The notes beneath the pieces are model-generated. The model saw only the letters and a list, made by a program, of their open reading frames with translations. It had not been told where the DNA came from and did not search any database. This document shows positions 1 through 35,350 of a stretch of 35,350 nt of DNA, in pieces (within the stretch, counting starts at the first letter, position 1; each line of letters starts with the position of its first letter). This stretch comes from Psammoneis japonica. Its lineage: Eukaryota. Where the stretch lies: positions 248,001 through 283,350 of the forward strand of contig QPGO01000110.1 of assembly GCA_008632985.1 (NCBI GenBank). The letters run 5' to 3'. The position numbers and the translations under genes were made by a program.

Positions 1-40
1 TGCATTGGGGCCTCTGACATGGCAGACTCCATGTGCTGAC

Positions 41-448
41 AATGTGTTCCAGCTCTCTAGCCAGGTGGGACCTTGCACTGCTGAACTGTGACATCAACAG
101 TTTTTTGGATCATGTCGCACGTTGCACACGCACATTTTTATGTGTGATGTTCTGCCAAATTGTTTCATGCTCCCTGTTTTGCAAAGCCAAAGGCTTTCTG
201 TTTTCAACATTTTTGAGAGAACAAAAATGCACTGGGTGCATTCTTTAATGTCTGTGAAACACACCCGGGCAAACTGTCAATGATGTGCTCCAAGTGTGAA
301 GGAGGAGATGCGTTCGTAACACTGCCTCTTTTTCTGTTGGCAGTCATCATTTGCATTTTCATTGCTTGACAAATTTGCTGCGGAGCTCGCACGTAGAGCT
401 CCATGGACCAAATGTCACACGGAGTCCCGCCTGAAGCTGGAACCTGTT
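41..448 (+). mobile_element. Degenerate ~400 bp MITE (family A, GACGCGTTCCAG-type termini)
   Basis: Ends AATGTGTTCCAG...CTGGAACCTGTT, flanked by a TGAC duplication (37-40, 449-452). Internal blocks (CATTCTTTAATGTCTG, TGCTGCGGAGCTCGCAC, ATGTCACACGGA) match the copies at 14563, 26479 and 29547. Confidence 0.75.
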
Positions 449-452
449 TGAC

Positions 453-2800
453 AAAGGCGGCCGGCTTGTCTGGTGCATTCTTGCCCACAGACACAACCTG
501 TTTTGCACTGCACGGCCGAATTGCCGTGACACCTCCTGAGCCAGAATTTTGTCACCATGACAAAACCACGGCTGCTGGTGACATGCTCTTTTGTTGTGGT
601 GACTGCTCAACAAGACGTTTGCTTTCCCTGACACCACTTGCACACTTGACAACAGAAACCAAGAGGTTTGCATCAAGCAAGTCACATTCCTTGTTGTGCA
701 CTTTCCACGGGCTCAGGAAGCATCAGTGCTGATGCTGTTTTTTTCTCTTCAGCTCCCATCATGGCACAACCCAACACATCTCACTTGAAGATGGTCATCT
801 CCATTGCCATCAACTGGAGCCTGCCACCACTGGCATGTCTGCCAGCTTTGGTGCTCCTCTTCCTGTGGGAGTGACAACAGACAAATCATCCACGCCCTCT
901 CCCAACCGCAAGCAAGATCCTCAGAGGAACCATCACAATGGTGTCTGACTTTGCCCTTGCATCTGCCATGTGAAAAAGAAGAATGCAAACAGAGTGTGAA
1001 GGACTTCATTGATGCTGCTGATCAAAAGAGATGTGTTGTCATCATTGCCTGTCTTGTGCCAACAACAGGAGGCCACGTGGAAGTGGCAATGTCAAGAGCA
1101 ACAACATGAGGGAGGTGTCCTGCATCCTGCTGTCACCTGTTTTGGAATTCTTGTTCACCACCTGAATCTTCCGGCATTCATTGATGGAAAAACATTGATT
1201 TGGGACAGACACCATGCAAGTCTGTGCTGCTCTTGATCGCTTGCTGTGCAGCGAGAAAACTGATTCAAGCGGTGGCCTTTTGATGACATGGTCAGCTCCA
1301 ACTGGTTTTGCATTTGAGCACTTGGGTCTCTTTTTGGACAATGCCCTGAGAATCGACTGTGGAAGGCAGTTGACCCAAACAGCATTTTGTTTGCCAATGA
1401 GCCACACCAGTGTTGCATGACATTGGCAGTTGTGCTGTTGTAAGATTGCACACTGAAGCTGCTCCAGTCAGCTGCAAACACTCTGTCAATGACAACGGCG
1501 GGGACCCAAGACAACCGACATCATGTTCCAGCTCTGTGACAGAGCAGCCCCAATCAAACACTGCTGAAATCAACTCTTGATTCTTGTTGCCAAACTCTTC
1601 CAGATGAGAAGCCCTGTCATGTGACCCCCAACAAAGCAAAGGACAACCACAATCTCAATTTGGATCATGACAAATGTCACCGCAACAATTTCCAAGCTTC
1701 ATCTCATGCTGCTGCATTGTCAACCAGGCATTCAAACAATGTGGAATGGGAGTTTTTTGCCACCTCCATCAGTTGCGACAGATTCAACAATGCACGCTGA
1801 AACTTCAAATGGGGGCTGAGGCAACACAAACCCCGAGACAATGGTTTGAAGACTCTGCCTCCTTTTTGCAACTTTGTCTCTTGCTGCAAGTTTTCTGACT
1901 TTCTCACGAGCTTCCTTCTCTGCTTCACCAGCTTCCTCGACTGCTGCAAAATTTTCCTTGACTTTCTCATGAACTTCCTTTTCTGCTTCCAGCATTTCTT
2001 GAGAGCTGCAACATGCGCTCTCATTTTCAAGCATCAGCGGGAGACTTCTCGTCTTGTTGGGGATGTTGCTGGAAGGAGGTGACTCCTCATCAACATGTTT
2101 GCATTGCCTTGAGACTGCCTTTGACACATTTTGCTCATGTCCAGAGTGACTTCTGTGGCAGAAAGTGAGTGAAACAGTGCAGGAGTGTGTTGTGACAAAT
2201 CAGCAAAAACAAAAGAAAGAGCGCAAGACTCCAGGAATGGTTGAAGCATCTGGTTGCCAGCATTGATGTTCCACCAGATTCCATCCTGTGGACGATGAAA
2301 ACAACAACACCCTTGACACATTGGCGTCCATGCATGTGACGTTGTTTCAGCAACAAAGTGCGACAGTTGATGGTGGCACATGTCCGGTCACACAGGTGGC
2401 TCAGAGTTTGTGAAAAAAAGGAAGAGGAAAAGGAGGAGGGGAGAGAAAGGGTGCAGGTTCAGAGTGTGCGCACGATGGCCAGACTGATGGTGATGACTGA
2501 AAATTTTCAAATTTTTTGTGCGATGACTCGTTTGCATTTTTGGAATGTTGTTGCAGCTGCATTGATGTCAACAGTGACCAACATCAACAGCAGAAGCTCT
2601 CATGTCTCCAACAAGGTGTCAACTGTGCCAACTGATCCTCGAGTTGGAGAGAATGTGAAACAGTGTTTTTCTTGCTTTTGCCGCACTTTGCCATGTAAAA
2701 ATCAGCAGAGTGCAAACAATGCACACCTTCTTTGCCGTGAAACTGAGGTTGCATTTTGAAGCACAACAAGCTCTGCATTTTTGTCCTTTCAATTTGTCTG
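453..2800. repeat. TpA-depleted degenerate block, probably TE-derived, with coding remnants on the minus strand
   Basis: About 7 TpA in the first 2.8 kb (count by eye). Many overlapping Cys/His-rich, Tyr-free ORFs and no recognisable intact domain. Confidence 0.5.
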
Positions 2801-3397
2801 TTCTGTGATCAGAGTTCCGCCAAATTCTGTTAATTACCCCACTTATTGAAACGACATCGCCAAAGTTCAGGTTGGTTATAAATGACATTCATCATTTTAT
2901 AACTTGATTAAACAATGTTTCTGTCCCGTTTATCGCCAACCCGGACATTTTGAAGCAATTCGCGTCTTTTCGCGACAAATCATCAATTCATTTAAGAAAA
3001 TGTCGCCAAATGCGACAAAATGCCGTGTGTCCCTGCGTGCGACATGTCGGGCGAGATGTTGAAGATGTCGCATGTTTCTCATGATCGACATTCTCTGCGC
3101 ATTTCGGCCTGACACGGGTGTCGAGTGTGATGTTGATTGTTCTTTATGGGGCCTGCACCGCATTAGCTGCTGGCTACTAGCTAGAACTAGCTAGATCGCA
3201 AGAGTTGAGTGGCTGGTAGAAAGTAGATAGAGACTTACCGGTATTTTCGTCCACTGAGGTAAGTCCAGCTTTCTAGACGTATTCGTTATGATGACATCAC
3301 CCCGAAAGCTGAAAGCGGGACCAGGCCCACGTTCTCACAACTCAACTCACAGCCGCGTATCATAACGCAGCAACAATAGGTAGAAGAATACCACCAT

Positions 3398-4033
3398 ATG
3401 AAGCACGTTTCGGCTTTGTCGTTTTGGTTTGTGGTTCTCGCCATTTGGCGTGTTTCGACAACGACAGCACAGAGCTGTGCAGGCGCAGGTGAAGAAGCCA
3501 AAAGTTGTGGGGGTAGAGGGCCCATCCCCAAAAAGTGCTGTGGGGACCTTGTTTGCAGCTCTGGTTTGTGCCAAGAAGGAGGCGGGGGCGGAGGTGGTGG
3601 AGGAGGAGGCACCGGAGAAACCTGTCCTACCACACTCAAGACATCCTGCATTGCCTTTGCCAAGGCCGGTGGAAGGTGCCAGTCGCTTCATTTCATCGTT
3701 CGCGTCGTGGACGAGCACGACAATCCTGTGGTCGGGGCCGAAGTTACCGCTACGCCGGAATCTCCGGATAGCGGTATCGAGCCGCCCTTTACGGGGACTA
3801 CGTCTGCTTCCACCTTCAAGGGATACAAAACGGCTGTCAAGGAACAGTGTGGCGATGGATCGGACGATGAGTTGGTATATGTAGGCGGCACTCCCGCCAG
3901 ATGCTGGCAGCAGACAGAGATCGGTACCTACAAAGCCACGGTTACGCGCATCACCTGGGATCGATGTCCCGATGCAAGCTTTGATCCCACCGACAATTTC
4001 AAGGAATACTATTACAATGGCCAATGCGATTGA
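3398..4033 (+). CDS. Secreted Cys-rich protein, 211 aa, function unknown
   Basis: Hydrophobic N-terminal signal, small 6-Cys module (SCAG...SCG...KCCGDLVCSSGLC), poly-Gly linker, then a beta-rich segment (VRVVDEHDNPVVGAEVTAT). Normal Tyr and TpA content. Confidence 0.75.
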   Translation: MKHVSALSFWFVVLAIWRVSTTTAQSCAGAGEEAKSCGGRGPIPKKCCGDLVCSSGLCQEGGGGGGGGGGGTGETCPTTLKTSCIAFAKAGGRCQSLHFIVRVVDEHDNPVVGAEVTATPESPDSGIEPPFTGTTSASTFKGYKTAVKEQCGDGSDDELVYVGGTPARCWQQTEIGTYKATVTRITWDRCPDASFDPTDNFKEYYYNGQCD

Positions 4034-4289
4034 CTGCAACTGGTAAGGGATCACGTAGGTGGATAGTGGCATGTTCTAAGACGATGGATGTGATGTTGGT
4101 CGATGCATTTTACTCGTTGAGTAGAAAACTATACTACGCAAGTCTACTGCTAGCTAGACTAGCTCCTCTGTGCACTCTGTGGCTGTGCATTGATGTTTTT
4201 TTTTTTTGCAGTGTATTATGATGCATAACTGTTTCGTTGAGCAATTTCCACACGACCAACATGGTCAAGTTCATAGGAAGCCAGTCGAA

Positions 4290-5470
4290 GATCCAAAGCT
4301 TGCGGTTAAGCTCGTGTTTGCAGGGGGTGCGACTCCTTCGATATGATCATACCGATGGATTGTTCTGCCGCTACTGATGGCACGGATGCCCACTAGAGCT
4401 CCAGAGCAGTGCGAGATCCCTTTTTCATCTGGTGAGGGAACAGACGCTTCCTATTCAGCTTATAAATCAGGTTGGATGCAGCAGCTCTAAAATGAAAGCA
4501 AACAGGGTTCTTTTCCAACACCGTGTCGTGTTGGGACGAGAATCGCGCAAAGAATGTTTCCGTGAGGACACCTATACAGCTCTTTGCCCACATTACCATG
4601 CAACCGAATGGAAAGAGTCTACACGTATTCAAAAAGGGGGTTGGCAATGGTGTGATAGGTCGTCTGTCGACGGCATTGACTGGGCGTGGACAAGCTCGCT
4701 GCAAGTTTCATAGCTTTCGACACCACTTCCATTGCTTTGGTTGATAAACCGGGAGCACTAGTTAGCATTTTGGAAGCGGTGGGTCAATAGATTACTTTGA
4801 TCCTGAAATAGTGACGCTGTACCGAGAATCCGTGAGTAGATCATGCTCTCTTCTTGAGAATGATAATCTGCATTCAACTCCTGCCGGAACGACTGTCAAC
4901 AACGACTTTGCGACCTCGGATCTTGGGCAGTTGGGATCACCTTTCGAACTGCTAGATATTAGAGAATCTGAACAATCGATTCGCAATGAGGCAGTTTCTG
5001 CTTTTGTCGCCGAGTTGCAAGATGAAGGAGTCTGGAATCGAACCGCAATAATTCAGACACTCGATTTCGCTCGCACCTTGAATCCCAATTCCCGAGGAGG
5101 ACCTCGCCGAGCTGCAAGATGCAGGAGACTGGAATCAAACAACATTAGTTCAGGCACGCGTTTTCGCCCGCACCTTGATTCCCAAAAGTCGCGACGAGGA
5201 CCTCTGGGGCGTCAATTATTTCATGTTTGCGGAGGAGCTGTGAAGCGTGGAAAGATTTTGGGTGAATATCCGGAAGATCTCACTGATGCGGGTCCGCTAA
5301 ACTTGGGACGAGGAATAGTGCTGCCCATGACGAGCTGGATTCAAGTGATTCTAGATATCGCTGAGTGCGGTGCGGTGTGGCGTGGAGGACGAAGCCATTT
5401 TTCCGACAACTTTAGCAAGGATGGCTTGTATGAAGAGGTTGCATTGATCCAATGCTTCTATCCGGAATAG
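4290..5470 (+). pseudogene. DUF1501-family pseudogene (frameshifted)
   Basis: Motifs GGCDSFDMIIP, QLFAHITMQ, GVIGRL, AFVAELQDEGVWN..IIQTLDFARTLNPN and GGAVKRGKILGEYPEDLTDAGPLNLGRG lie in different frames with stops. Contains an internal ~98 bp tandem duplication. Confidence 0.75.
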
Positions 5471-5593
5471 CATTCACTTTTTTAATCTTTTGTGCAGTCT
5501 CTATCTTTTATCGCGTCTGCCCCACGAAGATCGGCATTGAATAGCGTAGATATTATGTAACTCATAATCCAACGTCTCGCCATCTCGGTTGTT

Positions 5594-7397
5594 CTAATTA
5601 TCTTCTTTCTCCCACGCATCCGCCACTACATCCCATAACGTTCGGCACAACAACAGCTGCTTTTCGTCAAAGTCACGAGGGAGCTTGTCGGGATGAAGAA
5701 AGAATTTGAGCTTCCGTACGGCTGCAAAACAGGCTTAAGATGAGAACTGTGGTGCAACGCGGTTGAACATTTTTAACGATAGAGAATGAAACTCACCTCG
5801 TTTGAGGACCGCTGGATTACTAGACGACAACGCATCTGAGGAATATGCTTTGTGTTTGCCAAAGTATTCATGGGATTCAATCCCATAGGCTGGCGGAAAG
5901 GTTGTGTGAATCGACGCCAAGAGCTCTTGAATCGGCCTTAGTTGTTGAAACGCCGGTGGTTGTAGAGCCCACGTGGTTAAAATCTGCTTTTTCACATCCG
6001 GCTGCTCCACGTTTGCTTCCTTGGAGGCGTTTTCAGATTTCAATAAATTTCCAGCATGAGCAACGGACGGCTGCTGTGTCTGAGACGACGAAGGACGTTG
6101 TTGGCGATTTTGAGAAGGATACATTGGCGGCGGACTGGTTGACGAAGAATGCTGCGCATAATGTTGTGGTGTTGTAAATGGTGAAGGCTTCGGTCGAGTG
6201 CTGTGCATGGCTCGAATTAAGTCAACATTGATCCATGGTGTAACGGTCCTGGTAATGGGGTTCCACTGTGGGCGTTCTTGTGCCATGGTTGCCTGCAAGG
6301 CGTTCAAGAAGCCGTTCAAGTCGTTGGTAGGGGTTGAGAGACGCGGTCCATTTGCACCAAAGAGCAAATTGCAAAACTCGCTGACTTCTTCTAGGGTCAA
6401 TGCGCGTTCGTCAAGTGTATCCAAGAGAGGAATGGTGAATCCCATTTCTCGCATACGATGAAGCGGGAGTCCATACGTGAGCCACGGATTGCGAAGATAC
6501 ACCTCAACGCCTTCACCAAAGAAATCATCTAGTACATCGTAGCCGAGATTCAAATTGGCATCGAGTGAATTGTAAAAGTCAAAAACAGACTCGTCATCTG
6601 TACAGAGTCGTACTACAATCCATACGGGCAAGGTTTGAAATTGCTGCAAGCTCTGCACAAATTCTTGAATGACCCGAGGGCCACTCTGCCCCTGGTTGTC
6701 GGTGGGCAAGCCCTGTGTAGCCAAGACAATGGTTGCTCGTTGTCGGTTCTGTTGTAATTGCGGGGCTATGGATGATAGATAACGATGAATCTTTTGAAGA
6801 TGCAACGATAGAGGGTTGGGTCCAGCCGGTTGGAGCGTTGTCATGGTTTGCTTCAAGACTTGCATTTCACTTGCAATGTTGTTGTTAGCTTCGCCTACAC
6901 CAAAAACAGGAGGGCCACCATTAATTGGAGGATTCACCAAGGCAAATCGTGTAGGTAGCGGTAGTACCGAAGCAGCTTGAGCATGATAGGCAACACAATC
7001 TTGCAGCTCCCGCCATCGAGTCGCTGGAGCTTGAGACGGCTCCAAGTGAAGAAAATCCTTTCCAGTGATCAAGTGTGCATCTTGAGCAAGCATAAATTGA
7101 CTATTGTCCAGAATCCATATTCTTAGGGGTGTCGAATCTGCATGATTTCCCAATACATGAATTAACCCTGCATGATAATAGGTCGGTTATTAGTCTTCTC
7201 GAATCGTGTATAAGAATGCAATAAGGGCGAGATCATCAGAGAGTTGTCTTTCGAGTCAATTTACCTGTTGGAAAGCCTTGTTGTCACAAGTATTGGACTT
7301 GATTTTCATTAAGAGCTGAAAAAGTAGTAGAACTATGGGCATTGGGTTGTTGTTGGTTTGCTGCGGCCAGCGGATCAAAGGCGTTTAGATTCGCCAT
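5594..7397 (-). CDS. vWA-like domain protein with C-terminal HPD-containing (DnaJ-like) helical region; 3 exons (7397-7265, 7167-5797, 5721-5594); in-frame TGA in exon 1, so possibly a pseudogene or null allele
   Basis: GT-AG introns 7264-7168 and 5796-5722 join the frames. Motifs IWILDNS, IVLATQGLPTD, WIVVRLCTDD, DVLDDFFGE and LKFFLHPDKLP. TGA at 7284-7286 in QYL*QQGFPTG. Confidence 0.75.
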
Positions 7398-7574
7398 GGC
7401 CGCTTCTCTTTTTGTGTGCGATGTGCGATGCGATAGATGCGTGCGATGCGAAAGGCGCGAGCTCGTGCGTTTTCGCGAGCTCCGAAACACACAGACGACC
7501 GAAGTAGGTACGTGTTCGGTAACTTCGAGCAAAACAAACAGACACAAAGACAACTCGCACAGCACCACTCTCAT

Positions 7575-7850
7575 TGACAGGATTTGAACAGGATTTAGGT
7601 GCGCGCGAAGCATCGCGCGCTGTTTAGTTTACCGTGCACAGTTTTGTGTGCTTTAGTTCCGCGCGTTCACGCGCGATGTAGTTTGCTTTCGAGCCACAAG
7701 GCTCACAAGAATAATAACAGTAGCCCGATTATACCGACTCACACGTCTTTCGGCTCCTGTAACGGTCTCTGAGCGGAGACTCATCTGCTATTTAGACAGC
7801 AGTAAGGAGTTATTGTTTGAATTCTTGCCATTTGCCTTCATTTTCTGTCA
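7575..7850 (+). repeat. 5' LTR (276 bp)
   Basis: TGACAG...CTGTCA; direct repeat of 13911-14186 with 10 substitutions. Confidence 0.97.
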
Positions 7851-7861
7851 GATTAACAGTC
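7851..7861 (+). promoter_or_regulatory. Putative primer-binding site complementary to a tRNA-Asn(GTT) anticodon arm
   Basis: GATTAACAGTC directly follows the LTR. Its reverse complement GACTGTTAATC has the form of tRNA positions 30-40 with a GTT anticodon. Confidence 0.5.
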
Positions 7862-8793
7862 TTGCTCATTGTCAACCCATTGAGCAACCGCCATCGTCGT
7901 CGTTGATTTACCAACGACGGTATTTTTAATTCTACGTGGACCTCCGTATATATTCTACATACATCGGCAAGTCTACGCGCATTCAATACCAGGGCATCGG
8001 CAGGAAGTTAACGTCACCGTCAAGTCTCCTTACCGCTGGATATCTGGATTGATTATACTACCTTTGATCGCTGAAGACATACATTCAACGGTCATATCCA
8101 AGTCTATCCTTGATCCTCATCCCTTGATATACCTATTCATCGGTTAACGGTCAAGAACCCTACATATTCAAGGATCTTCGTCGCTGAAGACATATATATA
8201 TATACACATCTTCACGGCCAAGAACCTGTACCCACTCTTTGGACTGCGGTTTTGCTGCCACTCTACAAGCACACCGAGTCCATTGTACCTGATCTACCCC
8301 GGACTGCTGGTGCTCTGCAGTTCCACTAGGTCCACGAGGACGACTGTGAGAGCAAGCAGCCGTGATTGCAGCCTGCGTTGGGGCGAGGGTGCTTTCCCGC
8401 GTTTGTTCGTTCGTCCACAGTGCCTGACGCCTGCGTCAACTGGCCAGCCTGATCGGGAAATCCAACCGACATAAAATGAGAACGGTTCGGGGGTCTTGTC
8501 CACCTCTGGTCAGCTCACCTGCAGGGGTTTACAACCCGCTGCTCCGCTCGCAAGCAACCCAAAGCGCCGCTGGCTGCGGGTTCGGACGTGCCGGCACAAC
8601 TCTACGGACCGGATGGGAAGTTTAGCACTCAACAACGAACGGGATGACAAAGCCCGGCGACTTCTGATTTTAAGACAGTTCAAGATTTCAAGTCAAGTCC
8701 ATTTCAAGTCAAGTCCATTCTCACCCAAGTTTCGAGTCTGCCTTCGCTTCCCAACCAGAATTGATTGTCCTGACACCATTTTTTTTGTCTGCC

Positions 8794-10350
8794 ATGGTTC
8801 TCACTCGTCAGCAACAAACCGATGGTTTCGAGCACGTGGTTGGAACCGTGCTTGCCCAAGGTGCTGGGAGTCCTCTTCGTTTGGCTTTGGCCCAAGACGG
8901 CACGGACTCATGTCAGGAACTGTTCACGTTCATGCCGTCCCAAATCGACTCGCTTGAGTGCGACAACGGCACCAATGCAATCCCTTTGCCCCATGGTTAT
9001 AAGAACATGTCAGCAGCACCAGTCAGTCTGTACATTGTTAAAGCACACAAAGGTCTTGACGTTGCCAACGACTCCTCTTTGTTCATGCATGACGAGTTCC
9101 TTGCCTGCCGCCTCAGCCCCGACTGCATGTCTTCTGTGTCCATCGGCAGCTCACCCCTTGCACCTCCACATGTCACCAACCCGACCAAGGCACGCGACCC
9201 GGTGCGGGACTTCAAGCGAGGCATCAAGCGTGATCCCACCGCTTTCACGGCTCTCAAATCCGACAAGCAGTGGCACACTTGGCACACCTCACTTGTGGCA
9301 CAAGCCCGTGCCCAAGACGTCGAGTGCATTCTAGACTCGTCGTACAAACCGACCAGCCCCGAAGACAAACTGCTCTTTGCTGAACAGCAAAAGCACATGT
9401 TCGCCGTCTTCGAACGCATCCTTCTCACCGACAAGGGCAAGGCTCTCATTCGTGAAAATGTGGGGTCTTCTGACGCACAGACCGTCTGCCGCTCCTTGTC
9501 TGAGCACGCGCTTGCCTCCACCCGCGCATCCATCGAGTCCTCCACCCTGCTCACGCACCTCACCACCGCACGTCTTGGTGATGGCACTTGGAAAGGTCCG
9601 ACCCACGGGTTCATCCTTCATTGGCAAGATCAGTTGCGCAAGTGCGAGGCACTCATCCCGGCCAGTGACCACTTCTCTGAAGGACAGAAGCGCGTCATGC
9701 TCGAGAATGCCGTGCACCCTGTCGAGGAACACCGTGCTGTCAAGAACCAAGCTGATCAGCATCGTACGCAGAGTGGCAAGAGCCTCACATACGATCAACA
9801 CTGTGGCTTGCTCCTCTCCGCGGCAGCTCAGTGCGACAGCACGTTTCAACCCAAGACGACACCTCGAGCTCCCCGACGCGCCATGTGCGCACACGACGTC
9901 CACTCCGAGGAACCATCCGACGATGTGTTCTGCGACATTGACAGCGACGTTGACGTCCTTCAAGCCAATGCTGCCTGCACCCGTGGTCCCAGCCTCACCG
10001 GTGTCCAATGGAGACGTCTCCCTCCCGACCACCAATGGCTCTGGGATTCGTTGCCCGATTCCTCCAAGGCGATCATCCTTGAGCATTCCCGTCCACCTCC
10101 CCGCAACCCGCGAGCCAGCAACTGCCATGAGTCTGTTACGGCCAACCTTCACGACCAACACCTTGGGAGTGACGGTGATGTCAACTTGTCCAACACGACT
10201 CCTGCTGACTCTGGTGACTCCGCCCCACATGTGGACGCCACTTCGGATGGTCCCATCCTGGCGCACCTCACCAAGCGCAAGCCACTGCCACCCGGTGATC
10301 CGCAACGTCTGTTGTCTCCTGACCAAGCCCCCAATGCGACCTTGCACTGA
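8794..10350 (+). pseudogene. gag: Copia gag (mutated; truncated before the protease)
   Basis: CoDi-type gag motifs FKRGIKRDP..F..LK.DKQW..W, ARAQDVE.ILD, LF.EQQK.MFAVF, ILHWQDQLR, MLENAV. Tyr almost entirely replaced by Cys or His. Confidence 0.85.
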
Positions 10351-13300
10351 CGCCGAATGGGACACCCTGCCCCATGTCATCCTCACCGGTGATGACACAT
10401 GGGACCCTTCCGTCCTCGATCACTCTGTCACTGACGACGACCAGTGGCACGACGTGATCTCTGACCTGCAGGACGATCCCACTGCCAACCTGTTTGACGA
10501 ATGCGGCAACTGCCGTCATCGTGTCGTTGTCAATGAGACCATCTTGTCCGCTTCCTTGTCTGCCGATCACGCGTCCGCCCTCGATGATCACCTCATTCCG
10601 AACGACGACGTGTTCTGCGAGTGTCATCTGCATGCGATTGGCCCCCAGGGCGATGACGTTCCACCTCCGGAGCGCACTGCACAGCCCAAGGACCCCCCCT
10701 TCGAGTCTCTTCGGCCTCACTTTGGCTTCCTGCCTGCCGACACGGTCCGTCGTACTTTTGACTGCACCACGCAGTGCGCCCGCATGCCCGCCGGCACACA
10801 CCTTCGCAAGGCCTGCAAATCACCCAACCCCGCCCTTAATGTGCACCGCCGCAACGAGCCTGTCGCCACTGACACCGTTTGTGCCGACACCCCGGCCGTC
10901 GACTCTGGTTGCACCAGCGCCCAACTGTTTGTTGGCACCGAGTCTACCGTCACTGACGTCTGCGGCACTGAGACGGACAAAGAGTTTGTCAACACACTCG
11001 AGGATCAGATCCGTGAACGTGGTGCCCCATCCAAACTCATTGGCGACCGTGCTCAAGTTGAGATCAGCAACAAAGTGCTCGGGATCCTGCGCGCCCTCTT
11101 CATCTCTAGCTGGCAAAGTGAGCCTCACCAGCAACACCAAAACTTTGCCGAACGTCGACACCAGACCGTGAAGCGCATGGCGAACACTGTCATGGATCGT
11201 TTTGGTTCGCCCGCCCATGCATGGCTGCTGGCGCTCATGTGCGTGTGCTTCATGCTCAACCATGCAGCGTCCCCACGTCTCCACTGGCGCACGCCCCTCG
11301 AGACTCTCACTGGCTCCACCCCGGACATCAGCCCGTTGCTTCGCTTTCATTGGTGGGAACCCGTGTGCTTCCACCTCGATGACTCCGATTGGCCGTCCGA
11401 ATCCCGTGAGTTGCGTGGACGCTTCGTTGGCATTGCTGAACACGTCGGCCACCAGATGACCTTCAAGATTCTATCTGACGAGACTCAGAAGATCCTCTGC
11501 CGGTCCAACGTCCGCTCCGCTGCCCCCGATCCTGCCGTTCGAAACCTGCGTCTTGATCCTCCTGATGGGGAGCCACCTGAACCCATCATCAAATCTCGCC
11601 ATGACGACAACCCCGTCGACTCTCCTGATGGGGAGATCAGGACACCCAAGATGCCAGTTTTCGATCCGCAAGACATCATTGGACGTACCTTCCTCATGCA
11701 GCCACAAGAGGATGGACAACGCCACAGAGCTCGCATCGTCAAGGCCGTCGAAGACCACGAATGGAAAGTGAACGACAATCCCGAGCTCACTGAGTTCGTC
11801 TGCTCTGTCAACAATGACGAATACGAGGAAGTCCTTGCCTGCAATGACATCATGAATCACATTGAGCAAGAAGACGAAGACACCACTGTTTGGAAATTTC
11901 GACGCATCGTGTCGCACGAAGGACCTCTGAAGCCTCATGACCCAACCTGGAAAGGCTCAAGCTACAACATCATGCTTGAATGGGAAAGTGGGGAGATCAC
12001 GTCCGAGCCTCTTGCCATCATCGCCAAGGACGACCCCGTCACCTGTGCCATCCATGCACGAGAGAACGGACTCCTCGACACGGATGGCTGGAAGCGGTTC
12101 CGCACCATCGCGAGGCGCCAAAAGAAGCCATTTCGCATGGCCAGCCAAGCCAAGCTTCGCTCCTTCCGCACTGCACCTCGCTACAAGCATGGACACAAAG
12201 TTCCCCGGAACTACAAACACGCCATGTCACTGGACGAACGCAACGGCAACCGCAAGTGGGGAGACGCAACTAATCTCGAGATGGACCAACTCGACGAATA
12301 CGAAGTCTTCCATGACTGCGGGCCCTTCAAGTCTTCCACTCCTCCTGCGGGACACAAGAAGATCCGAGTGCACCTGGTGTGCGACGTGAAACACGACGGT
12401 CGCCACAAGGCACGACTCGTAGCCGATGGGCACCTCACAGACGCACCTGTCGACAGTGTCTGCTCCGGAGTGGTCTCCCTCCGTGGCCTTCGGCTGATGA
12501 TTTTCCTGGCCGAACTCAACGAGTTGGAGACATGGGCCACCGACATTGGCAATGCCTGCCTTGAAGCCACCACCAAGGAGAAGCTTTGCATTGCAGCTGG
12601 ACCCGAGTTTGGCAAACTCGAAGGACACATCCTTGTCATCCACAAGGCACTGCATGGACTGCGCAGCTCCGGTCTCCGCTGGCACGAGCGCTTCGCCGAC
12701 TGCCTGCGAGCTGAAGGCTTCTTCCCCTGCCGCGCCGAACCCGACATTTGGATGCGCAGGAATGGCGACCACTGTGAATGCATTGCCGTTTATGTGGATG
12801 ACCTCGCCATTGCCATGAAGGACCCTCAATCTTTCGTCGACACTCTCACGGAAAAGCACAAGTTCAAGCTCAAGGGTGCGGGACCCATTGAGTTCCATCT
12901 GGGTTGCGACTTTTCCCGGGAACCCGACGGAACCTTGTGCCTGTCTCCGCGCAAGTACATCGAGCGCATGGTCGACAGCTGTGCCCGACTGTGTGGGGAG
13001 AAACCTGCCACCAACGCCCTGTCACCTCTAGAGAAGGGTGACCACCCCGAACTGGACACTTCCGAACTGCTGGGACCCGATGGCATTCACAAGTTCCAGT
13101 CTCTTGTTGGTTCACTCCAATGGGCAGTGTCCCTTGGTCGAATTGACATTGCCACGGCCGTCATGTCACTCTCTAGCTTCCGAGCTGCGCCCCGTCAAGG
13201 CCACTTGGATCGTGCCAAACGCGTCTGTGGGCACCTCTCCAAGATGCGACACGGTGCTCTCCGCGTTCGTGCGGAAGAGCCCGACCATTCGGATCTCCCT

Positions 13301-13963
13301 GCTCCGGCCTGTGAATGGATGCATTCCGTGCATGGCGAAGCAGAAGAGATGATCCCGAAGGACGCTCCACCGCCCCTTGGCAAGTTCGTCACTGCCACCC
13401 ACTACGTCGATGCAAACTTGTGCCATTGCATGCTCACCGGACGCTCTGTCATGGGAATGCTCCACTTCCTCAACAAATTCCCGGCTGATTGGTTCTCTAA
13501 GAAACAAGCCACCGTGGAGACTGCGACCTGCGGGTCTGAATTTGTTGCCGCAAGGACTTGTGTTGAGCAGATTGTCGACCTGCGCATCACCCTGAGCTGC
13601 CTTGGCGTCCCGATCCGTAACGTTAGTTACATGTTCGGTGACAACAAGTCGGTTGTAGACAGTGCCACCATCCCGCACTCCAAGTTACACAAGCGACACA
13701 CCGCACCATCGTTGCACCGTGTGCGTGAGGCAATTGCCTCTGGTTGCCTTGAGCTCCACTTCATTGAAGGCTCCCGCAACCCTGCTGACATTCTCAGCAA
13801 GCATTGGGGTTGCTCCCAAATCTTGGACCTTCTCCGCCCCCTCATGTTCTGGAACTTCATTCCATCCGAAGTCGAATCTGTTTCTGTGGCTCCTCAAGCA
13901 AACTGGGGAGTGACAGGATTTGAACAGGATTTGGGTGCGCGCGAAGCATCGCGCGCTGTTTAG
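10334..13963 (+). pseudogene. pol: Copia pol: integrase, reverse transcriptase and RNase H (open frame, heavily Tyr to Cys/His mutated)
   Basis: Integrase VATDTV, SEPHQQHQNFAERR; RT HKARLVADG, DIGNACLEA, KALHGLRSSG, YVDDL; RNase H YVDAN, ETATCGSEF, GDNKSV, NPADILSK. Confidence 0.93.
13905..13910 (+). promoter_or_regulatory. Polypurine tract
   Basis: GGGGAG immediately 5' of the 3' LTR. Confidence 0.7.
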
Positions 13964-14186
13964 TTTACCGTGCACAGTTTTGTGTGCTTTAGTTCCGCGC
14001 GTTCACGCGCGATGTAGTTTGCTTTCGAGCCACAAGGCTCACAAGAACAATGACAGTGGCCCGATTGTGCCGACTCACACGTCTTTCGGCTCCTGTGACG
14101 GTCTCTGAGCGGAGACTCATCTGCTGTTTAGACAGCAGCAAGGAGTTGTTGTTTGAATTCTTGCCATTTGCCTTCATTTTCTGTCA
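13911..14186 (+). repeat. 3' LTR (276 bp)
   Basis: Direct repeat of 7575-7850, followed by TSD CTCAT. Confidence 0.97.
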
Positions 14187-14227
14187 CTCATCAACAACTG
14201 TCGTTAGGGTTTTCTATCCTTGGACAA

Positions 14228-15070
14228 CCCCACTTGTGCACAGATGGTCTCCAGAGACCATCTGTGCACTGTCGCCTGCACAGATGGTCTCCAGAGACCA
14301 TCTGTGCAGCTGCATTAAATTCTGCGTGTTTGCACCAGGAAAATGCACCTCCAACCCATCCGGCACGCTCGAGCAATGTTCCATGCACGAGAAAGAAATC
14401 GTTGGTGCAGGCGAACAACATCACTCTACGATGCGACTGGTGCAAAATCTACGTAAATGCACAGATGCGCTCTGGAGCATGTCTGTGCAAATTCGAGCTC
14501 GCAATTCTTGTACATAAAATGTTGCTCACGCCTGCCGGATGGGTTGGAGATGCATTTTCCTGGACGCGTTCCAGCCCCAGGTGGGAGCTCACAGCACTGA
14601 CGTGTGACAACAATGATTTTTGTCATCCGTCGCATGTTTCGTGCGCAGATTTCTGCGTGTGACATTTAAAAAAAATTGTCCAGACTCACTGTTTTGCGAA
14701 GCCCCAGACGTTTTACATGACAAATTTACAGAAACAACAATGCGCCAGTTGCATTCTTCAATGTCTGAAGAATGTAACTGGCTGAGTAAAAAATGATGCA
14801 CTTCAATCATGTGCGAGTTTGTGCGTTCGCAAAATTGCCTCATTTTCTGTTGGCGATCATTGACATTTTAAGTGCCGTGTGATTTTGCTGCGGAGCTCGC
14901 ACTCAGAAGTCTGCGGGCCCAATGTCACACGGATTCCCACCTGCGTCTGGAACGCGTCCCTGGTGCAAACACGTGGAATTTAACGCAGCTGCACAGATGG
15001 TCTCTGGAGACCATCTGTGCAGGCGACAGTGCACAGATGGTCTCTGGAGACCATCTGTGCATGAGTGGGG
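14228..15070. mobile_element. Foldback non-autonomous DNA element with ~140 bp TIRs and CCCC...GGGG ends (piggyBac-like), interrupted by a family A MITE
   Basis: Left arm 14228-~14367 is the reverse complement of ~14533-14562 plus 14963-15070. Each arm has two TGCACAGATGGTCTCnnGAGACCATCTGTGCA palindromes. Flanks ACAA and ATGA can both derive from ATAA. Confidence 0.8.
14563..14958 (+). mobile_element. Family A MITE, 396 bp
   Basis: TIR GACGCGTTCCAG..CAGGTGGGA / TCCCACCTG..CTGGAACGCGTC; 4 bp TSD CCTG. The empty site is visible in the opposite arm of the host element. Confidence 0.9.
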
Positions 15071-15186
15071 ATGAGGAGCAGGGATGAGGAAAGACAAGGA
15101 AACCAGATGAGGAAAAATTAATTGTGGCAATTTGCCGCGCAGTTGCGACTGGCATGGCCCTTTCATGTGGCGGTTGACTTGTCCAG

Positions 15187-15576
15187 GACGGGTTCCAGTC
15201 CTGGGTGGGACTCCGTGTGACATTGGGCCCGCAGAATTCTACGTGCGAGCTCCGCAGTACGAGAATTTAATTGATGGATACACTCATCTTCAACATCAAA
15301 TAAACTGCCAAGTTTGTGGTGCAATTTTGCCTCTTGCCACTCGACGTTTTTGCAAATGCGCCTGCCCTGCGCGATTCTTAAGACATTGTAGAATCGCGCT
15401 GTGACAAAAAATGTCAAAAGTTGTTGGATGGATCGCTCAATAAGTGTGCCGTAAAATGTCACAAAATGTCGAAAAAATCACGTAGAAATCTACGTGCGCG
15501 ACATACGACGTGATTCAAAAAACTGTCGATGTCACAGTTCAGTGGTGCGAGGTCCCACCTAGACCTGGAACGCGTC
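15187..15576 (-). mobile_element. Family A-related MITE, 390 bp, inverted, with a divergent interior
   Basis: Ends GACGGGTTCCAG...CTGGAACGCGTC, TSD CCAG (15183-15186, 15577-15580). The first ~70 bp are the reverse complement of the family A right end. Confidence 0.85.
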
Positions 15577-16219
15577 CCAGAGCCCATGGCTGCTGAAGCA
15601 CTTTAAACACTGCATTCAATGAGCAAGGTGGACGCTGTTGGGGACCACATTCTCGGCGCGATTGCCCCACCTCGTCGTGACCGCAGCGAAAATGCCATCG
15701 TCGGGAGACCAACAGAGAGCATGCCTTTCGTCGTTGACCACTCCTCCAAACGCTGACTTGTGACTTTTTGTTGAATGCGCATTGTCAATGTGGGGCTCCC
15801 TGAGCTTTCTCTGGACACCCGCATTGTCCATCGTCGACAACGGCTGTCACGACGAACGACGAGTTGATGATGCATGGTGCCATGGTGCTTGCGAGTGTGG
15901 TGTGTGGTGTTGTTGGCAAGTGGCGCGCGAAAAAGCAGCTCAATCGCGCCATCGGTGACGTCATAATCTACGTAGAATCTACGTAGGATCCTAGTGCAAA
16001 GATTTTTCCTTATCTTCTTCCTTTATCTTGTGCTACTGTAACCGCTTCCTTACGATAGAAAACCCTTACTATCGTGTATAAAAACAGCAACAGCAAACAT
16101 CACACTCTGCTTATTGATTATGGTCCGGTATGGTCGCGGTAGGGCTAGGGTTACATCATTCAATCATACACAGACCCCCCTTTCTGACTGTGCTGTAGCT
16201 TCTTTTTGAAAGAGTCACA

Positions 16220-17626
16220 ATGTTGCTGTCAGAACTTTCACCGCAAGTACAAGAGCTCAAGAGCAAGTTGGATGCTTTTGTGCAAGACGAATGCATACCG
16301 GCAGAAGTTGAATTCGATCGTCACGTGGACCAACGAGTTGGAGCGGATCGCTGGACAATTCAAGCCATTCCTCCGTGTGTAGAGCGTCTCAAGTCTAGAG
16401 CAAAACAGTTGGGATTATGGAACTTGTTTATTCCACCCAGTCTCATTTCGAAGATTCCTTCCGACATTGAGAAACCGTTGATGTCGCTAAGCTTTCGAGA
16501 GTACGGTATTTTATGCGAAACCATGGGACGTTCCTTTCTCGCACCCGAAGTATGCAATTGTAGTGCACCTGACACTGGAAATATGGAAGTTCTCCTTCAC
16601 TTTGGCACGAATCAACAGCAGGAATCATACCTCAAGCCGCTCTTGCAGGGAAAGATTCGATCCGCCTTTTTAATGACGGAACCAAACGTAGCGAGCAGTG
16701 ACGCTGCCAATCTACAAGAAACAAAGCTTGTCCGGGTGGAACACAAGAATGGAGAAATTGAGTACATTCTGAATGGAAGAAAATGGTGGAGTACCGGTGC
16801 TATGGATCCTAGGTGTAAGGTTGCACTCGTGGTGGCAAAGATGGACTACTCCCACCCGACTTGCACTGTCAAGCCATTGGAAAATCAGAGGCATTCAACT
16901 CAGACTGGTAAGAGAGAAACTTGGATAATGAATACATGTACTCGAATATTCATCAGCATATTTTTACTCATTCCCTGCTCCTCCCCTATTTCTTATTGCA
17001 AAGTCGTTCTTGTACCCATGAATCATCCGGGAATCAAAATGGTGCGCCCATTGACGGTTTTTGGTTACGACGATGCACCCCACGGACACGCTGAAGTGCA
17101 ACTGGAAAATATTACTCTCAAGCCGTCCGACTTGATTCATGGAGAAGGTAGTGGATTCCTTGTAGCGCAGGCTCGTTTGGGACCTGGTCGTATTCATCAT
17201 TGCATGCGGTCAATTGGCCTGGCTGCAAGATGCTACGAACTCATGCTGAGCCGGGCCATGGAACGAAGTACTTTTGGAAAACAGCTATGGCAGCACGGTT
17301 CCTGTCAAGAAGAAATTGCAAAATCCTTTTCCGACTTGGAAGCGGCGAGGCTACTGACTCTCGATTGTGCCGCCACAATGGATGCGGTGGGAGTCAAGGA
17401 GGCACGAAACAAAATTGCCAGCATCAAGGTATCGGTTCCGAGACTTGCCTTGAAAATTGTCGATCGAGCTGTACAGATTCATGGAGGAGCTGGAGTTTGT
17501 AGCGACTTTCCATTGGCTCGGGCCTTGGCAGGGTTGCGGTCGTTGCGGATTGCGGATGGACCAGATGCAGTACATTTGAGGACTGTGGCGCTATTGGAAA
17601 TGAAAAAGAAACGTAGTCGATTGTAA
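16220..17626 (+). CDS. Acyl-CoA dehydrogenase (ACAD10/ACAD11-like catalytic domain); intron 16908-17003
   Basis: Motifs NCSAPDTGNMEVL, SAFLMTEPNVASSDA, NGRKWWSTGA, GYDDAPHGHAE, AQARLGPGRIHHCMR, LRIADGPDAVH. 96 nt GTAAG...AAG intron. Confidence 0.95.
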   Translation: MLLSELSPQVQELKSKLDAFVQDECIPAEVEFDRHVDQRVGADRWTIQAIPPCVERLKSRAKQLGLWNLFIPPSLISKIPSDIEKPLMSLSFREYGILCETMGRSFLAPEVCNCSAPDTGNMEVLLHFGTNQQQESYLKPLLQGKIRSAFLMTEPNVASSDAANLQETKLVRVEHKNGEIEYILNGRKWWSTGAMDPRCKVALVVAKMDYSHPTCTVKPLENQRHSTQTGKRETWIMNTCTRIFISIFLLIPCSSPISYCKVVLVPMNHPGIKMVRPLTVFGYDDAPHGHAEVQLENITLKPSDLIHGEGSGFLVAQARLGPGRIHHCMRSIGLAARCYELMLSRAMERSTFGKQLWQHGSCQEEIAKSFSDLEAARLLTLDCAATMDAVGVKEARNKIASIKVSVPRLALKIVDRAVQIHGGAGVCSDFPLARALAGLRSLRIADGPDAVHLRTVALLEMKKKRSRL

Positions 17627-17857
17627 ATGTAAAACGAGGATTCAAACTTGTGATAAATACACACACACTCTCTCTAGTAGCTAATCTATTCCCTAGCTAG
17701 AGAGAGCTTTTTGCTACTCTACCGTAAGCATGTGTATGTGGTCCTCAGTTAGTAACCCGGAAAAGTTGTCTTGTCCACGTCATGACGATGACGCATGACG
17801 TGGATGCGAAACCGTTGTGCTCACAAAATCTCGCAACAAAAAACAAGAGGGACGAAG

Positions 17858-18367
17858 ATGAGCCGCCGAAGCAACGTCGTTATTAGTATTATCTTTTCGT
17901 TGGGGGTACTCAATGCAGTAAATGCATTTTGTGGATCTTTCCAGCGAGTGCCAAGGTCGAGTGTAGTCCAGAGGCAAATGGCCGAAGACGACGTTCTCGA
18001 TGCTGCTATTGCGGCCATGTTTGGTGGAGACGATGGCAACCAAGAACCTCCCGAGTCTACACAGATGCGAATCAAAGATTTGGTTGACGAAAATTCTGTT
18101 TTGCTTTTTATGAAGGGCAACAGAGCATTTCCGCAGTGTGGATTCTCCGATACATCCGTAAAGATACTGGAAAAGCTTGATGTTGACTTCCACCATGTTG
18201 ATGTGTTGGCAGACGAGGCGATAAGGCAAGGAATCAAAATCTTTTCGGATTGGCCTACTATTCCTCAGCTGTACATTGACGGAGAATTCATAGGGGGGTC
18301 CGATATCATGATGGAAATGTTTGAGTCCGGGGAATTGAAAAAACTTGTTGACGAGAAGGAGAAATGA
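17858..18367 (+). CDS. Monothiol CGFS glutaredoxin (Grx4/Grx5 class), probably plastid-targeted
   Basis: LFMKG..FPQCGFS, IKIFSDWPTIPQLYIDGEFIGGSDI. Signal peptide ends in VNA-F, as in the diatom ASAFAP motif, followed by a Ser/Arg-rich transit-like stretch. Confidence 0.93.
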   Translation: MSRRSNVVISIIFSLGVLNAVNAFCGSFQRVPRSSVVQRQMAEDDVLDAAIAAMFGGDDGNQEPPESTQMRIKDLVDENSVLLFMKGNRAFPQCGFSDTSVKILEKLDVDFHHVDVLADEAIRQGIKIFSDWPTIPQLYIDGEFIGGSDIMMEMFESGELKKLVDEKEK

Positions 18368-19522
18368 TCGACCTGAATCCTTCGTGTAGAAGTAAATTTA
18401 CCAAACATCATTGCAAATACCATATCAGAGGAATAGAAAATTTATGGATGCTGCATTATAGCTGTGCGAGTTGACGCCTGCTTATAGTTTTCCCAAAGAC
18501 AAGGCCCGTTAAAAGGACTGCGAACTGCTCTCTAGTAGGCAAGCCTTAGAAAATGAATAGAGTGCTTCTCGCTACTACACAGAAAAGATTAGCAGCTTTT
18601 TCTCACACGAATTATTCCTTCACCTATCGCAAGCCAGCATTACAGGCTTTTTGACTAGTCTTGTCTCATCCGTTCCTCCAAACGTCTGTTTCTGCATTTT
18701 GCATGGGTTCGAAGGAGGGCCCATGCAAATCCTGCTCTGCCAGAGTCATCTAATGTACTCATAAGCTCAATAATAACGTCGTTATAGCAGCGATAGGATG
18801 CTCAAGGCTGTTTCGACGAGGCTGGAGTAAATGTGAGGTGAAGGAGTGTTGCAGATCAACTTCCGGCTCGGTTTGCTTCTTGTGTGTTTCAAAAAAACAT
18901 GGCGAGTACACAGACACACTCGCCACTGCTTGCAACAAGTCAAGAGCTTCATCCGGTCGTGTGGGATGGCAGATAGACATTTCCATACAAGTCTTGTCGA
19001 CATGCTGCTTCTGCGTACAATGTAACGCGAGCTTGATTCAAGAGAGTCATCGTTCATAGACTGACAGCTTATGAACGCGAGTTGTTGGTTGTTGGAACAT
19101 AACTCCACTCCAGACAGTCTGAAGCTACAACAAGCAGCAGAAGATGATGGCAAGTGATCTCATGATGAAATGTGGCCCGGATTGCTGCACCTGGTGATAG
19201 CGGTGGGCACCATCGTCCGTCTCAGATAATTTGAAATTCGGGGACCGAAAAGATGCAACGAATCTCGGTTGGAATCCGGAATCCACGTTGTAGTGGATGG
19301 AGAAGTGTTGGTACAAATTCTACGAAGTCTTACGACGTTTTGAAATTTTGCCGGCAAAGTAACTGAAGCGCGAAGGAAATCAAATCTGCGCGCAAAGCGC
19401 GCGCCCGAGTTCAAATTGCAATAGGAATCATTCGGGTCCTCAGAGTCATCACGTAGAAATTGTGTAGGACAGTACCAAAAATAATTATAATGAGTCTGTC
19501 CATCAGTCCGTATATGAATATC

Positions 19523-19633
19523 AACTTCTCGGGAAATCAATTGAAATGCTATCTGATCGACGGTATTTTGATTCACATAGTGAAGGCCAATACCGTCGAT
19601 CAGATAGCATTTCAATTCAGTTCCCGAAAAGTT
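19523..19633. repeat. Inverted repeat/hairpin (~45 bp stem with 29 bp perfect core, 21 nt loop)
   Basis: AATTGAAATGCTATCTGATCGACGGTATT (19539-19567) and its exact reverse complement (19589-19617), extending outward with few mismatches. Confidence 0.9.
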
Positions 19634-19864
19634 ATTACTAGCTCTAATCACTCTCTCGTATGACATTGTGTACATTTCTACACAATTTTGTGTTTTTCCC
19701 TATGTAAAATATTAATTATGACTCATGCGACATTTTCGAATGATTCCTATTGCGACGGCCGGCTTCAGGCTGTTATTGCCGCAGGTGATGGCAATGACAT
19801 CCACCCCAAATCGCTGCCCACTTGTCGTTTCTTTTGCATACCGCTATCTTAAAACTCATCCGTA

Positions 19865-20779
19865 ATGTCATTGCATCATACAGATGGAATGGCTGACTCA
19901 GCAGATGACGCTGATAACAATGTCAACAATTCGCAACATCACTATGAAGCCCACAGTGCTTCGTCTTATGAGTCAGCGTTCTTCTACTCTGCCGGAGACT
20001 ACACCAATTATTTAGCCAATCTTATATCGGATCGTCTCGGCTTGTTACAAACGAGAAAGAATGAAAATAACGAAGCTTTCGTGAGGCGTTTGATGGATGT
20101 TGGGGGAGGAACAGGCAACTTTACCAAGCTTCTTCTTGAACGTTCCTCTGCTCCGCTTCAAGCTGTCGTCGTGGACCCATTCTTGCCAGCGACTGAAGAA
20201 GGAACACATGACACGTCCATCCAGTTTGTCAAGGCCGACGCAGAAAGCTTTGCAATACCACTGGTGGATCCGCGGTCCAGTCAAGATTCTTGGAGACGAA
20301 ATTACCACATTGTTTTGATGAAGGAGGTGATACATCATATGAACCCATCAGATCGCGCTGGCATCTTCAAGGGAATTCATCAGGGATTCTCGACGAATAA
20401 TTTACCAAGTGGGCAGGAGAAAACACCCAATCTTTTGATTGTTACACGACCCAAGCGTGACATTGACTATCCACTTTGGAAAGAAGCGCGGGAGGTATGG
20501 GCGGCGAATCAACCATCCGCAGAAGCCATCGAAGCAGACCTAAGCAAAGCCGGATTTACCAATGTGAAACATACTGTTGAGTCGTATCCTTGCCAGATAC
20601 CCATGTCAACATGGCTTGACATGGTGCGAGGTCGGTTCTGGAGTACGTTCTCTAACTTCGACGATGAAGAGCTAAAGGAAGCTTGCATTAGGATGGAAAA
20701 GGACGAAGCTCATCGGGTCGATAATGAGGGGATTATTTACTTTGAAGATCGCCTCTTGTTGATAAGTGCTTGCAAGTAG
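19865..20779 (+). CDS. Class I SAM-dependent methyltransferase, 304 aa
   Basis: Motif I LMDVGGGTGNF, VVDP, KADAESF, VLMKEVIHH. Intact ORF. Confidence 0.88.
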   Translation: MSLHHTDGMADSADDADNNVNNSQHHYEAHSASSYESAFFYSAGDYTNYLANLISDRLGLLQTRKNENNEAFVRRLMDVGGGTGNFTKLLLERSSAPLQAVVVDPFLPATEEGTHDTSIQFVKADAESFAIPLVDPRSSQDSWRRNYHIVLMKEVIHHMNPSDRAGIFKGIHQGFSTNNLPSGQEKTPNLLIVTRPKRDIDYPLWKEAREVWAANQPSAEAIEADLSKAGFTNVKHTVESYPCQIPMSTWLDMVRGRFWSTFSNFDDEELKEACIRMEKDEAHRVDNEGIIYFEDRLLLISACK

Positions 20780-20928
20780 AGTGCTTGTTGCTTTCAATCG
20801 AGCGACGTGACCTTAAGATCAGCTCTAATAGTACTATCTTTTACGATCTCTAATGATGATTCAAAAAAGCTTCTGCCAATATTCTTTACCTATGGTTCAA
20901 ACCTAATCAATACTTTGTGTATGTGGAC

Positions 20929-22080
20929 TTATCGCCATTCACTTCGATGCCTCTTTGATTCTGCATCTTCACCATCCCTGGACTTTGCAACAAACTGATT
21001 TTTCTCACTATTTCCAAACTCACTTCCTTCTACTACGAATCCTTTGGGAACTTCTTCTGGCTCGGCAACATAGACCTGGTAAAAGCCTCTTCCATCAAAG
21101 CAGCACAATCCGTCATCGAAAAAATCAAATATCGTAAATTCACATTCTGAACCCTCGGGGACATGAACTGTTTCTGATATAAGCTCTCCCGGTCGTTCTC
21201 CGTAGGTTCCAGGGGAGGCGAAAGCAACTGTTTCTCCATTGCATATCAGAGTCCAACCCGTTTCTTCTGGGGCGTTGTCTAACTTAATAAGGACGGTGAT
21301 TGGGGACAACAAGAGGGATACGGGAGGAGCGGGAGTCTCAAAGGATTGGCCAGCTGGTTCTTCTGTATGATCCTTCTGTTGAGATAATAGGACAAGAGCA
21401 AGTAAAATGCATATGGGAGAAACAAGAAAAACCAAAGCAATCCTTCTGCACCACCTTCGGCGTTCAGGGTCATTCTTGTAGTAGATCAAGACTCTACGAA
21501 AGAGAGAAGGCTTGCTTTCTGTCGCAAGCATTCCCAAGCTGGCGTCGTCATCATTTTCGTTGGCAACCGTAACTTGGGCAAGTTGGAGGAAATGATCATT
21601 TTTTGGTTGCAAATAACGAGCACCAGTCTCCCACTCCGGCATTGGGGTGATGTTGTGCTTCCCTCTTCCTCGTCGAACTTCCCCATCTTCTTCTATGGAA
21701 AAGGCTCCCGGGACGAAGTCAGAAGCTTCTGGATCTGCATTTCCGACCTCTTCTTCCTCCTGCTCTTTCATCTCTTGTTCTGTTTCGTGCCATCGATCAC
21801 GATGGTCGAAGCGATGACGTTTCCAACCCTTTCTATGAAATGTGGCATTTCGTGAAGTTTCTTCTGCGTGCGCTGCTCCCGAAGTCATCCTCAATTCGCG
21901 AGCACGCGCGAAGCCAACCCGTTTCATTCTCCATGCGTCTGAATTATCTTGTCTACTTGGAGCTGAATCATGATTCACTGTTTCTCCTCCTTCGACCTCG
22001 CCTTCTTCTTCTCTTGATTCTTGGTGGCTCCTTGTGCCGTGTCCTCGTTTGTTGTAACGCAAGCTCTCTTTGCTGTTCAT
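20929..22080 (-). CDS. Single-pass membrane protein with a C-terminal beta domain (D..DDGLCC..G.G.Y motif)
   Basis: Charged N-terminus with a VPGAF motif, TM segment IALVFLVSPICILLALVLL, then LDNAPEETGWTL...FTIFDFFDDGLCCFDGRGFYQV. The start codon is uncertain. Confidence 0.72.
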   Translation of the reverse strand: MNSKESLRYNKRGHGTRSHQESREEEGEVEGGETVNHDSAPSRQDNSDAWRMKRVGFARARELRMTSGAAHAEETSRNATFHRKGWKRHRFDHRDRWHETEQEMKEQEEEEVGNADPEASDFVPGAFSIEEDGEVRRGRGKHNITPMPEWETGARYLQPKNDHFLQLAQVTVANENDDDASLGMLATESKPSLFRRVLIYYKNDPERRRWCRRIALVFLVSPICILLALVLLSQQKDHTEEPAGQSFETPAPPVSLLLSPITVLIKLDNAPEETGWTLICNGETVAFASPGTYGERPGELISETVHVPEGSECEFTIFDFFDDGLCCFDGRGFYQVYVAEPEEVPKGFVVEGSEFGNSEKNQFVAKSRDGEDAESKRHRSEWR

Positions 22081-22391
22081 TTTGCTGTTCGTTCGACACC
22101 GGCGGTGGCAGCAACAACGGATGGCGATAAAGGAACAATAGACAGATCCTGTGTCGTCTGCGACTATACACACTCGACACTCGCCGGAATTCTAATGTTT
22201 GCTTGATCTTAGCCTCAAATTCATTTTTCTTTTGTTCAAGTCATTCTGCTGAATTATTGGAAGGTCATTTTTCATTCTTATCAGGCCATTGGAAAGACAT
22301 TGGGCATAAATCTGAAAACGTCGAGAAGTCTTGAGTCACTAACTAACACGGAATGATTTCAAGACTGAGGTCGCGTGATCAGTAGGGCCTA

Positions 22392-22867
22392 CCGGAGGTA
22401 TGTCAATAGTAGCGAAGTTATTTTTGCTATTGAAAAATCTCGACACCAAAAATACTTATCGAAAATCGGCTTTCGTCAGTCACTAAAACACACCCAGTTG
22501 CAGCGACTGACGAAAGCCTTTTTTCGATATCTTCAGTTGTAAGAGCTGTAGAGCAAGAGCAAAGTATAGAAACAGTATACAATCCTGTATGAGATTTCGG
22601 AACTCCGGATTAAATGTCAAATTTATGATACGACTAATGTTTGTATATAAATACAAAAATCAATTAGAAAAAGGCGAATATAACCGTTATTTTTCCTTAA
22701 ATAAATACCAAATTTTCAACGACAAACATTCGCTTTCCGCTCACTCCGACCGATACAACATGCGTTTGACCTTGTTCAGCTCGTCGAGAGCTTTCCACCG
22801 ATATATGGGTCTTGGGGTCTGCGAGGCGATCCTGAAAAAAAGTTCGCTACTATTCACATACCTCCGG
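22392..22867. mobile_element. Tc1/mariner-type MITE, 476 bp, TA TSD
   Basis: 25 bp TIR CCGGAGGTATGT(C/G)AATAGTAGCGAA with TA on both sides, AT-rich interior, internal inverted repeat at ~22457-22528. Confidence 0.88.
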
Positions 22868-23099
22868 TAGCTCATACTTTAAGAGAGTAAAGTAGCTACT
22901 ACTCTAGGCTACTAGTAGCTAGAGCTGGAGTAGTAGAGAGGGTAGAAGGATGAGAGGGCTTACGCTAAGCAACAAAGGCGACATCTTGATCAGAGAGAAT
23001 CACGCCGGTATCCTGTGGATTTGGCATCATCCTGATCCGTACAAATAAGCGCTTCTTTATTTACCAAGATTCTCTTATCCTCTAATGGGTCTAATGTAA

Positions 23100-24200
23100 G
23101 ACCGATAGATAGGCTGAGTGAAATTACACTCGTGGAAAGTTTTCCCTCAACGAATGGATTAATGGCATTCCAACTTTGGCAGACTTTGCATGGTTGCTGA
23201 GGACAATTTTTAGACTAATACTCGCTTGGGCTAGATCCACGAATGGGCGCAACTCCTGCTCGTCGCAGTTTCAAAGAAAGTATTGACACCATGTGGTAAG
23301 ATTCTCCCGACCACTAGGAAGATGCAACTCGCAGACAAATTCATCATTGTAGTCCAAAATTCCTGATTCGTTGGAGAGAAGGTAGTCCACAATACTCTTC
23401 TCCACCCCTGGACTGTCAATGTACAGTTTGAAGAGAACAAAGTCATCTTGCGCGTCATGTTTTTAATTTCAAGAGGCAGAGATGGGCCAGACTGCATCCC
23501 TTCCCCCTTCTCCACGGTTGACCGGATGAAGGTGGGGTGATAGTGAAAGAATGAATAGTATTGCTGTGGAAACGTGCCGTAAAATGCTTTCGAAGACGTG
23601 GATCCCTCATACGCATGGACATGATCATATTCCATGCCACGCTGAAAGGACCACAACGTGTGAAAGTTAATGAGAGACGGCCCACCCGCACCCTTGGAAT
23701 AATCGGACGCCTCCTTGGCAGTGTTTCCAAACTTACCACCATCTTTTTGTCGAAGCATCGTCTTGGGAGGTGGAATGATCTGGGATGGGTGTTCCATTTA
23801 ATGATGAATGCCTCGACATTTATCCTTGGTAGGGGGGTGCAGGGTGGTTTCATATATAGGCATATTCGTAGCAAGTCATGGGTTGGCTCAACGTGGATAC
23901 CAGCGGTTCAATGTACTCGTAAAATGCTTCGCCCATAAGCATGTCTTTGTAAACAAATATAGAGAAAATGTCGCTGTCCTCGTCCAAAATGTAGACAGGG
24001 ATTTGCTCTGCCTCTTGTGGAAAGCCCTCTAGTGTACGCTGCCTCATCTCTCCTGTGTTGACGTTGAAAAAGATTGGCTTGCGCATGTCATTCATTTGGC
24101 ACCAACCGCCGTCTTGAGGTCGTGTGGTGCAAGTTGCCTTGAGGAACCGCCGTAGCAGGTCCCTTTGCGAACCAATGCGATGGCAAAAGTCTCGTCGCTC
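23100..24200 (-). pseudogene. Disrupted gene, C-terminus resembling FkbM-like methyltransferase-fold algal proteins
   Basis: Consecutive coding fragments in different frames with stops: KPIFFNVNTGE..., GMEYDHVHAYEG, DFVLFKLYIDSPGVEKSIVDYLL..DEFVCELH. Boundaries approximate. Confidence 0.55.
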
Positions 24201-24256
24201 TTAAGAGAAACCACCATTCTTCTCCATTTGGTTCACGCTATGCTCTCCGACTACGA

Positions 24257-25615
24257 TTACTGGGGGGAGGTGATAGAGCCCTGTAGGCTCCCCACAACAA
24301 CGGAGGTGTTATTGCGATCAGTACTGTTGCAGAAAATCGTTTCGTTGTCACCATGCAAGAGTAAATGCATTCGTTTCATGAATTCCGGTGTTTTGATACG
24401 ATGGAAGGAGACGGTTTCAGTTGACGCTGCGGCCAGACCTAACTTTCGTGTGGAGTTAAATTTTCTGCGGATCCAATCTAGCTGTCCCATCCAGAACCTT
24501 TTTTCTCCATTGCCAGCTTTGCCATCGAATCGATACAGAAATTCTGCGTCAAAATGGTGGTACCGAAACTCTCCAAGGTGGTCTTGTGAATTGTACGGGT
24601 AAATCCCAAGGTTCCAAAGACATATACCCATGAAAAAGTCCTCCGCACTTTCATTGGTTTCGTTGTGACACGATGGAAGGGCCTCTTGAACAAACCGAAT
24701 TAGCGCTTCTCGGCTGAGCGTATATCCTGGACCTCCCCCATTGTAGTAAAAGCTACGGTTCGGGGCTTGATCTAACCTCCAAAATGGCATTATTGGCGCT
24801 CCAATAAAGAGGGGCTCCGAGTGGTTCATCTCGGGTCTTTGCAAGTAGGACCGTAAGTTGTCGACAATCAGGTAAACATCGTCTCCACAAATATGAAAGT
24901 ACTCGTAGTCTTGAAGGAAATTGTCGTGAATGTACGACAACATGGATCGGACCTTTTGCCAAATGCTGCCATAAGTTCCCTCTGTTCCGTAGTGCGGAAT
25001 GTGCACTGTTCCTGTTGCTTCTTCTGTAAAGGTCGAAGCCGCCATGTACCCGTCACACTGACGCCCCCACGTATCAATAATTGCATTTGTCCGATGGACA
25101 CCACCGGGGTATGTGTACAGCGCACAAAAAATCCGCACTCTTGTCGTTGATGGTGCTTCTGAAACACGCACCTTTTCCGCCAGTAGCCTGTAGCCACCCG
25201 CACCCTCTGGGCCCTTTCCGGGAGGAGCACATATCTGTCTTTGCTCCGTCGCTGAAACCGGAAAGCGCCCTCTCCGTTTTTGCAATACGGTAGGATCGTG
25301 AACATATCCCCAATTCTGCTGCTGATCCAGGGCGCCAGCGTACGGATAAGGTTGTGGAGGGAGAAAGGGATATTCCTTGACAGGAAGCTTGGATTCATTC
25401 CAAAAAGTCCATGTGCTGACATTTCTCGTTTCCTGTGCATTGCTTACGTTCTTATCGGGTGGTTGGGCGACTAGTGCTGTACGTTGTCCATCATCGTTGT
25501 GACTGGCACTAATGGTGAAACTGGAGAGGTTTCGTGACAGCCGCAACAAATTTGACAACAGGTACGCCAGACACAGTATCCAAATGGACTTTCTTGTAAA
25601 CAATGTTGGAATCAT
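24257..25615 (-). CDS. GT31/Fringe-family beta-1,3-galactosyltransferase (C1GALT1-like), ~452 aa
   Basis: N-terminal TM anchor, TWGRQCDG, IWQKVR, YFHICGDDVYLIVDNLRSYL, YNGGGPGYTLSREAL, AEDFFMGICL, SFHRIK. Confidence 0.9.
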   Translation of the reverse strand: MIPTLFTRKSIWILCLAYLLSNLLRLSRNLSSFTISASHNDDGQRTALVAQPPDKNVSNAQETRNVSTWTFWNESKLPVKEYPFLPPQPYPYAGALDQQQNWGYVHDPTVLQKRRGRFPVSATEQRQICAPPGKGPEGAGGYRLLAEKVRVSEAPSTTRVRIFCALYTYPGGVHRTNAIIDTWGRQCDGYMAASTFTEEATGTVHIPHYGTEGTYGSIWQKVRSMLSYIHDNFLQDYEYFHICGDDVYLIVDNLRSYLQRPEMNHSEPLFIGAPIMPFWRLDQAPNRSFYYNGGGPGYTLSREALIRFVQEALPSCHNETNESAEDFFMGICLWNLGIYPYNSQDHLGEFRYHHFDAEFLYRFDGKAGNGEKRFWMGQLDWIRRKFNSTRKLGLAAASTETVSFHRIKTPEFMKRMHLLLHGDNETIFCNSTDRNNTSVVVGSLQGSITSPQ

Positions 25616-26334
25616 GATGCCAAGTGTCCATGCTCTCTGTAGCATAGCATCACAAAAAACGAACAAGGCACTCATTGCGTAGCCTACACAGGCAAACGAT
25701 AAACGATAGAATCCACCGACTCGCACGGAATGTGTGCGCGACTCCGTCAAGAGCAACACCTCAAAACCGAGTGGATTCCAATGTATCGTGTAAAGCTTGG
25801 CATGCTGTTGTGTAACGGACATTGGCAACGGTCGGGGTTCAGGTAACCGATGTGACGTGGTGTCGGAGGGAATGTTCGATGAACGTTCCTCCAATGGCGC
25901 TCACTTGTTGCAAGCAGTTGTGACAGGCCTCAGAGTGTCTTTGGATCGTTGTGTCGTCATCATGCGCCAGCACTGCGAGCAGCTGAGCGCCCTTGCTTTG
26001 TCAGAGCCAAGTTTCCGCACTCCACGGTTTGGTGATTGAAGCAACAACCAGCGTGGTTGCAGCGGCCATTGTCTTGTTGGCATGGTTTTGATGACGAATG
26101 CTGATCAACCTGGGGCTGTTCATGCCAATGACAAGTGATGCCTTTGCATCAGTGTGTGCGCAAAGCAGTGGGAGATGCGGCCACATCTCCGTGCTCTCAT
26201 GGCTTGCATGCATCGTCGGCACAATTTGTGAATGTCAGTGTTTTGACGTGCTTCTTCCAACACAACTGCACCCTTTTTGATGCTCTCATGACCTTGGATT
26301 TTGCCATGGCGGCAAACCCTCAAACCCGATGGAG

Positions 26335-26478
26335 GACGTGCTGACATGTGACACAAACAATTTTTGTCATCCGTCACATGTTTCGCACATGCATTTCTGC
26401 GTGTGATGTTCAAAAAAAAATTGTCCAGACTTGCTGTTTTGCAAAGCCCCAGATGTTTCACATGACAAATTTACAGGA
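26335..26478 (+). mobile_element. Family A MITE fragment
   Basis: Matches the left third of the family A interior (TGTGACACAAACAATTTTTGTCATCCGTC...CATGACAAATTTACAG). Confidence 0.75.
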
Positions 26479-27265
26479 GACGCGTTCCAGCCCCATGGCG
26501 AGTCAGAATGAAAGCTGTGTTCCGCCCGAAGCTTCCGCGTGCAACAGGGGGGGTGTCAAAATTGCCCATTTGTCACAGCACGTAGAATCTGTGCAGGTTC
26601 TTGCATTGACCTTGCTGTGGGCACAGTCAGCAAACAACCTGACAATCACAGCATGCAGGGCCTGCGCAGGTCCTGGCATTGAACCTCTTGTCAGCGCATG
26701 ACCTGCGTGGTCACGGCTGCAGCTTTTGGCAGTCGATTCTTCCCGGGACTGACTGGCAACGAACTGACTGTCAGCACAGAATTTGCACCAGGTGCTGTGG
26801 AAGCTGTGATTGGCAAGTGGGCTGTGATCCAGAAAGGAGTGTGGAACCTTGAAGGGGGGGGAGGGGGTGGAGGCGGAACACACAATCAATTCGGACTCGC
26901 ATGGGTGGGAGCTCGCAGCACTGATGTGTGACACAAACAATTTTTGTCAGATCCGTCGCATGTTTCGGGTGTGCATTTCTGTGTGTGGCACTCCAAAAAA
27001 ATGGTCCAGACTCACTGTTTTGCAAAGCCCCAGACGTTTCACACAACAAATTTGTGGAAAAAATGATGCACCAGCTGCATTCTTCAATGTCTGAAGAATG
27101 CAACTGGCTGAGCAAAAAATGATGTGCTTCAATCATGGACGAGTTTGTGCGTTCGCAAAATTGCCTTATTTTCTGTTGGCGATCATTGACATTTTCATTG
27201 CCTTGCAATTTTGCTGCGGAGCTTGCACGCAGAATTCTGCACGCCACCTGCATCTGGAGCGCATC
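26479..27265 (+). mobile_element. Family A MITE split within its left TIR by a second insertion
   Basis: GACGCGTTCCAGCCC at 26479 resumes as GGTGGGAGCTC at 26904 and ends CCACCTGCATCTGGAGCGCATC at 27265. Confidence 0.85.
26496..26901. mobile_element. ~405 bp MITE nested in the family A TIR
   Basis: Imperfect TIRs GCGAGTCAGAAT..TGTGTTCCGCC / GGCGGAACACA..ATTCGGACTCGC. Flanks CA and TG sit at a site that is TA in the TIR copy at ~15560. Confidence 0.7.
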
Positions 27266-27289
27266 AGAGACAGCCCTCACCTGGATTGG

Positions 27290-27720
27290 TTCCCACCTGC
27301 AGGTGCAGCGCACCACAATTGTGACCAACACTGCAGTGTTTGATGATGTTGTCAACGTGAAGGAGTTGGATGTTGACACTCTTGTGCAGTCCTGTTCAAG
27401 GAGGGCTGCAGCTGAAAGGCATTTCCACTCTGGATTGGCCCACACCCATCACCCAAAGTCCGTTGTCCATTGGGTGCAGGACTTTCAGCATGTTGGTGGC
27501 ATGGATCGAACAAGTTTTCTGGATGCGCTGTCTGCCGCGTTGACCAGGGCCAAGATTCACAAACTTCCAGATTGAGGACCAACCCAAGTCCACTGCTTGT
27601 GGGGCATCCCCCAGACTCTTGGAAAGCAAAAACAAGTGGGCAAAATGGAGCACCGCCTTCTAGAACATGCTTGGCGTGACATTGGGCATGGATGGCATTC
27701 TGTTGATCCACATTGCATCA
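27290..27720 (+). pseudogene. Fragment resembling a gag N-terminus from a second copia family
   Basis: RHFHSGLAHTHHPKSVVHWVQDF..SFLDALSAALTRAKI..ASPRLLESKNKWAKW resembles diatom copia gag N-termini (recognised from memory, not searched). Confidence 0.5.
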
Positions 27721-28254
27721 GAGGCCGCAGCACAGTGTCATTCACTTTCTTTTGGAAATTTTGGGACATTCAACCGCACAAAAGCACGTCATCATTGTTC
27801 AACCTCAATTTCAATTTCAACAGTCAAGTTGAATTTGTTGTTTCCTTTTCATGTGTGCAATTGTTGCCTTTTTGTTTTGATTTGAATTTGCCAAAGACTT
27901 TCAACCTGCATTTCATGTTTTTAAAACAAGTTTTGTTTTGATGAATTTGTTGCATGTTCATGGAAACGTCAGCTTTGACAGTGCTTTTCAACAGCTCCAC
28001 TGCAGTCTTGCCATCACCACAGACAATGGCATTTCTTCCATGCCCAAGTTGGCCACATGAGTGTCTGGCTCATTGTTTTCACCTGTGCCCACCAGCCCTC
28101 CATTCAATGGCTCCCTGCCTGCATTTTGGTGCATTTTCTGCATGCGCAATGCTCTGCCCATTTCATGACAGCACACCCTCTCCCCAAAATGCATTTGACG
28201 AGAGGGTGCACTGTTGTGATTCCTGTGCATTCCACGTGAATCAGCAACTGACTG

Positions 28255-31200
28255 TTGGCCATGGCGGCTGGTGACTTTACCCCATCTGACAACAAGGTCG
28301 ACCCTGACCCTTCTTTCCAAATTTCTGAGGACTGTGATTTTGATGAAATGGAACATTTCACCAACGGCTTTGGATTCGAAGTGTTCCAACCCAAACTCAA
28401 AAGCACAGCTGCAATGCATGCCTCCAAAAAGCAGTTTTTGGAGATGACAAATTGGACCCCCTCTCCAGAATTCCTTGCTCTTCCCTTCCTTTGTCACAAG
28501 CCGAAGCCACGTTGTGTTCCACATGTTGCCGAAGTCATCCATGCCAACGACATTGAAAGGAAAACTCTTGGCTGTCCCCACATTTGGTCCTGCACAATGA
28601 CTCGATGTTGGCCCACTGAGAAATCTCGCTGAGTGAAAGGCGAACATGTCCTGCGATGTAAAAATCTCAAGGAGGCTCTCCATTTCTCCAAAACATCCAG
28701 AGAGACAGAAAAAGAACAGCAGAGCCGCGCGCTTCTCCACCGTGACATCCAGGCGATGGTGGAATTTGTTTGTGCGATCATTGCTGGAGACGACCCAAAT
28801 GATCCCGCATCTGGTTGGCCTTGTTTCCGATTTTTGCGTTGCAAAAGTCTCCAAAGTTTGATCAACGATCGAGCCCAAGACCTCCACAGTGCACATTTTG
28901 TCACTGACATTGTCACGCGTCATGTTCAGTGCAAACCCAAGGACATGGACCATTGGCTCCTCAAGATTTGCCGTCATGTCAACACCCAAAAGGAATGGCG
29001 CCTCTTTGTCAACAGCTTTCTGGTTGCATGCGATGCCAATGATCCTGGTTCTCAGGCGGACAAGATCAAGGGGTTCCTTGGTGACCAAACCAGCAACATC
29101 AAAAACACATCTGTTGTCTCAAGGCCCCTCCTCACACCCCATGATTGCACACGCCCCACCAGAGCTTTCCTTGACCAAGGCCAAGCCTGCATCTTGCTTG
29201 AAGACCAGCACCTCCTTTGTTGTCTGGCAATGTGCCGTCATCTGGGGAGGCGCGCCGGACTCTCACTGCCAACCTTCCATCACTCTCAGAAATGATGGAA
29301 AACCGAAAACCTGCTCCTGCCTCCAAAGGTCCTTTGTCCAAACTGCGCTCCTCTCCTCCATCTGTTTTGGCAAATGTTCCTGTGGTTGCATCTCCTCCCA
29401 GCAACCCCAACGACATGTCGTGGATGGACAAGTCCACACTCCACGATCGCTTTGACCCGCCCAAGTGTCGGCCCACCACCACCGAGGAAGTTGCTTCTCA
29501 TTTGTCACACCTGCACATCATTGACAAAGCCATCGGCACTGATTGAGACGCATTCCAGCCCTGGGTGGGAGCTCTCAGCACTGGCGTGTGACACAAATGA
29601 TTTTTGTCATCTGTCGCATGTTTCGCACGTGCATTTCTGCATGTGACATTTAAAAAAAATGTCTGGACTCGCTGTTTTGCGAAGCCCCAGACGTTTTGTG
29701 TGACAAACCAATGGAAACAACAGCGCACCAGTTGCATTCTTCAATGTCTGAAGAATGCAACTGGCCAAGTAAAAAGTGATGCACTTCAATCATGGGCAAC
29801 TTTGTGCGTTTGCAAAATTGCCTCATTTTCTGTTGGCAATCATTGACATTTTAATTGCCACACAATTTCAGTGCGGAGCTCGCACGTGGAATTCTGCGGC
29901 CCCAATGTCACACGGATTCCCACCTGCATCTGGAATGCATCTCGAGTGCCTCATCATTCCGCCACCGACTTTTACCTGGCGGACACCTTGTGGGAAAACT
30001 GGCACACATTCTCAAACAAAACTCCTTTGTGTGATTCCGCCACTGCATCTTGTGTCCAAACCGAGTGCCCTCCTGACCTTGATCACTTCTCCGAGGAACT
30101 CTCTGTTGCCTGACAAGCCAACTCTCTGCACAAAGGGCACTTTGGGTGCCTTTGTGTGTGCATTCCCACCCTTCTTCTGTTTGTTCTGTTGAAGGGCAAG
30201 TCCAATTTGAGACGTGACGGACCGGCTGCAGCTTTGAATGGCAAAGGACGCAGGACAAAGTTCGGTTGTGCAGGGCAAGCGCACCACCCAAAGTTGCCGG
30301 GCTCTGCCAAACTTGCTGAACCCAAGGCTGCCTGTTGACTTCATGGTTTTGAGTCGATGACAACTTTGATGCAAACAAGTCATCCAAAATCAAGGCAATG
30401 GCAGCCGACATCCTCGACTCGATTCAGCTGTGCAAAAATGAGGTGAAGCTGTGGAAACTGAGCAATCCGCCACCATTTGACTGGCTGCCATGGTGCGAGG
30501 AGTGCTCGAATCAGTTGGGCAACAAAATGGACTGTCTTTTCTTTAAACGCAAGGACATCGCCATGCAGGGATTGTGCATTTCCCGGGGTCAAGTCTGTGA
30601 TGGTCACCATGACAAAAAAAAACTGCACCTGGTGTTGACACAGGAAGACAGCCGCAGGTTGCTTTTTTGTCATGGATGCCTTTGGTGACATCTGGTCCTT
30701 CAAGGTGGTTGCCAACAGCAGAGCCACCATTGGCGAACACTGTGATGACCAGTGCGACATGAAGCCTGTGCTTGCTCGCATGCACCACAATTGAGCTCAG
30801 CTTGATTTTGCACTTAAAGACTTGGACTTGCAGCACAATGGTCCCACCCACCCAGATGTGTTGCTTGCCAGCAGTGCGTTCAAGCATCTTTCCCTTGACA
30901 ACAACAGGCCATGGGACAATGTTCCAACTGGCGGAGGGGGGCAATCTTCGCACGTTGAGGTGTGCATGGACTGGCTCAAGTTCCCGACATTCCCAGTCAG
31001 GGACTTCCACGAATTGGGTCGTTTGACAAAATCTGTGTCGCCAGGTGGGATGGTGCACTCTGATGACAGGGGTGTGGCTTTGATTGAGTTTGAGAGCAGC
31101 AAACACGCGGTTGACCCTCACCTGCGCTGCGACTCCATGGACCTGTTTTGCATGTTGAATGATGACGACATCCAAGAAAAGTGGGAGGAGCTGTGGAAGA

Positions 31201-33607
31201 AGAGGCGCAACCACATGGTTTGGGTGCAAGACCATGTGAGGGATTGGAGCGGTGAAGCAATTGAGCACGTGCACGCCAGCACACACATGTTCTCAACTCA
31301 CAATGACCTGCCCTGGGTGAGCGGCGTTGTCAACCGTGGGACAAATGCTCGCCAGTGCAAGGAGCATTGGGGCTGCATCACGACTCACCAAGACAGGCAA
31401 GGAGGGTGCACTGGGTCAACAGCACTGGCCACAATGAAGGAGAGAAAGAGCTGATGGATGACTTTGCAGTGGGTGTGTGTGATGATGCAAAACTGGTCAT
31501 TGACAGGGGAGACGTTTCAAGATTGAGACAGAAGTCGAGCGTCAGCTTGCCGACTTGTGGAGTGGATGAGACAGGCACTTGCAGACCATTGGGAGAAACA
31601 TCAGCAAGGGGAGGCTCTTGCAGACCAGCGATGGACAAGAAGGACATTGTTTGCGATGCACTGAAACTGGCAAAGTGGCTCCAGCATGACATTGTGCGAG
31701 ACTGCCATGAAAGACTTTGGCTCTGTGAGGAAATGGAGTTCCTCCTGTTGTCTCCAAGGAGAGTCAATGAACGGACACTGGACATTGTCGCAAAGGAGGA
31801 TGGTGAGTGGGAGAACTTTCACACAAGGAGAGAGGAAATGCGCTGGGTGGAGAGACGTCATTGCGCTGAAGTTGACGAATTTGTGAGAGTGGTCGGAGTG
31901 GAGACGAGGGCTTTCACCAGCATGACTGGTTGTTCCGACGTCGGGCAATGCAGCAGGTTTGGAGTTACAAGGTCAGAGGGAGATGACAAACTGGACCAGA
32001 AAAAACGATTTGGCACCAAAAAGGATGGATGTGCTTGGGCCCCAACAGCAAACCGGAGCGTCGTTAAAGCAGGTGAGGGGTTTGTTCATTGCAGCAAAAG
32101 TGGAATGCTTGTGCACGCCATTTGCGCTGTGGAAGTGGATTTTGACATTGCAGCAAAAGAGAGGTTTGAACTGGAATTCGCAGGGATTCAAAATTTTCAA
32201 AAGACAACGAGGAGTGGCAAAACAAACAAGTTGCACACACATCAAAAGATTTGGTTGATTCTCCATTGTGTTGCATTTGAGAAAAGAGAACCGTTGGTGG
32301 AAAGCATGAGATTTTTTGAAAATTTCCCAACGGCAAAATCAGCCAGGGACACAAGGCATGGAGCCACCCACAATTGGCAACAGCAGCACAGGCAATGGCG
32401 AGGAAGAAGAAGAAAGAAAGTGCGGGGGTGGCTGGAGATCAACCAACCAGCCCAAGGCTGGCCGCGGCGTTGGCGCGGGTGGGAGCCACTGGGGATCACC
32501 AGTTTGCAAAGAGAGAGGCAGAAGAGGTGGCGCAGAAGGAACTTTTCCCAAAGGCAAAGTTCCTTGTCAAGGCGGACATGGCAAGCAGTGGCAAAGTGTC
32601 GCGGCTCATCAGGAAAAGACAGCCGGCGGCAATTGCAGCAAGCAAGACTGGGCAGGAGCATGGGAAGACTGGGCAAAGAAGTGTGCCGCACGCTCAATTG
32701 ACGCAAAAAGGAGTGCGGTCACTCAGGCGATCAAGAACAATGCAGCGACTGGTGAGTGTTTTGTGGTGCACGGCGTGTTGAGCGCAGCTGCACTCAACAC
32801 TGCTGCACCTTAATTTGCTGAAGTCGTGTTGACAGAGAATGAAGCCGAGGAGATGCGCAGTCAGAAGAAGCCAGCAGCAAGAGGCAGAGGAGGGAAGAAG
32901 AGCAAGAAGAGGAAGAAGAATGATCACACAGTGGATGAAGAGCCGTTCCTGGCAACTTGGGAGGAGGAGACAGCTGCAACGATTGTGGAGGACAAGCGCA
33001 AGAACAAGGAAGCACATGCTTGGTTCTGCGAAAACATCCTGAAATTCACAAAGAGCACCACGACATGGAGAAGGAAGGTGGAGTCGGGTGAGACGAAGGC
33101 AGCCGGTCTGGCTGCAGTGAGCGACGAGGCTCTGGGGCTGTTGACGCTGGAAAACTGCTGGAAGAGTTGGGAGCACAAGGCACGTCATGACAAGGCTGTT
33201 GGAGCAGAGGCTCGGATGAAAAGGATGAGGAAGAGTCAGAGCCAACGCCCAAGCACATGGACCCGTCAAGGCAACGCGACTCGTGGAAGGATGCAGGGAC
33301 GCTGCGATTCAACGAACTGCTCGCAGAAGCAAAGAAAGACAGGTTGAGTGAGGAGGGCATGCAGTTTGACACATGGCACAGCGAAGGCAAGAAAAGGAAG
33401 AGTGACAAAAGAGGCAAGGGATTGAAAAGAGAGAGACAGCCAGTGGAGAAGGAGGCAAGTGCACAGGCAACGACAGAGCTTTCAAGTGACAACAAGGAGA
33501 AGGAGGAAGAGGAAACGGACAAGAACAGAGGAGACAAGGAAAGCGAGGAGGAGGATGAAGACAGCGATGTGGGAAGCGAAACGAGCGCAGATGCAGGCAA
33601 TGAGTGA
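28255..33607 (+). pseudogene. Degenerate subtelomeric multi-ORF element, probably a large TE remnant
   Basis: Long co-oriented Tyr-free coding stretches at 28255-29540, 30398-32280 and 32350-33607. The last has VSDEALGLLTLENCWKSW...SWKDAGTLRFNELLAEAKKDR, an acidic tail and a probable GTGAGT intron at ~32752. Confidence 0.5.
29547..29941 (+). mobile_element. Family A MITE, 395 bp
   Basis: GACGCATTCCAG...CTGGAATGCATC. Flanks TTGA and TCGA (4 bp TSD with one CpG transition). Colinear with 14563-14958. Confidence 0.9.
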
Positions 33608-33903
33608 GCTGCGATGTGAAAAGGCAGCGGAGGCTTTTGTCAGTGTGAGAATGGAAAGCAGACAAGCAGCGCAGCAGGCTTCAATGCAAACAGTTGCAAG
33701 GTTCAACAAGGCATTTTGGGGATCATCGATGTGTGATCTGACCTTTCATTTGACAACCAGTGTTTGCAACAGAAGGTTCTTTAAACCCAAGAAATGCAGC
33801 GATCAGCGCTGTTTTGTCATTGAGCACAACGATTTGAACTTCGCTTTAAAAAGGCAAAAAGGGGCGGCACTCTGACAGCCAAGGGTGGGATCCCATGGGA
33901 CAA

Positions 33904-33930
33904 GGGTTGGGGTTGGGGTTGGGGTTGGGG
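33904..33930 (+). repeat. Variant proximal telomeric repeats (TTGGGG)x4
   Basis: GGG(TTGGGG)4 immediately before the gap. Confidence 0.85.
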
Positions 33931-34734
33931 NNNNNNNNNNNNNNNNNNNNNNNNNNNNNNNNNNNNNNNNNNNNNNNNNNNNNNNNNNNNNNNNNNNNNN
34001 NNNNNNNNNNNNNNNNNNNNNNNNNNNNNNNNNNNNNNNNNNNNNNNNNNNNNNNNNNNNNNNNNNNNNNNNNNNNNNNNNNNNNNNNNNNNNNNNNNNN
34101 NNNNNNNNNNNNNNNNNNNNNNNNNNNNNNNNNNNNNNNNNNNNNNNNNNNNNNNNNNNNNNNNNNNNNNNNNNNNNNNNNNNNNNNNNNNNNNNNNNNN
34201 NNNNNNNNNNNNNNNNNNNNNNNNNNNNNNNNNNNNNNNNNNNNNNNNNNNNNNNNNNNNNNNNNNNNNNNNNNNNNNNNNNNNNNNNNNNNNNNNNNNN
34301 NNNNNNNNNNNNNNNNNNNNNNNNNNNNNNNNNNNNNNNNNNNNNNNNNNNNNNNNNNNNNNNNNNNNNNNNNNNNNNNNNNNNNNNNNNNNNNNNNNNN
34401 NNNNNNNNNNNNNNNNNNNNNNNNNNNNNNNNNNNNNNNNNNNNNNNNNNNNNNNNNNNNNNNNNNNNNNNNNNNNNNNNNNNNNNNNNNNNNNNNNNNN
34501 NNNNNNNNNNNNNNNNNNNNNNNNNNNNNNNNNNNNNNNNNNNNNNNNNNNNNNNNNNNNNNNNNNNNNNNNNNNNNNNNNNNNNNNNNNNNNNNNNNNN
34601 NNNNNNNNNNNNNNNNNNNNNNNNNNNNNNNNNNNNNNNNNNNNNNNNNNNNNNNNNNNNNNNNNNNNNNNNNNNNNNNNNNNNNNNNNNNNNNNNNNNN
34701 NNNNNNNNNNNNNNNNNNNNNNNNNNNNNNNNNN
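33931..34734. other. Assembly gap (804 N)
   Basis: Run of N. Confidence 1.
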
Positions 34735-34880
34735 GGGTTAGGGTTAGGGTTAGGGTTAGGGTTAGGGTTAGGGTTAGGGTTAGGGTTAGGGTTAGGGTTA
34801 GGGTTAGGGTTAGGTTAGGGTTAGGGTTAGGGTTAGGGTTAGGGTTAGGGTTAGGGTTAGGGTTAGGGTTAGGGTTAGGG

Positions 34881-34921
<41 letters not shown>

Positions 34922-35350
34922 GGTTAGGGTTAGGGTTAGGGTTAGGGTTAGGGTTAGGGTTAGGGTTAGGTTAGGGTTAGGGTTAGGGTTAGGGTTAGGG
35001 TTAGGGTTAGGGTTAGGGTTAGGTTAGGGTTAGGGTTAGGGTTAGGGTTAGGGTTAGGGTTAGGGTTAGGGTTAGGGTTAGGGTTAGGGTTAGGGTTAGG
35101 GTTAGGGTTAGGGTTAGGGTTAGGGTTAGGGTTAGGGTTAGGGTTAGGGTTAGGGTTAGGGTTAGGGTTAGGGTTAGGGTTAGGGTTAGGGTTAGGGTTA
35201 GGGTTAGGGTTAGGGTTAGGGTTAGGGTTAGGGTTATGGTTAGGGTTAGGGTTATGGTTATGGTTATGGTTAGGGTTATGGTTTAGGGTTAGGGTTAGGG
35301 GTTATGGTTAGGGTTAGGGTTAGGGTTAGGGGTTAGGGTTAGGGTTAGGG
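34735..35350 (+). repeat. Telomere (TTAGGG)n
   Basis: About 100 tandem TTAGGG units to the end of the window, G-rich strand pointing outward. Confidence 0.99.

Follow-up and report, generated by a model that had tools for sequence, protein, structure and literature searches.

Outside RIP in fungi, dinucleotide-specific hypermutation of silent or mobile DNA has, to our knowledge, been described for a single chlorarachniophyte only, in a 2026 preprint. In mutation-accumulation lines of that alga, Bigelowiella natans, 231 of the 302 new mutations fell in two integrated viral regions. A single one of these 231 was neither A>G nor T>C; the others all lay on TpA and gave TpG or CpA, and the rate was about 1000-fold that of the background (Mettrop et al., bioRxiv 10.64898/2026.01.13.699255, 14 April 2026). 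An ADAT2-like adenine deaminase is proposed there, not shown, and a term search of the preprint text returned no mention of diatom, stramenopile, telomere, or LTR (10.64898/2026.01.13.699255). RIP in ascomycete fungi shares with the locus described here the dinucleotide-specific transitions at the DNA level, the marking of repeats, the sharp compositional domains, and the sparing of genes, but it turns C:G into T:A mainly at CpA and thereby makes TpA, AT-rich isochores, and stop codons, whereas here TpA is destroyed, GC is slightly raised, stops cannot arise, and homology alone is not followed. The APOBEC3 and ADAR systems of animals also produce clustered, deaminase-type transitions with a neighbor-base preference, directed against mobile or foreign nucleic acid; their substrate is cDNA or RNA, of which they edit one strand ahead of integration, whereas the present changes are postintegration, affect both strands, and extend to DNA other than retroelements.

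The window, which is the whole 35,350-nt stretch of DNA analyzed, is in all likelihood a chromosome end, the final 35 kb, from a diatom or a close relative, in which three repeat-bearing blocks have been mutated in place at TpA, from A:T to G:C. We describe the signature, the direction it takes in coding sequence, its timing after insertion, its domain limits, and its occurrence in other environmental diatom-type elements. The changes are near-exclusively A>G or T>C transitions (10 of 10 LTR differences, 19 of 21 changed conserved tyrosines, and 87 transitions versus 12 transversions between two environmental relatives); the sites hit are TpA and the products TpG or CpA (10 of 10 LTR differences, 65 of those 87 transitions, and a TA observed/expected ratio [o/e] of 0.04); and the changes are confined to discrete regions (HMM borders, with gene islands at about 0.65). 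B. natans, as the preprint describes it, shares several traits with the locus: A:T turns into G:C at TpA alone, with TpG or CpA as products; the changes stay within discrete regions and leave the remaining genome to mutate normally; and the long-term trace, low TpA with high CpA plus TpG, shows in clusters of windows and in RT/DDE-type coding sequences. They differ in the host (a chlorarachniophyte versus a diatom-type stramenopile), in the targets (giant-virus and virophage inserts versus an LTR retrotransposon, repeats, and a subtelomere as far as the outset of the telomere repeats), in depth (a Rho of 0.45 in the NCLDV region versus saturation at an o/e of 0.04), in the borders, which here are a few bases wide and in one case cut an element, and in the rate, which was measured there and is estimated here from an LTR pair. 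By analogy, the process would be of the same kind as in the B. natans lines.

TpA loss is organized in sharply bounded domains

Domains were segmented with an HMM of three states, scored on whether a T is followed by A. The resulting map, with strand where assigned, is as follows.

1-2830: TA-free block, cut by the window start; 7 of 777 T followed by A (HMM segment 1-2830), o/e 0.036
About 61-443: one copy of a ~400-nt repeat family in the left block, from repeat comparison
2831-7574: gene island 1, ordinary TpA, o/e 0.66, single-copy until the LTR (HMM segment 2831-8327, 244 of 1479)
8331-15961: HMM segment of intermediate depletion, 73 of 1703
14187-15961: repeat-rich flank, TpA-depleted, o/e 0.27, with very high summed X1 depth
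14555-14970: least-mutated copy of the ~400-nt repeat, in the right flank of the copia element
15964-25844: gene island 2, ordinary TpA (HMM segments 15964-21495, 262 of 1493; 21512-22122, 7 of 204; 22128-25844, 190 of 1012)
16199-17626: acyl-CoA dehydrogenase with an intron at 16907-17002, gene island 2
19853-20779: methyltransferase, gene island 2
24257-25900, minus strand: Fringe-like glycosyltransferase, gene island 2
25851-33904: subtelomeric TA-free block, CpG o/e ~0.5; 18 of 1875 T followed by A (HMM segment 25851-33926)
26341-26476, 26904-27240, and 29547-29949: three copies or part-copies of the ~400-nt repeat in the subtelomeric block
33905-33930, plus strand: four TTGGGG repeats directly before the N run
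33931-34734: run of 804 N, either a gap or withheld sequence, hiding the passage from TTGGGG to TTAGGG
34735-35350, plus strand: telomere, (TTAGGG)n

Base composition predicts 194 TpA in 1-2800 and 486 in 25900-33930; the exact counts are 7 and 18 (o/e, 0.036 and 0.037), which confirms the approximate 7 and 20 of an earlier note on this DNA. The strong depletion that the note placed at about 8.8 to 15.9 kb is equally real (68 TpA in 8800-15900 against 351 expected; o/e, 0.19), but it starts earlier, as the intermediate block begins at 8331. Ordinary TpA, as claimed, is found in the islands with genes, at 2830-8300 (243 TpA; o/e, 0.66) and 15960-25800 (457 TpA; o/e, 0.63). The sharp transitions reported near 2830, 15960, and 25850 stand, but they are narrower than the few hundred base pairs given for them: the HMM pins the borders to a few bases, at 2830/2831, 8327/8331, 15961/15964, and 25844/25851. 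The proposed organization in domains that spare gene islands holds, with TpA loss confined to the depleted HMM segments and expressed genes keeping their TpA (island o/e, ~0.65). About 96% of the expected TpA is gone from the subtelomere and the left block, and about 75 to 80% from the copia insertion and its right flank.

The borders at 15961/15964 and 25844/25851 lie about 120 to 220 bp upstream of the begin or end of RNA-derived contigs of expressed genes, a position that would suit exclusion from active chromatin. One raw-read unitig of 3533 nt from sequencing run X1 covers 22843-26375, including the border at 25850, with 0 differences. This rules out an assembler artifact but gives no independent support, as the window itself probably derives from X1. 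In gene island 1, an X1 unitig of depth 56 stops at 7599. The TA-poor segment at 21512-22122 is a different phenomenon and was set apart from the depleted blocks, because it falls within an expressed gene, in coding sequence for an acidic and Arg-rich stretch, and its TG plus CA are without excess (o/e, 1.09).

Dinucleotide composition of the depleted blocks

GC content, which the earlier note had named as a possible explanation of the profile, does not account for the loss, because it is similar in TA-free blocks (49.7%) and gene islands (46.5%) and because the o/e corrects for base composition. In the TA-free blocks AA, TT, and AT are retained (o/e, 1.21, 1.37, and 0.81), TG and CA are equally raised (both 1.66), and CG is lowered to 0.48, a value that, on sequence grounds, is compatible with long-term cytosine methylation of the two blocks. 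CpG decay of methylated transposons is known for diatom transposable elements; it feeds TG and CA too and has left its mark on the two saturated blocks (the CpG o/e of 0.48), but removal of TpA is beyond it. The young copia block still has a CpG o/e of 0.92 while its TpA is already at 0.19, so TpA loss is much faster than CpG decay. The Ty1/copia element is one target; the two saturated blocks are without recognizable coding content, with a significant Pfam match in 0 of 15 ORFs of 1-2830 and in 0 of 57 ORFs of 25851-33904, where two long ORFs are without homologues.

TpA mutation follows insertion of a copia element

One Ty1/copia insertion extends into the depleted central block, with 276-nt LTRs and a perfect 5-bp target duplication (CTCAT/CTCAT), whose parts are as follows.

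7570-7574, plus strand: left target-site duplication CTCAT, identical to 14187-14191
7575-7850, plus strand: 5' LTR, unmutated, 15 TA
7851-8330, plus strand: leader, ordinary TpA (38 TA; o/e, 1.08), up to the HMM border 8327/8331
8331-13910, plus strand: body, TpA-depleted, o/e 0.15; RVT_2 match, E 2e-24
8794-10338 and 10334-13873, plus strand: gag/protease and pol frames
13911-14186, plus strand: 3' LTR, 10 of 15 TpA converted (8 TG, 2 CA)
14187-14191, plus strand: right target-site duplication CTCAT

The LTRs differ at 10 sites, every one of which is TA in the 5' LTR and TG (8) or CA (2) in the 3' LTR, and there are 0 differences among the 246 non-TA positions; 10 of 15 TpA are lost in the 3' LTR versus 0 of 15 in the 5' LTR (Fisher P, 2e-4). 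Because the LTRs of one insertion differ at 10 TpA and nowhere else, TpA mutation took place after insertion and at the DNA level, at a rate that exceeds background at least ~90-fold, an indirect lower bound. The polarity of the 10 differences was read by parsimony with the rest of the locus; the opposite polarity, 10 changes toward TA in the 5' LTR, is the less parsimonious alternative.

The same LTR pair bears on the idea that retroelement RNA underwent ADAR-like A-to-I editing, or that cDNA was deaminated before integration, with subsequent fixation by retrotransposition. Edits made in RNA would enter both LTRs, so the 10 differing TpA contradict such editing as the sole cause; one element, moreover, holds products of both kinds, TG and CA, the saturated blocks have as much TG as CA, and the non-copia flank, the subtelomeric block, and the telomere-type repeats are affected too. 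Polarized events in the copia element do favor TG over CA on the sense strand (21 versus 8; P, 0.024), as this explanation would predict, but neighbor context or a strand effect could be the source of the bias. A preference for 5' U/T, known for ADARs (10.64898/2026.01.13.699255), also speaks on its side. On balance we regard preintegration editing of the ADAR/APOBEC type as very improbable.

The border at 8327/8331 runs inside the copia element and spares the 5' LTR and the 480-nt leader (7575-8330), which are as abundant in reads as the rest of the element, yet keep 15 of 15 LTR TpA and a leader o/e of 1.08. Because this border cuts one and the same high-copy element, targeting follows position and not homology alone; a border at 8331 would equally result if a fresh copy had converted the element's 5' end. 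A RIP-like trigger, in which long repeats are recognized by pairing and mutated so that domains are simply repeats, is an unlikely explanation for the same reason, even though repeats occur in all three depleted blocks and the summed X1 read depth, which is not equal to copy number, reaches ~1000-2000x single copy over the copia region and right flank and ~40-100x over 26076-27399. Duplication over the whole length fails as a trigger at the spared 5' LTR and leader, the direction of change is opposite to the C:G>T:A at CpA of fungal RIP, and stop codons cannot arise. Short multicopy elements inside gene islands also keep TpA (19523-19633 and 22381-22878, the latter with 41 TA and an o/e of 0.89), though they might fall below a length threshold, and the main target in B. 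natans is single-copy (10.64898/2026.01.13.699255). Of the three ideas on targeting in the earlier note, repeat homology therefore fits worst, the spared 5' LTR, leader, and short elements counting against it.

The copia body may owe some of its depletion to a source copy that had been mutated before and some to changes at this locus. Among X1 copies of the family, transition places come in 180 kinds and transversion places in 26; where the window's copy still has TA, most other X1 copies have TG or CA. The coding region has a frame change, and ~160 residues of relatives are unmatched.

Conserved tyrosines are converted, and both strands are targeted

Conserved tyrosines of the copia polyprotein were scored in 565 conserved columns of 60 relatives. 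Only 7 of the 28 are kept, 13 having become Cys, 6 His, and 2 Phe, so that 19 of 21 changes lead to Cys or His, while each of the other residue types in these columns is kept at 74-100%. The Tyr share of the protein is 0.84%, versus 2.86-4.97% in 120 relatives. Long open frames persist with these replacements because the process never creates a stop codon. The same site may read CA in one copy and TG in another, both within the window and in reads (9505/6, 9531/2, 9799/800, 11253/4, and 11263/4); together with the equal o/e of TG and CA, this indicates that both strands are targeted.

The LTR pair and the Tyr-to-Cys/His replacements establish the loss as a real, directional mutation process and not a matter of composition. 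We give almost no credence to a reading without a mutator, in which TA avoidance is native or selected or modified DNA was miscalled. TpA is mildly underrepresented everywhere (island o/e, ~0.65), and all runs containing the window come from one sample; however, conserved tyrosines are destroyed, noncoding LTR sites are altered in one LTR only, exact k-mer unitigs of depth ~54 contain the TA-free sequence, and three contigs of other metagenome assemblies show the signature. Strand-wise miscalling would also make CG besides TG and CA, and CG is depleted.

Neighboring bases and the telomere

The 25 TpA that survive in TA-free blocks are mostly TTAA (10) or GTAA/TTAC (9); none has a 5' A and 2 have a 3' T, a distribution that departs from that of gene islands (P, 2e-7 for TTAA and 4e-4 for 5' A). 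From these contexts it follows that TAT is lost first and TAA last. Among 33 polarized events, the base 3' of the mutated A is G in 11, A in 10, T in 8, and C in 4, and that 3' of the spared partner's A is A in 17, G in 8, C in 5, and T in 3, so that the neighbor rule is only a trend in this set. The TAT-first, TAA-last rule predicts that TTAGGG becomes TTGGGG and not TCAGGG, which matches the innermost visible telomere-type repeats at 33905-33930, where the TTAGGG unit reads TTGGGG.

The signature in environmental relatives

The same signature is found in 3 of 49 metagenome copia relatives (L014, L029, and L035; TA o/e, 0.13-0.31). Tyr is replaced by Cys or His at 15 of 39, 14 of 26, and 15 of 25 positions, respectively, versus at most 5 in the other 46 relatives. 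L029 and L035 differ by 87 transitions and 12 transversions, and ancestral TA explains 65 of the 87. The TpA-only signature is thus seen in a diatom-type alga, in the window, and also, in weaker form, in three environmental contigs. Because of this double occurrence, the process may be widespread in ecologically dominant phytoplankton.

A candidate mechanism and its implications

The process acts on DNA, on both strands, at no less than ~90 times background substitution, turning TpA into TpG or CpA on the read strand; its domains end within a few bases, and expressed genes with their upstream regions escape. The chemistry is probably enzymatic deamination of adenine in 5'-TA, by an enzyme that may be recruited to silenced chromatin or have access to silenced chromatin only. 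TadA/ADAT2-type deaminases act in tRNA on A34, after the invariant U33, and a putative member of this type would be the natural suspect because its substrate A34 follows U33.

A different chemistry, to which we assign a small though not negligible probability, is that the thymine of TpA is modified (for example hydroxylated, of the 5-hydroxymethyluracil/base-J type) or that silent, late-replicating chromatin suffers misrepair or miscopying of it, with T>C as the outcome and no adenine deaminase. TpA being self-complementary, T>C and A>G are one base-pair change, which sequence data cannot separate, and in dinoflagellates 5-hydroxymethyluracil is concentrated at TpA and TpC. However, we know of no precedent in which such a thymine modification led to almost complete T>C conversion. 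An active enzyme, though not which one, is suggested by a rate at least 90-fold in excess, and the ~1000-fold excess in B. natans points the same way (10.64898/2026.01.13.699255).

Returning to adenine deamination, we put forward with more doubt than confidence that diatoms and their kin may possess a chromatin-domain-targeted DNA adenine-deamination defense that acts to saturation, covers transposon blocks and whole subtelomeres, has few-base borders at promoters, reaches the innermost telomere repeats as TTGGGG, is frequent enough in nature to turn up in environmental contigs, and is shared within SAR (stramenopiles and rhizarians). Relative to the accessible part of the B. natans preprint, the locus adds the postinsertion timing from an LTR pair, saturation, few-base borders with one running through an element, the TAT-first, TAA-last order, and the reach to the telomere base. 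If the proposal is true, the system would be common to SAR lineages and not peculiar to one chlorarachniophyte, dead elements would become long Tyr-free open frames since stops never arise, and TpA o/e would chart the silent chromatin of these algae from sequence alone, integrated over time, as a testable proxy for long-term silencing. A natural DNA A-to-G editor would be worth seeking.

In TA-free DNA, TGA is the only stop codon, and many long spurious ORFs occur on both strands, which calls for caution in annotation.

TpA loss in sharply bounded domains

Low-TpA domains alternate with ordinary sequence along the window, and the counts agree with those of the earlier note: 7 TpA occur in 1-2800 (194 expected) and 18 in 25900-33930 (486 expected). 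The depletion noted over the middle stretch is also present (68 TpA in 8800-15900; 351 expected), and the gene islands are spared as had been claimed, with a TpA observed/expected ratio (o/e) of 0.63 to 0.66 in both. A three-state HMM placed the borders at 2830/2831, 8327/8331, 15961/15964, and 25844/25851, and the segments are referred to as follows.

1-2830, saturated (TA-free) block
2831-7574, gene island 1
8331-15961, middle domain
15964-25844, gene island 2
25851-33904, subtelomeric saturated block

GC content fails to explain the profile. The TA-free blocks have a GC content of 49.7% and keep AA, TT, and AT (o/e 1.21, 1.37, and 0.81), and GC-biased gene conversion acting at the chromosome end was rejected for the same reason. 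In these blocks TG and CA are equally enriched (o/e 1.66 each), showing that both strands are affected. CpG decay accompanies TpA loss in the older saturated blocks only, where CG o/e is down to 0.48; in the young copia block the CpG o/e is 0.92 with a TpA o/e of 0.19, so that TpA loss is much faster than CpG decay.

The 25850 border is spanned in X1, one of the sequencing runs matching the window, by a single 3533-nt read unitig with no differences, and the reads themselves thus carry the TA-free sequence across it; X1 probably represents the source sample, and its support is therefore not independent. The matching reads come from three runs of one sample in one study, none of them listed as RNA. 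A palindrome-based motif (CTACGTAG / ACGTAGAA(A)TCTACGT) at 15478-15495 and 15968-15986 flanks the 15961/15964 border on both sides.

A further TA-poor segment, 21512-22122 (TA o/e 0.2), was excluded from the hypermutated class because it is coding sequence without a TG+CA excess, and its low TA is compositional and unrelated to hypermutation. It lies within ORF 20929-22191 on the reverse strand, which is expressed, has an acidic, Arg-rich N-terminal half, and gives no Pfam match.

Direction and timing of the change

The window contains the following repeat elements.

7575-14186, Ty1/copia insertion with 276-nt LTRs (7575-7850 and 13911-14186) and TG...CA ends, flanked by a perfect target duplication of 5 bp (CTCAT)
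61-443, 14563-14966, 26341-26476, 26904-27240, and 29547-29949, copies of a repeat of about 400 nt
19523-19633, near-perfect palindrome of 111 nt inside gene island 2, with two 54-nt arms, 87% complementary, 3 nt apart
22381-22878, element of about 500 nt with 44-nt inverted repeats at its ends and a read depth of 330 to 510 versus 54

The copia element encodes an RVT_2 domain (E 2e-24), and tblastn searches of the window with two healthy copia relatives as queries revealed no further copia element. Among 565 polyprotein columns conserved in 60 relatives, Tyr is retained at 7 of 28 positions and is otherwise replaced by Cys (13, TAY>TGY), His (6, TAY>CAY), or Phe (2), with residues of other types kept at 74 to 100%. 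Tyr content is 0.84%, versus 2.86 to 4.97% across 120 relatives, and the 65 Tyr positions of one healthy relative correspond here to 11 Tyr, 27 Cys, 10 His, and 17 other residues. This Tyr-to-Cys/His pattern sets the polarity as TA>TG/CA and marks the change as damage rather than adaptation. The copy is defective also apart from its Tyr losses, as the polyprotein is split over two frames (8794-10338 and 10334-13873, with the frame change at 10334-10338) and a stretch of about 160 residues present in its relatives (positions of about 530 to 690 in P0122, a protein relative) is unmatched.

The two LTRs of such an element are identical at the time of integration. In this insertion 10 sites separate them, each being TA in the 5' LTR and TG (8) or CA (2) in the 3' LTR, and there are no differences at the 246 non-TA positions. 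TpA loss thus stands at 10 of 15 in the 3' LTR and 0 of 15 in the 5' LTR (Fisher P = 2e-4), and the mutation rate of TpA bases was at least about 90 times that of other bases. Hypermutation took place in the chromosome, after insertion, the polarity at the 10 LTR sites being read from the rest of the locus. Editing of the RNA would leave identical LTRs and editing of the cDNA a single product type; both fit poorly, since the LTRs differ and TG and CA products are both present, and APOBEC/ADAR-type pre-integration editing was rejected on these grounds, the process in the window being post-insertion.

Other repeat copies were also hit at the same sites in different ways. CA in one copy faces TG in another at 13 of 79 pyrimidine-purine sites of the 400-nt repeat, and 45 of 60 transitions among three compared copies fall within pyrimidine-purine dinucleotides. 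In the reads, many other copies have TG where the window's copia has CA, and cases of the opposite kind also occur (five listed site pairs). At its few remaining TAs (9790/1, 11686, and 12182/3), most other copies carry TG or CA. The summed X1 depth over copia (7400-14186) and its right flank to 16070 is about 1000 to 2000 times that of flanking single-copy DNA, a figure that is not a copy number. Within the subtelomeric block, the 400-nt copies at 26904-27240 and 29547-29949 lie in the same orientation, share 82% identity, and are separated by 2.65 kb; the pair could represent the LTRs of a small nonautonomous element.

Environmental relatives

The same pattern appears in 3 of 49 copia loci from metagenomes (L035, L029, and L014), which have a TA o/e of 0.13 to 0.31 and a TG+CA o/e of 1.34 to 1.42; the other 46 have a TA o/e of 0.52 to 1.02. 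Tyr has changed to Cys or His at 15/25, 14/26, and 15/39 positions in L035, L029, and L014, respectively, versus at most 5 in any other locus, so the pattern is limited to these three. L029 and L035, which come from two assemblies, are copies of a single family (94.5% identical over 1723 nt), and L014 is a separate family from a separate project. Between L029 and L035 there are 87 transitions and 12 transversions, with CA facing TG at 20 sites and TA facing TG or CA at 25, which assigns 65 of the 87 transitions to ancestral TA. Among the 120 listed database relatives of the copia polyprotein, none is Tyr poor.

Long open reading frames

Under the genetic code, a change from TA to TG or CA never converts a sense codon to a stop codon; TAA>TGA remains a stop, and TAG>TGG, TAA>CAA, and TAG>CAG each abolish one. 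This accounts for the 1542-codon open frame of the damaged copia element and also for the large number of long ORFs on the two strands of the TA-free blocks. The saturated blocks are without recognizable coding content: none of their 72 ORFs of at least 80 aa reaches a Pfam family cutoff (best E values, 0.004 to 0.06), a 376-aa ORF at 27991-29118 on the reverse strand has no relative at an E value of ≤0.01 in a word-indexed search, and a 464-aa ORF at 31307-32698 on the forward strand has no match at an E value of ≤0.001 among 1.84 billion representatives.

Chromosome end and gene islands

The distal part of the window and one of the island genes are as follows.

16199-17626, acyl-CoA dehydrogenase gene
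16907-17002, its 96-nt GT-AG intron, in frame and stop free, so that the whole gene reads as one 475-codon ORF
33905-33930, four TTGGGG repeats just inside the N run, all visible repeats there being TTGGGG
33931-34734, N run of 804
34735-35350, (TTAGGG)n telomere, to the window end

The named best matches of the acyl-CoA dehydrogenase are all diatom-type proteins at 52 to 66% identity, the same range as between diatoms (53 to 70%), and TTAGGG is the repeat reported for diatom telomeres in the available part of the source (PMC3622300). Together with the terminal (TTAGGG)n, this identifies the window as the final 35 kb of a chromosome from a diatom or a near relative; no close relative is present in the databases searched. 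One contig of X2, a matching run labeled "DNA?", skips the intron, and X2 is thus probably RNA derived. It covers several of the island genes, and its depth is zero over 8067-14069 and 26076-27399, a blank not counted as a sign of silence. ORF 4766-5470 has an internal tandem duplication of about 100 nt at 5007-5204, 82% identical.

Targeting by position

The left border of the middle domain, at 8331, falls inside copia itself. TpA is spared in the 5' LTR and the 480-nt leader (o/e 1.08), even though their read abundance matches that of the remaining copia sequence; the body (o/e 0.15), the 3' LTR, and a 1.8-kb repeat flank (o/e 0.27) are affected. Short multicopy elements of the gene islands also retain TpA: the MITE-like palindrome, with a summed X1 depth in its bin of about 3586 versus about 54 for single-copy DNA, and the element at 22381-22878, with 41 TA and an ordinary o/e of 0.89. 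Homology alone is therefore not what sets the target, position is, and repeat homology, one of the targeting routes that the earlier note had proposed, does not hold as the sole rule. At two borders, RNA contigs of expressed genes have their ends about 120 to 220 bp away, and hypermutation may be excluded from active chromatin. Alternatively, the border within the element might reflect replacement of the copia 5' end by gene conversion.

Neighboring bases and the telomere base

The 25 TpA surviving in the saturated blocks include 10 TTAA and 9 GTAA/TTAC; none has a 5' A and 2 have a 3' T, versus 30% and 26% of gene-island TpA (P = 2e-7 for TTAA and 4e-4 for 5' A). Of the 73 survivors in the middle domain, 4 have a 3' T (P = 2e-5). 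These contexts indicate that TAT is lost first and TAA last. As to which of the two TpA bases mutates, 33 polarized events gave a weak trend only.

In the telomere unit the context is TAG on the G-strand and TAA on the C-strand, and the expected product is thus TTGGGG, not TCAGGG. The TTGGGG repeats, just four in number, are consistent with a process that reaches the telomere base while telomerase renews the tip; telomere repeat variants arise in other organisms through other causes. The few TTATGG and extra-G variants in the last 130 nt or so of the telomere look like read-end errors.

Mechanism and known systems

Judged from the sequence, the agent of TpA loss is most likely a TadA/ADAT2-type adenine deaminase, an enzyme type whose natural substrate is A34 following the invariant U33. 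Its target would be DNA of either strand within silenced chromatin, and inosine formed there would be read as G. Thymine-directed chemistry would yield the same base-pair change and is indistinguishable at this level from the adenine deamination favored here. RIP was rejected, as the change in the window is opposite in direction, produces no stops, and is not homology bound.

A full-text literature search for TpA-directed hypermutation in diatoms or other organisms gave a single matching preprint, on Bigelowiella natans (Mettrop et al., bioRxiv 10.64898/2026.01.13.699255). Its available part reports that 231 of 302 new mutations in mutation-accumulation lines fell in two integrated viral regions, 230 of these being A>G or T>C, every one on TpA, at a rate about 1000 times background and in some lines only; windows poor in TpA and rich in CpA+TpG form clusters in that genome, and an ADAT2-like deaminase was proposed (10.64898/2026.01.13.699255). 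The signature, as far as that part describes it, is the same as in the window, whose hypermutation we accordingly class with the B. natans kind. Compared with the same part, the window adds a stramenopile host, an LTR retrotransposon, subtelomere, and telomere base as targets, saturation, and borders no more than a few bases in width, including one that falls inside an element.

Follow-up and report, generated by a model that had tools for sequence, protein, structure and literature searches.

Probable region-directed hypermutation of TpA to TpG or CpA in the chromosomal DNA of a diatom

The retrotransposon in the 35,350-nt stretch of Psammoneis japonica DNA analysed here (hereafter, the window; Table 1) poses a question: by what process did its two long terminal repeats (LTRs) come to differ at TpA dinucleotides and nowhere else? 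In a pairwise comparison, these direct repeats of 276 bp each are 96.4% identical, with 0 indels, and show exactly 10 differences, 8 of them A/G and 2 T/C. At 10 of the 10 sites, the 5' LTR has TA and the 3' LTR has TG or CA, the TpA count being 15 in the former and 5 in the latter. Each LTR contains 20 CpG, of which 0 of 20 differ, and 0 of the 246 positions outside TpA differ. The comparison thus bears out the preliminary description of this locus, which held that all 10 differences are TA versus TG (8) or CA (2), with CpG untouched and a strict specificity for TpA. Given that TpA occupies 30 of the 276 LTR positions, the chance of finding 10 of 10 differences there is about 2e-10; the same fraction is obtained from control LTR pairs of related elements (n=14), where TA/TG or TA/CA make up 13 of the 119 differences and transversions 41 of the 119. 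The TA alleles at all 10 sites are confined to one LTR (two-sided p about 0.002). We argue here that the locus probably records a region-directed, nuclear TpA to TpG/CpA hypermutation of diatom chromosomal DNA, of the same kind as the process described in Bigelowiella natans (B. natans).

Table 1. Features of the window, in window coordinates (o/e, observed/expected ratio)
Feature	Position	Strand	Observation
Near TpA-free block	395..2696	.	1 TA in 2302 bp; CA/TG o/e 1.7-1.8; CpG o/e 0.32; without Pfam domain
Left target-site duplication, CTCAT	7570..7574	+	last 5 bases ahead of the 5' LTR, identical to the first 5 past the 3' LTR
5' LTR, unmutated state, TG...CA ends	7575..7850	+	15 TpA; TpA o/e about 0.9-1.0
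Leader / 5' interior part, spared	7851..8316	+	normal TpA density; first window-specific TG/CA versus family TA at 8317 and 8324
TpA-depleted interior of Ty1/copia-type (CoDi-like) element	8317..13910	+	TpA o/e 0.16
gag-PR frame	8833-10317	+	tblastn, two frames
INT-RT-RH frame	10304-13852	+	tblastn, two frames; frame break near 10310
3' LTR, mutated	13911..14186	+	10/15 ancestral TpA changed: 8 to TG, 2 to CA
Right target-site duplication, CTCAT	14187..14191	+	match to the 5 bases ahead of the 5' LTR
Older flanking repeats (~400-bp family and inverted copies)	14187..15600	.	partly TpA-depleted, o/e 0.32
Subtelomeric near TpA-free block	25844..33930	.	19 TA in 8087 bp; CA/TG o/e 1.6; CpG o/e 0.53
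(TTGGGG)x4 adjoining N gap	33907..33930	+	sequence that TA>TG makes of TTAGGG
Terminal TTAGGG telomere repeats, TpA intact	34735..35350	+	sequence

An LTR pair by itself leaves the direction of change undetermined, and an RIP-like C>T process acting at CpA could, in principle, have created TpA in the 5' LTR while the 3' LTR remained ancestral. The direction can, however, be polarised with the interior of the element, which has an RVT_2 match with E=2e-24. Of 37 Tyr codons (TAY) conserved in the family, 27 now encode Cys (19) or His (8) in the window element, as judged by tblastn, whereas no more than 3 conserved Tyr are replaced by Cys or His in each of 77 of the 80 related loci; similarly, in alignment A2, conserved Tyr was replaced by Cys or His at 22 of 35 places in the window element, compared to 0-2 in each of 39 relatives. 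Therefore TpA was lost, not gained, and the direction that had merely been assumed from the LTR pair is now established by outgroups. Most other copies also carry TA at the TG/CA sites of the window, and the o/e of TpA in the interior and the other blocks has dropped to 0.03-0.16; the reverse polarity is accordingly rejected, its probability being negligible.

The same pol comparison shows how narrow the specificity is. At 568 conserved columns, the window element carries 64 substitutions, namely, 22 TA>TG, 7 TA>CA, 2 other AT>GC transitions, 2 CpG transitions, 17 transversions, 13 multi-step changes and 1 ambiguous case. Single TA>TG or TA>CA steps thus account for 29-30 of the 64 substitutions and for 29 of the 33 inferred single-step transitions, with just 2 AT>GC transitions outside TpA in all 568 columns. 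About 70% of TpA is gone from this young element, and its CpG o/e is 0.91. Both strands were acted upon, as had been proposed, with 8+19 TG versus 2+8 CA in the LTR and the Tyr codons, respectively; the resulting sense-strand bias (TG:CA of 8:2 and 19:8) would fit a single-strand-specific enzyme working on the non-template strand. At TAC, 12 changed to TGC, 2 to CAC and 6 were kept, the corresponding figures for TAT being 3 TGT, 4 CAT and 1 kept. A comparison of retained and mutated TpA revealed no clear rule of flanking-base preference, bar the TTAA of the subtelomere.

When did these changes occur? The intact 5-bp target-site duplication marks a single insertion, and hence the LTRs diverged within the chromosome; the matching CTCAT also rules out that the unlike LTRs were brought together by recombination between elements. 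An alternative would be that the changes predate integration, arising from ADAR- or ADAT-like editing (UA>UG) of the retrotransposon RNA, or from editing of the cDNA as reverse transcription proceeds. The family is of high copy number and its copies differ by transitions; the affected 3' part and 3' LTR, next to a spared 5' end, loosely recall the gradients left by cDNA editing; and CA at 7740 is common to both LTRs but TA is found there in most copies, so that some hits must have been inherited from a mutated source copy. However, editing of the RNA within U3, R or U5 would show up in both LTRs, yet the LTRs differ at 10 sites; both strands are affected; and so is DNA outside the element, namely 14187-15600, 395-2696, the 8-kb subtelomere and the telomere-like repeats. 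In B. natans, moreover, the mutations arise within integrated DNA during culture (10.64898/2026.01.13.699255). Editing before integration is therefore very improbable as the source of the signature: the changes arose in the chromosome after integration, and the case made earlier against RNA editing and reverse transcriptase error is strengthened by the depleted flanks and subtelomere.

A different kind of doubt concerns the assembly itself. Modified TpA in heterochromatin could be miscalled, or copies of a high-copy repeat could be polished into a mosaic during assembly. The data at hand are contigs assembled from the reads of four runs, all from one sample and one study, which may be the assembly's own data; of the words sampled from the stretch, 64% are present in the best run, and RNA runs were absent from the matches listed in the run search. 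One read contig (4594 nt, depth 56), anchored in the unique flank, covers the 5' LTR as far as 7599 and supports A at 7597, the one of the ten LTR sites that could be checked individually in this way. The differences between the window and the read contigs that were listed, 40 of 251, include none in the LTR sites 7712-7812 or 14048-14148; among these 40, the window has TG/CA against TA elsewhere in 17 cases, and the reverse holds in 4. The element family is present in the same-sample contigs at very high summed depth, its copies differing nearly all by transitions (224 transition versus 23 transversion places in X1), with TA in some and TG/CA in others at many sites and three adjacent CA-versus-TG pairs. 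Apart from the presence of both states in the sample's own contigs, several observations speak against an artefact: base calls in the terminal TTAGGG array are normal, the assembly is consistent with the target-site duplication and the unique-flank contig, and an Illumina mutation-accumulation experiment in B. natans shows that such a process exists (10.64898/2026.01.13.699255). Furthermore, the signature recurs in other data. Among 80 metagenome loci of related elements it is seen in 2-3, including L054 (14 of 26 Tyr sites) and L029 (8 of 23), whose contigs come from two other metagenome projects, and it is seen in 1 of 120 related database proteins, P0097 (11 of 40 Tyr sites). Being so rare among the relatives, the signature is not general there; as for an assembly, basecalling or polishing artefact, we find it hardly credible.

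Is the element itself the target? The window holds three TpA-poor blocks, 395-2696, about 8317-15600 (partial) and 25844-33930, in which TpA o/e ranges from 0.01 to 0.32, versus 0.60-0.62 in the gene blocks. Specifically, the depleted blocks retain 20 TA in 10,389 bp (o/e 0.03), with TA-free gaps of up to 1255 bp, as compared to 649 TA in 14,975 bp (o/e 0.61) in the gene blocks, and the o/e of CA and TG is about 1.65 versus about 1.15; the gain of CA+TG is balanced by the loss of TpA and CpG. The genes between the depleted blocks are of normal composition. In 10.4 kb of depleted DNA, the stop triplets number 28 TAA, 3 TAG and 483 TGA. The affected targets are one Ty1/copia element and, in the other blocks, a repeat family with no recognisable domain: a Pfam search of 55 stop-to-stop ORFs from the TA-free blocks returned no real domain, the one sub-threshold match being DUF5742, whose 17 bits fall short of the 27.7 cut-off. 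The subtelomeric block, likewise without a Pfam domain, contains members of the ~400-bp repeat family, and 9 of its 19 surviving TA lie in TTAA. The (TTGGGG)x4 array at its end may, by its sequence, be former TTAGGG. No strand-coordinated TG/CA runs were detectable (z between -1.4 and +2.5, in a test diluted by native TG/CA), so that processive single-strand tracts get no support. The CA-versus-TG double differences in the ~400-bp family (22 of 53) were considered as a hallmark of independent hits on TA and then downgraded, CpG decay giving the same pattern.

All affected blocks include repeats, and the process had been called repeat-targeted in the preliminary description. This part of the proposal finds no support in that wording. 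The 5' LTR and the start of the interior, the first ~740 bp of the element, were spared, although they are no less repeated than the 3' LTR; the affected tracts begin and end without regard to repeat edges; and a single-copy viral insert is affected in B. natans (10.64898/2026.01.13.699255). Targeting thus seems to follow a chromosomal domain and not sequence homology. The targeting signal is probably a chromatin state, and the hypermutation may serve in defence.

How does this compare with the known ways of mutating transposons? Fungal RIP likewise makes dinucleotide-specific transitions in chromosomal transposons, on both strands and regionally, can reach saturation and destroys coding capacity. 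It runs the opposite way, as had been pointed out before and as the polarised direction and the loss of TpA now attest: RIP changes C>T at CpA, so that TpA and AT content rise and stop codons are made, whereas in the window TpA vanishes, GC content rises, and TAA and TAG are removed. RIP is also triggered by duplication, whereas here one LTR of a pair escaped, which homology by itself would not explain. The decay of 5-methylcytosine (5mC) ends in TpG/CpA as well but starts from CpG, and the young element keeps 20 of 20 CpG in its LTR; CpG decay is a second, slower layer, confined to the old blocks, with their CpG o/e of 0.3-0.5. Fungal A-to-I mRNA editing and the TadA-derived base editors, with their 5' U/T preference, and ADAR hyper-editing all resemble the window in making A>G changes in such a context, but they act on RNA or are engineered, whereas the changes in the window are fixed in chromosomal DNA. 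For ADAR, a 5' U preference is noted in the B. natans preprint (10.64898/2026.01.13.699255). Finally, APOBEC-type editing of cDNA converts C>U in the minus strand and hence G>A in the plus strand, whereas the window shows A>G and T>C.

To our knowledge, all directed DNA hypermutation recognised in eukaryotes before 2026 came down to cytosine deamination, as in RIP, AID/APOBEC and 5mC decay. The process seen here, of which the preliminary description knew no account, can no longer be considered undescribed, since a preprint on integrated NCLDV and virophage DNA reports the same signature in the chlorarachniophyte B. natans (Mettrop et al., bioRxiv, dated 14 April 2026; 10.64898/2026.01.13.699255). 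Two viral inserts followed in mutation-accumulation lines acquired 231 mutations, of which 230 were A>G or T>C, without exception at TpA; TpA-depleted clusters number 124 in the genome, and an ADAT2-like enzyme is put forward by the authors as a candidate, as a hypothesis only (10.64898/2026.01.13.699255). As far as the accessible part of that text goes, the two cases agree in that A>G/T>C changes occur at TpA only and yield TpG/CpA, in kb-scale regions set against a normal background, in the long-term footprint of TpA depletion with CpA/TpG gain, and in that the affected sequences include reverse-transcriptase-bearing and unannotated ones. The per-site excess is of similar order, at least roughly 90-fold in the window (10 of 15 TpA versus 0 of 246 other positions) and about 1000-fold in B. 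natans. The hosts differ, B. natans belonging to Rhizaria and the window, with its diatom host genes, to Stramenopila. So do the targets: integrated viruses in B. natans, but an LTR retrotransposon, short repeat families and a subtelomere with telomere-like repeats in the window, none of which is mentioned in the accessible part of the preprint (10.64898/2026.01.13.699255). Depletion is near saturation in the window (o/e 0.03), compared to a Rho of 0.45 in the NCLDV region of B. natans, and the evidence is also of another kind: de novo mutations there, and here an LTR pair that serves as built-in proof of post-integration action, with a tract edge inside one element. A literature search found no report of TpA hypermutation in diatoms or stramenopiles, the B. 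natans preprint being the sole description found; the part of Maumus et al. 2009 (PMC2806351) available to us mentions neither RIP or hypermutation nor dinucleotides or deamination. Thus, what is new here is the lineage (a diatom), the targets (LTR retrotransposon, subtelomeric repeats) and the near saturation.

What chemistry might underlie these changes? We envisage that A following T, in either strand of chromosomal DNA, changes to G by a process that would be aimed at silenced or foreign sequences (the integrated LTR retrotransposon, the older repeats, the subtelomere) and leave the neighbouring genes alone, with repeated rounds pushing TpA towards zero. An enzyme of the TadA/ADAT2 type would deaminate adenine to hypoxanthine in DNA, and, hypoxanthine templating C, the change would become fixed as G. 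The natural tRNA substrate of such deaminases is A34, which always follows U33. This is the candidate that we favour, at about an even chance of being the right one; no deaminase gene was found among the large ORFs of the window. By sequence alone, an A after T is the same as a T before A, so that thymine-directed chemistry fits equally well: the same regional process could involve a lesion on thymine, made by a TET/JBP-type oxidase or another enzyme, for instance 5hmU or 5fU that pairs with G and causes T>C. TpA being self-complementary, T>C before A would yield identical TG/CA outcomes, and the telomere-proximal repeats of the window do read TTGGGG. In the telomere repeats of kinetoplastids, base J is found at the T of TpA; 5-formyluracil, for its part, mispairs with G. 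However, nothing in the window prefers a thymine lesion over adenine deamination, and the authors of the sole experimental precedent, in the part of their text accessible to us, favour an A-deaminase (10.64898/2026.01.13.699255); we regard the thymine lesion as unlikely.

The presence of the same footprint in a diatom suggests that TpA hypermutation is widespread among ecologically dominant algae, by either shared descent or convergence, and its target range now takes in LTR retrotransposons and chromosome ends, beyond integrated viruses. The insertion described here is a natural experiment, in which one spared and one affected LTR reveal action after integration and point to regional rather than homology-based targeting. 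In such genomes, the ages of transposable elements estimated from LTR divergence will be badly inflated, and TA-free DNA will mislead gene finders into predicting long spurious ORFs. Whatever enzyme carries out the process would amount to a DNA adenine editor of natural origin. Tentatively, a chromatin-directed DNA adenine deaminase may even be an old layer of genome defence in distant SAR lineages, the diatoms and the chlorarachniophytes and possibly more, a proposal to which we lend somewhat guarded credence. Such a system would enter silenced domains at their edges and work inwards, clearing transposons, integrated viruses and subtelomeres of TpA, hence also of TAA/TAG stops and Tyr codons, and even turning internal TTAGGG into TTGGGG.

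Within the window, TpA is replaced by TpG or CpA on either strand, in a process that is restricted to certain regions and accumulates to saturation. The clearest case is the pair of long terminal repeats (LTRs) of the retrotransposon, which differ at exactly 10 positions, with zero indels; at each of these sites the 5' copy reads TA, and the 3' copy reads TG in eight cases and CA in two. Direct comparison thus bears out what the preliminary description had stated for the LTRs, and the pattern now extends well beyond them. The 5' LTR carries 15 TpA and the 3' LTR 5, with 20 CpG in each, and none of the 246 positions outside TpA differs; as TpA covers 30 of the 276 positions, the chance of all 10 differences falling within it is p ~2e-10. 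In a control set of 14 LTR-like terminal repeat pairs from related metagenome elements, TA/TG or TA/CA account for 13 of 119 differences (41 are transversions), which is the same baseline as the TpA coverage of the LTR. The LTR ends are TG...CA and a 5-bp duplication, CTCAT, lies on either side of the element; hence, both repeats belong to a single insertion as its LTRs, and the duplication at both sides rules out a recombinant of two elements as the source of the unlike LTRs. At 7740/14076, CA in both LTRs contrasts with TA in the majority of the other family copies (78,933 of 106,065 by summed depth in X1, one of the sequencing runs of the sample); this change is older than the insertion, so that the process had already acted on the source copy.

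The interior of the element encodes a Ty1/copia-type polyprotein (RVT_2 match, E=2e-24) with 1132 homologues; the 120 that were listed come largely from marine metagenomes and show 58-70% identity. In relatives, this is a single polyprotein of ~1850-1900 aa; here the frame breaks at ~10304-10317, between the gag-PR and INT-RT parts, which may be a real frameshift of this copy or a homopolymer error. At position 10359, a base is missing from some contigs of two further runs, X2 and X4.

The direction of change had at first been assumed, with the 5' LTR taken as ancestral. Since the opposite polarity would equal ordinary RIP-like CpA>TpA mutation, polarity was settled by comparison to outgroups. 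Alignment to 39 relatives shows that the window element has lost 22 of the 35 family-conserved tyrosines (TAY), 15 to cysteine (TGY) and 7 to histidine (CAY), as compared to 0-2 such replacements per relative; in a tblastn search with a real relative as the query, 37 tyrosine sites yield 19 cysteines and 8 histidines. Over 568 conserved pol columns, the element has 64 substitutions, inferred to comprise 22 TA>TG, 7 TA>CA, 2 other AT>GC transitions, 2 CpG transitions, 17 transversions, 13 multi-step changes and 1 ambiguous case. The tyrosine replacements and this spectrum indicate loss of TpA with the other transition classes hardly raised. The polarised codons and columns rule out a 3' LTR ancestral by RIP-like change and uphold the direction TpA to TpG/CpA, the opposite of that of RIP.

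Three blocks of TpA depletion, defined from the dinucleotide profile, lie in the window (table), with TA-free gaps of up to 1255 bp. For the two that are fully depleted, 395-2696 and 25844-33930, the observed/expected (o/e) ratios of CA and of TG are 1.65, as compared to ~1.15 in genes, and that of CpG is 0.49, as compared to 0.95; the gain of CA + TG equals the loss of TpA + CpG. The 10.4 kb of these blocks contain, on both strands, 28 TAA, 3 TAG and 483 TGA stops. Because TAA and TAG have been erased, many long, overlapping and meaningless ORFs arise on both strands; Pfam found no real domain in the 55 ORFs tested, all from these two blocks, and TA-free DNA of this kind would lead gene finders to false gene calls. 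The gene blocks in between encode an acyl-CoA dehydrogenase, a SAM methyltransferase and a Fringe-like glycosyltransferase, and the genes appear intron-poor. The best named matches of the acyl-CoA dehydrogenase ORF are from Bacillariophyta only (Phaeodactylum, Stephanodiscus, Thalassiosira, Seminavis, Nitzschia and others), with up to 66% identity among the best matches overall. The TpA-poor blocks also hold a ~400-bp repeat family (copies 68-86% identical), parts of which recur in inverted orientation immediately beyond the 3' end of the retrotransposon; its units may be solo LTRs, MITEs or satellite units. At the chromosome end, TTGGGG is what TTAGGG would yield under TA>TG, and the proximal TTGGGG units look like telomere repeats altered in this way, the telomerase-renewed repeats being intact. 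Separately, the 3 kb next to the telomere (31000-33930) show a strong purine skew of the plus strand (GC skew +0.25 to +0.31, AT skew +0.13 to +0.35), for which the TpA process offers no explanation, TG and CA being about equal in this stretch.

Features of the window, with TpA content where counted
Feature	Position	TA count	TpA o/e	Remark
Depleted block	395-2696	1 in 2302 bp	0.01	
Direct repeats (LTRs), 276 bp each	7575-7850 and 13911-14186			repeat search and direct comparison
Element	8451-14186	43 in 5736 bp	0.16	density drops from ~8317
gag-PR part	8833-10317			own frame
INT-RT part	10304-13852			frame other than gag-PR
Flank	14187-15600	29 in 1414 bp	0.32	
Subtelomere	25844-33930	19 in 8087 bp	0.04	
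Gene blocks		649 in 14,975 bp	0.61	
~400-bp repeat family, copies	64-443, 14563-14966, 26341-26476, 26904-27240, 29547-29949			
~400-bp repeat family, inverted pieces	14225-14339/14959-15073 and 14888-14959/15186-15257			
(TTGGGG)x4	33907-33930			directly before 804-N gap (33931-34734)
Terminal TTAGGG array	34735-35350			after gap; few TTATGG and other variants near very end

The reads come from one sample of one study, as contigs only, and could be those from which the assembly itself was built. A contig of 4594 nt at depth 56 runs from unique flank into the 5' LTR, ending at 7599, with a single difference (7286); among the differences listed, 7597 is the only LTR allele covered by the contig comparison. 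For the element, summed depths 3-4 orders of magnitude above that of the flank contig indicate a high-copy family, whose copies in X1 vary nearly exclusively through transitions, found at 224 places as compared to 23 for transversions. Among the 40 differences listed, 17 have TG/CA in the window and TA in other copies, 4 show the reverse, and three are adjacent CA-vs-TG pairs. A platform artefact behind the TG/CA states is unlikely, as related copia-type elements in other data sets carry the same tyrosine and TpA-loss signature in partial form. Specifically, tyrosine to cysteine/histidine replacement marks 2 of 80 related metagenome loci (L054, 14 of 26 sites; L029, 8 of 23; TpA o/e 0.31-0.33), with L065 borderline (4 of 23) and the remaining loci at 3 or fewer, and one of 120 database proteins, P0097 (11 of 40 sites). 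The DNA of the loci with the signature is only ~67% identical to the window element; they therefore belong to other families or other hosts.

The LTRs differ, the target-site duplication is intact and DNA beyond the element is affected; thus, as originally proposed, the process acts on chromosomal DNA after integration. RNA-level editing is highly unlikely: edits in U3/R/U5 would enter both LTRs, yet these are unlike, and DNA outside the element is altered too. A rough estimate from the LTR pair (10/15 vs 0/246) is ~1.1 hits per TpA against at most ~0.012 per other site, an excess of the order of 100-fold or more. In the young element, where CpG o/e is 0.91 and TpA o/e 0.16, the process far outpaces CpG decay. 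It favours the sense strand in this element (TG:CA 8:2 in the LTR, 19:8 in tyrosine codons), and TG equals CA in the old blocks. Strand-coordinated TG/CA runs were not seen, nor was any clear flanking-base rule at TpA, except that 9 of the 19 surviving subtelomeric TpA lie within TTAA.

As to the mechanism, an enzyme could recognise, on single-stranded DNA, an A that follows T and deaminate it to hypoxanthine, which replication would fix as G; attack on the non-template strand would suit the sense-strand bias of the element. A TadA/ADAT2-type deaminase is a fitting candidate, because the tRNA target of such enzymes, A34, always follows U33. The lesion may also be a thymine-directed modification at TpA, the footprint of which is identical to that of the adenine model.

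The sole description of a TpA-specific process that we found in full-text searches is that of Mettrop et al. (bioRxiv 10.64898/2026.01.13.699255, dated 2026-04-14), on the chlorarachniophyte Bigelowiella natans. According to this preprint, 231 of 302 nuclear mutations in mutation-accumulation lines fell in one integrated NCLDV region and one virophage region, 230 of these 231 being A>G or T>C, all at TpA, at a rate ~1000-fold above background. The preprint further reports 124 genomic clusters that are TpA-poor and CA+TG-rich, with TpA-poor CDS enriched for reverse-transcriptase and DDE domains, and its authors propose DNA adenine deamination with an ADAT2-like candidate. Hence, the system is not categorically new, having been described since early 2026 in a member of another supergroup; here, the host is a diatom. 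The main text of the preprint does not mention diatoms, stramenopiles, telomeres or retrotransposons, and mutation of this type was likewise absent from a search by term of the classic paper on diatom retrotransposons (PMC2806351).

What marks a region for this process may be something other than repetition. The first ~740 bp of the element, made up of the 5' LTR and ~470 bp beyond it, are spared and lie ~390 bp from the start of the minus-strand ORF 5735-7186; from ~8317 on, the DNA is altered through the 3' LTR into the adjoining old repeats, which normal DNA directly adjoined before the insertion. The tract therefore follows a chromosomal domain, not repeat limits, and the evidence does not establish the earlier label "repeat-targeted". 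Three features suggest chromatin state as a candidate targeting signal, namely the sparing of the element at its promoter-proximal end, CpG decay alongside TpA loss in the old blocks and the fact that the B. natans NCLDV region (10.64898/2026.01.13.699255) is single-copy. The window adds a diatom host, a retrotransposon and a chromosome end as targets, and near saturation of the process, and the single insertion with one spared and one altered LTR provides a clean natural test case.

Follow-up and report, generated by a model that had tools for sequence, protein, structure and literature searches.

The window (the whole stretch of 35,350 nucleotides analysed here) carries one Ty1/copia LTR retrotransposon insertion located in subtelomeric DNA, the host being most likely a diatom. 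The reading that we prefer, with a probability of about 85%, is that this single copia insertion was followed by TpA-specific mutation taking place at the DNA level within a bounded tract. The changes are specific to TpA, run from TA to TG or CA, came after the insertion and are gathered in tracts.

The copy was assigned to Ty1/copia on the basis of its paired TG...CA LTRs, its 5-bp target-site duplication, the RVT_2 (PF07727) match obtained with Pfam in residues 648-859 of pol (E = 1.3e-24) and the location of the integrase before the reverse transcriptase (Table 1). The presence of CTCAT on both sides means that both LTRs belong to one insertion. Position 8794 is the A of the gag ATG and position 13910 the final base ahead of the 3' LTR, into which the pol ORF continues. 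The pol sequence is 57-67% identical to those of its relatives from 10262-10334 onward (62-73% in the reverse transcriptase-RNase H part) and is collinear with the full-length relatives from their integrase region on, while the Pfam search on gag gave no match. The LTR ends, the 5-bp duplication, the gag-(PR)-IN-RT-RNase H order and RVT_2 are those of the diatom Ty1/copia elements, a group presumably to be equated with the one named CoDi; hundreds of relatives showing 62-73% identity are present in aquatic metagenomes. Unlike the diatom elements, the copy in the window has no protease region and shows a gag/pol frameshift: no intact gag-protease-pol frame was found, since about 160 codons have been deleted, and the contigs of other copies diverge from the window at 10334 and 10337. 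The sequence-only reading of this region had described an element inactivated by missense load while its frame stays open. Long ORFs do indeed exist, but the protease deletion shifts the passage from gag to pol by one frame, and this deletion alone, with no missense load, would have made the copy non-autonomous.

Table 1. Features of the retrotransposon insertion and of the TpA-depleted tracts (positions in the window)
Feature	Position	Strand	Basis or remarks
Target-site duplication CTCAT, 5' copy	7570..7574	+	Read directly; identical 5 bases after 3' LTR
5' LTR, 276 nt, TG...CA ends, 15 TA, unmutated	7575..7850	+	Direct repeat of 13911-14186, 96% identity
Leader, 5' LTR to gag ATG	7851..8793	+	TA-rich to 8327, TA-poor after
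gag ORF, frame 1	8794..10350	+	tblastn with P0004, P0012 and P0016 N-termini, 37-42% identity
Deletion junction, protease region absent, frame 1 to 2	10334..10338	+	P0004 residues 531-689 without counterpart
pol ORF P0001 (integrase, reverse transcriptase, RNase H), 1186 aa, frame 2	10403..13963	+	Pfam, relatives
3' LTR, hypermutated, 10/15 TA changed (8 TG, 2 CA)	13911..14186	+	LTR comparison
Target-site duplication CTCAT, 3' copy	14187..14191	+	Read directly
Flanking dispersed and inverted repeats, TA-poor	14192..15960	.	Families D1, D3-D6, I1-I6; TA o/e 0.27
TpA-depleted, TpG/CpA-enriched tract, 3' 5.9 kb of element and 1.8 kb of flanking repeats	8328..15960	.	
Second TpA-depleted tract	1..2695	.	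6 TA; o/e 0.03; CpG o/e 0.33
Third TpA-depleted tract, up to telomere-proximal gap	25845..33930	.	18 TA; o/e 0.04

The timing of the process can be read in the LTR pair. There are 10 differences over the 276 positions of the LTR pair, and every one of them consists of TA in the 5' LTR and of TG (8 cases) or CA (2 cases) in the 3' LTR; no differences other than those of the TpA type were detected in the pair. LTRs differing only at TpA sites imply a change made in DNA after insertion: the mutation postdates the insertion and acted on DNA. As a historical footprint, this corresponds to a rate far above the background, since two thirds of the TA sites (10/15) were changed in the 3' LTR and none of the other LTR positions.

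The direction of the changes was established by comparing the proteins with their relatives. As the sequence-only reading had announced, Tyr is scarce in pol, where it accounts for 9 of the 1186 residues (0.76%), as compared with a mean of 3.96% (minimum 2.31%) in the 120 relatives listed; the corresponding values are 3.29% versus 1.01% for Cys and 5.06% versus 3.64% for His, and gag contains only 4 Tyr in 529 residues. The seven motifs quoted in that reading (DIGNACLEA, KALHGLRSSG, SVCSGVVSLRG, HLVCDVKHDG, ETATCGSEF, HCECIAVYVDD and HWGCSQ) are all present in the frame-2 translation of 10403-13963. The pol sequence was aligned with 40 of the 64 full-length relatives (those with the lowest ids), a column being taken to be conserved when at least 80% of the relatives agreed; the counts for the window were identical with and without the MAFFT --keeplength option, and the control counts were obtained from the --keeplength alignment. 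The window spans 699 of these conserved columns, 97 of which are substituted. At the 34 conserved Tyr columns, the window has C 15 times, H 9 times, Y 7 times, F twice and W once, and when the threshold was lowered to 50%, the 52 Tyr columns gave C 22, H 12, Y 10, F 6, L 1 and W 1. When each of the 40 relatives was scored in the same way against the remaining 39, Tyr was retained in 1391 of 1448 cells, the 57 replacements being most commonly F (36), H (9), W (7) and N (3), with at most 2 cells showing Cys. The difference between the window (Cys or His at 24/34) and this control (9/1448) is significant (Fisher's test, p = 2.8e-37). Among the 120 relatives listed, 119 have no more than two Cys or His residues at the conserved Tyr columns; the relative P0117, an independent one from another record, has Tyr replaced by Cys/His as the window does.

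The TAY codons for Tyr are the only sense codons starting with TA, so that changes in this dinucleotide give either Cys (TGY) or His (CAY). The two products correspond to one TpA change made on either strand, both strands having been affected, as had been supposed, and an ancestral TA is supported by the Tyr of the protein family, by the LTR pair and by the other copies carrying TA or the alternative outcome. No Arg (CGY) was found at any of the Tyr columns in the window, which fits the loss of the target after a hit on either strand. The idea that Tyr is ancestral at all the quoted motif positions holds for the conserved Tyr columns and has to be amended in the case of HLVCDV, a column occupied by Phe in most of the relatives (consensus VHLVFDVKHDG) and by Tyr in P0004, the closest relative among those listed.

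Among the 97 substitutions at conserved columns, 34 can be derived from an ancestral codon containing TA. The other 63 are not of the TpA type, six of them fitting CpG decay, and reflect ordinary divergence, since the relatives are just 57-67% identical over pol. Along with Tyr to Cys or His, which does predominate, the changes I to M or T, V to A and L to P or S had been expected to dominate; these proved to be rare (with the threshold at 50%, there is one I to M, one L to P, one L to S and two V to A, one of the latter with the expected GCA codon), and were outnumbered by a class which had not been predicted, in which T|A becomes T|G across a codon boundary (T to A 4, K to E 2, S to G 1, I to V 1). 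First-position replacements of the A-to-G type occur after T in 8 of 9 cases versus 76 of the 205 conserved G-first codons (p = 0.0028), and the reverse changes (C to Y, H to Y, M to I, T to I, P to L and S to L) all gave a count of zero. The TG outcome is weakly preferred over CA on the sense strand (23 versus 11, p = 0.058), and these outcomes show no strand clustering (27 runs observed, 25.2 expected). No obvious flanking rule separates the surviving TA from the mutated ones at the 13 retained Tyr codons and the LTR sites. A control based on ApT was set aside as confounded, since TAT contains TA as well as AT.

A different chemistry operating at the same sites is the alternative which survives best, although we regard it as unlikely: thymine modified at TpA (5-hydroxymethyluracil or of the base-J type) might mispair with G, or error-prone patch repair by a Pol-eta-like polymerase might be at work at WA. 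Given the palindromic nature of TpA, the TG/CA pair would be the same whether a double-strand-specific modifying enzyme acted on T or on A. Pol eta prefers WA motifs, but a WA polymerase should also affect ApA, and the AA o/e of the tract is 1.09, no ApA is involved in the 10 LTR changes and, at the strict threshold, none of the 9 first-position A-to-G replacements follows an A.

The TpA-depleted region does not coincide with the element. The TA o/e is 0.96 in 7575-8327 (52 TA), drops to 0.16 in 8328-14186 and is still 0.27 in 14187-15960, the values in unique DNA being 0.58-0.63. In all, three tracts were delineated, with TA o/e of 0.03-0.27, TG/CA o/e of 1.3-1.8 and edges that are sharp within about 150 nt. 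Some repeat families are common to the tract 1-2695 and to 14577-14953, and the summed word depth in the downstream flank is high to 15626 and low past it; Pfam found nothing in the ORFs of the two other TA-poor tracts. The fact that the tract ignores the boundaries of the element, sparing the 5' LTR and part of the leader while including flanking DNA, points to regional targeting and not to the retrotransposition cycle. Its start at about 8328, inside a repeated element whose duplicated 5' LTR is spared, argues against any simple RIP-like targeting based on homology. In 79 related metagenome elements the TA o/e amounts to 0.74 +/- 0.16 (range 0.45-1.13) as compared with 0.15 in the window element, and the GC content to 0.37-0.58 as compared with 0.58; judging from these sequences, TA depletion is not a trait of the family. 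When the repeats of the window were compared copy against copy, 78 adjacent CA/TG mismatches were counted versus 15 in the AC/GT mirror control; as CA/TG can be derived from TA or from CpG, which is also depleted, these mismatches have no polarity.

Other copies of the element were examined in sequencing data. The summed word depth, which is not a copy number, ranges from 57,000 to 200,000 over the element versus 54-345 in the unique flank. Four runs were used, all from one sample and one study, which are possibly the source data of the assembly and are not an independent confirmation of it. The variant places in run X1 comprise 252 transitions and 27 transversions; among the 40 of the 283 variants that were listed, most are of the TpA type, among them sites with TA in place of a TG or CA of the window and also sites with TG in place of a CA. 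Other copies have an A at 10970, where the window reads tGAG (Lys to Glu), and TG at 13707-13708, where the window has CA.

An artefact, either base-calling errors at modified TpA or a chimeric contig built from a high-copy family, is very unlikely. A highly repeated family invites chimeric assembly, the window contains an N gap, and the platform used for the runs, which all come from a single sample, is unrecorded. Against this, the run X1 contigs contain 65% of the 31-mers sampled in 7500-16500, the unique flank is reproduced exactly by one contig of 3595 nt, the target-site duplication is identical at both LTR-flank junctions, and the same assembly shows normal TA both in the 5' LTR and across unique DNA; the pattern shared by P0117, from another record, would also have to be accounted for.

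Even less credit can be given to A-to-I editing of the retrotransposon RNA, by ADAR/ADAT-like enzymes preferring a 5' U, ahead of reverse transcription. UA is the favoured context for such editing, according to the discussion in one preprint (bioRxiv 10.64898/2026.01.13.699255), and A to G is the commoner outcome on the sense strand (23 versus 11); but reverse transcription gives identical LTRs, whereas those observed differ at 10 TpA sites, T to C is also frequent on the sense strand (9-12 Tyr to His, plus 2 LTR sites), the 5' 750 nt of the element are spared and 1.8 kb of flank which does not belong to it are included. The reversed direction, in which the TA of the 5' part arose from RIP-like C to T changes at CpA/TpG and the scarcity of TA elsewhere is original or due to a codon or composition preference, can practically be dismissed: LTR differences taken alone have no polarity, but the protein alignment polarises the change (119/120 relatives), the 5' part shows no TA excess (0.96, the related elements having 0.45-1.13), and non-coding LTR and flank are also affected.

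Under the preferred reading, that of TpA-specific mutation of DNA in a bounded tract, some 70-80% of the TpA would have been converted after integration into TpG or CpA, that is by A:T to G:C transitions at palindromic TpA, the activity being confined to a sharply bounded tract at about 8328-15960. Codons starting with A and placed after codons ending in T would have been changed at their first base, giving Thr to Ala, Lys to Glu, Ser to Gly and Ile to Val. The targeting would be regional, possibly directed at repeated or silenced chromatin. The lesion is inferred to be the deamination of adenine to hypoxanthine, for which a deaminase acting on DNA would be responsible, the mechanism put forward in the case of Bigelowiella natans, and the process may serve as a genome defence.

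In mutation-accumulation lines of B. natans, Mettrop et al. (bioRxiv 10.64898/2026.01.13.699255) describe de novo mutations of TpA to TpG/CpA only, confined to regions of 25-186 kb where they are about 1000-fold above the background; in that species the coding sequences poor in TpA are enriched in RT and DDE Pfam families. The two cases share the exclusive use of TpA, the TpG/CpA outcomes, the sharp tracts, the CpA and TpG enrichment and the foreign or mobile nature of the DNA. They differ in that the target is here a high-copy LTR retrotransposon with subtelomeric repeats and there consists of single-copy giant-virus and virophage inserts, in that the TA o/e (0.03-0.16) is far deeper than the 0.45 given for the B. 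natans NCLDV region, and in that the window holds a historical footprint only instead of de novo events. The words copia, LTR, retrotransposon and tyrosine are absent from the Results and Discussion of the preprint (bioRxiv 10.64898/2026.01.13.699255). The acyl-CoA dehydrogenase gene of the present host groups with those of diatoms, whereas B. natans is a chlorarachniophyte, and no report of TpA to TpG/CpA hypermutation in a diatom was found in the literature searched. These data suggest that a known kind of hypermutation, documented previously in a single 2026 preprint on a chlorarachniophyte, has now been met with on an LTR retrotransposon in a diatom-like genome, and that the process is phylogenetically wider than reported.

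RIP-type mutational genome defence is, to our knowledge, regarded as specific to fungi. Fungal RIP resembles the present process in that dinucleotide-specific transitions arise on either strand of mobile or repeated DNA once it has integrated, with a missense load and a skewed composition; RIP, however, changes C to T at CpA and creates TpA and stops, whereas the process in the window destroys TpA and stops and raises GC. Contrary to what the sensing of duplications in RIP would predict, one of two identical LTRs was spared. Fungal RIP itself was excluded by the TpA depletion, the raised GC, the near-absence of TAA/TAG and the TA to TG/CA polarity. ADAR and APOBEC editing are alike in making deamination-like, context-specific transitions which inactivate retroelements, but APOBEC gives C to T / G to A, and ADAR acts on RNA and cannot yield unequal LTRs or mutated flanking DNA.

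It is tempting, although we hold it only tentatively and think it somewhat more probably wrong than right, to go further and to suppose that diatoms might possess an "inverse RIP", a dedicated mutator making TpA-specific A:T to G:C changes tract by tract in double-stranded chromosomal DNA. Its targets would be domains that are silenced or repeated, and neither the limits of an element nor duplication as such would guide it; it would erase transposable elements, subtelomeric repeats and telomere-proximal TTAGGG (becoming TTGGGG); it might be the same system as that of the rhizarian Bigelowiella, hence an old and overlooked SAR defence pathway. The internal controls in this region are unusually clean, namely an LTR pair differing at TpA only, a protein family which fixes the polarity and other copies with the alternative outcome. 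The targets of the system could be mapped by way of TpA-poor, TG/CA-rich islands, and the location of a tract edge inside the element offers a way of testing what delimits the tracts. In genomes of this kind, the ages of transposable elements based on LTR divergence would be badly wrong.

The open frames can also be explained in this way. The conversion of TA to TG/CA destroys TAA and TAG and yields TGA only from TAA, so that open frames are a by-product of a process that cannot create new stop codons. Long ORFs occur in all six frames, TGA being by far the commonest stop codon and TAA and TAG being nearly absent, and gene finders would call long spurious ORFs in these tracts.

The copia locus in the window is the footprint of regional, TpA-specific hypermutation in chromosomal DNA, in which A:T pairs were converted to G:C and TA became TG or CA. 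The stretch from 8794 to 13910 is the internal coding portion of a single Ty1/copia LTR retrotransposon (see the table). Point mutations aside, this copy is internally deleted and non-autonomous, since tblastn searches with three full-length relatives showed that the counterpart of residues 531-689 of P0004, the closest relative, is absent and that the gag-to-pol frame switches at 10334-10338. In the relatives, the absent stretch lies between gag and integrase and includes a protease-like DRGANGG region. Contigs of other copies assembled from sequencing runs continue with unlike sequence precisely at 10334 and 10337.

Features of the copia element, its neighbouring gene and the two further TA-poor tracts (window positions; o/e, observed/expected dinucleotide ratio)
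Feature	Position	Description
5' LTR	7575-7850	276 nt; direct repeat with 3' LTR, 96% identity, TG...CA ends
gag	ATG at 8794, to 10350	frame 1
pol (integrase, reverse transcriptase, RNase H)	to 13963	frame 2; Pfam RVT_2 match, E = 1.3e-24
3' LTR	13911-14186	276 nt; direct repeat with 5' LTR, 96% identity, TG...CA ends
Target duplication CTCAT	flanks both LTRs	5 bp; read in sequence
Acyl-CoA dehydrogenase gene	16199-17626	neighbour of element
TA-poor tract	1-2695	6 TA, TA o/e 0.03; CpG o/e 0.33
TA-poor tract	25845-33930	18 TA, TA o/e 0.04; CpG o/e 0.53; adjoins telomere

The seven motifs quoted in the sequence-only reading were all found in the pol translation, which contains, as was estimated there, very few tyrosines (9 in 1186 residues, 0.76%), along with 3.29% Cys and 5.06% His. 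The means for the 120 relatives listed (62-73% identity over the RT-RNase H part; 53-56% in the case of two longer records) are 3.96% Tyr (minimum 2.31%), 1.01% Cys, and 3.64% His. Of the 64 full-length relatives, the first 40 in id order were aligned with the window gag and pol; among the 699 covered columns showing at least 80% conservation, 97 were found to be substituted in the window. Where the relatives have a conserved Tyr (34 columns), the window has Cys in 15, His in 9, Tyr in 7, Phe in 2, and Trp in 1, whereas in the control, comparing each relative with the other 39, Tyr was retained in 1391 cells and lost in 57, mainly to Phe (36), His (9), Trp (7), and Asn (3); the difference in Cys/His at these columns is highly significant (Fisher's test, p = 2.8e-37). 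With a 50% consensus threshold, the 52 Tyr columns give 22 Cys, 12 His, and 10 Tyr in the window. One of the quoted motifs is a less certain Tyr site: the HLVCDV column holds Tyr in the closest relative but Phe in most of the others.

The fact that only P0117, a 735-aa protein from a different public record, carries more than two Cys/His residues at conserved Tyr columns among the 120 relatives indicates that Tyr, and hence TA, is ancestral, as previously proposed. A change from TA to TG or CA in a TA-containing codon could account for 34 of the 97 substitutions. Apart from Tyr to Cys or His, which was rightly expected to be prominent, the predicted classes are sparse, with single instances of Ile to Met and of Leu to Pro; the 50% threshold adds one Leu to Ser and two Val to Ala, of which one has the predicted GCA codon. 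Most of the non-Tyr TpA-type changes belong to a class missing from that prediction, affecting the first base of an A-initial codon which follows a T-ending codon (Thr to Ala 4, Lys to Glu 2, Ser to Gly 1, Ile to Val 1); T precedes eight of the nine first-base replacements of the A-to-G type, vs 76 of 205 conserved G-initial codons (p = 0.0028). No changes in the opposite direction were found at conserved columns, except for a single Ala to Val when the threshold is lowered to 50%, and none of the Tyr columns in the window contains Arg (CGY), which fits a target that vanishes once either strand has been hit. First-position replacements of the G-to-A type are preceded by C in five cases out of five, the signature of CpG decay and a second, minor process. 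The remaining substitutions (approximately 57) are ordinary divergence.

At integration, the LTR pair of an insertion has one and the same sequence. Here they differ at 10 positions, all of which are TA in the 5' LTR and TG (8) or CA (2) in the 3' LTR; five TA are kept in both, and there are no non-TpA differences. The TA changes therefore arose in chromosomal DNA after the insertion, at far above the background rate, in one LTR only. The TA count drops abruptly at about 8328, within the leader of the element: 7575-8327 contains 52 TA (o/e 0.96; GC 0.46), as against 43 over the 5.9 kb of 8328-14186 (o/e 0.16; GC 0.57). An intact (TA)6 microsatellite lies in the spared leader (8193-8204), 125 nt ahead of this edge, and reads were reported as cut around it, at 8187-8214. 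The TA-poor state extends 1.8 kb past the element (o/e 0.27), in unrelated dispersed and inverted repeats, and stops at about 15960, where unique genes begin; the limits of the tract are independent of those of the element. Since the tract starts inside the element, sparing the 5' LTR despite its being an exact copy of the 3' LTR that was mutated, these data argue for domain-wise (chromatin or tract) targeting, and not for duplication sensing of the kind characteristic of RIP.

Other copies in the same organism were examined by comparing contigs of four sequencing runs over 7500-16500. The four runs share one sample and one study, and may have supplied the assembly itself. The family is highly repeated, as the summed word depth is 57,000-200,000 over the element and flanking repeats, vs 54-345 past 15627. 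The variant places are overwhelmingly transitions (252, as against 27 transversions, in one run, X1). Among 40 of the 283 variant rows, other copies have TA where the window has TG or CA in 12 isolated rows, including 10970 in a Lys to Glu codon of the window, and TG or CA where the window has TA in four rows, while four sites show the alternative outcome; at 13707-13708, the window reads CCA (Pro) and other copies CTG (Leu). The same ancestral TA sites were thus mutated independently in different copies. P0117, the only one of the 120 relatives sharing the Tyr-loss pattern, has Cys (7) or His (4) at 11 of 24 conserved Tyr columns, including YVDD to HVDD; since it is about 65% identical to each other member, it is an independently hypermutated element from another lineage. 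The TA o/e of 79 related metagenome elements (80 loci were fetched, one being excluded for a matched range below 1500 nt or no plus-strand match) is 0.74 +/- 0.16 and nowhere falls below 0.45; low TA is therefore not a family trait.

Hypermutation of this kind disables mobile and repeated DNA by missense changes, stop codons being lost meanwhile. Hardly any TAA or TAG is left in any of the six frames, so that long open frames, such as the one pointed out in the sequence-only reading, are a by-product of this loss; in addition, the deletion shifts the gag/pol frame. The pol frame also overruns the end of the relatives by about 30 codons, into the 3' LTR (13874-13963); it may once have ended in a TAA or TAG that the same process erased. 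Mutation-accumulation lines of Bigelowiella natans have yielded the same signature de novo; the changes there are TpA to TpG/CpA only, about 1000-fold over background, and limited to two integrated viral regions. TpA-poor clusters throughout that genome are enriched in reverse-transcriptase and DDE domains, and the authors of the study have put forward a DNA-acting, ADAT2-like adenine deaminase (bioRxiv 10.64898/2026.01.13.699255). By analogy, such an enzyme may have acted in the window. A thymine-modifying enzyme acting at TpA would give the same TG/CA outcomes, TpA being palindromic. The sense-strand outcomes (23 TG vs 11 CA, p = 0.058) are only suggestive of a TG excess, and TG and CA outcomes showed no strand clustering. 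A sequencing or assembly artefact is unlikely but keeps a small probability, since the runs found all come from one sample. A Pol-eta-like WA signature is not supported, since ApA is untouched. The polarity of the protein comparison contradicts reverse-direction RIP, and the LTR asymmetry, the frequent sense-strand T to C changes and the mutated flank contradict RNA editing prior to reverse transcription.

The best named homologues of the neighbouring acyl-CoA dehydrogenase are all from diatoms (Phaeodactylum, Thalassiosira, Stephanodiscus, Chaetoceros, Seminavis, and others) with the exception of a single dinoflagellate transcriptome entry, at 52-62% identity for the named entries, which makes a diatom, and not a chlorarachniophyte, the most likely host. 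Full-text literature searches found this kind of mutation in the B. natans preprint alone, and none for diatoms or other stramenopiles; the text of the preprint does not mention copia, LTR, retrotransposon, or tyrosine (bioRxiv 10.64898/2026.01.13.699255).

The gene-bearing DNA separating the three tracts has a TA o/e of 0.58-0.63. The CpG o/e of the copia tract is 0.91, vs the lower values of the other two, whose combination of TpA loss with CpG decay makes them look older; their long ORFs gave no Pfam domains. Many environmental relatives (L003, L005, L014, L049, L054, L057, L068, and other metagenome loci) have a CpG o/e of 0.10-0.25, a TG/CA excess, and ordinary TA; such strong CpG depletion is what cytosine methylation decay typically leaves behind, and it differs from the TpA process. 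A dispersed repeat family is present in all three tracts (61-447, 14562-15577, 26339-27240, and 29547-29949), with inverted copies at about 14225-15577; the copies are 68-86% identical, and their most frequent adjacent double mismatch is CA vs TG (78, as against 15 for the AC/GT mirror control). On the inner side of the N gap, 33908-33930 consists of TTGGGG units (GGGTTGGGGTTGGGGTTGGGG), and the telomere past the gap (34735-35350) reads TTAGGG; since a change from TA to TG turns TTAGGG into TTGGGG, the innermost telomere repeats may belong to the hypermutated tract.
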